From a virus (taxonomy: Duplodnaviria > Heunggongvirae > Uroviricota > Caudoviricetes): 35,456 nucleotides of DNA. This document shows positions 1-35,456 of the stretch, piece after piece (the stretch's first letter is position 1; each line of letters opens with the position of its first letter). Location: IMG/VR virus record IMGVR_UViG_3300042691_005779; one strand, written 5' to 3'. The position numbers were made by a program, and so were the translations under genes. The notes under the pieces were generated by a model that was given only the letters and a program-made list of their open reading frames with translations, was not told where the DNA came from and made no database searches.

Positions 1-2
1 TT

Positions 3-146
3 ACATTCAAGGACATTAAGTATGACCTAGAAGAGTTCAAACAAATGATTGTAGACAATGAAGAGTTCCAAAATGAAATTAAGGAAGCTATCATTAACAA
101 GATTAACAACGTTGAATTAAAAGTTGAAGAACATGTTGAAGATTAA
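3..146 (+). CDS. C-terminal fragment of an upstream gene, truncated by the window (acidic helical end, possibly RecA/UvsX-like)
   Basis: Frame is open from base 3 to TAA at 144-146 (TFKDIKYDLEEFKQMIVDNEEFQNEIKEAIINKINNVELKVEEHVED) and overlaps the dUTPase start. The RecA-like idea is only a weak impression. Confidence 0.5.
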   Translation, partial: TFKDIKYDLEEFKQMIVDNEEFQNEIKEAIINKINNVELKVEEHVED

Positions 147-573
147 ATTTCAAAAGCTAACAGAAGATGCTCGCATGCCTTTTAAAGGTAGCGAGCATGC
201 TGCTGCATATGATGTATATGCTCACAGCATAACAGGAAAAGAAGGTATGAAGATTGCTGTAGGACTAGGATTCAAAACAGAAATACCTAAAGGGTATAAA
301 GGAATCATTGTCCCACGCAGTAACTTAACTAAATTTAGTTGGGTCTTAAACAACTCTTTTGGTGTAATTGATGCTGATTACAGAGGTGAGTGGATGGCTA
401 TATTCACTCCTATTATCAATGGAGGACCTATACCAGAGTTTCCATATAGTGTAGGAGATAGAGTGGCACAAATTTACTTTGAAGAAGTTTTGCCTATATC
501 TTTTGAGATTGTTTCTGAATTAGAGCAATCAGAAAGAGGTGAGGGAGGCTTTGGCTCAACTGGTGTAAAATGA
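133..573 (+). CDS. dut: trimeric dUTPase
   Basis: All five dUTPase motifs are present: AAYDV, IVPRSNL, GVIDADYRGE, GDRVAQI, RGEGGFGSTG. ATG at 133 is preferred over TTG at 124. Confidence 0.95.
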   Translation: MLKIKFQKLTEDARMPFKGSEHAAAYDVYAHSITGKEGMKIAVGLGFKTEIPKGYKGIIVPRSNLTKFSWVLNNSFGVIDADYRGEWMAIFTPIINGGPIPEFPYSVGDRVAQIYFEEVLPISFEIVSELEQSERGEGGFGSTGVK

Positions 574-971
574 AATCACAATGTAAAACATGTGGTAAAA
601 ACTGTGAGGGAGAATACTGCTTCAAGCACAAACCTAGAAAAACTTTATCCTCTGCGAAAGGATTTAAAGTGAAGGTGCCTAAGAAACATCCCATAAATGA
701 CTTCAAGCCAATGCAAGAATTCTTCTTAAAGATATGGAAGAAAAAACTACATTATTCTGAAGTGAGCATGGACTATCTAGGTAAAGAGCCCTTGACAGTA
801 TTCTTTCATCACATCTTACCCAAAGAAAAGTATCCTCAGGCTGCATTTGATGAAGAAAATATCATACTTTTGACACTGGATGAGCATACCAATGTAGAAA
901 GTGATATGTACAGATATGAGGAAGTGAATAAAAGACGTGATAAATTAAAACAGAAGTATGAGATTAGCTGA
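570..971 (+). CDS. HNH-type nuclease, NinG/Rap-like, with N-terminal Zn finger
   Basis: N-terminal CxxC-x3-C-x4-CxxH; C-terminal FHHILPK...ENIILLTLDEH has His/Asn/His spacing typical of HNH domains. Confidence 0.6.
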   Translation: MKSQCKTCGKNCEGEYCFKHKPRKTLSSAKGFKVKVPKKHPINDFKPMQEFFLKIWKKKLHYSEVSMDYLGKEPLTVFFHHILPKEKYPQAAFDEENIILLTLDEHTNVESDMYRYEEVNKRRDKLKQKYEIS

Positions 972-1404
972 GGGATTAATAGTGGGTGTATCATTAATAC
1001 TTATGATAGCTACGTCTATCTGGGTGGCAGGTGAGAAGGTACCAAAGTCTTACAAGACATACACAATTCCTGCTGGTACATTTGATCTAGATGTACAAAT
1101 CATTGTTACAGAAGACACAGCGTTTGCTGTTAAGTATATAAATGAAAACTTTGATAGCACTATCAAAGCTTCTGATTTAGATGCTAGGGCTGTAACGTTT
1201 GGTACAATTGATGGTAAACCTCCTATTATATGGTTTTCAGATATTGAGGATTCATCTGTTGTACAACATGAATTACTCCATGTAACAATAGACATGATGA
1301 AATGGGCAGGTATTGAGCTAAATGAACATACAGAAGAGATATACACCTATCAGTTACAATACTTAACAAAACAATTTTACAACCAAATAAATCAAAACAA
1401 ATGA
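958..1404 (+). CDS. membrane-anchored HExxH protein (metallopeptidase-like)
   Basis: Hydrophobic N-terminal segment; QHELLH followed about 15 aa later by TEEIYTY. Confidence 0.55.
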   Translation: MRLAEGLIVGVSLILMIATSIWVAGEKVPKSYKTYTIPAGTFDLDVQIIVTEDTAFAVKYINENFDSTIKASDLDARAVTFGTIDGKPPIIWFSDIEDSSVVQHELLHVTIDMMKWAGIELNEHTEEIYTYQLQYLTKQFYNQINQNK

Positions 1405-1664
1405 GTTTATTCTTTTACACAAGAACAATGGATGGTAAATCCTTTACAGAGAGTTTTAACCTAAACAAGGTTGTACGTTCAGTACAAATGGAAGATGGTG
1501 CATTGTTAATCTTATTAGATGACTTGCACGAGCGTGCTAGAGATGTACAAGCTCCAAACCTCAAGACAAACAAATTAGAAGTGAAGAGAGTGAGAGAAAC
1601 ATTCCAGTCTGAAATCTATTTAGAAGGAGAAGACATTACAAGATTTAACAATTTAAACAAATAA
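1401..1664 (+). CDS. hypothetical protein
   Basis: 87-aa ORF overlapping or abutting both neighbours in the operon. Confidence 0.7.
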   Translation: MSLFFYTRTMDGKSFTESFNLNKVVRSVQMEDGALLILLDDLHERARDVQAPNLKTNKLEVKRVRETFQSEIYLEGEDITRFNNLNK

Positions 1665-1666
1665 TC

Positions 1667-1954
1667 ATGCCAAAGTTATTAGGAAACAGAGTCCTATTAG
1701 AGATGCCTCCACAAGATGATAGTAGCAAACTTATTGTGGACGAGAACACAAAAGAAGCATTACAAAGAGAATTGCTTAACAAGATGTCTAAACTAAAGGT
1801 GCTACAAGTGGGCACTATTGTTACAGAAATCAAAGAAGGAGATATTGTATTAGTAGATCCAGCAGCTTTAAACAAAGCTACATTGGTTCCCATCAATGAT
1901 AAGGATGAACGTGCAATATTAGTATCACCATTTGATATCATTCAAGTGTGGTAA
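1667..1954 (+). CDS. groES: GroES-like co-chaperonin
   Basis: 95 aa; KLLGNRVLLE (compare the PLGDRVLV motif) and KVLQVG...IKEGDIVLV. Confidence 0.7.
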   Translation: MPKLLGNRVLLEMPPQDDSSKLIVDENTKEALQRELLNKMSKLKVLQVGTIVTEIKEGDIVLVDPAALNKATLVPINDKDERAILVSPFDIIQVW

Positions 1955-2742
1955 CTAAAGATTATATAATGCCCCTATTAGGAGGCAGGTTGGGTAACAA
2001 CTTGTTTATGATAGCTCACGCTCTTGCAAAAGGACTTGACTATAATAAGCAGGTTGTTATTTACAGACCTCATGTAATCTATCATGGCAATGACTATTCA
2101 CAAAACATATTTCGTGAGTTAAAGTTTATAGACTCTTACAAAGACAATAGAAACTATAACTTAGAAGTTCCTTCAGATGATAAACCAACATACTATTTTG
2201 GTTATTATCAAAGTGAAAGTTACTTTGAGAAGTATAGTGAAGGGATTAAACGTTTGTTTGGTCCTCCACAAGATTTTGTAGAAAGGATTATTAATGAACT
2301 ACCTCATCTACATAAGAAGATTGTTACAGTGATTAATGTACGTAGAGGTGACTATCTAAACTCTCCTAATTACCACCCAGTGGTCACACCAGAATACATA
2401 TACAAAGCTATTGAGAAAATACCTGATACAGAGATGTTTCTAATAGCTAGTGATGATATTGAATGGTGTAAAGAAAATATACAGCTGCCCAACATGTTCT
2501 TCTTAGAAGGATATAAACCAGAGGAACAGCTGTGGATTTTATCAATGTGTCAAAACTTTGTACTATCCAATAGCTCATTTAGTTGGTGGGCTGCCTATCT
2601 ATGCAAAAACCCTAACAAGATTGTTGTGGCACCTGAGACCTGGTTTGGTCCAGAGTATCCTCATCTGTGGGATTCAATGTATTGTAAGGATTGGATAATT
2701 TTACCCACCTATTTTGAAAGAGGACTAATAATACCAAAATGA
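1948..2742 (+). CDS. GT11 alpha-1,2-fucosyltransferase-like protein
   Basis: GT11 motifs GRLGNNLF, INVRRGDY, IASDDIEWCKEN and SNSSFSWWAAYL. Start is GTG 1948 or ATG 1969. Confidence 0.85.
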   Translation: MVTKDYIMPLLGGRLGNNLFMIAHALAKGLDYNKQVVIYRPHVIYHGNDYSQNIFRELKFIDSYKDNRNYNLEVPSDDKPTYYFGYYQSESYFEKYSEGIKRLFGPPQDFVERIINELPHLHKKIVTVINVRRGDYLNSPNYHPVVTPEYIYKAIEKIPDTEMFLIASDDIEWCKENIQLPNMFFLEGYKPEEQLWILSMCQNFVLSNSSFSWWAAYLCKNPNKIVVAPETWFGPEYPHLWDSMYCKDWIILPTYFERGLIIPK

Positions 2743-3413
2743 TAAGCGTACTAACAATCACATACAAAAGACACCACTTGCTTGAAGAAGCTGTGGAGTC
2801 TTTCATTAGACAAAACCCTATACCTGATGCTGAGATGGTTGTTGTAAATGATAATCCTGAAGTGGATTATGTTTACGATCATCCTGCTATACGTATATTC
2901 AACCTTAAAGAAAGGTTTCCTTCTATAGCTGCTAAGCTTAAGTGGGGAGCTAAAGCCTGTAAGAATGACTTTATTTATAGATTAGATGATGATGATCTAT
3001 TAGCCCCTAATGCAATCAGTGATGCTACAATGGGAATAATATTAAATAGTGGATATGAAATCTACAGAAGTAAAGACCACTATTTCTTTGTAGACAACAA
3101 GTTCCAGAACATGAGTTCTAACATAAACAATGGAAACATCTACACTAAGAGTTACTTAGATAGAATCACATGGCCTGATAAATCAGGAGATGAAGATGCT
3201 GATATTACATTTGCACACCATGCTAGGATATACGAAGGTTTGCCTACAACAATGATATATAGATGGGGCATGGGTACATTGCACATCTCTGGCATGGGCA
3301 TACAACCTAATGATGTAATCTTAGCTCAGGCAGATAATGTATTAGATGATACAAAAGGAACTATTGTTTTACAACCTAACTTTTTAAATGATTACTATGG
3401 ACAGATTAACTGA
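2739..3413 (+). CDS. GT2-family (GT-A) glycosyltransferase
   Basis: ISVLTITYKR...VESFIRQ...MVVVND and YRLDDDD (DxD). Confidence 0.85.
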   Translation: MISVLTITYKRHHLLEEAVESFIRQNPIPDAEMVVVNDNPEVDYVYDHPAIRIFNLKERFPSIAAKLKWGAKACKNDFIYRLDDDDLLAPNAISDATMGIILNSGYEIYRSKDHYFFVDNKFQNMSSNINNGNIYTKSYLDRITWPDKSGDEDADITFAHHARIYEGLPTTMIYRWGMGTLHISGMGIQPNDVILAQADNVLDDTKGTIVLQPNFLNDYYGQIN

Positions 3414-3948
3414 GATAGCAAATAGAATAGGTACAGATAAAGGAACCATGGATTATGGCCATCATTACACTGTGTTCTATCATGAACTATTGGACGAGCT
3501 GTCTAAGAAACATATAAAAATGTTAGAGATAGGTGTAGCAGATCCTAGATTCCCTGGAGCATCTCTTAAGATGTGGAATGAATATTTTCCTGATATTGAG
3601 CTTATAGGATATGATATTAATCCAGATGCAAAACAATTTGAAAAAGAAAATGTATCTGTATTCATTGGAGATCAAAATAACCCTGCACATCTAGAGGAAT
3701 GTGTAAAGACCTATGGAGGAGACTTTGATATAATTGTTGATGATGGGTCTCACTATGGTGAACATATAGTTACAAGCTTCAAAACATTATATCCATATCT
3801 AAAAGAAGGTGGTATATACATCATTGAAGATTTACATGCTGCACAGCTAGATGAATATAAAATGATTGAAGATATAAAAGCACTCAACTATGAGTCAAAA
3901 CAATTCTATCAAACACATCATAACAAACTGCTAATTATAGTTAAATAA
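3397..3948 (+). CDS. class I SAM-dependent methyltransferase (sugar O-methyltransferase-like)
   Basis: TDKG..HHY, MLEIGV, GYDIN, GDQ and DIIVDDGSH. Start is ATG 3397 (alternative 3388). Confidence 0.8.
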   Translation: MDRLTEIANRIGTDKGTMDYGHHYTVFYHELLDELSKKHIKMLEIGVADPRFPGASLKMWNEYFPDIELIGYDINPDAKQFEKENVSVFIGDQNNPAHLEECVKTYGGDFDIIVDDGSHYGEHIVTSFKTLYPYLKEGGIYIIEDLHAAQLDEYKMIEDIKALNYESKQFYQTHHNKLLIIVK

Positions 3949-3985
3949 AAAAAGCCCTCCATTTCTGGGGGGCTTTTCTTTTATT
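3946..3985. terminator. bidirectional rho-independent terminator
   Basis: AAAAGCCCTCC-ATTTCT-GGGGGGCTTTT hairpin (one G-T pair), with an A-tract on the left and a T-tract on the right, between convergent stops at 3948 and 3981. Confidence 0.85.
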
Positions 3986-4121
3986 TTGACAACCTCTTTT
4001 GTTTAAGAGGCCACATTTTACTTTTCAGTCTAAGCTTTGTGTCAGCTTCCTTCATATAATTACCATTGATTGGTTTAGGAGGAGCCACCTTTGGAGCTTT
4101 TTTAGGTTTACCTGATTTCAT
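3981..4121 (-). CDS. 46-aa Lys/Pro-rich protein (absent from ORF track)
   Basis: Hand translation: MKSGKPKKAPKVAPPKPINGNYMKEADTKLRLKSKMWPLKQKRLSK. TAATG overlap with the upstream gene; stop abuts the terminator. Confidence 0.75.
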   Translation of the reverse strand: MKSGKPKKAPKVAPPKPINGNYMKEADTKLRLKSKMWPLKQKRLSK

Positions 4122-4768
4122 TAGCAACCATTTTTACATTTACCCATAGATTTACCATACTTAGCTTTTACTAGGCCTACAGCTTTTGTAGCTTTACCTT
4201 TGGTGTTCTTACCAATTACACCTTTGTAAGAACCTAACTGACTAGATACAGTGCCACCAGACTTTAATTTCTTAGCAACTTTTTTAACAACCTTCTTACC
4301 AGACTTAGCTAGCTTCTTAGCACCTGCAATTCTATCTGCTTGTGTAGGGTTAGGGTTTTTGTCAATACCAGCTTTTACTGATAGCATACCAAATGCTCCA
4401 CCAGCTTTAGCTTTCTTTACTAACTTACCACCATCTTTTTTCTTCTGTACATATTTCTTTTCAAAGTCTCCTTTACTCATGTAAGTAGTATCGCCTTTGT
4501 TAACTGTAGCATATTTCTTAGTGCCTTCGCCAACAGCCATAGGTTTATCTACACGAGGTTTGAGTTCACCACGAGCAATTTTGTTCATTGTTTCCATCAT
4601 TTCCTCTCTAGTATAAGGCTTAGTGGTATCTGAAGCTTGTCTTTTCTTTAAAAAAGCTGCAACTCTAGGGTCCATGGGTGCACCACTACTTTTAAAAATT
4701 GATCCATTAGTAGTACTGTCAGAAGTTGATCCTTTTCCACCACCTTGGTATTTTTTCATCTTTTTCAT
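4121..4768 (-). CDS. Lys-rich basic protein with multiple K-x-x-x-x-G(G) motifs
   Basis: KKYQGG, KKKDGG, KKAKAGG, KLAKSG, KKLKSGG, VKAKYG. Confidence 0.8.
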   Translation of the reverse strand: MKKMKKYQGGGKGSTSDSTTNGSIFKSSGAPMDPRVAAFLKKRQASDTTKPYTREEMMETMNKIARGELKPRVDKPMAVGEGTKKYATVNKGDTTYMSKGDFEKKYVQKKKDGGKLVKKAKAGGAFGMLSVKAGIDKNPNPTQADRIAGAKKLAKSGKKVVKKVAKKLKSGGTVSSQLGSYKGVIGKNTKGKATKAVGLVKAKYGKSMGKCKNGC

Positions 4769-4789
4769 TTTAATTATTTTTATTTTAGA

Positions 4790-5203
4790 TTAACATTTCC
4801 ATTTACGTAAAGACTTATTAATCCTACTGTTAGGATCATTAGCTGTCTTAGAGCTTGTAAGTTTCTTTTTCATACCTGACATTCTAGCACAGAATGATTT
4901 CTTTCTAGGACCACCTTCAGGTTGTGGAGCTTTAAGACCAGGCTTACCTGGATTAGCTCTGTTGTAAGATGCTCTTCCTTTTGCATTGAGACCACCAGAA
5001 GGATTCTTTCCTTCCTTGCGTTGCCAAGCAGGTGAACTACCACCAGACTTCATAACTTTTTTAGCTGGAGACTTGCTTATTTCACTAGCTGATTGTTTAG
5101 CTGATGCTTTAGCTGCTTCAGTCAATGCTGATCTTTTCATAGCATCATACTTTTTTACAGCTGCTAATTCTTTACCACCTTGAGCTTTCTTAATCCTAGC
5201 CAT
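4790..5203 (-). CDS. basic protein with DUF6321-like C-terminal domain
   Basis: AWQRKEGKNPSGGLNAKGRASYN...KSFCARM...SRINKSLRKWKC resembles the phage DUF6321 family as I recall it; N-terminus is MARIKKAQGG. Confidence 0.75.
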   Translation of the reverse strand: MARIKKAQGGKELAAVKKYDAMKRSALTEAAKASAKQSASEISKSPAKKVMKSGGSSPAWQRKEGKNPSGGLNAKGRASYNRANPGKPGLKAPQPEGGPRKKSFCARMSGMKKKLTSSKTANDPNSRINKSLRKWKC

Positions 5204-5205
5204 AG

Positions 5206-5631
5206 CTATTTCTTTTTACCTTTGTATTTATAATCAGGGTTATCTTTATGCCACTTCTTTGTAGAAGCAACACCCTGTTTAACAGTTTTTGCTCTACCTA
5301 TCTTTGTAAGATCTATAGTGTCCCATTTACCTTTGTCTTTGGTAGGGTGGTTAACCATAATGTTACCCTTCTTACCCTTACCAACACCTGTAGGACTAGT
5401 CTTCTTGTATACTACGTGCTTCTCTCCGCCAGCCATAACTGTCACCTTACCACCTTTTTTAAGTGTAGACCCTTTGAAAGGACCTTTCTTCTTAATTAAT
5501 GGGCCATTGGGAACAGGTGTTATAGCACCTTTGATAGCAGGAAGTGTATCTCCATTTCTAAGAACTCCTTTACCTACATAGGCTTCAGCCTTCTGTGGGT
5601 TATAAACTTTTGTCTTAGGAATTCTAGGCAT
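5206..5631 (-). CDS. Lys-rich basic protein
   Basis: 141 aa; internal TLKKGG; TAACATG coupling to the upstream gene. Confidence 0.8.
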   Translation of the reverse strand: MPRIPKTKVYNPQKAEAYVGKGVLRNGDTLPAIKGAITPVPNGPLIKKKGPFKGSTLKKGGKVTVMAGGEKHVVYKKTSPTGVGKGKKGNIMVNHPTKDKGKWDTIDLTKIGRAKTVKQGVASTKKWHKDNPDYKYKGKKK

Positions 5632-5632
5632 G

Positions 5633-5794
5633 TTATTTACCTTTACGCTTTGCAGCTATTTTCTTGAATGTTTTAGCAAGAGCTTTGGCCTTACCTGTAC
5701 AACCAGGTTTGGTGATAGGGGTGCATTTACCTTCTGTGCCTCTACGTTTAATAGAAGCAGAAGCTTTCTGCATCCACTTTTTATCTGTAGCCAT
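5633..5794 (-). CDS. 53-aa basic protein
   Basis: Start reassigned to ATG 5794 (MATDKKWMQKASASIKRRGTEGKCTPITKPGCTGKAKALAKTFKKIAAKRKGK), 1 nt after the upstream TAA. Confidence 0.8.
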   Translation of the reverse strand: MATDKKWMQKASASIKRRGTEGKCTPITKPGCTGKAKALAKTFKKIAAKRKGK

Positions 5795-5795
5795 A

Positions 5796-6020
5796 TTATT
5801 TCTTTTTAGCAGATTTCTTAACCATCTTACCAGCTTTAGCCTTAGGCTTAACAGGTTTAGGGGCAGGTTTAGCATACTTACCTTTACCAGCTTGCTTATC
5901 TAGAGCATCAGCCATCTTAGTAGCACGTGCATCTCTATCAGCTTTCTTAATCATCTTGCCTGGTTTCATTTCACTAGGAACCACCTTGTCACCACCTTGA
6001 GCTTTCTTAATCATTTTCAT
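5796..6020 (-). CDS. 74-aa Lys-rich basic protein
   Basis: MKMIKKAQGG N-terminus, KAKAGK, KKK C-terminus. Confidence 0.8.
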   Translation of the reverse strand: MKMIKKAQGGDKVVPSEMKPGKMIKKADRDARATKMADALDKQAGKGKYAKPAPKPVKPKAKAGKMVKKSAKKK

Positions 6021-6021
6021 G

Positions 6022-6360
6022 TTATTTCTTTTTAGAAGATTTTAACTTAGGAGCCATTTCACCACTGCGTTTTTCTATTAATTCAGACTCACGCTTTAAT
6101 GCTGCATTTCTGAAACTTGCTGGATTCATTTCTTTATACGCAGGTGTTTTCTTGTCAAGACCATAAGACTTTTCAGAACGTCCCATACTAGTGGCACCAA
6201 GTTCTTTATCTTTCTTTAACTTAGGAGTCATTCTAGCATTTGCTAGTGTAGCCTCTTGAACTTTAGTCCAAGCACCATTAGGATCCACAGGACCTACACG
6301 CTTGTCAGAAGCTTTTAATCCTGACAGACTGCCCATACCAGCTTTTTTAATCTTTGCCAT
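6022..6360 (-). CDS. Lys-rich basic protein
   Basis: MAKIKKAGMG N-terminus; TAATG overlap with the upstream gene. Confidence 0.8.
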   Translation of the reverse strand: MAKIKKAGMGSLSGLKASDKRVGPVDPNGAWTKVQEATLANARMTPKLKKDKELGATSMGRSEKSYGLDKKTPAYKEMNPASFRNAALKRESELIEKRSGEMAPKLKSSKKK

Positions 6361-6944
6361 TATTTTTTAGTTTTAGCTTTTATTTTCTTTTCTTGTTTCA
6401 ACATAGCAGCTGTAGGCTTCTTTCCAGATCCTTTAGCAGCCCTGATATTATCCCAAAGTCCTCTTTGAGAGTATGAACCATCAGCACGCTTCAACATAGT
6501 CTTACCACCATTTTTATTCTGTGAGTAACCTTGTTGTTTATCTATTACACCCTTTTTTGATTGCTTAGCACTGCTGGCAATCTTTGTTGACTTTGAGCCA
6601 GCTGTGTTATAGAAGTCTTCTCTAGCACCTGAAAATCTTTCTGAGAAAGATGGTCTATCTTTTCCAGGACCAAGTTTTTCAGGAGGGTTTTCTCTATATC
6701 TTTGTTCTAACCCTGCAGCTTTACGTTGTGCGTTTCTTTCTGCAGAGATAGCATTTTTTTGTGCAGCAGGCATTCTACGAGTTATTTGTTTTGTGCCACC
6801 AACAATAGCTGCTTCTTTTGCTGCCTTTTCTCTTGCAACATTTAATAAACTTTTACTAAGTTGGTTTTCTGCAGAAGCCCCCATGTACTTACCTAATAGA
6901 CTTCTGACAATTCCACTCTGTGCCTTTTTAACTGCCTTTTTCAT
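6360..6944 (-). CDS. Lys/Ala-rich basic protein
   Basis: MKKAVKKAQSG N-terminus; NKNGG followed by a GLWDNIRAAKGSGKKPT module. Confidence 0.8.
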   Translation of the reverse strand: MKKAVKKAQSGIVRSLLGKYMGASAENQLSKSLLNVAREKAAKEAAIVGGTKQITRRMPAAQKNAISAERNAQRKAAGLEQRYRENPPEKLGPGKDRPSFSERFSGAREDFYNTAGSKSTKIASSAKQSKKGVIDKQQGYSQNKNGGKTMLKRADGSYSQRGLWDNIRAAKGSGKKPTAAMLKQEKKIKAKTKK

Positions 6945-7219
6945 TATAATGTATTTTTAGGAGTTTCTTCAACTTCTTTAACAATGCCTGCTTCTACACC
7001 TCTAGCAAGAACAGATTCTACAGCACCTGCTGCTCTGTCTGCTAAGAAGATAGCGTGTGCTTCTGGTGTATTTGTAATAGCACGTAAAGCATTTAAAATT
7101 AGACCAAACTCTCCTCCAGAGATGGTAAAGTTATGTTCTGTTGACCATGTATATTTCTTACTAGGGTCATAACTTGGGGCTTCATTAGCCACTTCTACTT
7201 CGTTGATTTGTTCTGACAT
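6944..7219 (-). CDS. hypothetical acidic protein
   Basis: 91 aa; first gene after the promoter at 7243-7274. Confidence 0.75.
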   Translation of the reverse strand: MSEQINEVEVANEAPSYDPSKKYTWSTEHNFTISGGEFGLILNALRAITNTPEAHAIFLADRAAGAVESVLARGVEAGIVKEVEETPKNTL

Positions 7220-7242
7220 ATATATAATTTTTGTTTTACCTA

Positions 7243-7274
7243 CAAAGATATGTATAATTTAGTTACTGTCCAAA
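7243..7274 (-). promoter_or_regulatory. Bacteroidota housekeeping sigma promoter (-33/-7)
   Basis: Minus strand TTTG (7271-7274), 20-nt spacer, TATCTTTG (7243-7250); 24 nt upstream of ATG 7219. Confidence 0.8.
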
Positions 7275-7549
7275 TTTATTTCAAACACAATGGTAGCAGA
7301 GCTTTTGATGCTTTTGCTTAGGTCCAGTTTGATATGGAATAGATTATGGAATTTTAATAGTTCTTCTAACAACATCTCATTGTACATAGGTACAGAGGCA
7401 GCCAATCTAAAATGGTAGGAGTGAGGATTTTTAGTTATCTCTAATGTAGAAAGCTCATCCACTGATGCAATAATTCCCTCGAGGTGAGCAAAATAAGCAA
7501 GTTCGTTATCTTGCATCACCTCTGGGAAGAATTTCTTGTTAATCTGCAT
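7259..7549 (-). CDS. hypothetical protein
   Basis: 96 aa; TAATG overlap with the Dps-like gene. Confidence 0.75.
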   Translation of the reverse strand: MQINKKFFPEVMQDNELAYFAHLEGIIASVDELSTLEITKNPHSYHFRLAASVPMYNEMLLEELLKFHNLFHIKLDLSKSIKSSATIVFEINLDSN

Positions 7550-7953
7550 TAAGACAAGGTTAATAAGTATTTAGTTTTTGCTGCTTCACCACTCAATGCA
7601 TCTGCTAGATTTGCTATATCGTGATAGTTGTTTGCTTCAGCATAGCTTTTTAATGAAGATGCAAAAGATAAAAGTTTTGACACACATTCATCCCCTGTAC
7701 AATTTGTAAGAGGTTCTATCTTATATGGAGCAGGACGTTTGCCTGTGTATCCCATAAGCTTCTCAATAACACCATCTTTGAAATCATGTACATAATCATA
7801 CAGTCCCCCTAAAGCTTGGTGCTCAGCATAACTCTTTGTTTGCCAATGAGTTAAGTGTAATTGCTCATGGAAATATGTAAGCTTCCCAGCTATTGTTTCC
7901 AAGTTTAATTCTCCTGATTTCATCATCTCATCAGGGAATAATGATTTTGCCAT
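7549..7953 (-). CDS. Dps/ferritin-like protein (DUF5856-like)
   Basis: QLHLTHWQTKSYAEHQALGGLYD...FKDGVIEKLMG matches the Dps H-W...H..L..xY.....D..xE ferroxidase pattern; ends with KYLLTL. Confidence 0.8.
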   Translation of the reverse strand: MAKSLFPDEMMKSGELNLETIAGKLTYFHEQLHLTHWQTKSYAEHQALGGLYDYVHDFKDGVIEKLMGYTGKRPAPYKIEPLTNCTGDECVSKLLSFASSLKSYAEANNYHDIANLADALSGEAAKTKYLLTLS

Positions 7954-7967
7954 TTATGTTGATTTTA

Positions 7968-8453
7968 TTATCCAGGATTAGTTGTAGTGGTAGTTGTAGT
8001 AACAGGTCTAGTTGTTGTAGTTGTTGTTGTAGGTGTTGCTGTAGTAGTGGTAGTAGTAGTTGTATTACTAAAACTTACTTCAGGATCAAAACTAGAACAC
8101 TCACAACCAGCTCCTGCTGTAATAACTGTTGTAGTTCCTGATGCATTTACTGCAGATATAGAACCAGTTACAGCACATATAGTAGCTACTAATAAGTTGG
8201 TACCAACTAAATTTACAGTTTGTGTGCTGTTGTCAACACCAGATCTGTAAGTGATAACACTTGATAGAGCACCTGAAGCAGTTGCTACAACTTGATAAGA
8301 GGTACCACCACTGTTGCACTCGTACCCTTGTACTTGTTGCCAGTTACCCACTTTTGGTTTGTTTCTTCTAAGGATTAAGCTCCCTGGAACTACTCTGCCA
8401 CTACCATCGTAGCGGACATAAGCTTTAAGATCACGATTGTTAATGCTTCCCAT
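7968..8453 (-). CDS. protein with poly-Thr C-terminal tail
   Basis: Ends NTTTTTTTTATPTTTTTTTRPVTTTTTTTNPG (23 Thr in 32 aa). Confidence 0.8.
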   Translation of the reverse strand: MGSINNRDLKAYVRYDGSGRVVPGSLILRRNKPKVGNWQQVQGYECNSGGTSYQVVATASGALSSVITYRSGVDNSTQTVNLVGTNLLVATICAVTGSISAVNASGTTTVITAGAGCECSSFDPEVSFSNTTTTTTTTATPTTTTTTTRPVTTTTTTTNPG

Positions 8454-8469
8454 TTTTTAATTTTTATGG

Positions 8470-9486
8470 TTAATAGTTAAGGTTATATTTTTGTTTTAAA
8501 TTCAATAGTTCTTTTACGTAGTAATGAGTGGCATATTTCTTAGACGTCTCATCTGTGTGCACTACATATAAATGTGTGTCTTCAAAAGGATCTTTACCAG
8601 TGTGGTAGGCCCCTTTGTAGAACGCAGGATATCCCATGTTATGTTGTCCTGTAATTCCTGCATTGTGTAGAAGTGTTGTTCTCTCCAGTTTCTCAATTGG
8701 ATCTGAAGACCAACAGAATTCTAGTTCAGGAATGTTTTTAGTTTCTTGTTCTCTAAGCCAAATGTTCCATAGCACAGCCCACATATCTGCACACCAGCTT
8801 TGAAACCCTTTGTTCTCATCTTTAAAGAACTGTTTGTTTATGTTCTGAAGATACATGCGAATGATAATACAATCATTCATCACCTTCTTCCAAAACTCTG
8901 AGTCTATATTCTTAAGGAAGTATTGTGCTCCTCCTGAATGTTCATTGTTAGCCTCAGCTATTTCTCTGTTGATTCCTATGAGGCTTGTAACCTCTGCAAG
9001 GATATCTCTAGTCTTGTATTCTTCAAGCTTCTCTGGAAGCACATCTTTTATCTTACTATCAAAGTATGAAGCATTGATATAACTGTTTGTGTCAGATAGA
9101 TAGTTTATATCATCATCTTTAAACTCATCAATGTTAAATTTATCTGTAAAGATTACGTCACAGTCACAGTAAAACACTGCTTTGGTGATCATATCAGGAT
9201 TGTCCTGGAAATATCTCATTAAGCAATAGGGACGTAGAATAGGAATATACACTCCTAAATACTCACTAACGTTTCCTGTATCCTTGTAGAAAGCAAATTT
9301 TGCTTCTGGATACAGCTCCATTATCTTCTCCCATTTACCATTGTATTCTCTAAAACTAGGAGTGTACACTAAAACAATTGCCTTGTCTGAATGTCCAAGC
9401 TTCTTCAAGCTTTCCAACCATAGATGTACTTGCCATGTGTAGTAGACATCATCTGGCTGGGCACAGATAAATTTAAGATCCTTCAT
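8470..9486 (-). CDS. GT-A glycosyltransferase resembling plant peptidyl-Ser galactosyltransferase / Hyp arabinosyltransferase (GT96/GT95-like)
   Basis: YYTWQVHLWLESLKKLG, YIPILRPYCLMRYF, VFYCDCDVIF (DxD) and SWCADMWAV follow the order of the SGT1/HPAT motifs as recalled (Y.xWQ, Y.xxN[KR]P, DxD, W.xEMY). Confidence 0.6.
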   Translation of the reverse strand: MKDLKFICAQPDDVYYTWQVHLWLESLKKLGHSDKAIVLVYTPSFREYNGKWEKIMELYPEAKFAFYKDTGNVSEYLGVYIPILRPYCLMRYFQDNPDMITKAVFYCDCDVIFTDKFNIDEFKDDDINYLSDTNSYINASYFDSKIKDVLPEKLEEYKTRDILAEVTSLIGINREIAEANNEHSGGAQYFLKNIDSEFWKKVMNDCIIIRMYLQNINKQFFKDENKGFQSWCADMWAVLWNIWLREQETKNIPELEFCWSSDPIEKLERTTLLHNAGITGQHNMGYPAFYKGAYHTGKDPFEDTHLYVVHTDETSKKYATHYYVKELLNLKQKYNLNY

Positions 9487-9516
9487 ATATGTAGTTTGTT
9501 GGTTTAATTTATACTC

Positions 9517-9660
9517 TTATGGAGCTGCAGTGGTAGTTGTAGTAGTTGTTGTTAAGTTAACGTTACCTGCTACTTGTGTTAATCTTTCTAATTGCTTTGA
9601 TATTTGCCAAAGCAATTTAGCTCTTTGACTCCATCCTATTTGTTGACTTGGTATTGCCAT
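9517..9660 (-). CDS. 47-aa MAIPSxQIGW-family peptide with poly-Thr tail (absent from ORF track)
   Basis: Hand translation: MAIPSQQIGWSQRAKLLWQISKQLERLTQVAGNVNLTTTTTTTTAAP; paralogous to the N-terminus of 10913..11284. Confidence 0.85.
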   Translation of the reverse strand: MAIPSQQIGWSQRAKLLWQISKQLERLTQVAGNVNLTTTTTTTTAAP

Positions 9661-9671
9661 GTTGTTATAAT

Positions 9672-10901
9672 TTAAACGTTACCCATTTGTAATGAACCTT
9701 GTACTCCAGTGAATGGATTAAGTGCAGAGTAAGTTGCTCCAGAGTTTGTAGCATTATGATTGTTACCACTATTATCAGTTAACTGTGCCTCTATATTATT
9801 TCCTTGGAACGTTAATAATACTGTATCTGCTGAACTAGTTAATTGGGAAGTTGGAACTGTAAATCCTGATGTAGAATAAACCGCTGCATTAGTCCATCTA
9901 AAGTTACTCATCAATCCATTGAATCCTGAACTAGGCTCATTACCATAACCAATTGTTAATGGTAAACCATCACTTGAAATAGATCCACTATAAGCAGCAG
10001 TGTTTACCTGAGCACCATTAACAAACATGTAAGCTGTAGATCCTACTCCCATTACACAGATGTGAGTCCATTGTCCTGAAGTAAACGTAACTCCTGAAGC
10101 AAGTAGAGGTGAGTTATTTGCCCAGAAGTATAATGAGCTTCCACTACCCTCAATAGAGATAGCGTTAGGAGCAGGATATGCACCAAAGCTATATGGACGA
10201 GGGAAACCATCAAAGTTAGTTACATTAACAAACATCTCAATAGTGAAATTTCCTACAATATCAAAGTCTGTACTAGCAGCAATGCCTATATACCCTGGTT
10301 CACCTTGGTTTACATTAACTGTCCATCCTTTACCTTGCAAATTTGTTTTAGCTGTAAGACCTGTACCTGTAGGAATAGCATTTGTACCACCAGCTAAATT
10401 TACAGATCCATTCTCTACACCACTACCATCTAACCATTGTAACACATCATTTACAACTTCTTCTGTAAGAGCATTACCATTAAGATCAACATTAGTAAGA
10501 TTTGCTTCAGGTAATGTGATTGATGTAATGCTATTACCACTAAAATCTATAGATGTAAGAGCATTAAATGATGATGCTGATATATCTAGAGCCCCTGCTA
10601 TACCACATTGATCCATGTCAATGTTTTGTAAATTATTAAGTCCTGAAAGATCAGGAATACCAGCTGAGAAATCACTATCATCAAGACGTAATTGCTCAAG
10701 AGCTGTACATCCTGATAAGTTAATAGATGTTAAAGATGGATTACCACTACCATCAATTAGTTCAGTATCACTTACATCTACATTAGTTAATTGCGTAAGT
10801 CCAGATAGATTTACTGTCTGTAAAGAGTTCCAGTCTGCATTAAAAGTTTGCAGATTGGTTAAGTTTTGTAAACTTGTTATTGATGTTATTACTGTTGCCA
10901 T
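9672..10901 (-). CDS. LRR plus LamG (concanavalin A-like) domain protein, putative adhesin or tail component
   Basis: LxxLxxLxxxxN-type repeats in the N-terminal half; FTIEMFV...WTHICV...MFVNG...LTIG...FNGLMSNFRWT in the C-terminal half. Confidence 0.75.
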   Translation of the reverse strand: MATVITSITSLQNLTNLQTFNADWNSLQTVNLSGLTQLTNVDVSDTELIDGSGNPSLTSINLSGCTALEQLRLDDSDFSAGIPDLSGLNNLQNIDMDQCGIAGALDISASSFNALTSIDFSGNSITSITLPEANLTNVDLNGNALTEEVVNDVLQWLDGSGVENGSVNLAGGTNAIPTGTGLTAKTNLQGKGWTVNVNQGEPGYIGIAASTDFDIVGNFTIEMFVNVTNFDGFPRPYSFGAYPAPNAISIEGSGSSLYFWANNSPLLASGVTFTSGQWTHICVMGVGSTAYMFVNGAQVNTAAYSGSISSDGLPLTIGYGNEPSSGFNGLMSNFRWTNAAVYSTSGFTVPTSQLTSSADTVLLTFQGNNIEAQLTDNSGNNHNATNSGATYSALNPFTGVQGSLQMGNV

Positions 10902-10912
10902 GTTAGTTAAGA

Positions 10913-11284
10913 TTAATCAGTACCCCAAAAAGATAAATAAGTTACTTTAGTTGCATCACTAAAACATAATTGTACAGTGTGTGCTGTATTCTCAGCAGTG
11001 TAAAGATGCTCTATGTCTACACCAATACCAGTAGTGATTGTACCATTACTTGTTGTACCATCACCCCATGTAGCAGTGTATGTTATATCTTCTGATGATT
11101 CAACAGTCATTCCAAAGCTAAGTCCACCTATTGTAGTGTTAGTTACAAAACTAATACAGTTTGGATCTGGTGGTGTTTGACCAATATTATATATAACTTT
11201 AGTTAGATACTCCAATTGCTTGGATATCTGCCACAAAAGATTTTCTTCTGTGCTCCAGCCTATCTGTCTAGATGGTATTGCCAT
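10913..11284 (-). CDS. MAIPSxQIGW N-terminal motif plus PKD-like domain
   Basis: YTATWGDGTTS...IEHLY is a PKD-like WGDG...HxY signature. Confidence 0.7.
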   Translation of the reverse strand: MAIPSRQIGWSTEENLLWQISKQLEYLTKVIYNIGQTPPDPNCISFVTNTTIGGLSFGMTVESSEDITYTATWGDGTTSNGTITTGIGVDIEHLYTAENTAHTVQLCFSDATKVTYLSFWGTD

Positions 11285-11286
11285 TT

Positions 11287-12384
11287 TTAGTAAGTTTTGT
11301 TCAATGTAAAAATATCACTGTAGATACTGTTTCCTGTGCTAGCAGCACCCCATTGAACAGTGATATCTAATGTATTAGAAATTGTTGTATCGAATGTTGT
11401 GTTGTTCACAACGTTAAATGAAAAACCTTCTATAACACCATTCACTGTTTTAACATAGTGAAATGTTCCTAAAGAAACAATAGATGCTACACCAGCAGTT
11501 CCTAGTTGTCTAATAGTGAAGTTTACATTTAAAGAAAACACATTGTTTGTAATGTTTGTAATAGGCTGTGCTCCACTGTCAAGTAAGATTACAGAACCTG
11601 CCTTCACTCTGATCCTTATTGTTTGGTTGTTTGTAACATTTAAAATACCAGCCATTATTGCTACAAAGCTATCTCCTACACTAAATCCATTAGCAGGCAC
11701 ACTTAACGTACCCACACCACCATTAATAAGACTAGTTTCTACAACAGTGTTAGTAACAGGAGTACTGTTTGCTGTCTGAGCAAATAGTCCATAGTTCACT
11801 GATACAGGAAGTGTTGGAGAAACTCCACTAGTTCCTGATGTGCCTGTAGTTCCAGAAGTCCCTGACGTGCCTGAAGTTCCTCTAGTGCCAGAGGTACCAG
11901 AAGAACCAGTTAGTCCTGATGTACCAGATGTACCATTAGAACCATTACCACCAGCAGCACCATTAAGGTTTACACCCCAAGAACTGTAAGTACCAGATCC
12001 TTCCACTGTAGAAGGAGCACCAAACACCAAAACCCCTGTAGCAGGGTTGTAAGATGTTATCATTGAAACCTGATGATTATTAACATCATAGGCTATCAAT
12101 ATATCTTGAGCAGTGGTGTATGCCAATCCTGTACCTACAGTGATTGTTCCACCTGTTCCTAATGTAAATGATGTAGAAGATGTGGTTTGATATCTGTCTC
12201 CAGATGCACCAGTTAATCCAGATGTACCAGATGTGCCTGAGACACCACTAGTTCCTGAAGACCCAGTGGTACCTGATGTACCAGCTACGTTTTTGATCAG
12301 GCTATCTAAATTAAGCCACCCCTTGTAACCATTACAAGGTTCGCATCTCTGATCCCAAAAACCAGCTTTAATAAATGTGGGCAT
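11287..12384 (-). CDS. Gly-Thr-Ser triplet-repeat fibre-like protein
   Basis: Two (G-T/S-S)n tracts flank a ~85-aa domain shared with the giant fibre; beta-rich C-terminal domain. Confidence 0.75.
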   Translation of the reverse strand: MPTFIKAGFWDQRCEPCNGYKGWLNLDSLIKNVAGTSGTTGSSGTSGVSGTSGTSGLTGASGDRYQTTSSTSFTLGTGGTITVGTGLAYTTAQDILIAYDVNNHQVSMITSYNPATGVLVFGAPSTVEGSGTYSSWGVNLNGAAGGNGSNGTSGTSGLTGSSGTSGTRGTSGTSGTSGTTGTSGTSGVSPTLPVSVNYGLFAQTANSTPVTNTVVETSLINGGVGTLSVPANGFSVGDSFVAIMAGILNVTNNQTIRIRVKAGSVILLDSGAQPITNITNNVFSLNVNFTIRQLGTAGVASIVSLGTFHYVKTVNGVIEGFSFNVVNNTTFDTTISNTLDITVQWGAASTGNSIYSDIFTLNKTY

Positions 12385-12406
12385 ACTAGTGCAATTAAAT
12401 AATTTT

Positions 12407-12437
12407 CAAAGATATGTTACTTTTTACTATTAACAAT
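12407..12437 (-). promoter_or_regulatory. Bacteroidota-type promoter
   Basis: ATTG (12434-12437), 19-nt spacer, TATCTTTG (12407-12414); upstream of ATG 12384. Confidence 0.7.
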
Positions 12438-12492
12438 GAGTATCAATAATTTACAATAACCAAAATAGTTATAAGTGTTTTAACTTTTTTAG

Positions 12493-13710
12493 TTAGAGAT
12501 TCACCTTACTTCCTATCACAGCAAAAACTAACATAGGCATGTCTGGATTAGTGCTAAGACTAGTTCTTAGACCTGTGTTAAACTTAAATCTCTTTGTGAT
12601 TGCGTAGTCCATGCTGCATCCTGTTAAGAACATCATGTCATTGCTAACTATAAACTGCTTGTCTTTGGTGCCATATGTTACAGGGCTACCAGATATGTAC
12701 AAATCAGGAGACAGTGTAAGCCTTCTATTGATTTGAAAAGGCTTAGTGTAAAAGAGTAATAGAGAGTGTGTAGTTGTATATTGTTTATCATTGTCACCAT
12801 AGTCTGCAGAAGCTACACTAACTGTAGCGTTGACACCTGTAACTCCCCACTTTCCTAGAGGGAAGATTTTAGCGTATGTTGCAAATCCAAACACACTACC
12901 AAAGGCATAAGCTATAGTGCCACCATAGTTAGATATACTCTGTAGTTTACCTCCATCAAAGTGCATCTTAGTATATCTACCACTAAGAGCAAACTGTTTT
13001 AGATTGCTCCATACCATTCCTGTGAGTCCCCAGCTTGCATCTCCTGCCATAGAGCTTTGAGATATACCTGATGTAACCACAAGGTTGACAGAACCATCTA
13101 ATGTTTGTCCTCCTGTAAGATCAGAGTTGAACAGTATGGGGTTCATCTTAGCTTGAGATCTACCTCCAGATTTACCACCTCCCTTACCCCCTCCCCCCTT
13201 ACTTTCAGATTTAGATTCTGATTTGGATTCCCCTGATGAGCTTTCAGAACTGCTTGATTCTGAGGAACTTGAACTCTCTGAGCTAGAGGAAGAGCTACTG
13301 GCTGAACTAGAACTGGCTGAGCTAGCTGCACTAGATGCAGCCGCACCTGCTGCAGAAGAAGCAGCAGAACCAGCAGCTGAGCTAACAGCAGAACTAACAG
13401 CTGACCCTACAGCAGAAGCTGTTATTTGTGTGGAAGTTTGTGTTGCCTGTGCTACAGAGCATGGACTAAGCTTCCTGTATTCTTCATACACCTGATTAAT
13501 CCATGCTTGGAATGCTCCAGAGCGTACATCAGCAGATGTAAATGTTTTAGATTTGTTGTAAAATACCAACGTTGTACTACCTGTAATAGGTATAATGAAA
13601 GTGGTAGTCACCTTTGTACAAGGATCTGTAAATGTCTGGATGATGGTTTGAGAATACGCATATATTGGTACTATGAGTACCAATATTAGAATAAAAATAA
13701 ACTGTTTCAT
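12493..13710 (-). CDS. secreted protein with Ser/Ala-rich linker and outer-membrane beta-barrel-like C-terminal domain
   Basis: Signal peptide (MKQFIFILILVLIVPIYAYS), long SAASS/SSSES linker, then amphipathic strands with alternating hydrophobic residues to the C-terminus. Confidence 0.6.
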   Translation of the reverse strand: MKQFIFILILVLIVPIYAYSQTIIQTFTDPCTKVTTTFIIPITGSTTLVFYNKSKTFTSADVRSGAFQAWINQVYEEYRKLSPCSVAQATQTSTQITASAVGSAVSSAVSSAAGSAASSAAGAAASSAASSASSSSASSSSSSSESSSSSESSSSESSSGESKSESKSESKGGGGKGGGKSGGRSQAKMNPILFNSDLTGGQTLDGSVNLVVTSGISQSSMAGDASWGLTGMVWSNLKQFALSGRYTKMHFDGGKLQSISNYGGTIAYAFGSVFGFATYAKIFPLGKWGVTGVNATVSVASADYGDNDKQYTTTHSLLLFYTKPFQINRRLTLSPDLYISGSPVTYGTKDKQFIVSNDMMFLTGCSMDYAITKRFKFNTGLRTSLSTNPDMPMLVFAVIGSKVNL

Positions 13711-14429
13711 TACTTAGTAAAGATTCCTTTCTTCACCATCCTGTCTAGGATTCTGGCACAAGCTATGTCTAGAGCCTTCTTAGTTGCTATTGATATAGTT
13801 GATTGATTAAACTTAACAGGATCTAAAGCAGCATCTGATGTTATTCCTGCAGTCTCTTTAGTTGTCTTTGCATCACCAAGCCCAGAACCTGAAAACACCA
13901 CACCAGTTTCAGCATCAGTGAATCTAACTTGTAAACCAATCCTCGTAACCATAAGTTGTTTTGTACCATCCTTAAGGCTAATAGTTTCATCTTCTGATAT
14001 ACTATAATCATAACATTCAATAGTTACAAAGTATTTGGCTAGATTGATTTTACCACGTCCATCTAGTTTGTTCTCAGAGATGCCAGCTTGGGAAGCTTGG
14101 AACTGCTTCACCATTCTATTCTTGATCTCTGTCTTGTCTTCTGTAAACTTAAATCTGTTTAGATTCTCTAGGTATTCCATAGATATATTGGCTACACCTA
14201 AGCCCACACGCTTTTCCTTTAGCTCAGGATAGAGCTCATACATTTCATCATTAATGCCACACTTAAGAATTTGTATAGGGATTTGTGGTCCATCATAATC
14301 TAGGAAGCTTGAAATGTCTATAGCCTTCTCAAAGCTAGCCTTGTATTGCTCTGTAGACGTCTTAGCAAGCTGAGCTTGTAACAAATTTATATATAAAAAT
14401 GTTACAAAGACCAGTAGTAATTTTTTCAT
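13710..14429 (-). CDS. CsgG/HfaB-like secreted protein
   Basis: Signal peptide; LENLNRFKFTED...Q..SQAG...AKYFV...IGLQVRFTDAETGVVFSGSG matches the CsgG-family pattern. Confidence 0.7.
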   Translation of the reverse strand: MKKLLLVFVTFLYINLLQAQLAKTSTEQYKASFEKAIDISSFLDYDGPQIPIQILKCGINDEMYELYPELKEKRVGLGVANISMEYLENLNRFKFTEDKTEIKNRMVKQFQASQAGISENKLDGRGKINLAKYFVTIECYDYSISEDETISLKDGTKQLMVTRIGLQVRFTDAETGVVFSGSGLGDAKTTKETAGITSDAALDPVKFNQSTISIATKKALDIACARILDRMVKKGIFTK

Positions 14430-14644
14430 TTATGCTTATTTAAATGCTTCAATAATAAAATATAAGACAGAAAAAATGACCCTGAGATACAATAGAAAAT
14501 AATATCTGCTACCCAGAAAGAACCTGTAGCGTTCATTATAGTCTTGAACAAAAAGTCGTAACCAAATGGGAGAAAGAACATGGCCAGCATTAGGCTCATG
14601 TCTTTCATGTATGTCAGTCTCTTGATTGTTTTTCTTTTGGTCAT
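14426..14644 (-). CDS. small two-TM membrane protein
   Basis: Two hydrophobic segments; ATGA overlap with the CsgG-like gene. Confidence 0.7.
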   Translation of the reverse strand: MTKRKTIKRLTYMKDMSLMLAMFFLPFGYDFLFKTIMNATGSFWVADIIFYCISGSFFLSYILLLKHLNKHK

Positions 14645-14668
14645 GAGTATCCATGTTATTAAATTAAG

Positions 14669-15262
14669 TTAAAGATCTTTTATCTTACCACAGTGGATAC
14701 ATTCATAGTCTCCATCATGATCTACATCAGCAAATACATGCTCACATTGCTTGTGCTCATGATGTAAAAACTCAAGCTTTTCCATCTCTTGCTCATGCTC
14801 TTGTTGGTCTTTAGCTAACTCAAACTCTTGTTTGTTTTCTACAATTGCTAAATCAGAAGCACGCTCTGCAGCTTTAACAAAAGCATCAGGCATTAGAGGA
14901 GCATAAGGTTTGTTACTCTCTTTCATATCATTTGTATGAGAGAGGGTTGTACCATCCTCCTCGTCCATCTTCTGAACTAACATCTTGTCTTTATCTGTGT
15001 CACTGAACCAGTAGTCTATAATCTTTCCATAAGAACCAATGAAGGCACCTAACATTAAGAACAATAGTTCCTTCCACTCAGCAGGCATAGTGGCATTGTA
15101 ATTAACTGCCACAAATATACTACCAATGATAAGCATGAATGATCCAAGCACTAGTGCAGTGATGTACCATCTTCTTGCCATCATGTTTGCTAGAAGTTCA
15201 CGAAATCCTGTAGCTGCTGGTTGCTTTACTTCTTCAGCTGGTTTTGATTTAAATAAGTCCAT
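14669..15262 (-). CDS. two-TM membrane protein with coiled coil and C-terminal His/Cys motif
   Basis: Two TM segments; ends HHEHKQCEHVFADVDHDGDYECIHCGKIKDL. Confidence 0.75.
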   Translation of the reverse strand: MDLFKSKPAEEVKQPAATGFRELLANMMARRWYITALVLGSFMLIIGSIFVAVNYNATMPAEWKELLFLMLGAFIGSYGKIIDYWFSDTDKDKMLVQKMDEEDGTTLSHTNDMKESNKPYAPLMPDAFVKAAERASDLAIVENKQEFELAKDQQEHEQEMEKLEFLHHEHKQCEHVFADVDHDGDYECIHCGKIKDL

Positions 15263-15363
15263 GCGTTTTTTATTACTTCTTGATTTGATTTAATTAGCTC
15301 AGCTTTCTTTATACCAGATCTTCTAGATCTCTGAGCCTTTGGTTTTTTCTGTGCGTTTGCCAT
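15226..15363 (-). CDS. 45-aa basic protein
   Basis: ATG 15363, 1 nt after the upstream TAA: MANAQKKPKAQRSRRSGIKKAELIKSNQEVIKNAWTYLNQNQLKK; overlaps the next gene by 37 nt. Confidence 0.6.
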   Translation of the reverse strand: MANAQKKPKAQRSRRSGIKKAELIKSNQEVIKNAWTYLNQNQLKK

Positions 15364-15364
15364 A

Positions 15365-15667
15365 TTACCACTTTGGTGCTTCTTCTTTAAATTCATCACC
15401 TTCTTTCTTCTTAGCTGGAGCTGGTTTAGCTGCCACTTCTTTTTCCTTGATGACAACTGTCTTACCACCACCAGCAGCAGATTGTGCTTGTTGGTTAGAG
15501 TTGGTAATGTTAATCACTGGAGCTGGTGCAGCTGCTGGAGCTTCTTTCTCATCACCACCTGTTAACTTGGTTGTGAACCAACCACCTACACCTAGTGTAA
15601 CTGTGCTTACTAAGCCAATTAAAATGTTTTTTATAGAGGTGCCACCACCTGCTTGTTCTTCTGACAT
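15365..15667 (-). CDS. single-TM membrane protein with Ala/Pro/Lys-rich tail
   Basis: ILIGLVSTVTLGVGGWF followed by a low-complexity tail ending APKW. Confidence 0.75.
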   Translation of the reverse strand: MSEEQAGGGTSIKNILIGLVSTVTLGVGGWFTTKLTGGDEKEAPAAAPAPVINITNSNQQAQSAAGGGKTVVIKEKEVAAKPAPAKKKEGDEFKEEAPKW

Positions 15668-15671
15668 GTTA

Positions 15672-16049
15672 TTAATGTTTTATAGTTATTAATCTTTTAT
15701 ATTCTTTACCAGAGATGTCAATTAATTCAAGAGTGTAATCTCCAGTTTTAACATCTGAGTAGTCTAATGTTCTGACAACCAATGTGTTATCAGCTGTAAA
15801 GCCTACAGACTTTTTAACATCATTGTTTAAATCAATTAACCTTAATGAGTATTTAGCTCCTGGTGTAAGGCTCATTGTTACATCCACCTTATCTTTAATT
15901 AGTGCTGTAGATAAACTTACAATTGCTGTAGATGTAGATACCTTACCTAAATCAATAACATGAGGGGCAGGAATTTCCACCTTTGTACAAGCAATCACTA
16001 TAAAAATAATTAGTAAATAGACAGTTAATATTTTGTTTGTTTCTTTCAT
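15672..16049 (-). CDS. lipoprotein with Ig-like / T9SS C-terminal-domain-like fold
   Basis: Lipobox VIA-C; YSLRLIDL...LDYSDVKTGDYTLELID...KRLITIK. Confidence 0.6.
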   Translation of the reverse strand: MKETNKILTVYLLIIFIVIACTKVEIPAPHVIDLGKVSTSTAIVSLSTALIKDKVDVTMSLTPGAKYSLRLIDLNNDVKKSVGFTADNTLVVRTLDYSDVKTGDYTLELIDISGKEYKRLITIKH

Positions 16050-17743
16050 TAGAAGTTATTATATCCTGTTAATTTAATAGTTGTTGTATTTAGTTTTACA
16101 CCCAACTGGTTACCCTTGTTATCAGAAGCATCTAAGTTAGATGTAACTTTGATAGCTGAGTTAATGTCCAGCCCACTCTTGAGTGTAGAGAACACCAGTT
16201 TGAAAGGAGTGAGATCCTTTCCTGTATATGGAGTTTTTAATTCTCTATCTACAGCACCAAACTTAATACGTCCATCATGATTGTTTACAAACACTAACCA
16301 CGTAGGCATATCTGCTTTGATAGATTCAAACTTCACCTTGGTTGGATCATATACAAACTCAAATTGTAAGCCTGATAGATTAGCCCCATTAGTGTTTACA
16401 TTCACTGGAATAGTAAACTGGTCACTAGTAAGTGTTAAGTTATTTAAACTAACCTCTACATCAGGTAAAGTTTCATTAGGTGTATTAACAAACGTAGAGA
16501 ATGTAGTTACTGTTTGAGCTTGTGTTCTAATTGAGCTGTGTGATCTGTTGATGTCTCCAGGAACTAAGTAACAGATGCTCAGTGGTTTAGCTACATTACT
16601 TGTTCTGAAATGCACTGTATACTTATCTGTAACAGCTTTCCAAGATGTAGAAGATAAGCTATCATATGTAGCACTTAGAAACGCAGGAAGGTTTGTTAAT
16701 GTCTGACCAGCAATAGGTGTAAAGATTGTGTCAGCTCCTACAGCCTGTGCAAATAGTGCTGTTACATCTCCACCATCCAGTGTCTTATTATCATTAACGT
16801 CAGCTGCCATATACCCAATACCAGAAGCAATGTTGCTATTGGTAAATGTACCATCTAGGTTTTGCTTCATAAATTCTGAAACAGCAGCTGTATAGTCACT
16901 TACAGTGATTGCTCTATTAAGCATTGCTGGGATGCTATCTGAAACCACGTTTACATAAATCTTGTACGCTGTGTTAGGAAGCAACTCACTACCAAGAGTG
17001 AATGCACCATTAACACCTGGAGTAACTGTAGCTCTCACTATGTTTGTAGCTGAGTCAACAAATACTAATCTAGGTTGGTATCCTCCTGTTAGACCACTGC
17101 TTAACTTTAGTTCCCCATTAACAAGAGCATTAGCCACTGGTGTTAATCCCACCCAAGCTGAGTTAGGTTTAGGCATTCTTGTTTCATAATATGTTCCTCC
17201 ATAATTACCACTGAATGCTTGAGCAAAGTTGTAATAGATAGAGTCATACGCAAAACCTGCTTGCACTTGCTCCACTCTAAATCTGATGTTACAGAATGTA
17301 CCATCTACTAAGTCTGCACTTGATACAGCCCATATACGATTGATGGCTCTACCACCAGTTGCATTATATCCATAGCTTAGATTGTTACTGTTTGTCTGTG
17401 AAGACTCAGTTGTATTCTGTGCAGTTCTGTTTAGGAAGTAGCCAGGATAGTATTGATTCTGATAAGATGTCTGTGCTCCCTGAGGAACAGCATTGCCAAA
17501 TGTTAAGTCTATCATATTGATAGCTGACATCTGATGTTGGAAGTCTAGGTAGAAAGAGCGTACAGGTTTACCTGCAGCTGCTTTATATATTAACGACACC
17601 TGTACAGTGTCACCTTTCTTGATAGCCCCACCACCAATATTAGTGCTAATAACATTAGGACTGAGTCTTAATTCAGGGTTTTGACCATAAGATGATGTCA
17701 CAAATATTGTAAAAAGTGTGACAAAAAATAATAGTTTTTTCAT
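16049..17743 (-). CDS. secreted protein with cohesin-like and dockerin/EF-hand-like domains
   Basis: Signal peptide; DVNDNKTLDGGD and GDIN Ca-loop motifs; C-terminal FTIPVNV...LSGLQFEFVYDPTKVKF cohesin signature. Confidence 0.7.
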   Translation of the reverse strand: MKKLLFFVTLFTIFVTSSYGQNPELRLSPNVISTNIGGGAIKKGDTVQVSLIYKAAAGKPVRSFYLDFQHQMSAINMIDLTFGNAVPQGAQTSYQNQYYPGYFLNRTAQNTTESSQTNSNNLSYGYNATGGRAINRIWAVSSADLVDGTFCNIRFRVEQVQAGFAYDSIYYNFAQAFSGNYGGTYYETRMPKPNSAWVGLTPVANALVNGELKLSSGLTGGYQPRLVFVDSATNIVRATVTPGVNGAFTLGSELLPNTAYKIYVNVVSDSIPAMLNRAITVSDYTAAVSEFMKQNLDGTFTNSNIASGIGYMAADVNDNKTLDGGDVTALFAQAVGADTIFTPIAGQTLTNLPAFLSATYDSLSSTSWKAVTDKYTVHFRTSNVAKPLSICYLVPGDINRSHSSIRTQAQTVTTFSTFVNTPNETLPDVEVSLNNLTLTSDQFTIPVNVNTNGANLSGLQFEFVYDPTKVKFESIKADMPTWLVFVNNHDGRIKFGAVDRELKTPYTGKDLTPFKLVFSTLKSGLDINSAIKVTSNLDASDNKGNQLGVKLNTTTIKLTGYNNF

Positions 17744-18387
17744 TATAACAGCTTGTTTACCAATGAGTTAGACGCTTTCTTCAAAGCTGAACTTAAATTT
17801 TGTTGGTTAAACTTGCCACCCTCATCTATTAATAGAGTGGACATACTTGTTTCAGCTGCAGACTCTTCGACAAGAGCTTTTTTAATAACCTTGCCATCTT
17901 TAATAATTGTTCCATATAATCTAATAATTACTGATTCTTTTTCTTTGTGGAATACAGATAGCTGTGAAGTGTTCTTTAACACATCCAGATACACAATGTC
18001 TGCTGTGATTTGTAAACTAGCAGAAGGGTCAATGTCATACTCTTTATCTTGTAACACTTCTTCTATTATATTCTTCACACCAAACTCTAGGTTTCTATTA
18101 CCAGCCAACACCCCTACCTTCACCTTATTAGTAATGGCACCAATGCTTATCTTGGTAGGCTCTTCGTAATAGATATTACCTGGATGGTTTTTAAATCTAC
18201 CATCAAACTTCCAATCTAACTGATTAACTATGTTTTGAATCTTCTCGTGCTGGTTTGTAAACTCCAGATATAAGAAAAATAACTGTGCACCTAAGCCACA
18301 GAAAATAATAATCATCACACCATAGAGAAAAACTAAGAATAGTTTTTGCCCCATGTATGTGCCAATGCTTGCTAATTTTGTCCCCAT
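17743..18387 (-). CDS. membrane-anchored periplasmic protein (CsgG/LptE-like alpha/beta fold)
   Basis: N-terminal TM segment; GVKNIIEEVL...NLSSALKKASNSLVNKLL helix-sheet-helix pattern. Confidence 0.5.
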   Translation of the reverse strand: MGTKLASIGTYMGQKLFLVFLYGVMIIIFCGLGAQLFFLYLEFTNQHEKIQNIVNQLDWKFDGRFKNHPGNIYYEEPTKISIGAITNKVKVGVLAGNRNLEFGVKNIIEEVLQDKEYDIDPSASLQITADIVYLDVLKNTSQLSVFHKEKESVIIRLYGTIIKDGKVIKKALVEESAAETSMSTLLIDEGGKFNQQNLSSALKKASNSLVNKLL

Positions 18388-18416
18388 TATATTTTATTTA
18401 TGAGGACTCAGAAATC

Positions 18417-18542
18417 TTACTTCCCTTGTCCTCTGTATTTACTTACAGCTTTGTCTTTGGGTCCACTAGTCTTTTTAGCTTTGCCTCCTTTGCGTTTGCC
18501 AAAGCTAATCTTTCTAACTTCACCACCTTTTGCTTTTGCCAT
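18417..18542 (-). CDS. 41-aa basic YRGQGK-terminal peptide (absent from ORF track)
   Basis: Hand translation: MAKAKGGEVRKISFGKRKGGKAKKTSGPKDKAVSKYRGQGK. Confidence 0.75.
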   Translation of the reverse strand: MAKAKGGEVRKISFGKRKGGKAKKTSGPKDKAVSKYRGQGK

Positions 18543-18560
18543 GTTGGTTGTTTTTAAATG

Positions 18561-19178
18561 TTAAACTAATAATTCATGATATTCTTTGAAATGCTTTATC
18601 CTATCTGCAAGGCCAATTGTACCACCATTAACACGTTTAGTAATCTTGGTAACCACAGCATCTGTAGCACCTTCATCAGCAATCTTGTTTAGACCATTCT
18701 TGCTCCAGAACCAAGCTGCAGATAGTAACACATACTGTGTACCAACTAGATTAGGATCTGCATCAGGGCCTAGTCCAATTGATTTGAAGAACGCTGTGTA
18801 GTTATCTTTACCAGTCAGTTGAATTGCTCCTCTTCCACGAAACTTAAAACCATCTCCTGATGCTTCTGGACCATTACCCATACGTCCACCATATACAAGA
18901 TTGGCAATCTTCTCAGGCTTCTTAGCATAGGCTGCTACCTTAGGTTCATCAAAAGTTTTATCAGGCCTTCTAAAATACTTACCAAAGATTCCTTTAAGAC
19001 CTTTAGCAGAGTAGTTTAGGTTCTCTTGGAACACCTTAAATCCACCACTCTCATGTCCTGTTTGTGCTAGGAAATGAGCAAGTCTTACTGGGGTGTTTAT
19101 TTGAAACTTCTCCATCACCTCAGGTATCTTGTCTAATATACTGTCAGGAATATGGCCCCTCAAATTATTTAATATCAT
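18561..19178 (-). CDS. GH19 endolysin
   Basis: RLAHFLAQTGHESGGF, ENLNYS, GDGFKFRGRGAIQLTGKDNY, AAWFW, TKRVNGG. Confidence 0.92.
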   Translation of the reverse strand: MILNNLRGHIPDSILDKIPEVMEKFQINTPVRLAHFLAQTGHESGGFKVFQENLNYSAKGLKGIFGKYFRRPDKTFDEPKVAAYAKKPEKIANLVYGGRMGNGPEASGDGFKFRGRGAIQLTGKDNYTAFFKSIGLGPDADPNLVGTQYVLLSAAWFWSKNGLNKIADEGATDAVVTKITKRVNGGTIGLADRIKHFKEYHELLV

Positions 19179-19317
19179 TTTTCTTTTTCTTTTTAGCAGG
19201 CTTCTTTTTAGGAGCTGCAGGTTTAAGTGGAACTACTGGTGCTACAACCTCTACAGCTTTACCTGCAAGTTCTTTCTTACCAAATAACTTTTTAATTAAT
19301 TCTAAGATCTTCTTCAT
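19165..19317 (-). CDS. 50-aa cationic amphipathic peptide (absent from ORF track)
   Basis: Hand translation: MKKILELIKKLFGKKELAGKAVEVVAPVVPLKPAAPKKKPAKKKKKNDIK; starts 3 nt after the upstream stop. Confidence 0.7.
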   Translation of the reverse strand: MKKILELIKKLFGKKELAGKAVEVVAPVVPLKPAAPKKKPAKKKKKNDIK

Positions 19318-19320
19318 GTT

Positions 19321-19938
19321 TTATTTTTTGAGTTTCCAAAATGTTTGAAAGCCATAACTTATTTGACCTTCAACGCTTGTACCAACTGTTACATTATATA
19401 TCTGATCACTCTTAGTCTTAAGAAGCACACCAGCATTTAAGCTTGTAACACCTAATGTTTTATTACCACCTATACCACCACCTACATATAATTGACTCTT
19501 AGGAGGAGCATACTTAGTAATAGTTGTAGTTGTATGTATAGTAGGTATCTTATAATGATATTGATACCCACGATTATCTAGTTTGTTAGAATGCACTGTA
19601 TCACTTACAACAATGTATCCTACAGAATCAAGCTTGAGACTATCTCTGTAAACATTCTTAGCTAAGAACAGACTCAATAAGTTTTCATATTGAACCTTCA
19701 AAGCAGCGTAGTTTGTATCAGCTATATACTGAGGAGGAAGTGTATCATGTACTACAGGAAGTGTTTTGTAAACAGTCATTCTTTTTACAATGAGACTATC
19801 ACGCACCTCATATGTAGTGTCATGTACAGTTACTGTGTCAGGTCCCTTAGCAGCTTTATCAGGTCCACAACCAGTTCTTTGTAAGACTATAATTGCTATG
19901 AGCACAAGTATAGCCAGGGTTAATATGTTTTTATTCAT
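19321..19938 (-). CDS. membrane-anchored spanin-like lysis protein (putative)
   Basis: N-terminal hydrophobic anchor ending in TGC; amphipathic beta-strand C-terminus; lies between the holin and the endolysin. Confidence 0.45.
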   Translation of the reverse strand: MNKNILTLAILVLIAIIVLQRTGCGPDKAAKGPDTVTVHDTTYEVRDSLIVKRMTVYKTLPVVHDTLPPQYIADTNYAALKVQYENLLSLFLAKNVYRDSLKLDSVGYIVVSDTVHSNKLDNRGYQYHYKIPTIHTTTTITKYAPPKSQLYVGGGIGGNKTLGVTSLNAGVLLKTKSDQIYNVTVGTSVEGQISYGFQTFWKLKK

Positions 19939-20155
19939 TGTCTTTCTTTTTAGTTGAAAACTTGTCCCATGTAGTGAATCCCATTCCTACAAAAACTATC
20001 CCAGCCACCAGGTCTGCTAAATGTACATTAACGTTGAAGTTGAATATGAATGCAGTTAGTAAACATATTGCACTAAGTGTAACAATAGTTCTTTTGTGAC
20101 TGGTAGATCCACGCTCATCTGTGAGCATGTCTTTTAGAATTTGTTTAAAGCTCAT
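19931..20155 (-). CDS. two-TM holin (putative)
   Basis: 74 aa, two TM helices, charged C-terminus, upstream of the endolysin. Confidence 0.6.
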   Translation of the reverse strand: MSFKQILKDMLTDERGSTSHKRTIVTLSAICLLTAFIFNFNVNVHLADLVAGIVFVGMGFTTWDKFSTKKKDNE

Positions 20156-20442
20156 CTTTGTTTGCTTTTTGATTTAACATAAGAGAACTCTCTGTTGGCA
20201 GCAACCCTGATTATAACAGGAGGTTCTTCTACAGGTCTGAGAGGAGCACTTGTGTTTGCTTTAAAGACACTCCTTTCTAGGTTGTCTATACGTGTCTTGT
20301 CTATATTAGACTGGGCCATAAGAGCCTTGACATCAGCTTTCACCTCATTGACATCATGTAAAATCATTAGGCCTAATATAGAAACCAGGCTTGGGAATAC
20401 CCATACCTTGAACGCTACGATTGCAGAGTTTTCTTGATTCAT
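20152..20442 (-). CDS. single-TM plus coiled-coil lysis-cassette protein (holin/antiholin-like)
   Basis: TM segment then VNEVKADVKALM..IDNLE coiled coil. ATG 20442 is preferred; ATG 20487 lies inside a hairpin. Confidence 0.55.
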   Translation of the reverse strand: MNQENSAIVAFKVWVFPSLVSILGLMILHDVNEVKADVKALMAQSNIDKTRIDNLERSVFKANTSAPLRPVEEPPVIIRVAANREFSYVKSKSKQR

Positions 20443-20455
20443 TTCAGTAAATAAA

Positions 20456-20492
20456 ATAACATGCCTGTCCCATTTAAGAGAAGGCATGTTAT
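20456..20492 (-). terminator. hairpin (terminator or translational-control element) between DUF2061 and the lysis cassette
   Basis: Perfect 11-bp inverted repeat ATAACATGCCT/AGGCATGTTAT, extendable into the loop, followed on the minus strand by TTTATTT. Confidence 0.45.
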
Positions 20493-20510
20493 GTAGTTAT
20501 AAATAAATTG

Positions 20511-20717
20511 TTATTTCTTCAGACCATACTTGATCCACTTGTACCAGATACGTTCATGGATAAAGTATTGTATAGGTTTGTATATAAGTTCAGCCACCCC
20601 AAAGGTAGCCCCTATCTTAATGGATCCGCTAATCCCCCACATAAGCAAGAAGCCTATCAAGGTGCTGACAATCCTGTAACTTATAGTTTTTGCAACATGT
20701 CGTTTGACTAATGGCAT
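20511..20717 (-). CDS. DUF2061-like membrane protein
   Basis: RHVAKTISYRIVST...YFIHERIWY; start reassigned to ATG 20717, downstream of the promoter. Confidence 0.8.
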   Translation of the reverse strand: MPLVKRHVAKTISYRIVSTLIGFLLMWGISGSIKIGATFGVAELIYKPIQYFIHERIWYKWIKYGLKK

Positions 20718-20726
20718 AATATTGGG

Positions 20727-20758
20727 CAAAGGTATGTAAAAAGATTGATATAACCAAA
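20727..20758 (-). promoter_or_regulatory. Bacteroidota-type promoter
   Basis: TTTG (20755-20758), 20-nt spacer, TACCTTTG (20727-20734). Confidence 0.8.
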
Positions 20759-20767
20759 TCTTTTTTT

Positions 20768-21136
20768 CTAGTAGGGTTGGTAGGACTTTTCCTCTATAAA
20801 CTCAGAACCATACTTCATATTAATTTCTTTCTTAATACGTGCTCGCTTGTCATTCAATAAGTAAACACTCCTGGCTAGCTGGACAAAGTGGTTATCAAAT
20901 ACCTTGTTTCTCTCACAATCTCTGAGTCTATCCTCTACATCCCAGAGCTTTTTGTTCACCCAGAGTAGCTCATCTGTCAAAGAATCATGTACTATCTCTG
21001 GAGGAATCACTCCAGTGAGGTAGGTTCTCTCCTTGAATACGTTTGTAAGCTTGTCTTTATCTTGTATGTTCAAAGCTTTGATAGATAGGATGGTCCACTT
21101 GTCTACCACTTCTCCTATAGAAACTTCTATTTGCAT
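20768..21136 (-). CDS. DUF6165-like protein
   Basis: VSIGEVVDKWTILSIK...VNKKLWDVEDRLR...LARSVYLLNDKRARIKKEIN...EEKSY. Confidence 0.75.
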   Translation of the reverse strand: MQIEVSIGEVVDKWTILSIKALNIQDKDKLTNVFKERTYLTGVIPPEIVHDSLTDELLWVNKKLWDVEDRLRDCERNKVFDNHFVQLARSVYLLNDKRARIKKEINMKYGSEFIEEKSYQPY

Positions 21137-21144
21137 AAAAAATT

Positions 21145-21176
21145 ATTGAATATTCCCCACAAATATAGTAATTTTG
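21145..21176 (+). promoter_or_regulatory. Bacteroidota-type promoter for the 1130-aa glyco-enzyme gene
   Basis: ATTG (21145-21148), 20-nt spacer, TAATTTTG (21169-21176). Confidence 0.7.
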
Positions 21177-21191
21177 TTGTAAATAATCAAT
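21160..21191 (-). promoter_or_regulatory. Bacteroidota-type promoter for the DUF6165-like gene
   Basis: ATTG (21188-21191), 20-nt spacer, TATATTTG (21160-21167). Confidence 0.7.
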
Positions 21192-21194
21192 GCT

Positions 21195-24100
21195 ATGCCC
21201 AACAGTTACACATATTTTAAGCAAGAGGTGAAGGAGTGGTTCAGGGATAATGTTCCTGCTAACACAAAAGTGTTAGACGTAGGTCCTGGACAGGGTACAT
21301 ATGGTAAGCTTTTATTTGAACTTGGGTATGCAATAGATGCTGTTGAGGTGTGGGATCCATACATTAGTGAGTATAAACTGTGGGAGTATTATGGTAATGT
21401 ACATATTGCTGATATACGTGAGTTTGATTGGTCTGAGTATGAGTTCATCATCCTAGGTGATGTGCTAGAACACCTAACAGCTGAAGAAGGACAGAAGCTC
21501 ATCACTGATATTGCCATGGCTAGGAAGCAATGTTTGGTTGCTATTCCCTATATGATGGAGCAAGATGGTGAGGAGTATGGTAATACATATGAGACCCACC
21601 TGCAAGCAGACCTTACAAAGGAGGTGATGGCAGAGCGTTATCCTACACTAGACTTGCTCTATGCCAATGATTACTATGGATATTATGTAAGTAAGAAGAT
21701 AGCAGACAAAGCATTTGTACTCTATGCCACAGAAGCTTATTATGATATTGTGACAGCCTGTGTTAAGTCACTCACTACATTCAGTCAGTATCCAGTGTTT
21801 GTATACATGCTTAACTCTGACAAGAAGGTGCCCAGGGCTACAACTATCAGGTGGAACTGTGATATAGATCCAATAGAATACAATACCAAAGAACAGTTCT
21901 ACATCAATAGAACAGATGATAGAGTATATAACATCCTCATACAGCGTCCACTGATTGTTATAGACTGTCTGAAGTATGCTGACACTGTAATGTATGTAGA
22001 CAGCGATAGTGTTGCTACACCTTTTGTAGATAAAGTGTTTAACTACCCTGTCTCTGAGTATCCCCTATTTACATCTAGCATCTATGACCAGATGTTCCTA
22101 AATGGAAAAGGAGACCTTGAGAAACCTATTTGTGATCTATTAGATATACAGAGAGGCAGGTATATACAAACAGGATACTTCCTAGCCAATAGAGATTGTC
22201 TACCATTCTTACAAGAGTGGGCTAGTTTATGTATTGATGCAAGAGTGATGGGTGATTTCAAACTCTATGCTCCATTCCATGAAGAGACATTAGCTAATGC
22301 AACACTTTGGAAGAATGATTATAACAAATCTCTACCACTCATCTATACTAATGCTAGCTTAGATGTATTAGAGAACATAGATAAATATGAGTTTGGTAAA
22401 GAGCATTGGGAATGGTTTAAACTACCTGATAGTAAGCATGAGTTGTTCTTCTACCATGGAGAGAAGAGACCAGATGTAATGTACAAGATGATTAGTAGAT
22501 TGAAAGGTAATAAGAGAGTGTTATTTCTAGCACCTCACCTATCTACAGGTGGTATGCCTGCGTTCCTATTAAAGAGAATACAGGAGATAAAAGACCATGT
22601 AGAGATATATGTAGTTGAGTATCAATGCCACAGCTTAGACTTTGTTGTACAACGTAATGCTATCAAAGAGATTGTAGGATCTAACTTCACTACACTGTAT
22701 GAGAACAAGATGGAGCTGTTTGATATTATTGATAGCTGGAAGCCAGACATCATTCATCTAGATGAACCTGCTGAAAGATATAACAGAGAGATGATTACTA
22801 AGTTGTATGATGTAAACAGATCATACAAGATTGTAGAGACATTCCATGATGTAGCATTCAAGCCTGAAGAAAAGATGTTTCAGTCAGAAGCATATGCATT
22901 CTGTACACCATACCACCTCAATAAGTTTACAAACTTACAGGGTTATAGAAAGGTGATTGAGTTTCCTTTAGAAAACAAGAAACCAACTAACACACGTAAG
23001 ATAATAGCTAAGAACAAGGTAGGGTTTGCTCCATTCAGGACTAGTGTTGTAAATGTAGGACTGTGGACTCCAGGTAAAAATCAAGCAGAGGGAATTGAAA
23101 TAGCTAAGAAGTATCCTCATATGGATTTCTATTTTGTAGGTAATCAAGCTGGTAACTTCAAAGATTACTGGGAACCTTTAATGAAAGACTTACCAAAGAA
23201 TGTATATGTTCTAGGAGAGAAGAGCAATGTAGAAGACTATTTAACAGCTGCAGATATATTCATGTTCAACAGCACATGGGAATGTAATCCTCTTGTACTT
23301 AGAGAAGCAATCAGTTATGCACTACCTGTTGTAGCTAGAAACCTACCACAGTATGAAGATATGTTTACTAAGTATCTTCTACCTATAGATAGTGACTTTG
23401 ATGAAATATACAATCAGTATAGAAATGGTATTGTTCAGTATGACATACCAGACATTACATTTAGACAAGACAACATAGACTTCTACAATCATGTAGATTC
23501 TATCTCTCTACAGCCACAAGATGTAACCATCACACAGCATTACATAGTTAATCCATTTCTTGAGATAACAGGTGTGAGTGATAGTAACTTCAAAATAGAA
23601 TACTATGATGAGCAGGGTGTATGTCACTACAGTAGTGTAATCAAAACCAACCAGTGGGTAAAGTTAAACAGAAGTTATTACACTAAATGGAGAAACAAGA
23701 TATGGCAAGATGGCAATCTTATACACGACTACACACTAGACTATACAGACAAGACTGTGTTCATCTACTTTGATAGTGAAAGTCTTGGTGATACAATTGC
23801 ATGGATGCCATACTGTTTAGAGTTTAAGAAGAAGCACAACTGTCATGTTGTTGTAAGTACATACAAAAACTTCTTGTTTGAGAAGGCCTATCCAGAGCTT
23901 GAGTTTGTTGCACCTGGAACACCTGTGAATGCTTATGGAGAATACATAATAGGTTGGAGATATAACACAGACCAAGAGCCTGAGTTATGTAACACCATCC
24001 CTCTACAGAAAGCAGCTACTAATATACTTGGACTAGAATACAAAGAGATAAGACCTAGAATTGCTTATACACCTGTACAGTTTGAAGACAGGACTAAGTA

Positions 24101-24587
24101 TGTAACTATTGCTACGAATAGTACAACAGGATGTAAGTTTTGGACTAGAGAAGGGTGGCAAGAAGTGATTAACTATCTAGTGAGTCAAGGATACAAAGTG
24201 TACAATGTATCTAAGGAAAGAAATCCATTTGATAACTGTGTACAGATAGAAGACACATCAATGGATAACACCATCAATATGATTTGGAACAGTAAGTTCT
24301 TTATAGGACTTAGTTCAGGATTAAGCTGGTTAGCTTGGGCTTTAGGTAAACAAGTGGTGATGATTTCTAACTTCACCAAAGCAGACCATGAGTTTCAATC
24401 TAACTGTATTAGAATTACAGATGAGAGCGTGTGTCATGGATGTTGGAACAATAAGAACTTCAAGTTTGATAGAGGAGACTGGAACTGGTGCCCTATCTGG
24501 AAGGGTTATGACAAACAGTTTGAATGCCATAACACCATCACAGCAGATAAAGTTATAGCTTCCCTTCAGCCTTTAATTGTTCTCTAA
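21195..24587 (+). CDS. four-domain enzyme: SAM methyltransferase, GT-A, GT4 (GT-B), Aah/TibC-like protein O-heptosyltransferase
   Basis: VLDVGPGQG and GDVLEHL; YVDSDSV; FLAPHLSTGGMP and ECNPLVLREA; SLGDTIAWMPY, FIGLSSGLSWLAWA and CHGCW...WCP...QFEC. Confidence 0.8.
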   Translation: MPNSYTYFKQEVKEWFRDNVPANTKVLDVGPGQGTYGKLLFELGYAIDAVEVWDPYISEYKLWEYYGNVHIADIREFDWSEYEFIILGDVLEHLTAEEGQKLITDIAMARKQCLVAIPYMMEQDGEEYGNTYETHLQADLTKEVMAERYPTLDLLYANDYYGYYVSKKIADKAFVLYATEAYYDIVTACVKSLTTFSQYPVFVYMLNSDKKVPRATTIRWNCDIDPIEYNTKEQFYINRTDDRVYNILIQRPLIVIDCLKYADTVMYVDSDSVATPFVDKVFNYPVSEYPLFTSSIYDQMFLNGKGDLEKPICDLLDIQRGRYIQTGYFLANRDCLPFLQEWASLCIDARVMGDFKLYAPFHEETLANATLWKNDYNKSLPLIYTNASLDVLENIDKYEFGKEHWEWFKLPDSKHELFFYHGEKRPDVMYKMISRLKGNKRVLFLAPHLSTGGMPAFLLKRIQEIKDHVEIYVVEYQCHSLDFVVQRNAIKEIVGSNFTTLYENKMELFDIIDSWKPDIIHLDEPAERYNREMITKLYDVNRSYKIVETFHDVAFKPEEKMFQSEAYAFCTPYHLNKFTNLQGYRKVIEFPLENKKPTNTRKIIAKNKVGFAPFRTSVVNVGLWTPGKNQAEGIEIAKKYPHMDFYFVGNQAGNFKDYWEPLMKDLPKNVYVLGEKSNVEDYLTAADIFMFNSTWECNPLVLREAISYALPVVARNLPQYEDMFTKYLLPIDSDFDEIYNQYRNGIVQYDIPDITFRQDNIDFYNHVDSISLQPQDVTITQHYIVNPFLEITGVSDSNFKIEYYDEQGVCHYSSVIKTNQWVKLNRSYYTKWRNKIWQDGNLIHDYTLDYTDKTVFIYFDSESLGDTIAWMPYCLEFKKKHNCHVVVSTYKNFLFEKAYPELEFVAPGTPVNAYGEYIIGWRYNTDQEPELCNTIPLQKAATNILGLEYKEIRPRIAYTPVQFEDRTKYVTIATNSTTGCKFWTREGWQEVINYLVSQGYKVYNVSKERNPFDNCVQIEDTSMDNTINMIWNSKFFIGLSSGLSWLAWALGKQVVMISNFTKADHEFQSNCIRITDESVCHGCWNNKNFKFDRGDWNWCPIWKGYDKQFECHNTITADKVIASLQPLIVL

Positions 24588-24939
24588 TTTGTGTAGCAGA
24601 TATATCATGTATATCTTGAGGTGGTACGTGTTCTACAACATCATAACCAATACCTCTACCAATATTAACAGATTCAATATCAGGTATAATCATGAGTCTA
24701 ACTCTTCCTTCCTCAATGAGATCCATTAATTCTTCTGTTAGATTCATCATAACTTGCCATGGAGACCAAGGATTCTTCTCATCAGGAGTAACATCTCTTA
24801 CACAGAGGAGAACATTCTTACCTTCATTTAATTTCTGATCAATCAACCATCTGTGACCAGGATGCCATGGTTGCCATCTTCCTATGAACATAGCATAACC
24901 ACTTCCATTACCATTACCTTTTGCTAGAATATTCTGCAT
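24553..24939 (-). CDS. HxGH nucleotidyltransferase (cytidyltransferase-like), candidate minimal ATP sulfurylase
   Basis: MFIGRWQPWHPGH and ISATQIR; directly downstream of the APS kinase gene. Confidence 0.7.
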   Translation of the reverse strand: MQNILAKGNGNGSGYAMFIGRWQPWHPGHRWLIDQKLNEGKNVLLCVRDVTPDEKNPWSPWQVMMNLTEELMDLIEEGRVRLMIIPDIESVNIGRGIGYDVVEHVPPQDIHDISATQIREQLKAEGKL

Positions 24940-25361
24940 ACATGTTTGATTTTATCTACACTATCTTCAATAGAAGTGTTAGATGTATTAATAATTAAAT
25001 CTACATCATCTTTCTGTGGTAGCTCAAAGTCTGCCACTTTAAATTGATCTCTACCTCTATCTTCTTCATATGTGAGATAGATCCATTTAACATCTCTGGT
25101 TAGACTGCTTAGATACTCTCTAGCTTCTTCATAAGGATACACTAGTGATAACACTATGTTATAGTTTCTTGCTTTATTCAAATAGTAAGCAATATCACTA
25201 GCTCTGTTTAAGTTTTTAATCCTACCTTCTTTACTGTAGTCTTTGTTCTTAAACATATCTCTTAGTTCATCACCATCTATGTGGTGGAATCCCTCTGCTA
25301 TAAACTTTTTAGCAAGAGTTGTCTTGCCTGATGCAGGCTGTCCAAATAATACTATTATCAT
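24924..25361 (-). CDS. cysC: adenylylsulfate (APS) kinase-like P-loop kinase
   Basis: GQPASGKTT, IDGDELR, DYSKEGRIKNL, SLVYPYEEARE, FELP. Confidence 0.8.
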   Translation of the reverse strand: MIIVLFGQPASGKTTLAKKFIAEGFHHIDGDELRDMFKNKDYSKEGRIKNLNRASDIAYYLNKARNYNIVLSLVYPYEEAREYLSSLTRDVKWIYLTYEEDRGRDQFKVADFELPQKDDVDLIINTSNTSIEDSVDKIKHVCRIF

Positions 25362-26176
25362 TTTGTATATCTAAATTGTTGAAAGAACCATTGGTAATTA
25401 TCCCATATCCAGTTTGTAACGTCCTTACCTAATAAGGCTTTTGCTCTAGAAGGAACAGGTTCTAATCTAGTACGAATAGTGTGGTCACCAAAGCTACCAT
25501 ACACCTCATCATCTTCTTTAGTAACTTGTTCTATATTATCCCAATCATGTTGGTAATAAGGAATGCCTAGGTATTGATATATCCTTTGCATCTCTGTATC
25601 TGGATATAGACACAAGTCTTCAAACTTAACAAACAATACATGTTTGTCTATCCCTAGCCTAAACATCTCTTGTAATCTTTCTATAGCTAGACCAACAGGT
25701 TGACTCTGTGCCCAGATGTCTATACGTTTAGGAACTGTTGTTCCTTGCATCTGTGCCCAATTAAGAATAGCATTAGCCTTATCAGGATTCTTTCTGTAGT
25801 TGTTCTCCATAGAAGCAAAGACATCACGTAGGTCTCTCACCATACATATAATCTTTGGCTCTGGGTGGATAAAGTTTAGGAAGTCATAATGTATTCCCCA
25901 TCCTCTAGATTTGTCTACAACATATTTCTTATCTGTAATAGCATTGTAATAAGCAATCATTCCTTCTTTACAGAATGCTTGGAATGCAGCTTTCATTACT
26001 TGTGGATCTTGAGCTTGGAACTCAGGACTGTCTGTATAGTTTCCTCTAGCAGCAAACACTAACTCAAGTACACCACTAGTTGGTGTAGCATAGATGTCTG
26101 GATTTTGTGCTAATATGTTTTGTAACAATGTTGAACCTGCTCTTGGTAAAGAGCTTTGATAGAATATATTCTCCAT
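25358..26176 (-). CDS. PAPS-dependent sulfotransferase
   Basis: 5-prime PSB loop SLPRAGSTLL; 3-prime PB motif MVRDLRDVFASM; KFEDL. Confidence 0.85.
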   Translation of the reverse strand: MENIFYQSSLPRAGSTLLQNILAQNPDIYATPTSGVLELVFAARGNYTDSPEFQAQDPQVMKAAFQAFCKEGMIAYYNAITDKKYVVDKSRGWGIHYDFLNFIHPEPKIICMVRDLRDVFASMENNYRKNPDKANAILNWAQMQGTTVPKRIDIWAQSQPVGLAIERLQEMFRLGIDKHVLFVKFEDLCLYPDTEMQRIYQYLGIPYYQHDWDNIEQVTKEDDEVYGSFGDHTIRTRLEPVPSRAKALLGKDVTNWIWDNYQWFFQQFRYTK

Positions 26177-26177
26177 A

Positions 26178-27053
26178 TTAAGATTTTAAAGATGCTATGA
26201 TTTGATCTACATTAAATATTTCTTTCTCATTGTTATATGGAAACTCTAATAGGTTCCCTGATATATCAAACTTCTGCAAGTATGCATTGCGTAACTCAGG
26301 CTTCTTAGTGAATGGATTACATACAATGTTATCATGTACATCATATCCAAACACCTCAGGCTTATTACACACCCATAGCACTGTAGAAGGTTTATTCATA
26401 GCAGCAGCTGCATGATGACCAAAGCTATCCATCAACAATCTCTTACTACTAAGTTCTATAAGAACAGCTAGTGCTCTGAAGTTATCTGTAACAGGAGTGG
26501 TGAAGTCATAACCAATCTGATCTTCTCTTCTTATGTGTACAATGTTATAATCATTTTTAAATTCATGTATAACATTCTCCACTACATAACTAGGAATGTC
26601 TCTAGCCCATGAGTATTTCAACTCTTGTCCTGGAGCACCACCATTTGTTTGTAACAATAAAATAGGTCTGTCAGATGTAAACTTCTGACCAAAGAACTTA
26701 CGTTCTCTATCTGTAAGATAGAGCTTAGGAATAACACTCTCAGGTGTAGGAACACCAAACATTCTTGTCCATGTATGACTTAAGTGTTCATTCTGCATAA
26801 GATGTTCTGTCTGTAGATATGGATCATGTGCAAACACTTTGAACTCTTTACCCTCTATAAAATCTTCATAGAAGTATTGTGTCATGCCAAAAGAAAATGA
26901 GCGATACACAAAGGGGTTGTTTATAAACACCTCTGGGTAACCGCTCATTACAATTAATTGACTATCAGGATATTGTTTGTGAATTGCTTCACAAACAGAT
27001 GTAGCAAGTATACACTTACCTATACCACCATTGATTTGGAAAATGATATTCAT
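26178..27053 (-). CDS. GT9-like (heptosyltransferase fold) glycosyltransferase
   Basis: GGIGKCILAT...YPDSQLIV...NNPFV and DSFGHHAAAAMNKPSTVLW. Confidence 0.7.
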   Translation of the reverse strand: MNIIFQINGGIGKCILATSVCEAIHKQYPDSQLIVMSGYPEVFINNPFVYRSFSFGMTQYFYEDFIEGKEFKVFAHDPYLQTEHLMQNEHLSHTWTRMFGVPTPESVIPKLYLTDRERKFFGQKFTSDRPILLLQTNGGAPGQELKYSWARDIPSYVVENVIHEFKNDYNIVHIRREDQIGYDFTTPVTDNFRALAVLIELSSKRLLMDSFGHHAAAAMNKPSTVLWVCNKPEVFGYDVHDNIVCNPFTKKPELRNAYLQKFDISGNLLEFPYNNEKEIFNVDQIIASLKS

Positions 27054-27069
27054 AATTTAGCTTTACAAG

Positions 27070-27101
27070 CAAAGGTATACATTGCTTATAATAAAACCAA
27101 A
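27070..27101 (-). promoter_or_regulatory. Bacteroidota-type promoter for the GT9/sulfation operon
   Basis: TTTG (27098-27101), 20-nt spacer, TACCTTTG (27070-27077). Confidence 0.8.
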
Positions 27102-27111
27102 TTATTTAACA

Positions 27112-27459
27112 TTATTCTTCAACAGCTGTAGTTGTGGTTGTTGTGGTTGTAGGACCAGCCAAAACAGCCTCAGCAAGATCTACAAAAGCTGTAGTATCTA
27201 AGTCTGCATACTGTACTCTAAAACTTTCTGCACCTTGTTGACTTGGTAGCCAATCAGAGAAAAGATCATAGAATGTGTTGATAGCATGATACTGCTTAGG
27301 GCCTGTATAACCTTCTGGTTTGTTTGCCCATACATCATCTACGCAAGCGTCTACTAGAGCTTGGAAGTCAGAAACATTTGCCTGTACGTTTTGGGTATCA
27401 GTGATTACCTGCACTGTACCAAAGCCAAAGATGTGAAGTGTGTTAAATGGATTTGCCAT
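27112..27459 (-). CDS. acidic protein with poly-Thr tail (tail-fibre assembly-like position)
   Basis: Ends AGPTTTTTTTAVEE; lies immediately downstream of the giant fibre gene. Confidence 0.75.
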   Translation of the reverse strand: MANPFNTLHIFGFGTVQVITDTQNVQANVSDFQALVDACVDDVWANKPEGYTGPKQYHAINTFYDLFSDWLPSQQGAESFRVQYADLDTTAFVDLAEAVLAGPTTTTTTTTAVEE

Positions 27460-27479
27460 TGTTTATTGTTTTTGTAAAG

Positions 27480-27845
27480 TTAAATTAAATTATTGTTTTT
27501 CAAAATATTTTCTATTATTTTTATTCTATCCTTCAGACTATCATTCTCAGCTTTAAGTTCTTTGAATGCGTTTACATAAGAAGCATAGATGGCATCTTTT
27601 TCAAATTGTAGTATTGGGCTACCACCTTCTCCAACTATCACCTCAAGACCATTTTCATCCACTCTTGAAACACTGTTGACTTCTACAACACAAGCCATTG
27701 CTTGTTGTACCTCTTGAGCTATGAAGCCATACTTTCTATGACATGACACATCCCCATTCCAACAATAGCTTACAGGTCTTAGTTTGATAATATCATCTAA
27801 ACCAAAGCATGTATCTTGAATAGTATTCTTTCTTCTGCAATCAGA
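27480..27845 (-). other. peptidase S74 intramolecular chaperone domain
   Basis: SDCRRKNTI...LDDIIKLRPVSYCW...YGFIAQEV...C-terminal coiled coil; predicted cleavage at the Ser encoded by 27843-27845. Confidence 0.85.
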
Positions 27846-30800
27846 GATACCACCACCCCACTGACATAAGTTGTTTACAAATGTGAAGTTGTTAGCTACA
27901 CCAAATAAACAAGAACCAATCATGTGTGCGTTGGTAGCACTATTTGTAGTATTACATAATCCTGCAAGAACAGATGACCAACATGAATTAGCTACGTTAT
28001 TTAATCCTCCACCAACAAATGTATAATTTGAAGTACAAGCTCTATTCCCTTCACCTCCTACTATAGCTGAATATGTAGTTGATGCAATATTATTATATCC
28101 ACCACCTACGAATGAGCTATTACCTGACGCGGTATTAGTTTGACCTCCTACTATAGATGATAAATAACCTGATGCTGAATTAGTAAGACCTCCTCCAAGT
28201 GTAGTCCAAGTGTTTGATGCTGCATTTCCTGACCCTCCTCCTACGAACGAACGAGTTCCTGAAGCTACGTTACTTGAACCTCCTGCTACAGTTGAATATG
28301 CTCCTGAAGCTGTATTAGATTGCCCAGCTCCTACAAACCCTCTATTACCACTGGCTGTATTGCTATAACCTCCTGATACAGTTGATATAGAAAAACTAGC
28401 TGAGTTTAAAAACCCTCCACCAACGGTTGCCCATGAGCCTGTAGCACCATTACTTCTTCCTCCTGCTATTGTTGATTCACAACCTGTTGCATTATTGTTA
28501 TATCCACCACTTGCTGTAGATCTAATTCCACAAGCTCTTACAGAAGCACCTCCTCCAACAAAAGATCCACTTCCTAATGCTAGATTTGACGCACCACCAA
28601 CTACAGCGGCATAACCACCACTTGCTGTATTATTGTTTCCACTACCTACAAATGAGCCATAGCCACTTGCTGAGGCAGCTCTACCTCCTGCTATAGTTGA
28701 ACAAGCCCCTCCTGCTGTATTACTAAACCCACCACCAACTGTTGCATGGGAATTAGTTGCCGAGTTATTACACCCACCACCAACTCTTGAAGCAACCCCT
28801 GATGCTGTATTTGATTGACCTGCACCAATAGATGCTTTATTACCACTTGCAGTGTTTAATGCTCCACCTGCTATTGTTGAATCATATGTACCACTAACTG
28901 TATTCGTGTAACCACCACCAATAGTACCTGTTATTGAAGAAGCAGTGTTACTTAAACCACCTGATATTGTTGAGTTACCTGCTAATGCTCTGTTATAACA
29001 TCCACCCCCTACTGTTGTCCAAGATGAAGCAGCACAGTTGAATTGACCTCCCCCTAAAAACGCATAATTGCCACAGTTAATATTCATCCATCCACCAACA
29101 AGAACACCTGCTGTTCCCATTGTGTAAATAACAGATGGAGCAGTTGAGAAGTATGAACTACCCATAACACCACCTGAAGTATTGTTTCCAATACCACCAC
29201 CTGCAAAACCACCCGTAGCATTTGCTCTATTACATATACCTCCTGCAACTGTTGATTGAGTACCACTTGCACAGTTTCTATAACCTCCTGAAACTGTTCC
29301 ATTGTATCCTGAAGATGCATTGACATATCCACCTCCTACTGCTGAATAGTTTCCACTAGCAGTGTTAGAATAACCTCCTGCAATTGTTGGATATTGGCTT
29401 GATGCTACGTTTCCAAATCCACCACCTACTGTTGATTGTGTTCCACAAGATTGATTTGAACAACCTCCGCCTACAAAAGCTCCTGTAACAGATGCTGTAT
29501 TACTAATACCTCCTCCAACTGCTGTAAAATATCCACTTGCTGTGTTTGATTGACCACCTGCTACAACAGAACGTACGGCTGTTGCATTATTGCCAACACC
29601 ACCACCTACAGTTGTTCCATTGGATGATGATGTATTTCCATTACCACCACCAATCGTAGCCCAACATCCTGAAGCATTATTTCCTCTACCGCCTCCAACA
29701 GTTGAACTTTCGCCTGAAGCTGTTACATCATATCCACCACCAATAAAAGACCATGAGCCTGAAGCTAAGTTTGAATATCCTCCACTAACAGTTGATGTAT
29801 CACCACAAGCTACGTTTACAACACCACCTGCAACAACACTATGAGATGCTGATGCTAAGTTTTGTCTACCACCAACCATAGCCATATAACCACTAGCTGA
29901 GTTATTACATCCACCTAATACAGCTGAAAACTGACCTGAAGCAGTGTTTTGCATACCTGCTCCTACAAATGAAGTGTTTCCTGATGCTGCATTGAATCTT
30001 CCTCCTGATACAGTAGAGAAATATCCGCTCGTTGTATTACATAAACCACCACCAATTGATGTGTTATTACTTGATGCAACGCTACATTGTCCACCACTTA
30101 CCACTGAATATGTCCCTGATGCTCTATTCTGAAATCCTCCTCCTATTGTTGAATAGATACCTGCATTTACTCTTGTAGGAGCCACTGTAAATTCACAAGC
30201 AGCAAGACTCCAAGTTCCCCCTGATGTATTATTACCTACACCACCTACTACCACAGCACCAAATGCTAAACAATCAGAAGTTGAATTACATATTGAATTA
30301 CAACTACCACCACCAATAAAACCATGATTTGCAAATACAAAGTTTCCTTGACCGCCAACAGCTGATGAGTGTAAACTACATACATGATTTACGCTTCCTG
30401 CGCCTATGAAAGAACGATTGCCACAAGCTACTACGTTAAATGTTCCATTGACAATAGTTGCCATATATGAAGAAGCTGTGCCTTGCCTTCCGCCACCTAT
30501 AAAAGATCTATCTCCTGAAGCTATATTTCCTGCTGCTCCACTACCTATTACTGTTGCAAACCCACCTGATGCAGTATTTCCATTACCACCTAAAACAATA
30601 GATGAATAACCACTGGCTGTGTTAAGACATCCTGCACCAACTAGTGAATAAGAGCCTATTGAGGAGTTAAATCTTCCTCCTACTACAGAGGCAACGTATC
30701 CACTTGCAGTGTTACAATAACCACCTGAAACTGTAGTTCTCCAATTAGTAGCACGATTACACAATCCACCACCAACTGTAGAATGTCCACAACCTGATGC

Positions 30801-33800
30801 TGTATTAACCTCACCTCCACCTATAGTTCCAAATGGAGCTGATGCTGAATTTGTACTACCACCACCTATAGAAGAAGCACCTCCTGATGCTGTGTTAGAA
30901 AGACCACCTCCAACAAATGTATAAGAATTTGTAGTAGAGTTTGCTCTACCTCCTGCAATTGTAGACATATAGCCTGATGCAGTGTTATCATATCCACCTG
31001 CAACTGTCGCAGAGTAACTACCTGAAGCTACGTTATTAAAACCACCTCCTACAGTTGCGTGATATGTTCCACAAGCTCTGTTGCAAACACCACCTGCTAC
31101 CACATTATTTTCTCCTGAAGCTATATTAGCACGACCACCTAAAACAGCAGAACAAGCTCCTGACGCTGTATTAGAACAGCCTCCTGCAACTACTGAATGA
31201 GAACCTGAAGAAGCGTTTCCATTACCACTAAATACACCTGAGATGCCTCCTGACGCTGTATTGAATCCTCCTCCTCCAACAATTGAACGATAAGCTGAAG
31301 TTGTATTCCCAATGCCTCCTGCTACAGTTGAAATATAACCTGAAGCTGTATTTGCTCTACCCCCTGATATAGCAGAATAATCACCTGATGCTATGTTTGG
31401 AGAAGGAGGACGACCACCACCTCCAATAAAAGCATAAAGACCTGAAGCTACGTTCTGATAGCCACCTGCTACTACACTCATATAAGCAGAAGCAGTGTTA
31501 CCTGAACCTCCTCCTATGAACGAATAGTTGCCTGTTGATTTATTTACTTCACCACCTGCCACTACTGCTGCTTCTCCAAAAGCACAGTTAATTCTGCCCC
31601 CTGCTACTGTAGATGAATTTGTACAAGCTATATTATTACATCCACCACCTATTGATGAATTAACTCCTGACGCTGCATTATTTATACCACCTGAAATTGT
31701 TGAATAGCCACCTGTGGCTGCATTTAATTGACCACCTCCTACAGTAGAGCAGTTTCCTGATGATGTGTTAGTAGACCCTCCACCTATAGATGACAATGCA
31801 CCTGACGCTGTGTTTACATGTCCACCACCCACTACAGACCCATTTGATGTAGATGTATTTCTACAACCACCACCAATGAAAGACCTAGTTCCTGAAGCAG
31901 TGTTTTGATAACCACCTGAAACTGTTGAATAAGTTCCTGAGGAAGTATTATCATATCCACCACTCACTGTAGAATATCCTCCTGTAGCATCATTCATTAC
32001 ACCACCTAAAGCTGATGAATATGCAAATGTTGCTGTATTACATCTACCTCCTGCCACAGTTGTCCAACAACCTGTTGCTCTATTAACTGTACCACCACCT
32101 ATTGTTGAAGTGTTTCCTGACGCTATGTTTTGATAACCTCCACTAATTGTACTAAACTGACCTGTTGCAATATGCCTAAAGCCACCACCAATAAATGAGA
32201 AATATCCTGCATCACAAACTGTTGGTGCTACAGAGAAACAACCTCCTGTCCAAGTACCACCTGTTGTGTTATGACCTGTTCCACCTACTATAGTAGACCA
32301 AGCACCACAAGAAGCTGACGTTGCATTACATATAAAGTTTGATGTACCACCTGCTATAGTAATACCTGTTCCTGCTATGGCTATACAATTAAATGCACCA
32401 CCACCAATTAAAGAACAAACTCCTGAATTTGTATTTGCATAACCACCACCTATAAATGAATAACAACCATTTGCATAGTTTGATTCACCACCTACAACTG
32501 ATGCTTGACCTCCATTAGTGCAGTTACCATATCCTCCACCCACAACACTATATATTCCTGCTGCACCATTCACTCTACCGCCACCTACTGTTGAGCAGTT
32601 TCCTGAAGATGTGTTATTACAACCACCTCCTATAGAAGTATTATTTCCTGAAGCAACATTCCCATTACCACTACCAATAAAACTTTCTCCACCTGATGTT
32701 ATATTTAATACACCACCCCCAATGTGAGAGCGAGATGCAGATGCTGTATTGTTTTGACCACCCCCAATACCTGCCATATATCCTGAAGTGGTATTAAGAT
32801 AACCACCTGCTGCTACAGAACCATAGCTTCCACTTGCAGTGTTACCATAACCTCCACCTATAAATGGATATTGTGCGCCTGATGCATTATTTGCAGCACC
32901 ACCTGCTACTGTGGCTCTTAAACCACTTGCAACGTTGCACCACCCACCACCTATTGCGGAGCAACCACCATAAGAACAGTTCGCTTGTCCTCCTCCTACT
33001 GTAGAAAAGGCAATATTTGCAATATTCCCTCTACCACCACCTATGAAAGTATAAGTGCCTGAAGCTGTATTTTGATAACCTCCTACAACTGATGAATAAG
33101 TACTTGAAGCTGTGTTGTCATAACCTGCTCCTACAAAGGAATAATTTGCACTTGATAAATTTGATTCACCACTTACAACAGCTGACCTTGTGCCTGATGC
33201 ATTATTACTTAAACCACCTCCTGTAAAGCTGTATGTACCTGAAGCTGTGTTTGACTGACCACCTCCTACAACTGACCTATTTGCTGAAGCTGAATTATTA
33301 CTACCACCACCTATAAAAGAAGCTGTATTTTGGGTAGTATTAGAAAGACCACCTGCAATGGCAGAATATGAACCCACTGAAGCATTAGCTGAACCACTTA
33401 AAGAACCACTATATGCTCCTGAAGAAGTATTTGTTACACCACATCTTACTGAAGAACACAATCCTGCTCCAAGCACAATAACAGCACTAGAACCAACATT
33501 TATACCAGAACTACCTGAGCTACCACTTGTACCTGACGTACCACTGGTGCCAGAAGTTCCACTTGTTCCTGAGCTACCACTGGTTCCTGTAGTTCCTGAA
33601 GAACCACTAGAGCCTGTTGTACCAGAGGTTCCTGTTGTACCAGACGTACCACTTGTAGCTGATGTACCACTAGAGCCTGAAGTACCTGTGGTACCTGACG
33701 TACCACCTGTACCATTGGTTCCACTTGTACCACTTGTTGCTGAAGAGCCAGAACTACCTGATGTACCTGATGTTCCATTTATACCAGAAGTTCCTGAGGT

Positions 33801-35456
33801 ACCAGCAGTTCCTGAGGTACCACTAATACCACTTGTTCCACTGGTGCCACTAGTTCCTGAAGAACCAGAGCTTCCTGTGGTTCCAGATGTACCACTTGTA
33901 CCTCCTGTACCATTAGTACCAGACGTACCACTAGAACCTGCTGTGCCACTTGTGCCAGAGGTTCCTGTAGTACCAGAGGTTCCTGAACTTCCTGATGTTC
34001 CACTAGAACCACTTGTTCCTGTTGTTCCACTTGATCCTGAAGAGCCAGTTGTACCACTAGTACCACTTGTTCCTCCTGTTCCATCTGTGCCACTGGTTCC
34101 ACTAGTTCCTGTTGTACCACTAGTGCCAGATGTACCATTTACTCCTGAAGAGCCTGATGTGCCACTTGTACCAGAAGAACCAGAAGAACCTGAAGAACCT
34201 TCACCTCCTGTAGCACCATCCAAGTTAACTTGCCATGAGCTATATGTACCAGACCCTGTAAGTCTAAATACAGTGAAGCTTAATGAGCCAGTTGCTGGGT
34301 TATAAGAAGTCACCTCAGCCTCTACGTGATTGTTTGCATCATAAGCAACAATAATAGACTGACCAACTGTATATGCTAATCCTGTTCCCACTGTAATGGT
34401 TCCTGAAGAACCTACAGCTCCTAATGTATATGTTGATGTTGATGTGGTGGCAAATCTGTCACCACTCAACCCTGAAGTTCCTGATGTCCCACTAGTACCA
34501 GAGGTTCCAGAAGTTCCTCTTGTTCCACTAGTTCCACTAGTTCCACTAGTGCCCCCAGTACCATCTGTAGCTGATGTACCAGAACTTCCACTTGTACCTG
34601 AAGTTCCTGACGTTCCAGAGGTACCACTTGTTCCTGTGGTACCTGATGTACCAGCACTACCACTTGTACCACTAGATCCACTAGTACCAGTTGTACCTGA
34701 TGATCCTGAAGACCCTGTAGTACCAGAAGTACCTGATGTGCCTCCTGTTCCATCAGTCCCACTAGTCCCACTCGTACCACTAGTTCCAGCTGTGCCTGAA
34801 GTCCCACTTGTTCCACCTGTACCATCAGTACCTGAAGTTCCAGTTGTACCTGATGTACCTGCTGTTCCTGAGCTTCCACTAGAGCCACTTGACCCACTTG
34901 TACCAGTTGTACCAGAGGTTCCCCCTGTACCATCAGTACCAGAGGTGCCTGATGTTCCAGTAGTACCTGCTGTACCACTTGATCCTGATGTTCCAGAACT
35001 GCCACTAGTACCTGTAGTACCTGATGTGCCACTGGTACCTGCTGTACCTGAAGTACCTGTTGTACCAGCAGTTCCTGAGCTGCCTGATGTGCCAGAGCTG
35101 CCTGAAGTTCCTGTGGTTCCACTTGTACCAGATGTGCCATCTGTACCTGAAGTTCCACTAGTTCCAGTTGTTCCACTGGAACCTGAGCTTCCAGAAGTAC
35201 CTGTTGTACCACTGGTTCCAGCTGTACCACTGGTTCCTGATGTGCCATCAGTACCAGACGTGCCTGAAGTTCCACCTGTACCATCTGTTCCACTCGTACC
35301 TGAAGTACCAGAGGTTCCAGAAGTGCCAGAGGTTCCTGACGTACCATCAATACCTGAAGTACCAGAGGTACCACCTGTAGCTGTGAAGTTTGCAATAGTA
35401 CCATCACCTCGTATGTATTGAGCTGCTGATCCTGTTGCTACAACGTTTATAGTTCC
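27480..35456 (-). CDS. giant tail fibre/adhesin of at least 2658 aa, 5-prime end outside the window
   Basis: The frame of ORF 27480..34469 stays open to base 35456 (GTINVVATGSAAQYIRGDGTIANFTATGGTSGTSG...); the TTG at 34469 is an internal Leu codon. Contains GTS repeats, 15-aa beta-roll repeats and a C-terminal S74 domain. Confidence 0.88.
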   Translation of the reverse strand, partial: GTINVVATGSAAQYIRGDGTIANFTATGGTSGTSGIDGTSGTSGTSGTSGTSGTSGTDGTGGTSGTSGTDGTSGTSGTAGTSGTTGTSGSSGSSGTTGTSGTSGTDGTSGTSGTTGTSGSSGTSGSSGTAGTTGTSGTAGTSGTSGTTGTSGSSGTSGSSGTAGTTGTSGTSGTDGTGGTSGTTGTSGSSGSSGSSGTAGTSGTTGTSGTDGTGGTSGTSGTAGTSGTSGTSGTDGTGGTSGTSGTTGSSGSSGTTGTSGSSGTSGSAGTSGTTGTSGTSGTSGTSGTSGSSGTSATDGTGGTSGTSGTSGTRGTSGTSGTSGTSGTSGLSGDRFATTSTSTYTLGAVGSSGTITVGTGLAYTVGQSIIVAYDANNHVEAEVTSYNPATGSLSFTVFRLTGSGTYSSWQVNLDGATGGEGSSGSSGSSGTSGTSGSSGVNGTSGTSGTTGTSGTSGTDGTGGTSGTSGTTGSSGSSGTTGTSGSSGTSGSSGTSGTTGTSGTSGTAGSSGTSGTNGTGGTSGTSGTTGSSGSSGTSGTSGTSGISGTSGTAGTSGTSGINGTSGTSGSSGSSATSGTSGTNGTGGTSGTTGTSGSSGTSATSGTSGTTGTSGTTGSSGSSGTTGTSGSSGTSGTSGTSGTSGTSGSSGSSGINVGSSAVIVLGAGLCSSVRCGVTNTSSGAYSGSLSGSANASVGSYSAIAGGLSNTTQNTASFIGGGSNNSASANRSVVGGGQSNTASGTYSFTGGGLSNNASGTRSAVVSGESNLSSANYSFVGAGYDNTASSTYSSVVGGYQNTASGTYTFIGGGRGNIANIAFSTVGGGQANCSYGGCSAIGGGWCNVASGLRATVAGGAANNASGAQYPFIGGGYGNTASGSYGSVAAGGYLNTTSGYMAGIGGGQNNTASASRSHIGGGVLNITSGGESFIGSGNGNVASGNNTSIGGGCNNTSSGNCSTVGGGRVNGAAGIYSVVGGGYGNCTNGGQASVVGGESNYANGCYSFIGGGYANTNSGVCSLIGGGAFNCIAIAGTGITIAGGTSNFICNATSASCGAWSTIVGGTGHNTTGGTWTGGCFSVAPTVCDAGYFSFIGGGFRHIATGQFSTISGGYQNIASGNTSTIGGGTVNRATGCWTTVAGGRCNTATFAYSSALGGVMNDATGGYSTVSGGYDNTSSGTYSTVSGGYQNTASGTRSFIGGGCRNTSTSNGSVVGGGHVNTASGALSSIGGGSTNTSSGNCSTVGGGQLNAATGGYSTISGGINNAASGVNSSIGGGCNNIACTNSSTVAGGRINCAFGEAAVVAGGEVNKSTGNYSFIGGGSGNTASAYMSVVAGGYQNVASGLYAFIGGGGRPPSPNIASGDYSAISGGRANTASGYISTVAGGIGNTTSAYRSIVGGGGFNTASGGISGVFSGNGNASSGSHSVVAGGCSNTASGACSAVLGGRANIASGENNVVAGGVCNRACGTYHATVGGGFNNVASGSYSATVAGGYDNTASGYMSTIAGGRANSTTNSYTFVGGGLSNTASGGASSIGGGSTNSASAPFGTIGGGEVNTASGCGHSTVGGGLCNRATNWRTTVSGGYCNTASGYVASVVGGRFNSSIGSYSLVGAGCLNTASGYSSIVLGGNGNTASGGFATVIGSGAAGNIASGDRSFIGGGRQGTASSYMATIVNGTFNVVACGNRSFIGAGSVNHVCSLHSSAVGGQGNFVFANHGFIGGGSCNSICNSTSDCLAFGAVVVGGVGNNTSGGTWSLAACEFTVAPTRVNAGIYSTIGGGFQNRASGTYSVVSGGQCSVASSNNTSIGGGLCNTTSGYFSTVSGGRFNAASGNTSFVGAGMQNTASGQFSAVLGGCNNSASGYMAMVGGRQNLASASHSVVAGGVVNVACGDTSTVSGGYSNLASGSWSFIGGGYDVTASGESSTVGGGRGNNASGCWATIGGGNGNTSSSNGTTVGGGVGNNATAVRSVVAGGQSNTASGYFTAVGGGISNTASVTGAFVGGGCSNQSCGTQSTVGGGFGNVASSQYPTIAGGYSNTASGNYSAVGGGYVNASSGYNGTVSGGYRNCASGTQSTVAGGICNRANATGGFAGGGIGNNTSGGVMGSSYFSTAPSVIYTMGTAGVLVGGWMNINCGNYAFLGGGQFNCAASSWTTVGGGCYNRALAGNSTISGGLSNTASSITGTIGGGYTNTVSGTYDSTIAGGALNTASGNKASIGAGQSNTASGVASRVGGGCNNSATNSHATVGGGFSNTAGGACSTIAGGRAASASGYGSFVGSGNNNTASGGYAAVVGGASNLALGSGSFVGGGASVRACGIRSTASGGYNNNATGCESTIAGGRSNGATGSWATVGGGFLNSASFSISTVSGGYSNTASGNRGFVGAGQSNTASGAYSTVAGGSSNVASGTRSFVGGGSGNAASNTWTTLGGGLTNSASGYLSSIVGGQTNTASGNSSFVGGGYNNIASTTYSAIVGGEGNRACTSNYTFVGGGLNNVANSCWSSVLAGLCNTTNSATNAHMIGSCLFGVANNFTFVNNLCQWGGGISDCRRKNTIQDTCFGLDDIIKLRPVSYCWNGDVSCHRKYGFIAQEVQQAMACVVEVNSVSRVDENGLEVIVGEGGSPILQFEKDAIYASYVNAFKELKAENDSLKDRIKIIENILKNNNLI
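27945..33420 (-). repeat. 15-aa S-x-[VI]-x-G-G-x-x-N-x-A-S-G-x-x repeat array (YadA/Hep-Hag-like beta-roll)
   Basis: Read directly from the translation; roughly 115-120 units, estimated by dividing length by 15. Confidence 0.85.
33520..34205 (-). repeat. (Gly-Thr/Ser-Ser)n triplet repeat
   Basis: Gly at nearly every third residue, no Pro. Confidence 0.9.
34470..35385 (-). repeat. (Gly-Thr/Ser-Ser/Thr)n triplet repeat, about 300 aa
   Basis: In-frame upstream extension of the fibre gene; source of the V/P/E shadow ORF on the plus strand. Confidence 0.9.

Follow-up and report, generated by a model that had tools for sequence, protein, structure and literature searches.

BclA, a bacterial spore protein that forms the hair-like nap of the Bacillus anthracis exosporium, carries O-linked oligosaccharides on the Thr residues of a collagen-like Gly-X-Thr triple helix; its glycan is made by enzymes unrelated to the phage set described here, and we know of no sulfation of BclA. 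In plants and algae, the GT-A-fold enzymes SGT1 (GT96) and HPAT1-3/RDN/PLENTY (GT95) put the first sugar directly on hydroxy-amino acids of repetitive peptides. In E. coli, the bacterial autotransporter heptosyltransferases (BAHT) act in the pairs TibC-TibA and Aah-AIDA-I (PDB 4RAP; TIGR04414; PMC4358343), and the catalytic, phosphate-binding, iron-finger and adenine-contact residues of TibC have been assigned, with mutation of the adenine-contact residue Arg286 abolishing or largely diminishing activity (PMC4358343). In mycobacteriophages, capsid and tail-tube C-termini bear glycans from phage enzymes, according to two articles (PMC12619734, PMC13445384) that cite Freeman 2023. Our literature search found no description of a comparable glycosylation/sulfation system in crAss-like phages, nor of a sulfated phage virion.

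Organization of the locus

The stretch of DNA analyzed here (35,456 nucleotides, hereafter the window) comes from an uncultured, crAss-like phage. A comparison with approximately 95 related viral loci reveals three enzyme-acceptor cassettes: a GT-A enzyme gene flanked by small poly-Thr-tagged proteins; a TibC-like multidomain enzyme gene facing a collagen-like fiber gene; and genes for a GT9-like protein, a sulfotransferase, a kinase and a nucleotidyltransferase that occur together with a beta-roll fiber. Because each cassette adjoins its own type of repetitive Ser/Thr-rich fiber or tag protein, the phage probably glycosylates, and possibly sulfates, proteins of its own particle, as predicted from the genes alone. 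A phage-encoded three-cassette system for modifying the structural proteins of the phage itself is the best explanation and, in our judgment, a fairly likely one. It would operate late in infection, within the host cytoplasm. The analysis establishes the types of enzyme, the acceptor repeats and the conservation of their linkage; the chemical steps, the sugars involved, the pairing of enzymes with acceptors and the place of the products on the particle are what we infer below. The related loci share ancestry and are phylogenetically non-independent, and the locus counts therefore overstate the support.

An earlier note had read these genes as one self-contained system that builds a sulfated, methylated, mucin-like coat. 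Nearly all of the elements that it listed are present upon an item-by-item check. The two candidate protein-priming transferases are indeed enzymes of protein-directed types (one passes TIGR04414, and the other has GT96/GT95 structural matches), and the Ser/Thr-dense acceptors, namely the poly-Thr tails, the Gly-Thr-Ser collagen-like repeat and the 15-residue beta-roll, are all real. The GT11, GT2, GT4, GT9-fold, sulfotransferase and APS-kinase-like assignments hold, whereas both methyltransferases and an internal GT-A domain are weak. The note would have been contradicted by enzymes that do not co-occur with the repeat proteins; in the comparative genomics the two co-occur and adjoin. The enzymes are thus tied to repeat proteins, but in three cassettes with one acceptor class each instead of a single pathway, and the "coat" of this phage would consist of fibers and small tagged proteins as acceptors, presumably positioned on the particle. 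Methylation of this material is weakly suggested by the two methyltransferase calls, and resistance to proteases or engagement of SusC/D is speculative. As a whole, the earlier interpretation is partly supported.

A GT-A enzyme adjoining poly-Thr proteins

8470-9486, minus strand: 338-aa GT-A glycosyltransferase, proposed poly-Thr O-glycosyltransferase (AF2 model and Foldseek)
7968-8453, minus strand: 161-aa protein, candidate acceptor of the 338-aa enzyme (sequence)
9517-9660, minus strand: 47-aa ORF, candidate acceptor and minimal fibril (sequence, conservation)
10913-11284, minus strand: 123-aa protein, with module A at its N-terminus and globular toward the C-terminus, without poly-Thr
27112-27459, minus strand: 115-aa protein with a C-terminal T8 run; its gene immediately follows the giant fiber gene

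The 338-aa enzyme belongs to the unannotated family phrog_4417, has at least 3124 unannotated relatives in its cluster and gives no Pfam match at E 0.01. Judged from its AF2 model (pLDDT 94.3), it is structurally closest to the plant peptidyl-Ser/Hyp O-glycosyltransferases: the top Foldseek matches are SGT1 (GT96, E 2e-9) and HPAT1-3 (GT95, TM ~0.6), with glycogenin, GT6 and UGGT as further matches. The motif D108-x-D110 is invariant. The proposed role of the enzyme is to add the first sugar to poly-Thr in small tagged proteins; candidate targets are the 47-aa protein with module A, the 161-aa protein with module B and, less surely, the 115-aa protein.

In the 161-aa protein, a conserved module B (LKAYVRYDGSGR...ECC) forms the N-terminus and three poly-Thr blocks stand at the C-terminus, and a Ser/Thr run immediately follows this module in 28 of 31 distinct module-B proteins from the related loci. 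The 47-aa ORF, in which an N-terminal module A (MAIPS.QIGWS..LLWQISKQLE) precedes a T8 run and AAP, is kept immediately upstream of the 338-aa gene in approximately 28 related loci; module A elsewhere also heads collagen-like fibers and globular domains. From these shared N-terminal modules, the module-A and module-B proteins are predicted to reside on the virion. Homologues of the 115-aa protein contain Thr runs in loci L002-L004, L017 and L019 and lie downstream of the fiber in L083-L088. The Thr runs are encoded by mixed codons and are therefore not DNA slippage tracts. A poly-Thr ORF is paired with the 338-aa gene in 30 of 34 loci, and the density of small ORFs with a run of at least six Thr is 1.16 per kb up to 700 bp from this gene versus 0.024 per kb elsewhere in the same loci.

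Unrelated phages of Enterococcus, Lacticaseibacillus, Staphylococcus and Chryseobacterium show this pairing again, in their case on head and tail proteins. In Enterococcus phiFL2B, poly-Thr ends are present on head protein gp43 and tail protein gp48, which adjoin the enzyme homologue gp49; Lacticaseibacillus R9.1 has T8-T9 ends on capsid-like and tail-like proteins; in Staphylococcus vB_SpsS-DH5, two poly-Thr proteins are encoded immediately upstream of the homologue; and two of the three upstream proteins of Chryseobacterium MA9V-3 contain runs of Ser/Thr that are 21 to 41 residues long. Among the gp48-family tail proteins compared (Streptococcus Javan47, Javan505 and Javan377; SPP1; Lactobacillus Bassarid and phiJL-1), none has an adjoining enzyme gene and none has a poly-Thr tail.

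A TibC-like multidomain enzyme and collagen-like fibers

21195-24587, plus strand: 1130-aa four-domain enzyme (profile, PDB and motif matches)
20768-21136, minus strand: DUF6165 protein, role not assigned (PF19662, 41.1 bits)
11287-12384, minus strand: 365-aa short collagen-like (Gly-Thr-Ser) fiber (PF01391 Collagen, 40.6 bits; sequence)

The 1130-aa enzyme comprises a methyltransferase-like domain (residues ~1-165; weak match to PDB 3CC8, E 0.0098), a DxD GT-A-like domain (~170-435), which is suggested by its DxD motif and by a language model that points to GT8/Nucleotid_trans, a GT4 domain (~600-730; PF00534, 40 bits) and an Aah/TibC-type domain (796-1124). The last of these scores 244.7 bits against TIGR04414, the curated NCBIfam equivalog model of Aah/TibC protein O-heptosyltransferases (cut-off 200), and matches TibC (4RAP) with E 5e-48. 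Asp110, Thr226, Lys230, Trp305 and the four iron-binding Cys residues are retained in all 63 distinct phage homologues, whereas every one of them has Thr, Ala or Val in place of Arg286, so that neither the donor nor the activity of the clade is assured. The TibC-like domain would attach the priming sugar to Ser/Thr in the collagen-like Gly-Thr-Ser segments, the fused GT4 and GT-A domains would extend this sugar, and the methyltransferase domain may cap the glycan.

Of the 67 transferase-carrying loci whose sequence extends 3 kb or more downstream of the transferase gene, 55 have a large collagen-like or Ser/Thr-rich fiber gene that lies convergently within 6 kb of it. Collagen-like fibers are common in phages in general, which tells against the proposed pairing. 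The most constant neighbor of the transferase gene is the DUF6165 gene, which adjoins it in 40 of 80 loci.

A candidate sulfation gene set and the beta-roll fiber

27480-35456, minus strand: giant tail fiber, >2658 aa, with the 5' end outside the window (domain matches, repeat analysis)
26178-27053, minus strand: 291-aa GT-B protein with the GT9 (heptosyltransferase) fold (AF2 and Foldseek)
25358-26176, minus strand: 272-aa PAPS-type sulfotransferase (PF13469, 73.7 bits; PF00685, 51.9 bits)
24924-25361, minus strand: 145-aa APS-kinase-like P-loop kinase, candidate PAPS supply (PF01583, 35.6 bits; cut-off 21.1)
24553-24939, minus strand: 128-aa nucleotidyltransferase (NMNAT/TagD-like), possible kinase partner for donor synthesis (HxGH and ISxTxxR motifs; sub-threshold matches only)

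The giant fiber runs from collagen-like Gly-Thr-Ser segments (at least 501 aa of Gly-X-Y repeat; PF01391, 195.8 bits) through approximately 1850 aa of beta-roll to a C-terminal Peptidase_S74 chaperone domain (PF13884, 30.7 bits). The beta-roll is a 15-residue repeat rich in Ser, Thr and Asn (autocorrelation 0.35 versus a background of ~0.08; LbR_Ice_bind, 27 bits, below cut-off). The model of the 291-aa protein (pLDDT 74.8) best matches 3TOV, WaaF and WaaC (E 4e-10 to 1e-8), then TibC, and has no sequence-level similarity to the TibC-like domain of the 1130-aa enzyme. The sulfotransferase conserves both PAPS-binding motifs (PRAGST and RDxxD..S). The kinase conserves its P-loop and DGDxxR motifs and has APS kinases as its nearest PDB entries (E 1e-5), with a score under the NCBIfam cut-offs; its gene overlaps the nucleotidyltransferase gene by 16 nt, and a kinase-plus-transferase fusion exists (phrog_10255). 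In the proposed scheme, PAPS would be made by the APS-kinase-like enzyme, possibly aided by the small nucleotidyltransferase, and the GT9-fold protein and sulfotransferase would have the beta-roll of the giant fiber as their target.

Twenty-two loci have both the beta-roll fiber and the sulfotransferase set, and the fiber was never seen without the set among the related loci. In seven loci with both, the TibC-like gene was not found (in L085, the case checked, ~7 kb beyond the set is covered), which renders the enzyme-to-acceptor assignment uncertain. The co-occurrence of set and fiber would also fit direct sulfation of Tyr, Ser or Thr side chains of the beta-roll, with no glycan and a separate role for the GT9-fold protein. 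Tyr recurs in the beta-roll repeats, and the nearest solved relatives of the sulfotransferase by sequence are the protein-tyrosine sulfotransferases TPST1/2 (E 2.5e-5). However, that similarity is limited to the PAPS-binding half (residues 6-123), whereas a weak resemblance to NoeE spans residues 8-237, and the sulfotransferase gene adjoins the GT9-fold gene in at least 19 loci, as expected if the sugar added by the GT9-fold enzyme is sulfated. We regard direct protein sulfation as unlikely; the sulfate may instead go onto a fiber-borne sugar.

Additional enzymes, donor supply and other targets

1948-2742, plus strand: GT11-family glycosyltransferase (alpha-1,2-fucosyltransferase family), candidate elongating enzyme (PF01531, 105.7 bits)
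2739-3413, plus strand: GT2-family glycosyltransferase, GT-A fold (PF00535, 48.8 bits)
3388-3948, plus strand: probable class I SAM methyltransferase, a weak call (sub-threshold matches only)

The GT2 protein weakly resembles PglI, WcaA and similar enzymes, and the methyltransferase has sub-threshold matches to Methyltransf_24, Methyltransf_31, FtsJ and Methyltransf_12 (E 5e-5 to 5e-3). The GT11 gene is a less conserved part of the enzyme set, with a homologue in 1 of 80 related loci (6 of 80 for the adjacent GT2). The three proteins may be variable add-ons that alter the glycan. The earlier proposal that the system is self-contained is not supported: five near-complete relatives give no match to the NTP_transferase, ATP sulfurylase or CysD-type families, and for the two sugar-nucleotide enzyme families searched the only match is an epimerase-family gene in one of the five, so sugar donors must come from the host.

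GT11, GT2 and GT4 are classic polysaccharide families, NoeE, which the sulfotransferase weakly resembles, acts on an oligosaccharide, and exported proteins are encoded in the window (for example, a 405-aa protein with a signal peptide at 12493-13710). The transferases could therefore alter glycans of the host envelope (LPS, capsule, exopolysaccharide or host glycoproteins), for instance to block superinfection or to keep progeny from sticking to cell debris, with the Ser/Thr repeats as mere flexible linkers. A Pfam scan of the 40 window proteins, however, turns up neither a transferase that primes a lipid carrier nor a flippase or polymerase. Proteins are the acceptors suggested by the TibC-type and GT95/96-like enzymes, and the adjacency to repeat proteins in head and tail modules is tight across lineages; such remodeling is quite improbable. 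Glycosylation of phage DNA bases as anti-restriction hypermodification has precedent in DNA-modifying phage glycosyltransferase clusters (bioRxiv 10.1101/2023.12.21.572611; PMC13326640). We consider it very improbable here: the TibC-type and GT95/96-like folds are protein-directed, the enzyme genes sit among fiber and lysis genes, and no thymidylate-synthase-like hydroxymethylase is found in the five near-complete relatives; a Tet/JBP search gave no match and was also empty in every control genome.

Comparison with known systems

Modification of the phage's own structural proteins, the reading preferred here, has partial parallels in each of the known systems. The TibC-like domain passes the curated BAHT family model, retains the residues for catalysis (Asp), phosphate binding (Thr and Lys) and sugar contact (Trp) as well as the four-Cys iron finger, and shares with Aah a Ser at the heptose-stereoselectivity position; as in BAHT loci, its gene adjoins a long, repetitive, Ser-rich beta-solenoid/fiber protein as the likely substrate. 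In contrast to BAHT, the domain is phage-encoded and fused to methyltransferase-like, GT-A-like and GT4 domains, its neighbor is a collagen-like/beta-roll tail fiber instead of an autotransporter, and its donor may not be ADP-heptose because the adenine-contact Arg286 is replaced throughout the phage clade.

SGT1 and the HPAT enzymes match nearly the whole 338-aa model, whereas the phage enzyme is viral and cytoplasmic, shares ~10-13% identity with them, has no membrane anchor and probably uses poly-Thr rather than Ser or Hyp. Relative to the PAPS pathways (CysC/PAPSS; NoeE; TPST), the phage has an APS-kinase-like P-loop enzyme, translationally coupled to a nucleotidyltransferase, and a sulfotransferase with both PAPS-binding motifs; the kinase is short, and the nucleotidyltransferase is not a recognizable ATP sulfurylase.

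No Mycobacterium phage is among the 77 tblastn matches of the 338-aa enzyme family. The O-glycosylation system of mycobacteriophage Che8 and relatives (Freeman et al. 2023, Cell Host Microbe, according to the citing articles) shares with the present one phage transferases and structural proteins whose C-terminal extensions are rich in Ser/Thr, and the Firmicutes relatives of the 338-aa enzyme likewise accompany tags on capsid and tail-tube proteins. The Che8 system differs in enzyme family and host phyla; the tags of the present phage belong to fibers and to small proteins headed by an adaptor, and TibC-like and sulfation cassettes are added.

Gene content of the window

The window has a G+C content of approximately 36-43% and contains no tRNA genes. 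A megablast search of GenBank phages with 20 kb of the window returned no match and no close relative, and most of the small genes had no match in a PHROGs search. The following genes were annotated:

124-573: dUTPase (PF00692, 69 bits)
1948-3948 (+): GT11 (105.7 bits) and GT2 (48.8 bits) domains with a weak methyltransferase
18561-19178: GH19-type endolysin (phrog_181, E = 6e-69)

Nearly all of the enzymes listed in the earlier note are present. The GT11 and GT2 domains, a GT4 domain located within the 1130-aa multidomain transferase, the sulfotransferase and the APS-kinase-like protein are retained, whereas the methyltransferases and the internal GT-A-like domain, including the N-terminal methyltransferase and GT-A-like domain of the 1130-aa protein, are weakly supported.

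Other content of the window includes several fibre-like proteins and a block of exported proteins. The co-oriented gene block at 12493-18387 encodes a 405-aa protein, in which a signal peptide is combined with a long poly-Ser/Glu tract and a C-terminal part, as well as a 564-aa protein whose C-terminus matches a cohesin domain (PF00963, 36 bits). These products are probably directed to the envelope rather than being parts of the virion, and the poly-Ser tract of the 405-aa protein could be another candidate acceptor. A 409-aa protein (9672-10901), encoded between fibre genes, contains leucine-rich repeats, including an EndoS-type match, and a Laminin_G_3/ConA-like lectin domain, and may be a receptor-binding protein. 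Additionally, a row of small genes at 4121-7953, partly Lys-rich and including DUF6321 and DUF5856 members, accompanies the block of the 338-aa glycosyltransferase gene in 16 to 24 related loci.

The multidomain transferase contains a TibC-like domain

Residues 796-1124 of the multidomain transferase (21195-24587, +) exceed the curated cut-off of TIGR04414 (244.7 bits vs. 200), which is the NCBIfam equivalog of the autotransporter O-heptosyltransferases, and this C-terminal domain matches TibC (PDB 4RAP) with an E value of 5e-48. In TibC, Asp110 is the catalytic base, Thr226 and Lys230 are ligands of the beta-phosphate, and Trp305 contacts the heptose (Yao et al. 2014, PMC4358343); all four residues are identical in the alignment with the window domain. 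The pattern of the iron finger (Cys339, Cys342, Cys358 and Cys370), which consists of Cys-x2-Cys followed by two single cysteines, is also aligned and forms a predicted iron site, and the stereoselectivity position is occupied by Ser, as in Aah. The four active-site residues, the Ser and the four cysteines are invariant in all 63 of the 63 distinct phage homologues. The assignment of an Aah/TibC-like transferase made in the earlier note is thus upheld by a score above the cut-off and by the retention of the catalytic and iron-finger residues.

A systematic difference from TibC is found at the position of Arg286, which contacts N1 of the adenine in TibC and is tied to ADP specificity (PMC4358343). 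Thr occupies this position in the window; of the 63 phage homologues, 60 have Thr, two have Ala and one has Val, and the adenine-contacting Arg is absent throughout the phage clade.

The 338-aa protein is a predicted GT-A glycosyltransferase

The AlphaFold model of the 338-aa protein (8470-9486, -), which was built on 29 homologues, shows a GT-A fold with a pLDDT of 94.3, and the acidic metal-binding motif D108-x-D110 is invariant in the family. The best structural match in Swiss-Prot is the Arabidopsis peptidyl-serine alpha-galactosyltransferase SGT1 (E = 2e-9), other top structures being the hydroxyproline O-arabinosyltransferases HPAT1-3 (TM 0.59-0.62), and the best matches in the PDB are glycogenin, GT6 enzymes and UGGT. 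By sequence, the protein matches no Pfam family (E up to 0.01), no NCBIfam family and no PDB entry; the Pfam HPAT link is a language-model lead only, PF23452 being present in 10% of a single neighbouring cluster. In a profile-profile comparison, the family aligned with the internal GT-A-like domain of the multidomain transferase only around the DxD motif. The GT95/96-like call of the earlier note therefore holds at the level of the fold, through the matches to SGT1 and the HPATs, but not at the level of a sequence family. The family comprises at least 3124 clusters, all without annotation. The size and position of the 338-aa protein had also suggested a major capsid protein, which is ruled out by the GT-A fold with its DxD motif.

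Repeat proteins and candidate acceptors

Three small proteins of the window end in poly-Thr runs, namely those of 161 aa (7968-8453, -), 47 aa (9517-9660, -; no prior annotation) and 115 aa (27112-27459, -), and the runs are encoded by mixed Thr codons. The giant fibre ORF (27480-35456, -) is open-ended and exceeds 2658 aa; it contains at least 501 residues of a Gly-X-Y repeat, mostly Gly-Thr-Ser, followed by a stretch of approximately 1800 residues in which a sharp period of 15 residues is seen and then by a Peptidase_S74 chaperone domain. The corresponding profiles are PF01391 (195.8 bits) and PF13884 (30.7 bits, cut-off 22), and the presence of a Peptidase_S74 domain at the C-terminus of a protein with collagen-like repeats identifies the predicted product as a phage tail fibre with an intramolecular chaperone. 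The Ser/Thr-dense acceptors postulated earlier, i.e., the poly-Thr tails, the Gly-X-Y stretch and the 15-residue beta-roll, are accordingly all present in the window.

The 47-aa protein begins with a conserved N-terminal module of approximately 30 aa, module A (MAIPS.QIGWS..LLWQISKQLE), which recurs in the window at 10913-11284 and in the fibres of four related loci (L020, L011, L017 and L018). What follows this module varies greatly, from a poly-Thr tail alone to globular domains and collagen-like fibres, and module A looks like a shared adaptor for virion attachment or docking.

A near-identical record (L002, IMGVR_UViG_3300044614_000224, 114588 bp) carries the labels of direct terminal repeats and 100% completeness. 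Its contig nevertheless stops inside the repetitive fibre gene, and the collagen-like repeats may have given rise to a spurious "terminal repeat".

A sulfotransferase gene set accompanies the beta-roll fibre

Four further genes are located between the multidomain transferase and the giant fibre:

24553-24939 (-): 128-aa nucleotidyltransferase
24924-25361 (-): 145-aa APS-kinase-like protein
25358-26176 (-): 272-aa sulfotransferase
26178-27053 (-): 291-aa GT9-like protein

The sulfotransferase scores above the cut-off against PF13469 (73.7 bits) and PF00685 (51.9 bits), and the 5'-PSB and 3'-PB motifs for PAPS binding (PRAGST and RDxxD..S) are kept in 18 homologues; it resembles both NoeE and the protein-tyrosine sulfotransferases. 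The kinase contains the P-loop and DGDxxR motifs and exceeds the Pfam cut-off (35.6 bits vs. 21.1) but does not reach that of NCBIfam (33.9 vs. 138.7). The nucleotidyltransferase, with HxGH and ISxTxxR motifs, is NMNAT- or TagD-like rather than an ATP sulfurylase. The 291-aa protein has no match in Pfam, and its AlphaFold model (pLDDT 74.8) is less good than that of the 338-aa protein; it displays a GT-B fold that matches the GT9 heptosyltransferases WaaC/WaaF first and TibC next. At the N-terminal catalytic Asp of GT9 (the G-D motif), the protein reads GGIGK and has no Asp, and a profile-profile comparison of its family with the TibC-like domain gave no significant match.

Enzyme genes are linked to repeat-protein genes

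In IMG/VR, 147 relatives of the TibC-like domain were confirmed, and the best 80 of the 147 loci were analysed with 10-kb flanks; a search with the C-terminus of the giant fibre added 14 further loci. The 338-aa gene is preceded by a 44-57-aa ORF that consists of module A and a Thr run and is followed by a 61-166-aa protein with another conserved module, module B, and Thr runs. Small ORFs with runs of at least six Thr are approximately 47-fold denser within 700 bp of the 338-aa gene than elsewhere in the same loci. In counts that do not represent independent events, because the loci are related to one another, the 338-aa gene is paired with poly-Thr ORFs in 30 of 34 loci; in 55 of the 67 loci that cover 3 kb or more downstream of the multidomain transferase gene, a large fibre gene, collagen-like or rich in Ser/Thr, lies within 6 kb and faces it; and the four genes of the sulfotransferase set move as one unit, present in all 22 beta-roll fibre loci. 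Among the loci compared, the beta-roll fibre never occurs without this set. The co-occurrence of enzymes and repeat proteins expected in the earlier note is thus borne out. In seven loci with the beta-roll fibre and the sulfotransferase set, no TibC-like gene was found; in the one that was checked (L085), approximately 7 kb beyond the set is covered. The most constant neighbour of the transferase is a DUF6165 gene, weakly DUF4254-like (20768-21136 in the window), which is found in 40 of 80 loci.

Homologues of the 338-aa protein are carried by 77 GenBank phage records, in which they lie inside head or tail modules beside structural proteins with poly-Thr tails. Enterococcus phage phiFL2B has two structural proteins with long Thr runs at the C-terminus, gp43 of the head and gp48 of the tail, and the homologue gp49 follows directly. 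Capsid-like and tail-like proteins of Lacticaseibacillus phage R9.1 have T8-T9 ends, two poly-Thr proteins lie directly upstream of the homologue in Staphylococcus phage vB_SpsS-DH5, and two of the three directly upstream proteins in Chryseobacterium phage MA9V-3 contain Ser/Thr runs of 21 to 41 residues. The gp48 family of tail proteins is also represented in Streptococcus (three prophages), in SPP1 and in the Lactobacillus phages Bassarid and phiJL-1. In these six phages, no enzyme gene lies beside the gp48-family gene and no Thr tail is present, the proteins stopping where the body of the phiFL2B protein stops; this comparison is a small but real gain-and-loss test. It is proposed that the 338-aa enzyme would add the first sugar to poly-Thr, the evidence being the adjacent poly-Thr ORFs and the pairing across lineages.

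The phiFL2B record annotates gp49 (L082:4001-4909) as "major tail protein", whereas it is the glycosyltransferase homologue; gp48 (L082:3345-4001), listed there as a hypothetical protein, belongs to the SPP1 gp17.1 family and is the true tail-tube protein.

Donor supply and alternative targets

The description of the system as self-contained did not survive. Donor-synthesis genes were sought in five near-complete relatives, one of which has a 96%-identical transferase domain: searches for the NTP_transferase, SDR epimerase, CysD-type and ATP sulfurylase families gave one epimerase-family gene in one relative and nothing else. The sugar donors must therefore come from the host, and APS would probably be host-supplied as well.

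The main alternative is that the transferases remodel host glycans. A Pfam scan of 40 window proteins revealed no lipid-carrier transferase, flippase or polymerase, and the presence of two protein-type enzymes, together with the adjacency data, speaks against this explanation. Glycosylation of the phage DNA by these enzymes finds no support: a thymidylate-synthase-like gene was not found in the five near-complete relatives, and a Tet/JBP search of the same genomes was negative but equally empty in every control genome.

Modification of virion proteins is thus preferred as the role of these enzymes. The gene set is well supported genomically, and the modification itself is predicted. A broader reading, which we hold tentatively and judge to be somewhat doubtful, is that several phage lineages use modular "tag-and-writer" systems of post-translational modification. 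Three such systems would exist in this phage, each with its own priming enzyme for its repeat (poly-Thr, Gly-Thr-Ser collagen triple helices and the 15-residue beta-roll), and the beta-roll would also be sulfated with phage-made PAPS.

The particles of phages are commonly regarded as bare protein. If the preferred reading, modification of virion proteins, is correct, virion glycosylation would be widespread, extending to crAss-like phages of lakes and to phages whose hosts are Enterococcus, Lactobacillus/Lacticaseibacillus, Lactococcus or Staphylococcus. It would involve two enzyme families new to phages, the BAHT-like domain and the GT95/96-like family with its more than 3000 unannotated clusters, and may include sulfation. 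Under the broader reading, the GT95/96-like family would gain a first function, and this would be the first sulfated prokaryotic virus particle. These possibilities bear on adsorption and particle stability, on how the immune system recognises therapeutic phages, and on the annotation of many "hypothetical" phage genes.

Comparison with known systems

Literature searches found no paper in which the modification of virions is tied to crAss-like phages, to TibC-like enzymes or to sulfotransferases, and none that reports a fused transferase, a tag writer or a sulfation set of this kind in phages. Virion glycosylation in mycobacteriophages (Freeman 2023, as cited in PMC12619734 and PMC13445384) is the one established example of virion glycans made by a phage that was found cited, and these glycans affect antibody recognition.

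The BAHT enzymes TibC and Aah are stand-alone proteins of approximately 400 aa that form dodecameric rings, whereas the window domain is the C-terminus of an 1130-aa fusion. A BAHT gene adjoins that of its own autotransporter substrate, and the window transferase adjoins a phage fibre; BAHT uses ADP-heptose as the donor to place heptose on Ser residues of a beta-helix, and the window domain may catalyse a comparable transfer. GT95 and GT96 enzymes (HPAT and SGT1) attach the initial sugar to hydroxy-amino acids of repetitive peptides, and the likeness of the 338-aa protein to them is one of predicted fold. As in Che8-type phages, structural proteins whose C-terminal extensions are rich in Ser/Thr are accompanied by a phage-encoded transferase, here in the 338-aa family and its neighbours; the Che8-type glycans are on virion proteins, and those of the window system are predicted. 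In its working principle, the system is closest to TibC-TibA, Aah-AIDA-I and mycobacteriophage virion glycosylation, from which it differs in its fused architecture, its fibre acceptors, a separate GT95/96-like tag writer and a sulfation set.

What the first reader, a model, noticed from the sequence alone, without database searches (positions are those of the whole stretch)
3981..6944. Eight consecutive Lys-rich genes built from peptide cassettes joined by a K-x-[AYLM]-[QK]-x-G(G) motif
Seen: eight basic ORFs, mostly coupled by TAATG or TAAnATG junctions, downstream of one promoter (with one acidic gene first) and ending at a terminator. Five begin M-x(1-4)-KK-[AY]-[QG]-x-G (KKAQSG, KKAGMG, KKAQGG twice, KKYQGG). 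The motif recurs internally (KAKAGG, KLKSGG, VMKSGG, TLKKGG, NKNGG, KAKAGK), often just before a distinct module such as the DUF6321-like domain or the GLWDNIR and GMLSVKAGID modules. Known: adenovirus, ASFV and poxvirus core proteins mature by cleavage at Gly-Gly or Ala-Gly sites. Inference: these are polyprotein-like, DNA-condensing virion core proteins, and the motif is a protease site or capsid-loading tag.
Basis: partly seen in the sequence, partly recalled or inferred. Interest (0 to 1): 0.8.

Follow-up and report, generated by a model that had tools for sequence, protein, structure and literature searches.

The report
Shuffled lysine-rich cargo genes, crAss-like phage
Eight small, very basic genes at the end of the late genes of an uncultured crAss-like phage are built from strongly conserved mini-modules that relatives recombine at a short conserved delimiter (K-K-A-Q-x-G / K-x-G-G). 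They are most likely extra proteins carried inside the virus particle, but neither packaging nor cutting at the delimiter has been shown.

Summary
One acidic gene and eight Lys-rich genes (pI 10.2-10.8) lie on the minus strand between a Bacteroidota-type promoter-like box and a strong terminator. Most are joined by TAATG or TAAnATG. Five start M-x(3-5)-KK[AY][QG]xG, against 0.003 expected from shuffles.

Complete 112-118 kb relatives are crassviruses (muzzle, ring, portal and MCP families). Across six phages the same modules are split, fused and reordered, and every mapped joint lies at K-x-G-G or KKAQxG. The delimiter is selected at protein level, because its codons vary synonymously.

The GLWDNIR module also sits inside true crassvirus cargo-protein-1 orthologues and inside proteins with SLT, glucosaminidase or ART-PolyVal domains. 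The DUF6321 module ends a cyanomyovirus protein whose authors, who did virion mass spectrometry, labelled it 'virion protein'. So packaged cargo is the best reading.

The protease-site idea is not excluded but lacks support. Nine protease families gave no hit in four or five complete relatives, and a comparable GG in crAss001 gp45 lies inside an ordered, continuous segment. Whole-genome DNA condensation is unlikely on charge and space grounds.

This scan has found the same cassette type before on other DNA (e1-1872781, e1-1842441, e1-1857056). Nothing has been tested experimentally.

The parts
7243..7250 (-). TAnnTTTG box (TATCTTTG), a Bacteroidota-type -7 promoter element, in the 39-nt gap before g1
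   Evidence: The box is frequent in the window (54 found, 42 expected), so this is plausible only.
6944..7219 (-). g1: conserved acidic 91-aa protein (pI 4.7, net -7), always the first gene of the cassette
   Evidence: The family has 94 clusters, all 65-98 aa, with no Pfam domain on record; the long contigs that carry it are 110-114 kb. No Pfam or PHROG hit.
6360..6944 (-). g2: 194 aa. KKAQSG leader, a helical middle part, an NKNGG delimiter, then a C-terminal GLWDNIR module of about 47 aa
6022..6360 (-). g3: 112 aa. KKAGMG leader followed by an 'SLSGL..KRVGPVDP' module
   Evidence: The same module is internal, after K-x-GG, in G001, G003 and G004.
5796..6020 (-). g4: 74 aa, 31% Lys. KKAQGG leader, with KAKAGK near the C-terminus
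   Evidence: In G001 this module is fused to the GLWDNIR module.
5633..5794 (-). g5: 53 aa, no leader, Cys pair C24/C32
   Evidence: It stands alone in L002 and G001. In G002, G003 and G004 it is fused behind K-x-GG.
5206..5631 (-). g6: 141 aa. Two modules joined at TLKKGG
   Evidence: In L002 and G003 the first module is joined at the same point to DUF6321 instead.
4790..5203 (-). g7: 137 aa. KKAQGG leader, a helix, a VMKSGG delimiter, then a C-terminal DUF6321 domain (residues about 56-137, Cys105 and Cys137)
4121..4768 (-). g8: 215 aa. KKYQGG leader and three modules, joined at KKDGG-KLV-KKAKAGG and at KLKSGG. It ends C-K-N-G-C
3981..4121 (-). g9: 46 aa, conserved last gene of the cassette
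   Evidence: It is the last gene in all five relatives.
3950..3977 (.). Bidirectional intrinsic terminator hairpin (12 bp, 6 GC pairs) between the cassette and the convergent plus-strand genes
7259..7953 (-). Conserved upstream neighbours: a 96-aa gene and a DUF5856 (Dps/ferritin-like) gene. This is context and is not shown to be part of the system

Best explanation
This is the variable 'small cargo' cassette of a crassvirus, a Crassvirales-like phage that probably infects a Bacteroidota host.

It consists of one acidic gene and eight Lys-rich, largely disordered proteins. They are probably made late, from their own promoter-like site, at the very end of the late virion gene block.

Each protein is a string of short, strongly constrained modules such as GLWDNIR and DUF6321. 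Each module start is marked by a delimiter of the form (hydrophobic or Ala)-[Q/K]-x-G-(G). Its strict form, K-K-A-Q-x-G, also sits right after the initiator Met.

Shown:
- the modules and the delimiter exist;
- the delimiter is under protein-level selection;
- it marks every mapped recombination joint in six phages;
- the modules also occur inside true injected cargo proteins.

Inferred:
- the proteins are packed in the capsid with the DNA and leave with it;
- the delimiter is a recognition element (loading or docking tag) rather than a passive hinge, because it is kept even at N-termini, where nothing needs linking;
- fusion or fission at delimiters is nearly neutral, which lets the cassette shuffle.

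Whether the tag is also cut off, as the T4 capsid-targeting sequence is, remains open.
For: - Gene anatomy and coupling.
- Motif enrichment: N-terminal motif in 5 of 8 against 0.003 expected; cassette 13 against 1.2 expected; rest of the window 2 against 3.6.
- Relatives are crassviruses. G001 has TerL, portal and MCP PHROG families, and crAss_MUZ (E 1.8e-39), CrAss_Ring_1 and CrAss_Ring_2. The cassette closes the roughly 84-kb late block.
- The module map of six phages places every joint at K-x-G-G or KKAQxG. The GLWDNIR, g5 and DUF6321 modules occur both as stand-alone genes and fused.
- Of 120 GLWDNIR proteins of 106-340 aa, 100 carry the motif in the first 22 residues, with K98 K97 A91 Q100 x G100.
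- All synonymous codons are used in the delimiter.
- Internal KKAQxG follows a GG by 1-3 residues in 26 of 45 contexts, against a 5.6% background.
- The GLWDNIR module shows 92% median amino-acid identity but 76% nucleotide identity.
- Fusions: the module lies next to the portal-binding crAss_CARG1 domain in a Tara protein that sits directly after the ring and muzzle genes. It also occurs with SLT, glucosaminidase, YkuD and ART-PolyVal domains. crAss001 gp45 is a virion cargo protein by mass spectrometry and cryo-EM (PMC10172136).
- The DUF6321 protein ORF29 of S-SCSM1 is labelled 'virion protein' although it has no homology-based function (PMC9602691).
- AlphaFold2 models give low confidence for the leaders and delimiters and higher confidence for the modules.
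- In G001 the delimiter is also enriched in two large non-basic late proteins near the muzzle gene: 6 against 1.2 expected and 3 against 0.8.
Against: - There is no proteomic, expression or structural evidence for any protein of this lineage.
- The cassette lies after the tail-fibre and lysis genes, not in the head or cargo block.
- None of the eight proteins has the portal-binding CARG1 domain.
- The virion link rests on shared modules, and modules can be reused in different contexts.
- The 'virion protein' label for S-SCSM1 ORF29 was read from the GenBank record, not from a peptide list.
- The same modules occur without any KKAQxG leader in pelagiphage HTVC033P and as leaderless 48-aa genes in G002 and G004. 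So the leader is not needed everywhere.
Confidence: 0.55

Rival explanations
1. Processing site. The delimiter is cut by a phage or host endopeptidase. Split and fused gene forms would then give the same mature peptides, and the N-terminal M-x3-4-KKAQxG would be a removable propeptide like the T4 capsid-targeting sequence.
For: - The motif is sequence-specific, conserved at protein level, and lies in segments predicted to be disordered.
- Stand-alone module genes start exactly where GG ends in the fused forms: MAK-TMLKR against GGK-TMLKR, and MAK-SPAW against GGS-SPAW.
- Internal KKAQxG lies 1-3 residues after GG, so a cut after GG would recreate the arrangement seen at gene starts.
- Free fusion and fission of modules.
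Against: - No hit to Peptidase_S78, S77, S78_2, ClpP, C5, C48, C39 or M23 in four or five relatives that are 98-100% complete.
- No peptidase among 47 late proteins scanned, apart from the S74 tail-fibre chaperone.
- In crAss001 gp45 the GG at residues 427-428 lies inside the continuous ordered segment 425-552 (PMC10172136). The main text of that paper holds no word beginning 'protease' or 'cleav'.
- The motif's register differs from the adenain and LXGG consensus sites.
Confidence: 0.2
2. Passive hinge. The delimiter is only a flexible Gly-rich linker. It appears at joints because recombinants elsewhere would break modules, and it has no recognition function.
For: - Gly-rich and predicted to be disordered.
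- Joints coincide with module boundaries.
- Leaderless versions of the modules exist.
Against: - A hinge does not need an invariant Q and G with K-K-A before them in 100 of 100 diverse proteins.
- A hinge does not need an aromatic residue or Met three positions before GG (3.3-5.4-fold enrichment).
- A hinge has no purpose at an N-terminus with nothing upstream.
Confidence: 0.12
3. Not virion proteins. These would be late intracellular nucleic-acid-binding proteins, for example for compacting the host nucleoid or handling phage DNA, that share modules with cargo proteins only by domain reuse.
For: - The cassette lies outside the head and cargo blocks, next to lysis and tail-fibre genes, and has its own promoter-like site.
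- Extreme basicity.
- A Dps-like gene lies next to the cassette.
Against: - Module fusions are to portal-bound cargo protein 1 and to cell-wall-cutting ejection-type enzymes.
- A DUF6321 protein is labelled 'virion protein'.
- The delimiter is shared with the large late proteins near the muzzle gene of G001.
Confidence: 0.15
4. Protamine- or histone-like core. The proteins would neutralise and condense the packaged genome in bulk, as adenovirus protein VII does.
For: Net charge of +13 to +38 per protein and 16-31% Lys.
Against: - One set of the eight carries +186 charges per roughly 107 kDa.
- The roughly 5.1 MDa cargo zone measured for crAss001 (PMC10172136) also has to hold the RNA polymerase proteins. 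Even if filled with these proteins it would hold about 45 sets, or roughly 4% of the approximately 230,000 phosphates of a 115-kb genome. This transfers a number from another crassvirus and is an inference.
- Module conservation of 92% amino-acid identity against 76% nucleotide identity points to a specific partner, not generic charge.
Confidence: 0.08

Closest known systems
Bacteriophage T4 internal proteins IPI, IPII and IPIII with their capsid-targeting sequence (established knowledge; Mullaney and Black 1996)
   Same: Both are several small basic proteins encoded in a variable cluster. Both share a roughly 10-residue N-terminal sequence and are packed with the DNA and injected; for this cassette that last point is inferred.
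   Different: There is no sequence relationship (no PHROG hit). The T4 leader ends in a gp21 site (L/I-x-E) and is cut off. Here no gp21-type (S77) or other prohead protease was found, the motif ends in Gly, and it also recurs inside the proteins as a module delimiter.
Crassvirus cargo protein 1 (PhicrAss001 gp45; Pfam crAss_CARG1, PF25725; Bayfield et al. 2023, PMC10172136)
   Same: Same virus order. The GLWDNIR module of g2 occurs in orthologues that sit directly after the muzzle gene. gp45 also has (aromatic)-G-G just before or at the start of its two ordered segments.
   Different: The eight window proteins lack the portal-binding CARG1 domain. They are 46-215 aa rather than about 750-850 aa, are far more basic, and are encoded at the other end of the late block.
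DUF6321 proteins of T4-like cyanophages (for example S-SCSM1 ORF29 'virion protein', and the 926-aa ACG-2014f protein between terS and terL) and of pelagiphages
   Same: The C-terminal 80 residues of g7 are 65-84% identical to these proteins. They too are basic mosaics of short modules. The domain is nearly always at the extreme C-terminus.
   Different: Different virus families. The cyanophage forms are one long chain, and the pelagiphage forms are single-module mini-genes. Neither uses the KKAQxG leader.
Adenovirus, ASFV and poxvirus core-protein maturation at GG/AG sites (adenain C5 and Ulp1-like C48 proteases)
   Same: Basic proteins with recurring x-G-G motifs at segment boundaries.
   Different: No C5 or C48 protease was found in four complete relatives. 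The hydrophobic residue lies one position further from GG than in (M/I/L)-X-G-G. The resemblance is of motif only.
Polyvalent proteins of phages and conjugative elements (Iyer, Burroughs, Aravind and co-workers 2017; named from my own knowledge)
   Same: Injected proteins assembled from many swappable domains. One GLWDNIR-containing protein carries ART-PolyVal.
   Different: Here the units are 40-100-residue basic modules spread over many small genes. No enzymatic domain was found in the window's cassette.

Membership tests
Pfam DUF6321 (PF19846) | Match to the family model above the curated cut-off | tested here: met
   g7 residues 65-135: E 2.2e-19, 70.3 bits against a cut-off of 28.5. 25 invariant columns are shared with 45 relatives.
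Crassvirus cargo protein 1 (crAss_CARG1) | Portal-binding CARG1 domain | tested here: not met
   No PF25725 hit in any cassette protein at E <= 1. There is only a sub-threshold hit (E 0.007) to a g3/g5-type fusion in G003.
Crassvirus cargo protein 1 (crAss_CARG1) | Gene position directly after the muzzle gene and before the RNA polymerase genes | tested here: not met
   The cassette closes the late block, after the tail-fibre and lysis genes.
Crassvirus cargo proteins in the wide sense (proteins carried in the virion and ejected) | Detected in purified virions | not testable with these tools
   No cultured relative exists. There is only indirect support from shared modules and from S-SCSM1 ORF29.
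T4-type internal proteins with a capsid-targeting sequence | Shared short N-terminal sequence on several small basic proteins of one cluster | tested here: met
   5 of 8 proteins against 0.003 expected. 100 of 120 relatives carry it.
T4-type internal proteins with a capsid-targeting sequence | Leader removed by a gp21-type prohead protease at L/I-x-E | tested here: not met
   No Peptidase_S77 hit in five relatives, although the control genomes did not ring either. The motif ends in Gly, not Glu.
T4-type internal proteins with a capsid-targeting sequence | Sequence homology to IPI, IPII or IPIII | tested here: not met
   No PHROG family of internal proteins was hit.
Adenain/Ulp1-processed viral core proteins | C5 or C48 cysteine protease encoded by the virus | tested here: not met
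   No hit at E <= 1 in four complete relatives.
Adenain/Ulp1-processed viral core proteins | Cleavage consensus (M/I/L)-X-G-G|X or G-G|X shown to be cut | tested here: inconclusive
   GG sites are enriched for M, Y, F and H three residues before the first G, which is one position further out than in the adenain consensus. Cleavage itself cannot be tested here.

The most novel reading that the evidence does not exclude
The (hydrophobic/Ala)-[Q/K]-x-G-G / KKAQxG delimiter is the recognition site of a still unrecognised endopeptidase, of the phage or the host. Crassvirus cargo, both the giant proteins and these small basic ones, would then be made as GG-punctuated polyproteins and matured into a fixed set of peptides whatever the gene architecture. 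That would be a phage counterpart of adenovirus or ASFV core maturation.
Probability: 0.2. Interest if true: 0.85.

Novelty: new variant of a known kind. Interest (0 to 1): 0.58.

Why it matters
Crassviruses are among the most abundant phages, and what they carry into the cell besides DNA is only partly known.

This cassette shows a large, undescribed layer of small basic putative cargo. The GLWDNIR search gave more than 2,000 protein clusters, and the DUF6321 search gave about 2,500 representatives of 50%-identity clusters.

It also shows a simple grammar, in which each module is preceded by a conserved delimiter. That grammar appears to hold for the giant cargo proteins too.

If the delimiter is a loading tag, it could be used to load foreign proteins into such phages, as the T4 targeting sequence is used. 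If it is a cleavage site, a protease is missing from every current crassvirus annotation.

The modules are shared at 65-90% identity with cyanophages and pelagiphages. Their partner is therefore something common to very different phages or hosts.

Tried and rejected
- Megablast of 9 kb against GenBank phages gave no match.
- tblastn of g2, its C-terminal module, g6 and g8 against the same collection gave no match. Only DUF6321 reaches cultured phages.
- No whole genome is held for the window. The ENA scaffold behind L002 could not be searched as a record.
- No paper contains 'DUF6321'.
The only paper that uses that name calls it a hypothetical protein of a zwf/gnd cassette, so I did not use the equation.
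- Protease hunt: Peptidase_S78, S77, ClpP, S78_2, C5, C48, C39 and M23 all gave nothing. The idea that an M23 Gly-Gly endopeptidase, present in one Tara crassvirus cargo protein, processes the delimiters was dropped because the window's relatives lack M23.
- Pfam on five giant G001 proteins gave only collagen and S74.
- Phage_capsid Pfam gave no hit. The MCP was found through PHROGs instead.
- Complex prediction of acidic g1 with g4 gave no verdict (score 0.00).
- The DUF6321 model had no match among solved structures. Profiles of g2 and g7 found no solved relative.
- The protein atlas gave only unnamed viral clusters for g1.
- A DNA-level role for the delimiter (recombination or regulatory site) was rejected because all synonymous codons are used.
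- A weak crAss_CARG1 hit to a g5-type module in G003 (E 0.007) was treated as probably compositional.


Full report
ANATOMY

The finding lies on the minus strand. An acidic gene, g1 (6944-7219, 91 aa, pI 4.7), is followed by eight basic genes:
- g2: 6360-6944
- g3: 6022-6360
- g4: 5796-6020
- g5: 5633-5794
- g6: 5206-5631
- g7: 4790-5203
- g8: 4121-4768
- g9: 3981-4121

The eight have pI 10.2-10.8, 16-31% Lys, and net charges of +13 to +38, summing to +186 over 972 residues. Junctions are TAATG three times, TAAnATG three times, TAGCTATG once, and one 21-nt gap. For g5 and g9 I chose the ATG that gives such a junction rather than the longer overlapping ORFs.

A 12-bp GC-rich hairpin with a T-run at 3950-3977 ends the unit. 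A TAnnTTTG box (7243-7250) sits in the 39-nt gap before g1. It fits the Bacteroidota -7 promoter consensus, but the box is common in this AT-rich window (54 found, 42 expected).

IS THE MOTIF REAL?

- Five of the eight basic proteins start M-x(3-5)-KK[AY][QG]xG. Composition-preserving shuffles give 0.003 such proteins on average. None of the other 150 ATG ORFs of the window has it.
- A broader delimiter pattern occurs 13 times in the cassette against 1.2 expected, and 2 times in the other 40-odd genes of the window against 3.6 expected.
- The patterns were chosen after looking at the data, so the independent evidence below from other genomes matters more.

WHAT PHAGE IS THIS?

- Nothing in GenBank phages matches at DNA level.
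- g2 has more than 2,000 relatives in metagenomes.
- Four IMG/VR genomes of 112-118 kb, 99-100% complete by CheckV, share the neighbouring 338-aa protein at 63-78% identity. An ENA scaffold of 107 kb carries the same gene order.
- I laid out one relative, G001. It has TerL, portal and major-head PHROG families in a row. It also has crAss_MUZ (E 1.8e-39), CrAss_Ring_1, CrAss_Ring_2 and an HU-like protein. It is therefore a crassvirus.
- Its cassette (44566-47193) closes a late block of about 84 kb, after the giant proteins, collagen-type tail fibres and lysis genes. The window shows the same order.
- The nearest cultured hit for the 338-aa neighbour is a Chryseobacterium phage at 35% identity. 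This agrees with a Bacteroidota host.

CASSETTES AND JOINTS

I cut the window proteins at the delimiters and searched the pieces in five relatives (raw ORFs). g1 is always the first gene and g9 always the last. In between, the modules are split, fused and reordered.

- The GLWDNIR module is the C-terminus of g2 after NKNGG. In G001 it follows KKMKAGG and in G003 it follows LKMKKGG. In G002 and G004 it is a stand-alone 48-aa gene that starts MAK.
- DUF6321 follows VMKSGG, VMKNGG, KQKNGG, TLKNGG or SMKDGG in different phages.
- The first half of g6 is joined at TLK[KDN]GG either to the second half of g6 or to DUF6321.
- The g3 module follows the N-terminal KKAGMG here and an internal KKFESGG or KMKNGG elsewhere.
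- The first module of g8 follows an N-terminal KKYQGG leader here. In L002 it lies downstream of an internal KKAQSG.

THE DELIMITER

- Among 120 GLWDNIR proteins of 106-340 aa, 100 have the motif within the first 22 residues. The column counts are K98 K97 A91 Q100 x G100, usually after M plus three or four residues. Several of the other 20 are simply mis-called starts.
- All synonymous codons are used for K, A, Q and G. Selection therefore acts on the peptide, not on a DNA or RNA signal.
- Inside proteins, KKAQxG is preceded by GG one to three residues upstream in 26 of 45 distinct contexts, against a 5.6% background. g8 shows this form (KKDGG-KLV-KKAKAGG). The complete delimiter is thus bipartite: K-x-G-G, one to three residues, then K-K-A-[Q/K]-x-G.
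- In 120 longer relatives (341-1,750 aa), GG sites number 1,315 against 943 expected. They have His, Met, Tyr or Phe three positions before the first G (3.3-5.4-fold) and Ile, Met or Val after.
- In G001 the delimiter is enriched in the cassette (7 against 0.6 expected). It is also enriched in two large non-basic late proteins near the muzzle gene (6 against 1.2, and 3 against 0.8). One of these starts with a basic stretch followed by YEQGG.

LINK TO THE VIRION

The longer GLWDNIR proteins carry crAss_CARG1, SLT, glucosaminidase, YkuD or ART-PolyVal domains. One of them (745 aa) occurs on 24 contigs, including Tara scaffolds. It lies directly after CrAss_Ring_2, CrAss_Ring_1 and crAss_MUZ, which is the position of cargo protein 1. 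In it the GLWDNIR module, flanked by YAKGG and MGAGG, immediately precedes the CARG1 domain.

In PhicrAss001, gp45 (cargo protein 1) was detected in virions by mass spectrometry. Its residues 425-552 are bound to the portal, and its residues 214-245 lie in the tail barrel (PMC10172136).

DUF6321, the C-terminal domain of g7, has 2,491 cluster representatives and is nearly always the extreme C-terminus.
- In T4-like cyanophages it ends long basic mosaic proteins encoded beside the terminase genes.
- In S-SCSM1 that protein (ORF29, 517 aa) has no homology-based function but is labelled 'virion protein' by authors who ran mass spectrometry on CsCl-purified particles (PMC9602691).
- I did not see a peptide list, so this is a reading of their annotation.
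- In pelagiphage HTVC033P the same kinds of module are seven separate mini-genes before an amidase gene, without any KKAQxG leader.

IS IT A PROTEASE SITE?

For:
- The motif is specific, conserved and in segments of low model confidence. pLDDT is about 50 for the leaders and for the NKNGG and VMKSGG regions, against 80-94 for several modules.
- Stand-alone module genes begin exactly where GG ends in the fused forms.
- A cut after GG would put KKAQxG next to a new N-terminus, as at gene starts.

Against:
- Nine protease families were tried and none was found. Peptidase_S78, S77, S78_2, ClpP, C5, C48, C39 and M23 gave no hit in four or five complete relatives. For S77 the control genomes did not ring either, so that result is weak. 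The ninth family, S74, is only the tail-fibre chaperone.
- Scans of 47 late proteins of G001 against Pfam or PHROGs showed no other peptidase.
- In crAss001 gp45 the GG at residues 427-428 lies inside the continuous ordered segment 425-552, so that bond is intact in the particle. The GG at 209-210 lies four residues before the ordered helix 214-245 (with PMC10172136).
- The motif's register differs from adenain's (M/I/L)-X-G-G.

I put cleavage at about 0.2.

IS IT A DNA-CONDENSING CORE?

One copy of each of the eight proteins weighs about 107 kDa and carries +186 charges. The cargo zone of crAss001 is about 5.1 MDa and must also hold the RNA polymerase proteins. Even if filled with these proteins it would hold about 45 sets. 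That would neutralise about 4% of the phosphates of a 115-kb genome.

This transfers a number from another crassvirus and is an inference, but it makes bulk condensation unlikely.

The GLWDNIR module shows 92% median amino-acid identity against 76% nucleotide identity. Only half of the conserved residues use the same codon. The amino-acid figure is inflated by the search pattern I used. Even so, a constraint of this strength points to a specific partner shared by very different phages or hosts. No solved structure resembles either module.

READING

The most economical account is a variable set of small basic cargo proteins. Their module starts carry a recognition tag. The tag makes fusion and fission at those points harmless, which explains the shuffling.

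The tag's presence at N-termini, where no hinge is needed, argues against a passive linker. Its absence from pelagiphage and some stand-alone forms shows that it belongs to the crassvirus packaging context and not to the modules themselves.

The role of the acidic first gene is unknown. A complex prediction of g1 with g4 gave no verdict.

EARLIER NOTES OF THIS SCAN

Earlier notes describe the same cassette type, the IKKAQxG tag and GG-delimited cargo in other crass-like genomes. My results agree with them and add:
- the six-genome joint map;
- the bipartite form of the delimiter;
- the codon test;
- the protease survey;
- the cargo-protein-1 orthologue context;
- the charge budget.

Noticed in passing
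window 7549-7953 (-), with 7259-7549 (-): A DUF5856 (Dps/ferritin-like; PHROG 858) gene and a 96-aa gene lie directly upstream of the cassette. They keep that position in L002, G001 and G003.
   Followed up: partly
window 7968-8453 (-): A 161-aa protein has a conserved N-terminal part of about 45 residues and a long poly-Thr (mucin-like) tail. Relatives have 61-67-aa versions with shorter Thr runs, so the tail length is hypervariable.
   Followed up: partly
window 5633-5794, 4790-5203, 4121-4768 (-): The only cysteines in the cassette come in pairs: g5 C24/C32, g7 C105/C137 (the last residue), and g8 C211/C215 (the last residue; C-K-N-G-C). The C-terminal pairs are conserved in relatives (C-K-Y-G-C). 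They could form disulfides or metal knuckles.
   Followed up: partly
window 27480-35456 (-), runs off the window: An open frame of at least 2,658 aa has collagen repeats, an ice-binding-like beta roll and a C-terminal S74 intramolecular chaperone. It is a giant tail fibre.
   Followed up: no
window 1948-3948 (+), 21195-24587 (+), 25358-26176 (-): Several glycosyltransferases, a methyltransferase-like protein and a sulfotransferase are encoded around the virion genes. This suggests a phage-encoded glycan-modifying set.
   Followed up: no
L003 3898-5243 (Pelagibacter phage HTVC033P gp42-gp36): A row of seven tiny basic genes (42-96 aa) lies just before an amidase gene. Each looks like a single module, including a GLYANIHAKRKR relative of GLWDNIR and a stand-alone DUF6321. 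This is the fully split version of the same module set.
   Followed up: partly
L095 1678-1890 (G003): A 70-aa non-basic ORF is inserted in the middle of the basic cassette of one relative.
   Followed up: no
L100 14113-17280 (Tara crassvirus): A 1,055-aa protein two genes after cargo protein 1 carries a Peptidase_M23 domain, probably a cell-wall-cutting ejection enzyme. The window's relatives lack M23.
   Followed up: partly
window 8470-9486 (-): This 338-aa protein (phrog_4417) has 30-35% identical relatives in a Chryseobacterium phage and in many Enterococcus, Lactobacillus and Staphylococcus phages. In some of those records it lies beside a major tail protein gene. Its function is unknown.
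   Followed up: no

Follow-up and report, generated by a model that had tools for sequence, protein, structure and literature searches.

The 35,456-nt Caudoviricetes virus stretch analysed here (IMG/VR record IMGVR_UViG_3300042691_005779), referred to below as the window, is the source of a locus in which a transferase-like gene lies between two genes that end in runs of threonine. This arrangement raises the question of what the putative transferase acts on, and whether the neighbouring Thr runs are its substrates. The answer that we consider rather probable is that the poly-Thr tags belong to virion proteins and that a soluble, cytoplasmic, DxD-dependent transferase initiates their O-glycosylation. 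The features of the window relevant to this question are as follows.

7259-12436, minus strand: eight co-directional genes, probably transcribed as one unit (gaps between genes of at most 30 nt)
7968-8453, minus strand: gene for a 161-aa protein with anchor module B, a domain and a poly-Thr tail, candidate acceptor (ORF list)
8470-9486, minus strand: transferase gene, 338 aa (ORF list)
8665-8667, minus strand: codon of His274, candidate third metal ligand (invariant in the family alignment)
9157-9165, minus strand: DxD motif, D108-C-D110 (invariant columns of the family alignment)
9517-9660, minus strand: 47-aa gene with anchor module A and T8, candidate acceptor (ORF list)
10913-11284, minus strand: 123-aa protein with the anchor-A N-terminal module, without a Thr tail (ORF list and module comparison)
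21195-27053, strand not applicable: further glycan-building genes (Pfam matches)
27112-27459, minus strand: 115-aa protein with a C-terminal T8 followed by AVEE, third candidate acceptor (six-frame scan)

The ORF list bore out the preliminary description of the transferase gene as flanked by poly-Thr-tailed genes. The 47-aa ORF, whose conserved module comprises residues 1-30, ends with T8 followed by AAP (Thr run at 9529-9552), and 23 of the last 32 residues of the 161-aa protein are Thr, arranged in runs of T8, T7 and T7 (Thr runs at 7980-8063). A six-frame scan of the entire window found poly-Thr runs in only three ORFs, namely these two and the 115-aa protein, for which no match was found in Pfam or PHROG. 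The runs are far above chance and are encoded by mixed ACA/ACT/ACC codons; therefore, they are not simple triplet repeats.

The N-terminal 46 residues of the 161-aa protein are nearly invariant across paralogues, while the payloads vary. The AF2 model of this protein has a mean pLDDT of 54 and is confident only in the N-terminal module (residues 10-42); each of its 442 homologues is unnamed. The presence of the anchor-A module in the 123-aa protein, which has no Thr tail, indicates that anchor A is a reusable N-terminal unit.

The probable transcription unit at 7259-12436 contains genes for a collagen-like fibre, the 123-aa protein, an LRR/LamG protein, the 47-aa ORF, the transferase, the 161-aa protein, a DUF5856 protein and a 96-aa protein, which presumably constitute one operon. 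Bacteroidota-type TTG-N-TAnnTTTG motifs are present at 12407 and 7243, and a scan of the window for sigma-70 promoters and terminators gave a result no better than that obtained with shuffled sequence.

The association is not confined to the window. In 80 related IMG/VR loci, whose transferases are 68-94% identical to the one described here, no same-strand poly-Thr/Ser run was more than a few kb away from the transferase, and most were on small ORFs directly flanking it. Considering the 58 related loci in which an upstream ORF with a Thr/Ser run was recovered, 55 contain a 44-65-aa orthologue of the 47-aa ORF, which shares its N-terminal module, has a Thr/Ser run that varies and ends 25-37 nt upstream of the transferase; the remaining three have a 130-369-aa protein in its place. 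In a divergent branch of the family, poly-Thr/Ser ORFs were present in 78 of 85 loci, almost all of the runs (648 of 657) being on the transferase strand and 449 of them within 2 kb upstream. One acceptor candidate of this branch is a major tail protein belonging to phrog_1407.

As to the transferase itself, its AlphaFold (AF2) model (pLDDT 97.5) shows a GT-A fold, with the first beta-strand starting from residue 4. The maximum 19-residue hydropathy is 0.71, and therefore the protein has no signal or transmembrane segment. The best match among Swiss-Prot AlphaFold models is Arabidopsis SGT1 (E 1.8e-10, TM 0.61), and HPAT1-3, RDN and PLENTY score similarly (TM 0.58-0.61), whereas GT8 enzymes rank below them (TM 0.44-0.49). 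This is the outcome that had been predicted for a structural comparison with SGT1 and HPAT. ESM-Atlas clusters carrying the HPAT domain PF23452 match at TM 0.70-0.71, and those with HPAT on 100% of their members at 0.71; in some related Atlas clusters, PF23452 is present on 10-58% of the members, and entries named 'HPAT-like domain' are present among the AFDB cluster matches. When only solved structures are considered, GT8 and GT24 enzymes come first, because the search returned no GT95 or GT96 structure. The GT8-type matches (Z 12.8-14.2 over 220-238 residues) include glycogenin, which is the top solved match, LgtC, GlyE and Skp1 alpha-galactosyltransferase.

At the sequence level, the protein belongs to phrog_4417, a family of unknown function (profile E 8.4e-55, protein residues 4-321 aligned with profile positions 1-287 of 293), and sequence and profile searches of Pfam, NCBIfam and PDB gave no match. 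In particular, PF23452 (cut-off 23.9 bits) did not match the 338-aa protein at E<=1 or any of 84 members of the transferase family at E<=0.01; nor did it match, at E<=10, five phage records in which homologues are present, a search of little power in that control genomes were silent too. The SGT1/HPAT-like identity that had been proposed for the enzyme thus holds for the nearest predicted folds, but not for the PF23452 profile, which remained undetected in the phage family. Since this profile is blind to the phage family, the link to GT95/GT96 is structural, and family membership is not established. The likeness to the retaining GT-A enzymes of GT8 type is at the level of the fold only: identity is about 10%, they rank under HPAT and SGT1 in the predicted-structure libraries, and PF01501 (GT8) matched neither the 338-aa protein nor the 84 family members.

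Conservation was evaluated on an alignment of the 84 family sequences (A1). The most conserved positions are Y80 and R85 (in YIPxxRP), D108 and D110 (DxD), and Q229 and D234 (in QSWCADMW). All four motifs quoted in the preliminary description, including FYCDCDVIF and SWCADMWAV, were found in the 338-aa translation and coincide with these conservation peaks. D108, D110, H274 and K291 are invariant. By analogy with GT-A enzymes in general, the DxD motif would be the metal and nucleotide-sugar binding site, and His274 is a candidate for the third metal ligand, as in the DxD...H arrangement of GT8-type enzymes. Within the family, the transferase is found fused to other transferases, methyltransferases, radical SAM/SPASM proteins and PqqD, partners that fit glycan building and peptide substrates.

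These residues bear on whether the protein is an enzyme at all. It might be argued that a catalytically dead protein serves as a chaperone or assembly factor binding the poly-Thr tails, considering that co-variation of the kind described below demonstrates a functional link and not catalysis. We regard this as highly improbable: the DxD, His274 and other residues of the GT-A nucleotide-sugar site are invariant in 84 diverse sequences, and infected cells contain little of the protein. In the proteomic data for phage VPE25 (PMC11100838, supplementary file 4), the homologue gave 0-18 spectral counts compared with about 1400 for the capsid protein, which is the abundance of an enzyme and not of a structural protein. 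The transferase is presumably catalytically active.

Pairing of the transferase with poly-Thr was found in all six isolate genomes examined. In phiFL1A and iLp84, for which whole genomes were analysed, the sole poly-Thr proteins are the major head protein, the major tail protein or small proteins adjoining the transferase. VPE25, Staphylococcus phage vB-SscS-F1, phiCTP1 and MA9V-3 were examined as 14-21-kb loci around the transferase, and there the runs are on tail proteins or on small proteins adjoining the transferase. Further poly-Thr proteins at these loci are two in phiCTP1 and one, annotated as 'assembly protease', in vB-SscS-F1. It should be noted that a looser poly-Thr criterion was needed to detect the T5 and T6 runs of phiCTP1, with which the protein encoded immediately upstream of its transferase ends.

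The decisive evidence for the pairing is comparative. In Enterococcus phages, 27 loci with homologous, near-identical major tail proteins were compared. Where the transferase is present, both the tail protein and a capsid-position protein 2 kb away carry poly-Thr (12 of 12 loci); where it is absent, both tails are missing and no poly-Thr/Ser run is found (15 of 15). The same comparison was made on 70 loci of Lacticaseibacillus phages, using the capsid proteins, many of which are 94-100% identical. Here, the capsid protein has a poly-Thr tail in 36 of 36 loci with the transferase and lacks it in 34 of 34 loci without. Two of the latter, L246 and L248, have kept poly-Thr at the end of their major tail protein, so that an enzyme gene close by is not a prerequisite for the tag. 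As many of the loci are close relatives, fewer independent events underlie these comparisons than the raw counts suggest: the tree of the Enterococcus-phage tail proteins requires a minimum of 3-4 changes of state, at least 3 of them independent. The association of poly-Thr genes with transferase homologues, proposed earlier as a synteny check, is thus present in distant phages, where the two also co-vary.

This co-variation is relevant to a further alternative, namely that the acceptor is not a protein but teichoic acid, LPS, capsule or phage DNA, and that the poly-Thr stretches are unmodified flexible linkers carried in the same mobile module. Many phage transferases do target O-antigen, teichoic acids or DNA; Thr-rich interdomain linkers are common, and some of the candidate acceptors carry their poly-Thr between folded domains. 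However, the transferase is soluble, its genes are located inside head and tail gene blocks, and the tails of two genes 2 kb apart, for capsid and tail, come and go with the enzyme at least three times. Because joint gain and loss on two genes is repeated, linkage alone is no explanation, and a non-protein acceptor appears quite improbable. A role in modifying DNA or the host envelope was ranked low on the same grounds, i.e. the soluble enzyme, the head and tail gene context and the repeated co-variation with the tags.

Considering that the enzyme and the poly-Thr tails of capsid, tail and small fibre-like proteins have been gained and lost together in unrelated phages, the enzyme most likely sugar-coats the particle. 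It may be asked whether it would place the first sugar or only extend a glycan started by an enzyme of the host or a second phage transferase, one candidate being the 1130-aa GT4/GT9-like protein encoded in the window. The best solved neighbours, GT8 and GT24, are mostly glycan-extending enzymes, the window encodes other transferase domains that are potential primers, and some family members are fused to other transferases. On the other hand, the enzymes with the nearest predicted folds, HPAT and SGT1, are priming enzymes, and glycogenin, too, primes on protein. In addition, examination of the larger function-unknown proteins of phiFL1A and iLp84 revealed no second transferase domain, and yet the co-variation of enzyme and tag is perfect; the lack of another recognisable transferase in these two phages favours a priming role. 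On balance, an enzyme limited to extension seems unlikely, and priming would be the function of the phage transferase.

The proposed pathway would be the O-glycosylation of poly-Thr from its first sugar. The metal-dependent GT-A enzyme would take a nucleotide sugar as donor in the cytoplasm and place the first sugar on Thr (and Ser) hydroxyls of poly-Thr tracts in virion proteins, before or during assembly, and the outcome would be mucin-like glycan tufts on the particle. In the lineage of the window, the acceptors would be small proteins dedicated to this purpose, whose genes flank that of the transferase; in each, a conserved N-terminal anchor module is followed by the poly-Thr tail and then by 2-4 final residues. 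The sugar and its linkage to poly-Thr can only be inferred by us at present, and a retaining mechanism is suggested only by analogy with the GT8/GT6/GT24-like neighbours. The biological role of such a coat would presumably be, for example, shielding, solubility or adhesion.

Several known systems offer a comparison. The enzymes of GT95 and GT96 (HPAT and SGT1) are priming enzymes that transfer the first sugar onto hydroxyl amino acids in low-complexity repeats. Along the full length of the phage enzyme, the nearest predicted folds are those of the plant and algal SGT1/SERGT1 (GT96) and HPAT1-3/RDN/PLENTY (GT95, PF23452), which share with it a DxD-type GT-A core; comparative evidence suggests that first-sugar transfer to low-complexity tracts is shared as well. 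In contrast to SGT1 and HPAT, which have a type II anchor and work in the Golgi lumen, the phage enzyme is not anchored in a membrane, its site of action would be the bacterial cytoplasm, and it presumably modifies Thr instead of Ser or Hyp. Among the GT8-type enzymes, glycogenin primes on a protein hydroxyl, and GlyE, from the pneumococcal serine-rich-repeat pathway, acts on a Ser-rich glycoprotein. A structural match was also found with A64R of Chlorovirus PBCV-1 (Z 11.2, about 200 residues aligned), which is likewise a virus-encoded cytoplasmic GT-A enzyme acting on the virus's own major capsid protein. A64R is, however, much smaller, belongs to a different family and builds N-linked-type glycans on a eukaryotic virus.

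To our knowledge, phage-particle glycosylation has been characterised so far only in a few mycobacteriophages. The earlier statement that no phage example has been characterised is therefore outdated as regards the general phenomenon: according to two papers that summarise the work of Freeman et al. (2023) (PMC12363180, PMC10877033), transferases of the mycobacteriophages Che8, Corndog and Myrna modify the phages' own capsid and tail-tube proteins. Enzymes of this mycobacteriophage type are Che8 gp110 and Corndog gp38. The likeness is that phage-encoded transferases modify, or in the present case would modify, the phage's own capsid and tail proteins. The hosts here are, in contrast, Bacteroidota and Firmicutes, and the poly-Thr tag and the small proteins consisting of anchor plus tail are not described in these two summaries. 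When the transferase was searched against 50,697 phage records by tblastn, 77 records with a homologue were found, none of them from a Mycobacterium phage, so that, as judged by sequence search, the enzyme family appears different from the mycobacteriophage one. No publication tying this transferase family or poly-Thr tails to phage glycosylation was found in a literature search that reached only a minority of subscription journals.

A wider reading may be put forward tentatively, although we are inclined to doubt it in its full extent. Poly-Thr runs could be portable 'glyco-tags' for one HPAT/SGT1-like family spread over phages whose hosts belong to two or more bacterial phyla, tag and enzyme being gained or dropped as a unit. 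The tag would be placed on capsid, tail tube or fibre and, in the freshwater Bacteroidota-phage lineage of the window, also on 45-170-aa anchor-plus-tag proteins; the glycans might be sulfated. In that case, the plant GT95/GT96 enzymes would be the eukaryotic branch of a far larger prokaryotic and viral family of peptide O-glycosyltransferases.

If the proposed function is correct, a different enzyme family with a simple, recognisable acceptor tag glycosylates many phages of Firmicutes and Bacteroidota, including culturable phages of Enterococcus, Lacticaseibacillus, Staphylococcus and Chryseobacterium. The question is directly testable, since there are pairs of natural phages of which one has the module and the other lacks it. 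For phage therapy, the points affected would be recognition by antibodies, stability and interaction with mucus. A functional assignment would be gained for phrog_4417 and for many small ORFs that now have no annotation. The enzyme and its tag would also form a compact two-part tool for O-glycosylating recombinant proteins in the cytoplasm, and the plant enzymes that modify extensins would be placed in a prokaryotic and viral context.

Further genes of possible relevance to the glycan are located at 21195-27053, where Pfam matches identified the 1130-aa protein (GT4 and GT9-like), a sulfotransferase, an APS kinase and a nucleotidyltransferase. The products of these genes could extend or sulfate a glycan, although any tie to the poly-Thr tags is conjectural. 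The GT4/GT9-like, sulfotransferase and APS-kinase genes may further build and sulfate the glycans, resulting in a sulfated mucin-like coat. The gene for the 115-aa protein, the third candidate acceptor, is located between a giant fibre gene and the sulfotransferase operon.

As stated in the preliminary description, the gene for the 338-aa transferase lies between two ORFs with poly-Thr tails, from which it is separated by 30 nt (47-aa ORF) and 16 nt (161-aa ORF). The features of the window referred to in the text are the following.

Features of the window (coordinates, strand, description and source)
5796-6944, minus strand: three consecutive Lys-rich small proteins of 74, 112 and 194 aa (ORF listing)
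7968-8453, minus strand: 161-aa ORF with 23 Thr among its last 32 residues (ORF listing)
8470-9486, minus strand: 338-aa transferase ORF (ORF listing)
9517-9660, minus strand: 47-aa ORF with eight C-terminal Thr (ORF listing)
10913-11284, minus strand: 123-aa protein sharing an N-terminal module of about 30 residues with the 47-aa ORF (sequence comparison)
16049-17743, minus strand: 564-aa protein with a C-terminal cohesin domain (Pfam, E 9.4e-09)
21195-24587, plus strand: 1130-aa multi-domain protein with GT4 (Glycos_transf_1) and GT9-like heptosyltransferase domains (Pfam)
27112-27459, minus strand: 115-aa protein ending in T8 followed by AVEE (ORF scan of the window)

The transferase and both Thr-tailed ORFs are part of a co-directional run of eight genes, spaced no more than 30 nt apart and flanked by Bacteroidota-type promoter motifs at 12407 and 7243; the remaining genes encode a collagen-like fibre, the 123-aa protein, and LRR/LamG, DUF5856 and 96-aa proteins. 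The Thr runs are encoded by a mixture of ACA, ACT and ACC codons. Across the 35-kb window, a comparable run occurs in just one further ORF, that of the 115-aa protein. The gene for this protein is located between a giant fibre gene (27480 to window end) and a sulfotransferase operon, which begins directly downstream of the 115-aa gene and whose products also include a cytidylyltransferase-like protein and an APS kinase (Pfam). As to other genes of the window, the Lys-rich small proteins have repeated KKAQ/GG-like starts, and the cohesin domain of the 564-aa protein is unusual for a phage.

Sequence searches of Pfam, NCBIfam and the PDB gave no match for the 338-aa protein, while phrog_4417 (function unknown) matched over its full length (E 8.4e-55). 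Relatives are numerous, with 2203 at E<=0.001 in a collection of 5.8 billion proteins and 765 among representatives at 50% identity. A tblastn search found a homologue in 77 phage records, including Lactobacillus, Enterococcus, Staphylococcus, Lactococcus, Clostridium and Chryseobacterium phages. The nearest isolate homologue is that of Chryseobacterium phage MA9V-3 (35% identity) which, together with the Bacteroidota-type promoter motifs, points to a host that is probably a member of the Bacteroidota. Eight residues (Y80, D108, D110, Y136, F257, H274, K291 and Y323) are invariant in an alignment of 84 sequences; they include both Asp residues of the DxD motif quoted in the preliminary description.

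The AlphaFold2 model of the transferase is very confident (pLDDT 97.5, pTM 0.93). Among the Swiss-Prot AlphaFold models, the best match was the plant peptidyl-serine galactosyltransferase SGT1 of Arabidopsis (E 1.8e-10, TM 0.61), followed by the hydroxyproline O-arabinosyltransferases HPAT1-3 and by PLENTY, RDN1/2 and NOD3 (TM 0.58-0.61), with GT8 enzymes such as galactinol synthase and glycogenin ranking next (TM 0.44-0.49). In the ESM Atlas, TM was 0.71 for clusters with PF23452 (HPAT) in all members and 0.70 for a bacterial PqqD-HPAT cluster, and several "HPAT-like domain" entries were among the matches in the AFDB clusters. The best solved structures, whose matches included no GT95 or GT96 entry, were retaining GT-A enzymes (glycogenin, Skp1 alpha-galactosyltransferase, LgtC, WbbM, UGGT and GlyE, Z 12.8-14.2); PBCV-1 A64R matched at Z 11.2. 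The 338-aa protein is very probably an active GT-A transferase. These rankings place it closer in predicted structure to SGT1 and HPAT than to other named families, and in this respect the SGT1/HPAT likeness proposed earlier held, ahead of GT8. The phage transferase differs from the plant enzymes, however, in escaping the Pfam HPAT model, which detected neither the 338-aa protein, nor any of 84 relatives, nor any protein of the homologue-bearing phage records; the resemblance is therefore described without assignment to GT95 or GT96. Because the protein has no hydrophobic segment and the first beta-strand of the model begins at residue 4, it is expected to be soluble and cytoplasmic.

In the lineage of the window, sampled as 80 IMG/VR loci with an enzyme 68-94% identical, no same-strand Thr/Ser run was more than a few kb away from the enzyme gene, and most were inside small ORFs immediately flanking it. 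An upstream ORF bearing a Thr/Ser run was recovered for 58 loci, and in 55 of them this ORF is 44-65 aa long and ends 25-37 nt upstream of the enzyme gene. In its product, a conserved N-terminal module of 30 residues is connected through a variable linker to one or two Thr/Ser runs, after which come two or three final residues. The same module of about 30 residues also begins collagen-like fibre proteins in relatives, and is probably a virion-docking module. Downstream of the enzyme gene are one to three paralogues with a nearly invariant 46-residue N-terminal module terminating in a Cys-Cys or Cys motif. What follows this module varies, and may be only Thr/Ser runs, only a domain, or a small domain together with runs. 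With their conserved N-terminal modules and variable payloads, both families look like a docking module joined to a displayed payload, and the payload adjoining the enzyme gene is the Thr tail.

The pairing of enzyme and poly-Thr proteins extends to distant phages. In Enterococcus phage phiFL1A, the gene for the homologue (gp51) has that of the major tail protein on one side and the tail chaperone genes on the other. Its 38.8-kb genome encodes just two poly-Thr proteins, this major tail protein and the major head protein gp45 (phrog_544), and in each the run is C-terminal. The whole genome of Lactobacillus phage iLp84 encodes only three: those of the capsid and the tail (the major protein in each case), and a protein of 125 aa whose gene immediately precedes that of the homologue. 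The same pairing was found in VPE25, Staphylococcus phage vB-SscS-F1, Clostridium phage phiCTP1 and MA9V-3, covered as loci of 14-21 kb around the homologue. A branch of the family that has diverged to about 36% identity with the window enzyme likewise has poly-Thr/Ser ORFs, in 78 of 85 loci, with 648 of 657 runs on the enzyme strand and 449 of 657 no more than 2 kb upstream of the enzyme gene; a candidate acceptor here is a major tail protein (phrog_1407), whose C-terminal domains are linked through Thr runs. The synteny expected from the preliminary description was thus observed in the lineage, in the six isolates and in the divergent branch. In the vB-SscS-F1 locus (L087, 3047-4162), the gene preceding that of the major capsid protein encodes an annotated "assembly protease" that also has long Thr runs, situated some 25 residues from the C-terminus; it would be an unexpected acceptor, provided that the annotation is correct.

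Presence of the enzyme was compared with that of the tags in two sets of loci. The first was obtained by searching IMG/VR with the core of the phiFL1A major tail protein, devoid of its tail (27 loci, 64-100% identity). All 12 enzyme-bearing loci had Thr tails on the tail protein and on the capsid-position protein, while in the 15 enzyme-less loci the tail protein ended, in every case, a few residues past the shared GETTGDY motif, and Thr runs were absent from the whole locus (0/15). On a tree of the tail-protein cores this corresponds to four state changes, or at least three counting strongly supported branches only. In the second set, based on the iLp84 capsid core (70 usable loci, many 94-100% identical), a capsid Thr tail was found in 36/36 loci with the enzyme and in 0/34 without it. 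The rule is not absolute, as two of these 34 enzyme-less loci (L246 and L248, of Lacticaseibacillus-phage type) lack the capsid tail, yet keep a poly-Thr tail on the major tail protein, and so represent mosaic exceptions. Tag and enzyme are thus gained or lost jointly, on two separate genes simultaneously, several times. Linkage alone is insufficient to explain this repeated pattern, which argues for functional dependence, and it is highly likely that the enzyme is functionally tied to the Thr tags.

The transferase is proposed to begin O-glycosylation of the poly-Thr tags, a role that we consider probable. No other transferase domain was found in the larger proteins of unknown function of phiFL1A and iLp84; in these phages, the enzyme is thus more likely to prime than to extend, except if priming is done by the host. 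The earlier idea of a priming transferase encoded beside its own acceptors is supported, by the predicted fold as well as by the co-variation. In the window, the 1130-aa protein is a possible glycan-extending enzyme and, more speculatively, this protein and the sulfotransferase, APS kinase and nucleotidyltransferase also encoded there could have roles in glycan extension or sulfation. Family members are fused to GT2, GT6 and GT32-type domains, an O-FucT and GlcNAc-transferase pair, methyltransferases and radical SAM/SPASM domains, and the peptide-recognition domain PqqD is present in a related bacterial cluster; such partners are consistent with enzymes that build glycans on peptides. In bacterial relatives (P0236 and the Atlas cluster "PqqD family protein"), radical SAM/SPASM and PqqD occur fused or associated, which may suggest ribosomal-peptide glycosylation beyond phages. 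In VPE25 proteomics, the homologue gave 0-18 spectral counts versus about 1400 for the capsid protein (PMC11100838, supplementary file 4), a level in keeping with an enzyme and not with a structural component.

Full-text literature searches returned no paper on this transferase family or on phage proteins with poly-Thr tails. As summarised in PMC12363180 and PMC10877033, transferases encoded by the mycobacteriophages Che8, Corndog and Myrna are reported to glycosylate the capsid and tail-tube proteins of these phages, which lowers antibody binding. No Mycobacterium phage was among the 77 homologue-bearing records found by tblastn with the transferase.

A different arrangement was observed in Enterococcus phage VPE25 (L086, 8460-8620) and phage nattely (L200, 1520-1685). 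The major capsid gene ends in GCA AAG TAA, and past this stop the -1 frame runs on for 40-45 codons, mostly Thr and with no start codon, up to a stop about 120 nt before the transferase gene. The ACN differences between the two phages are synonymous, so that the Thr codons are kept. The sequence is suggestive of programmed -1 frameshifting at the final sense codon of the capsid gene which, if true, would place a poly-Thr tail on a fraction of the capsid subunits.
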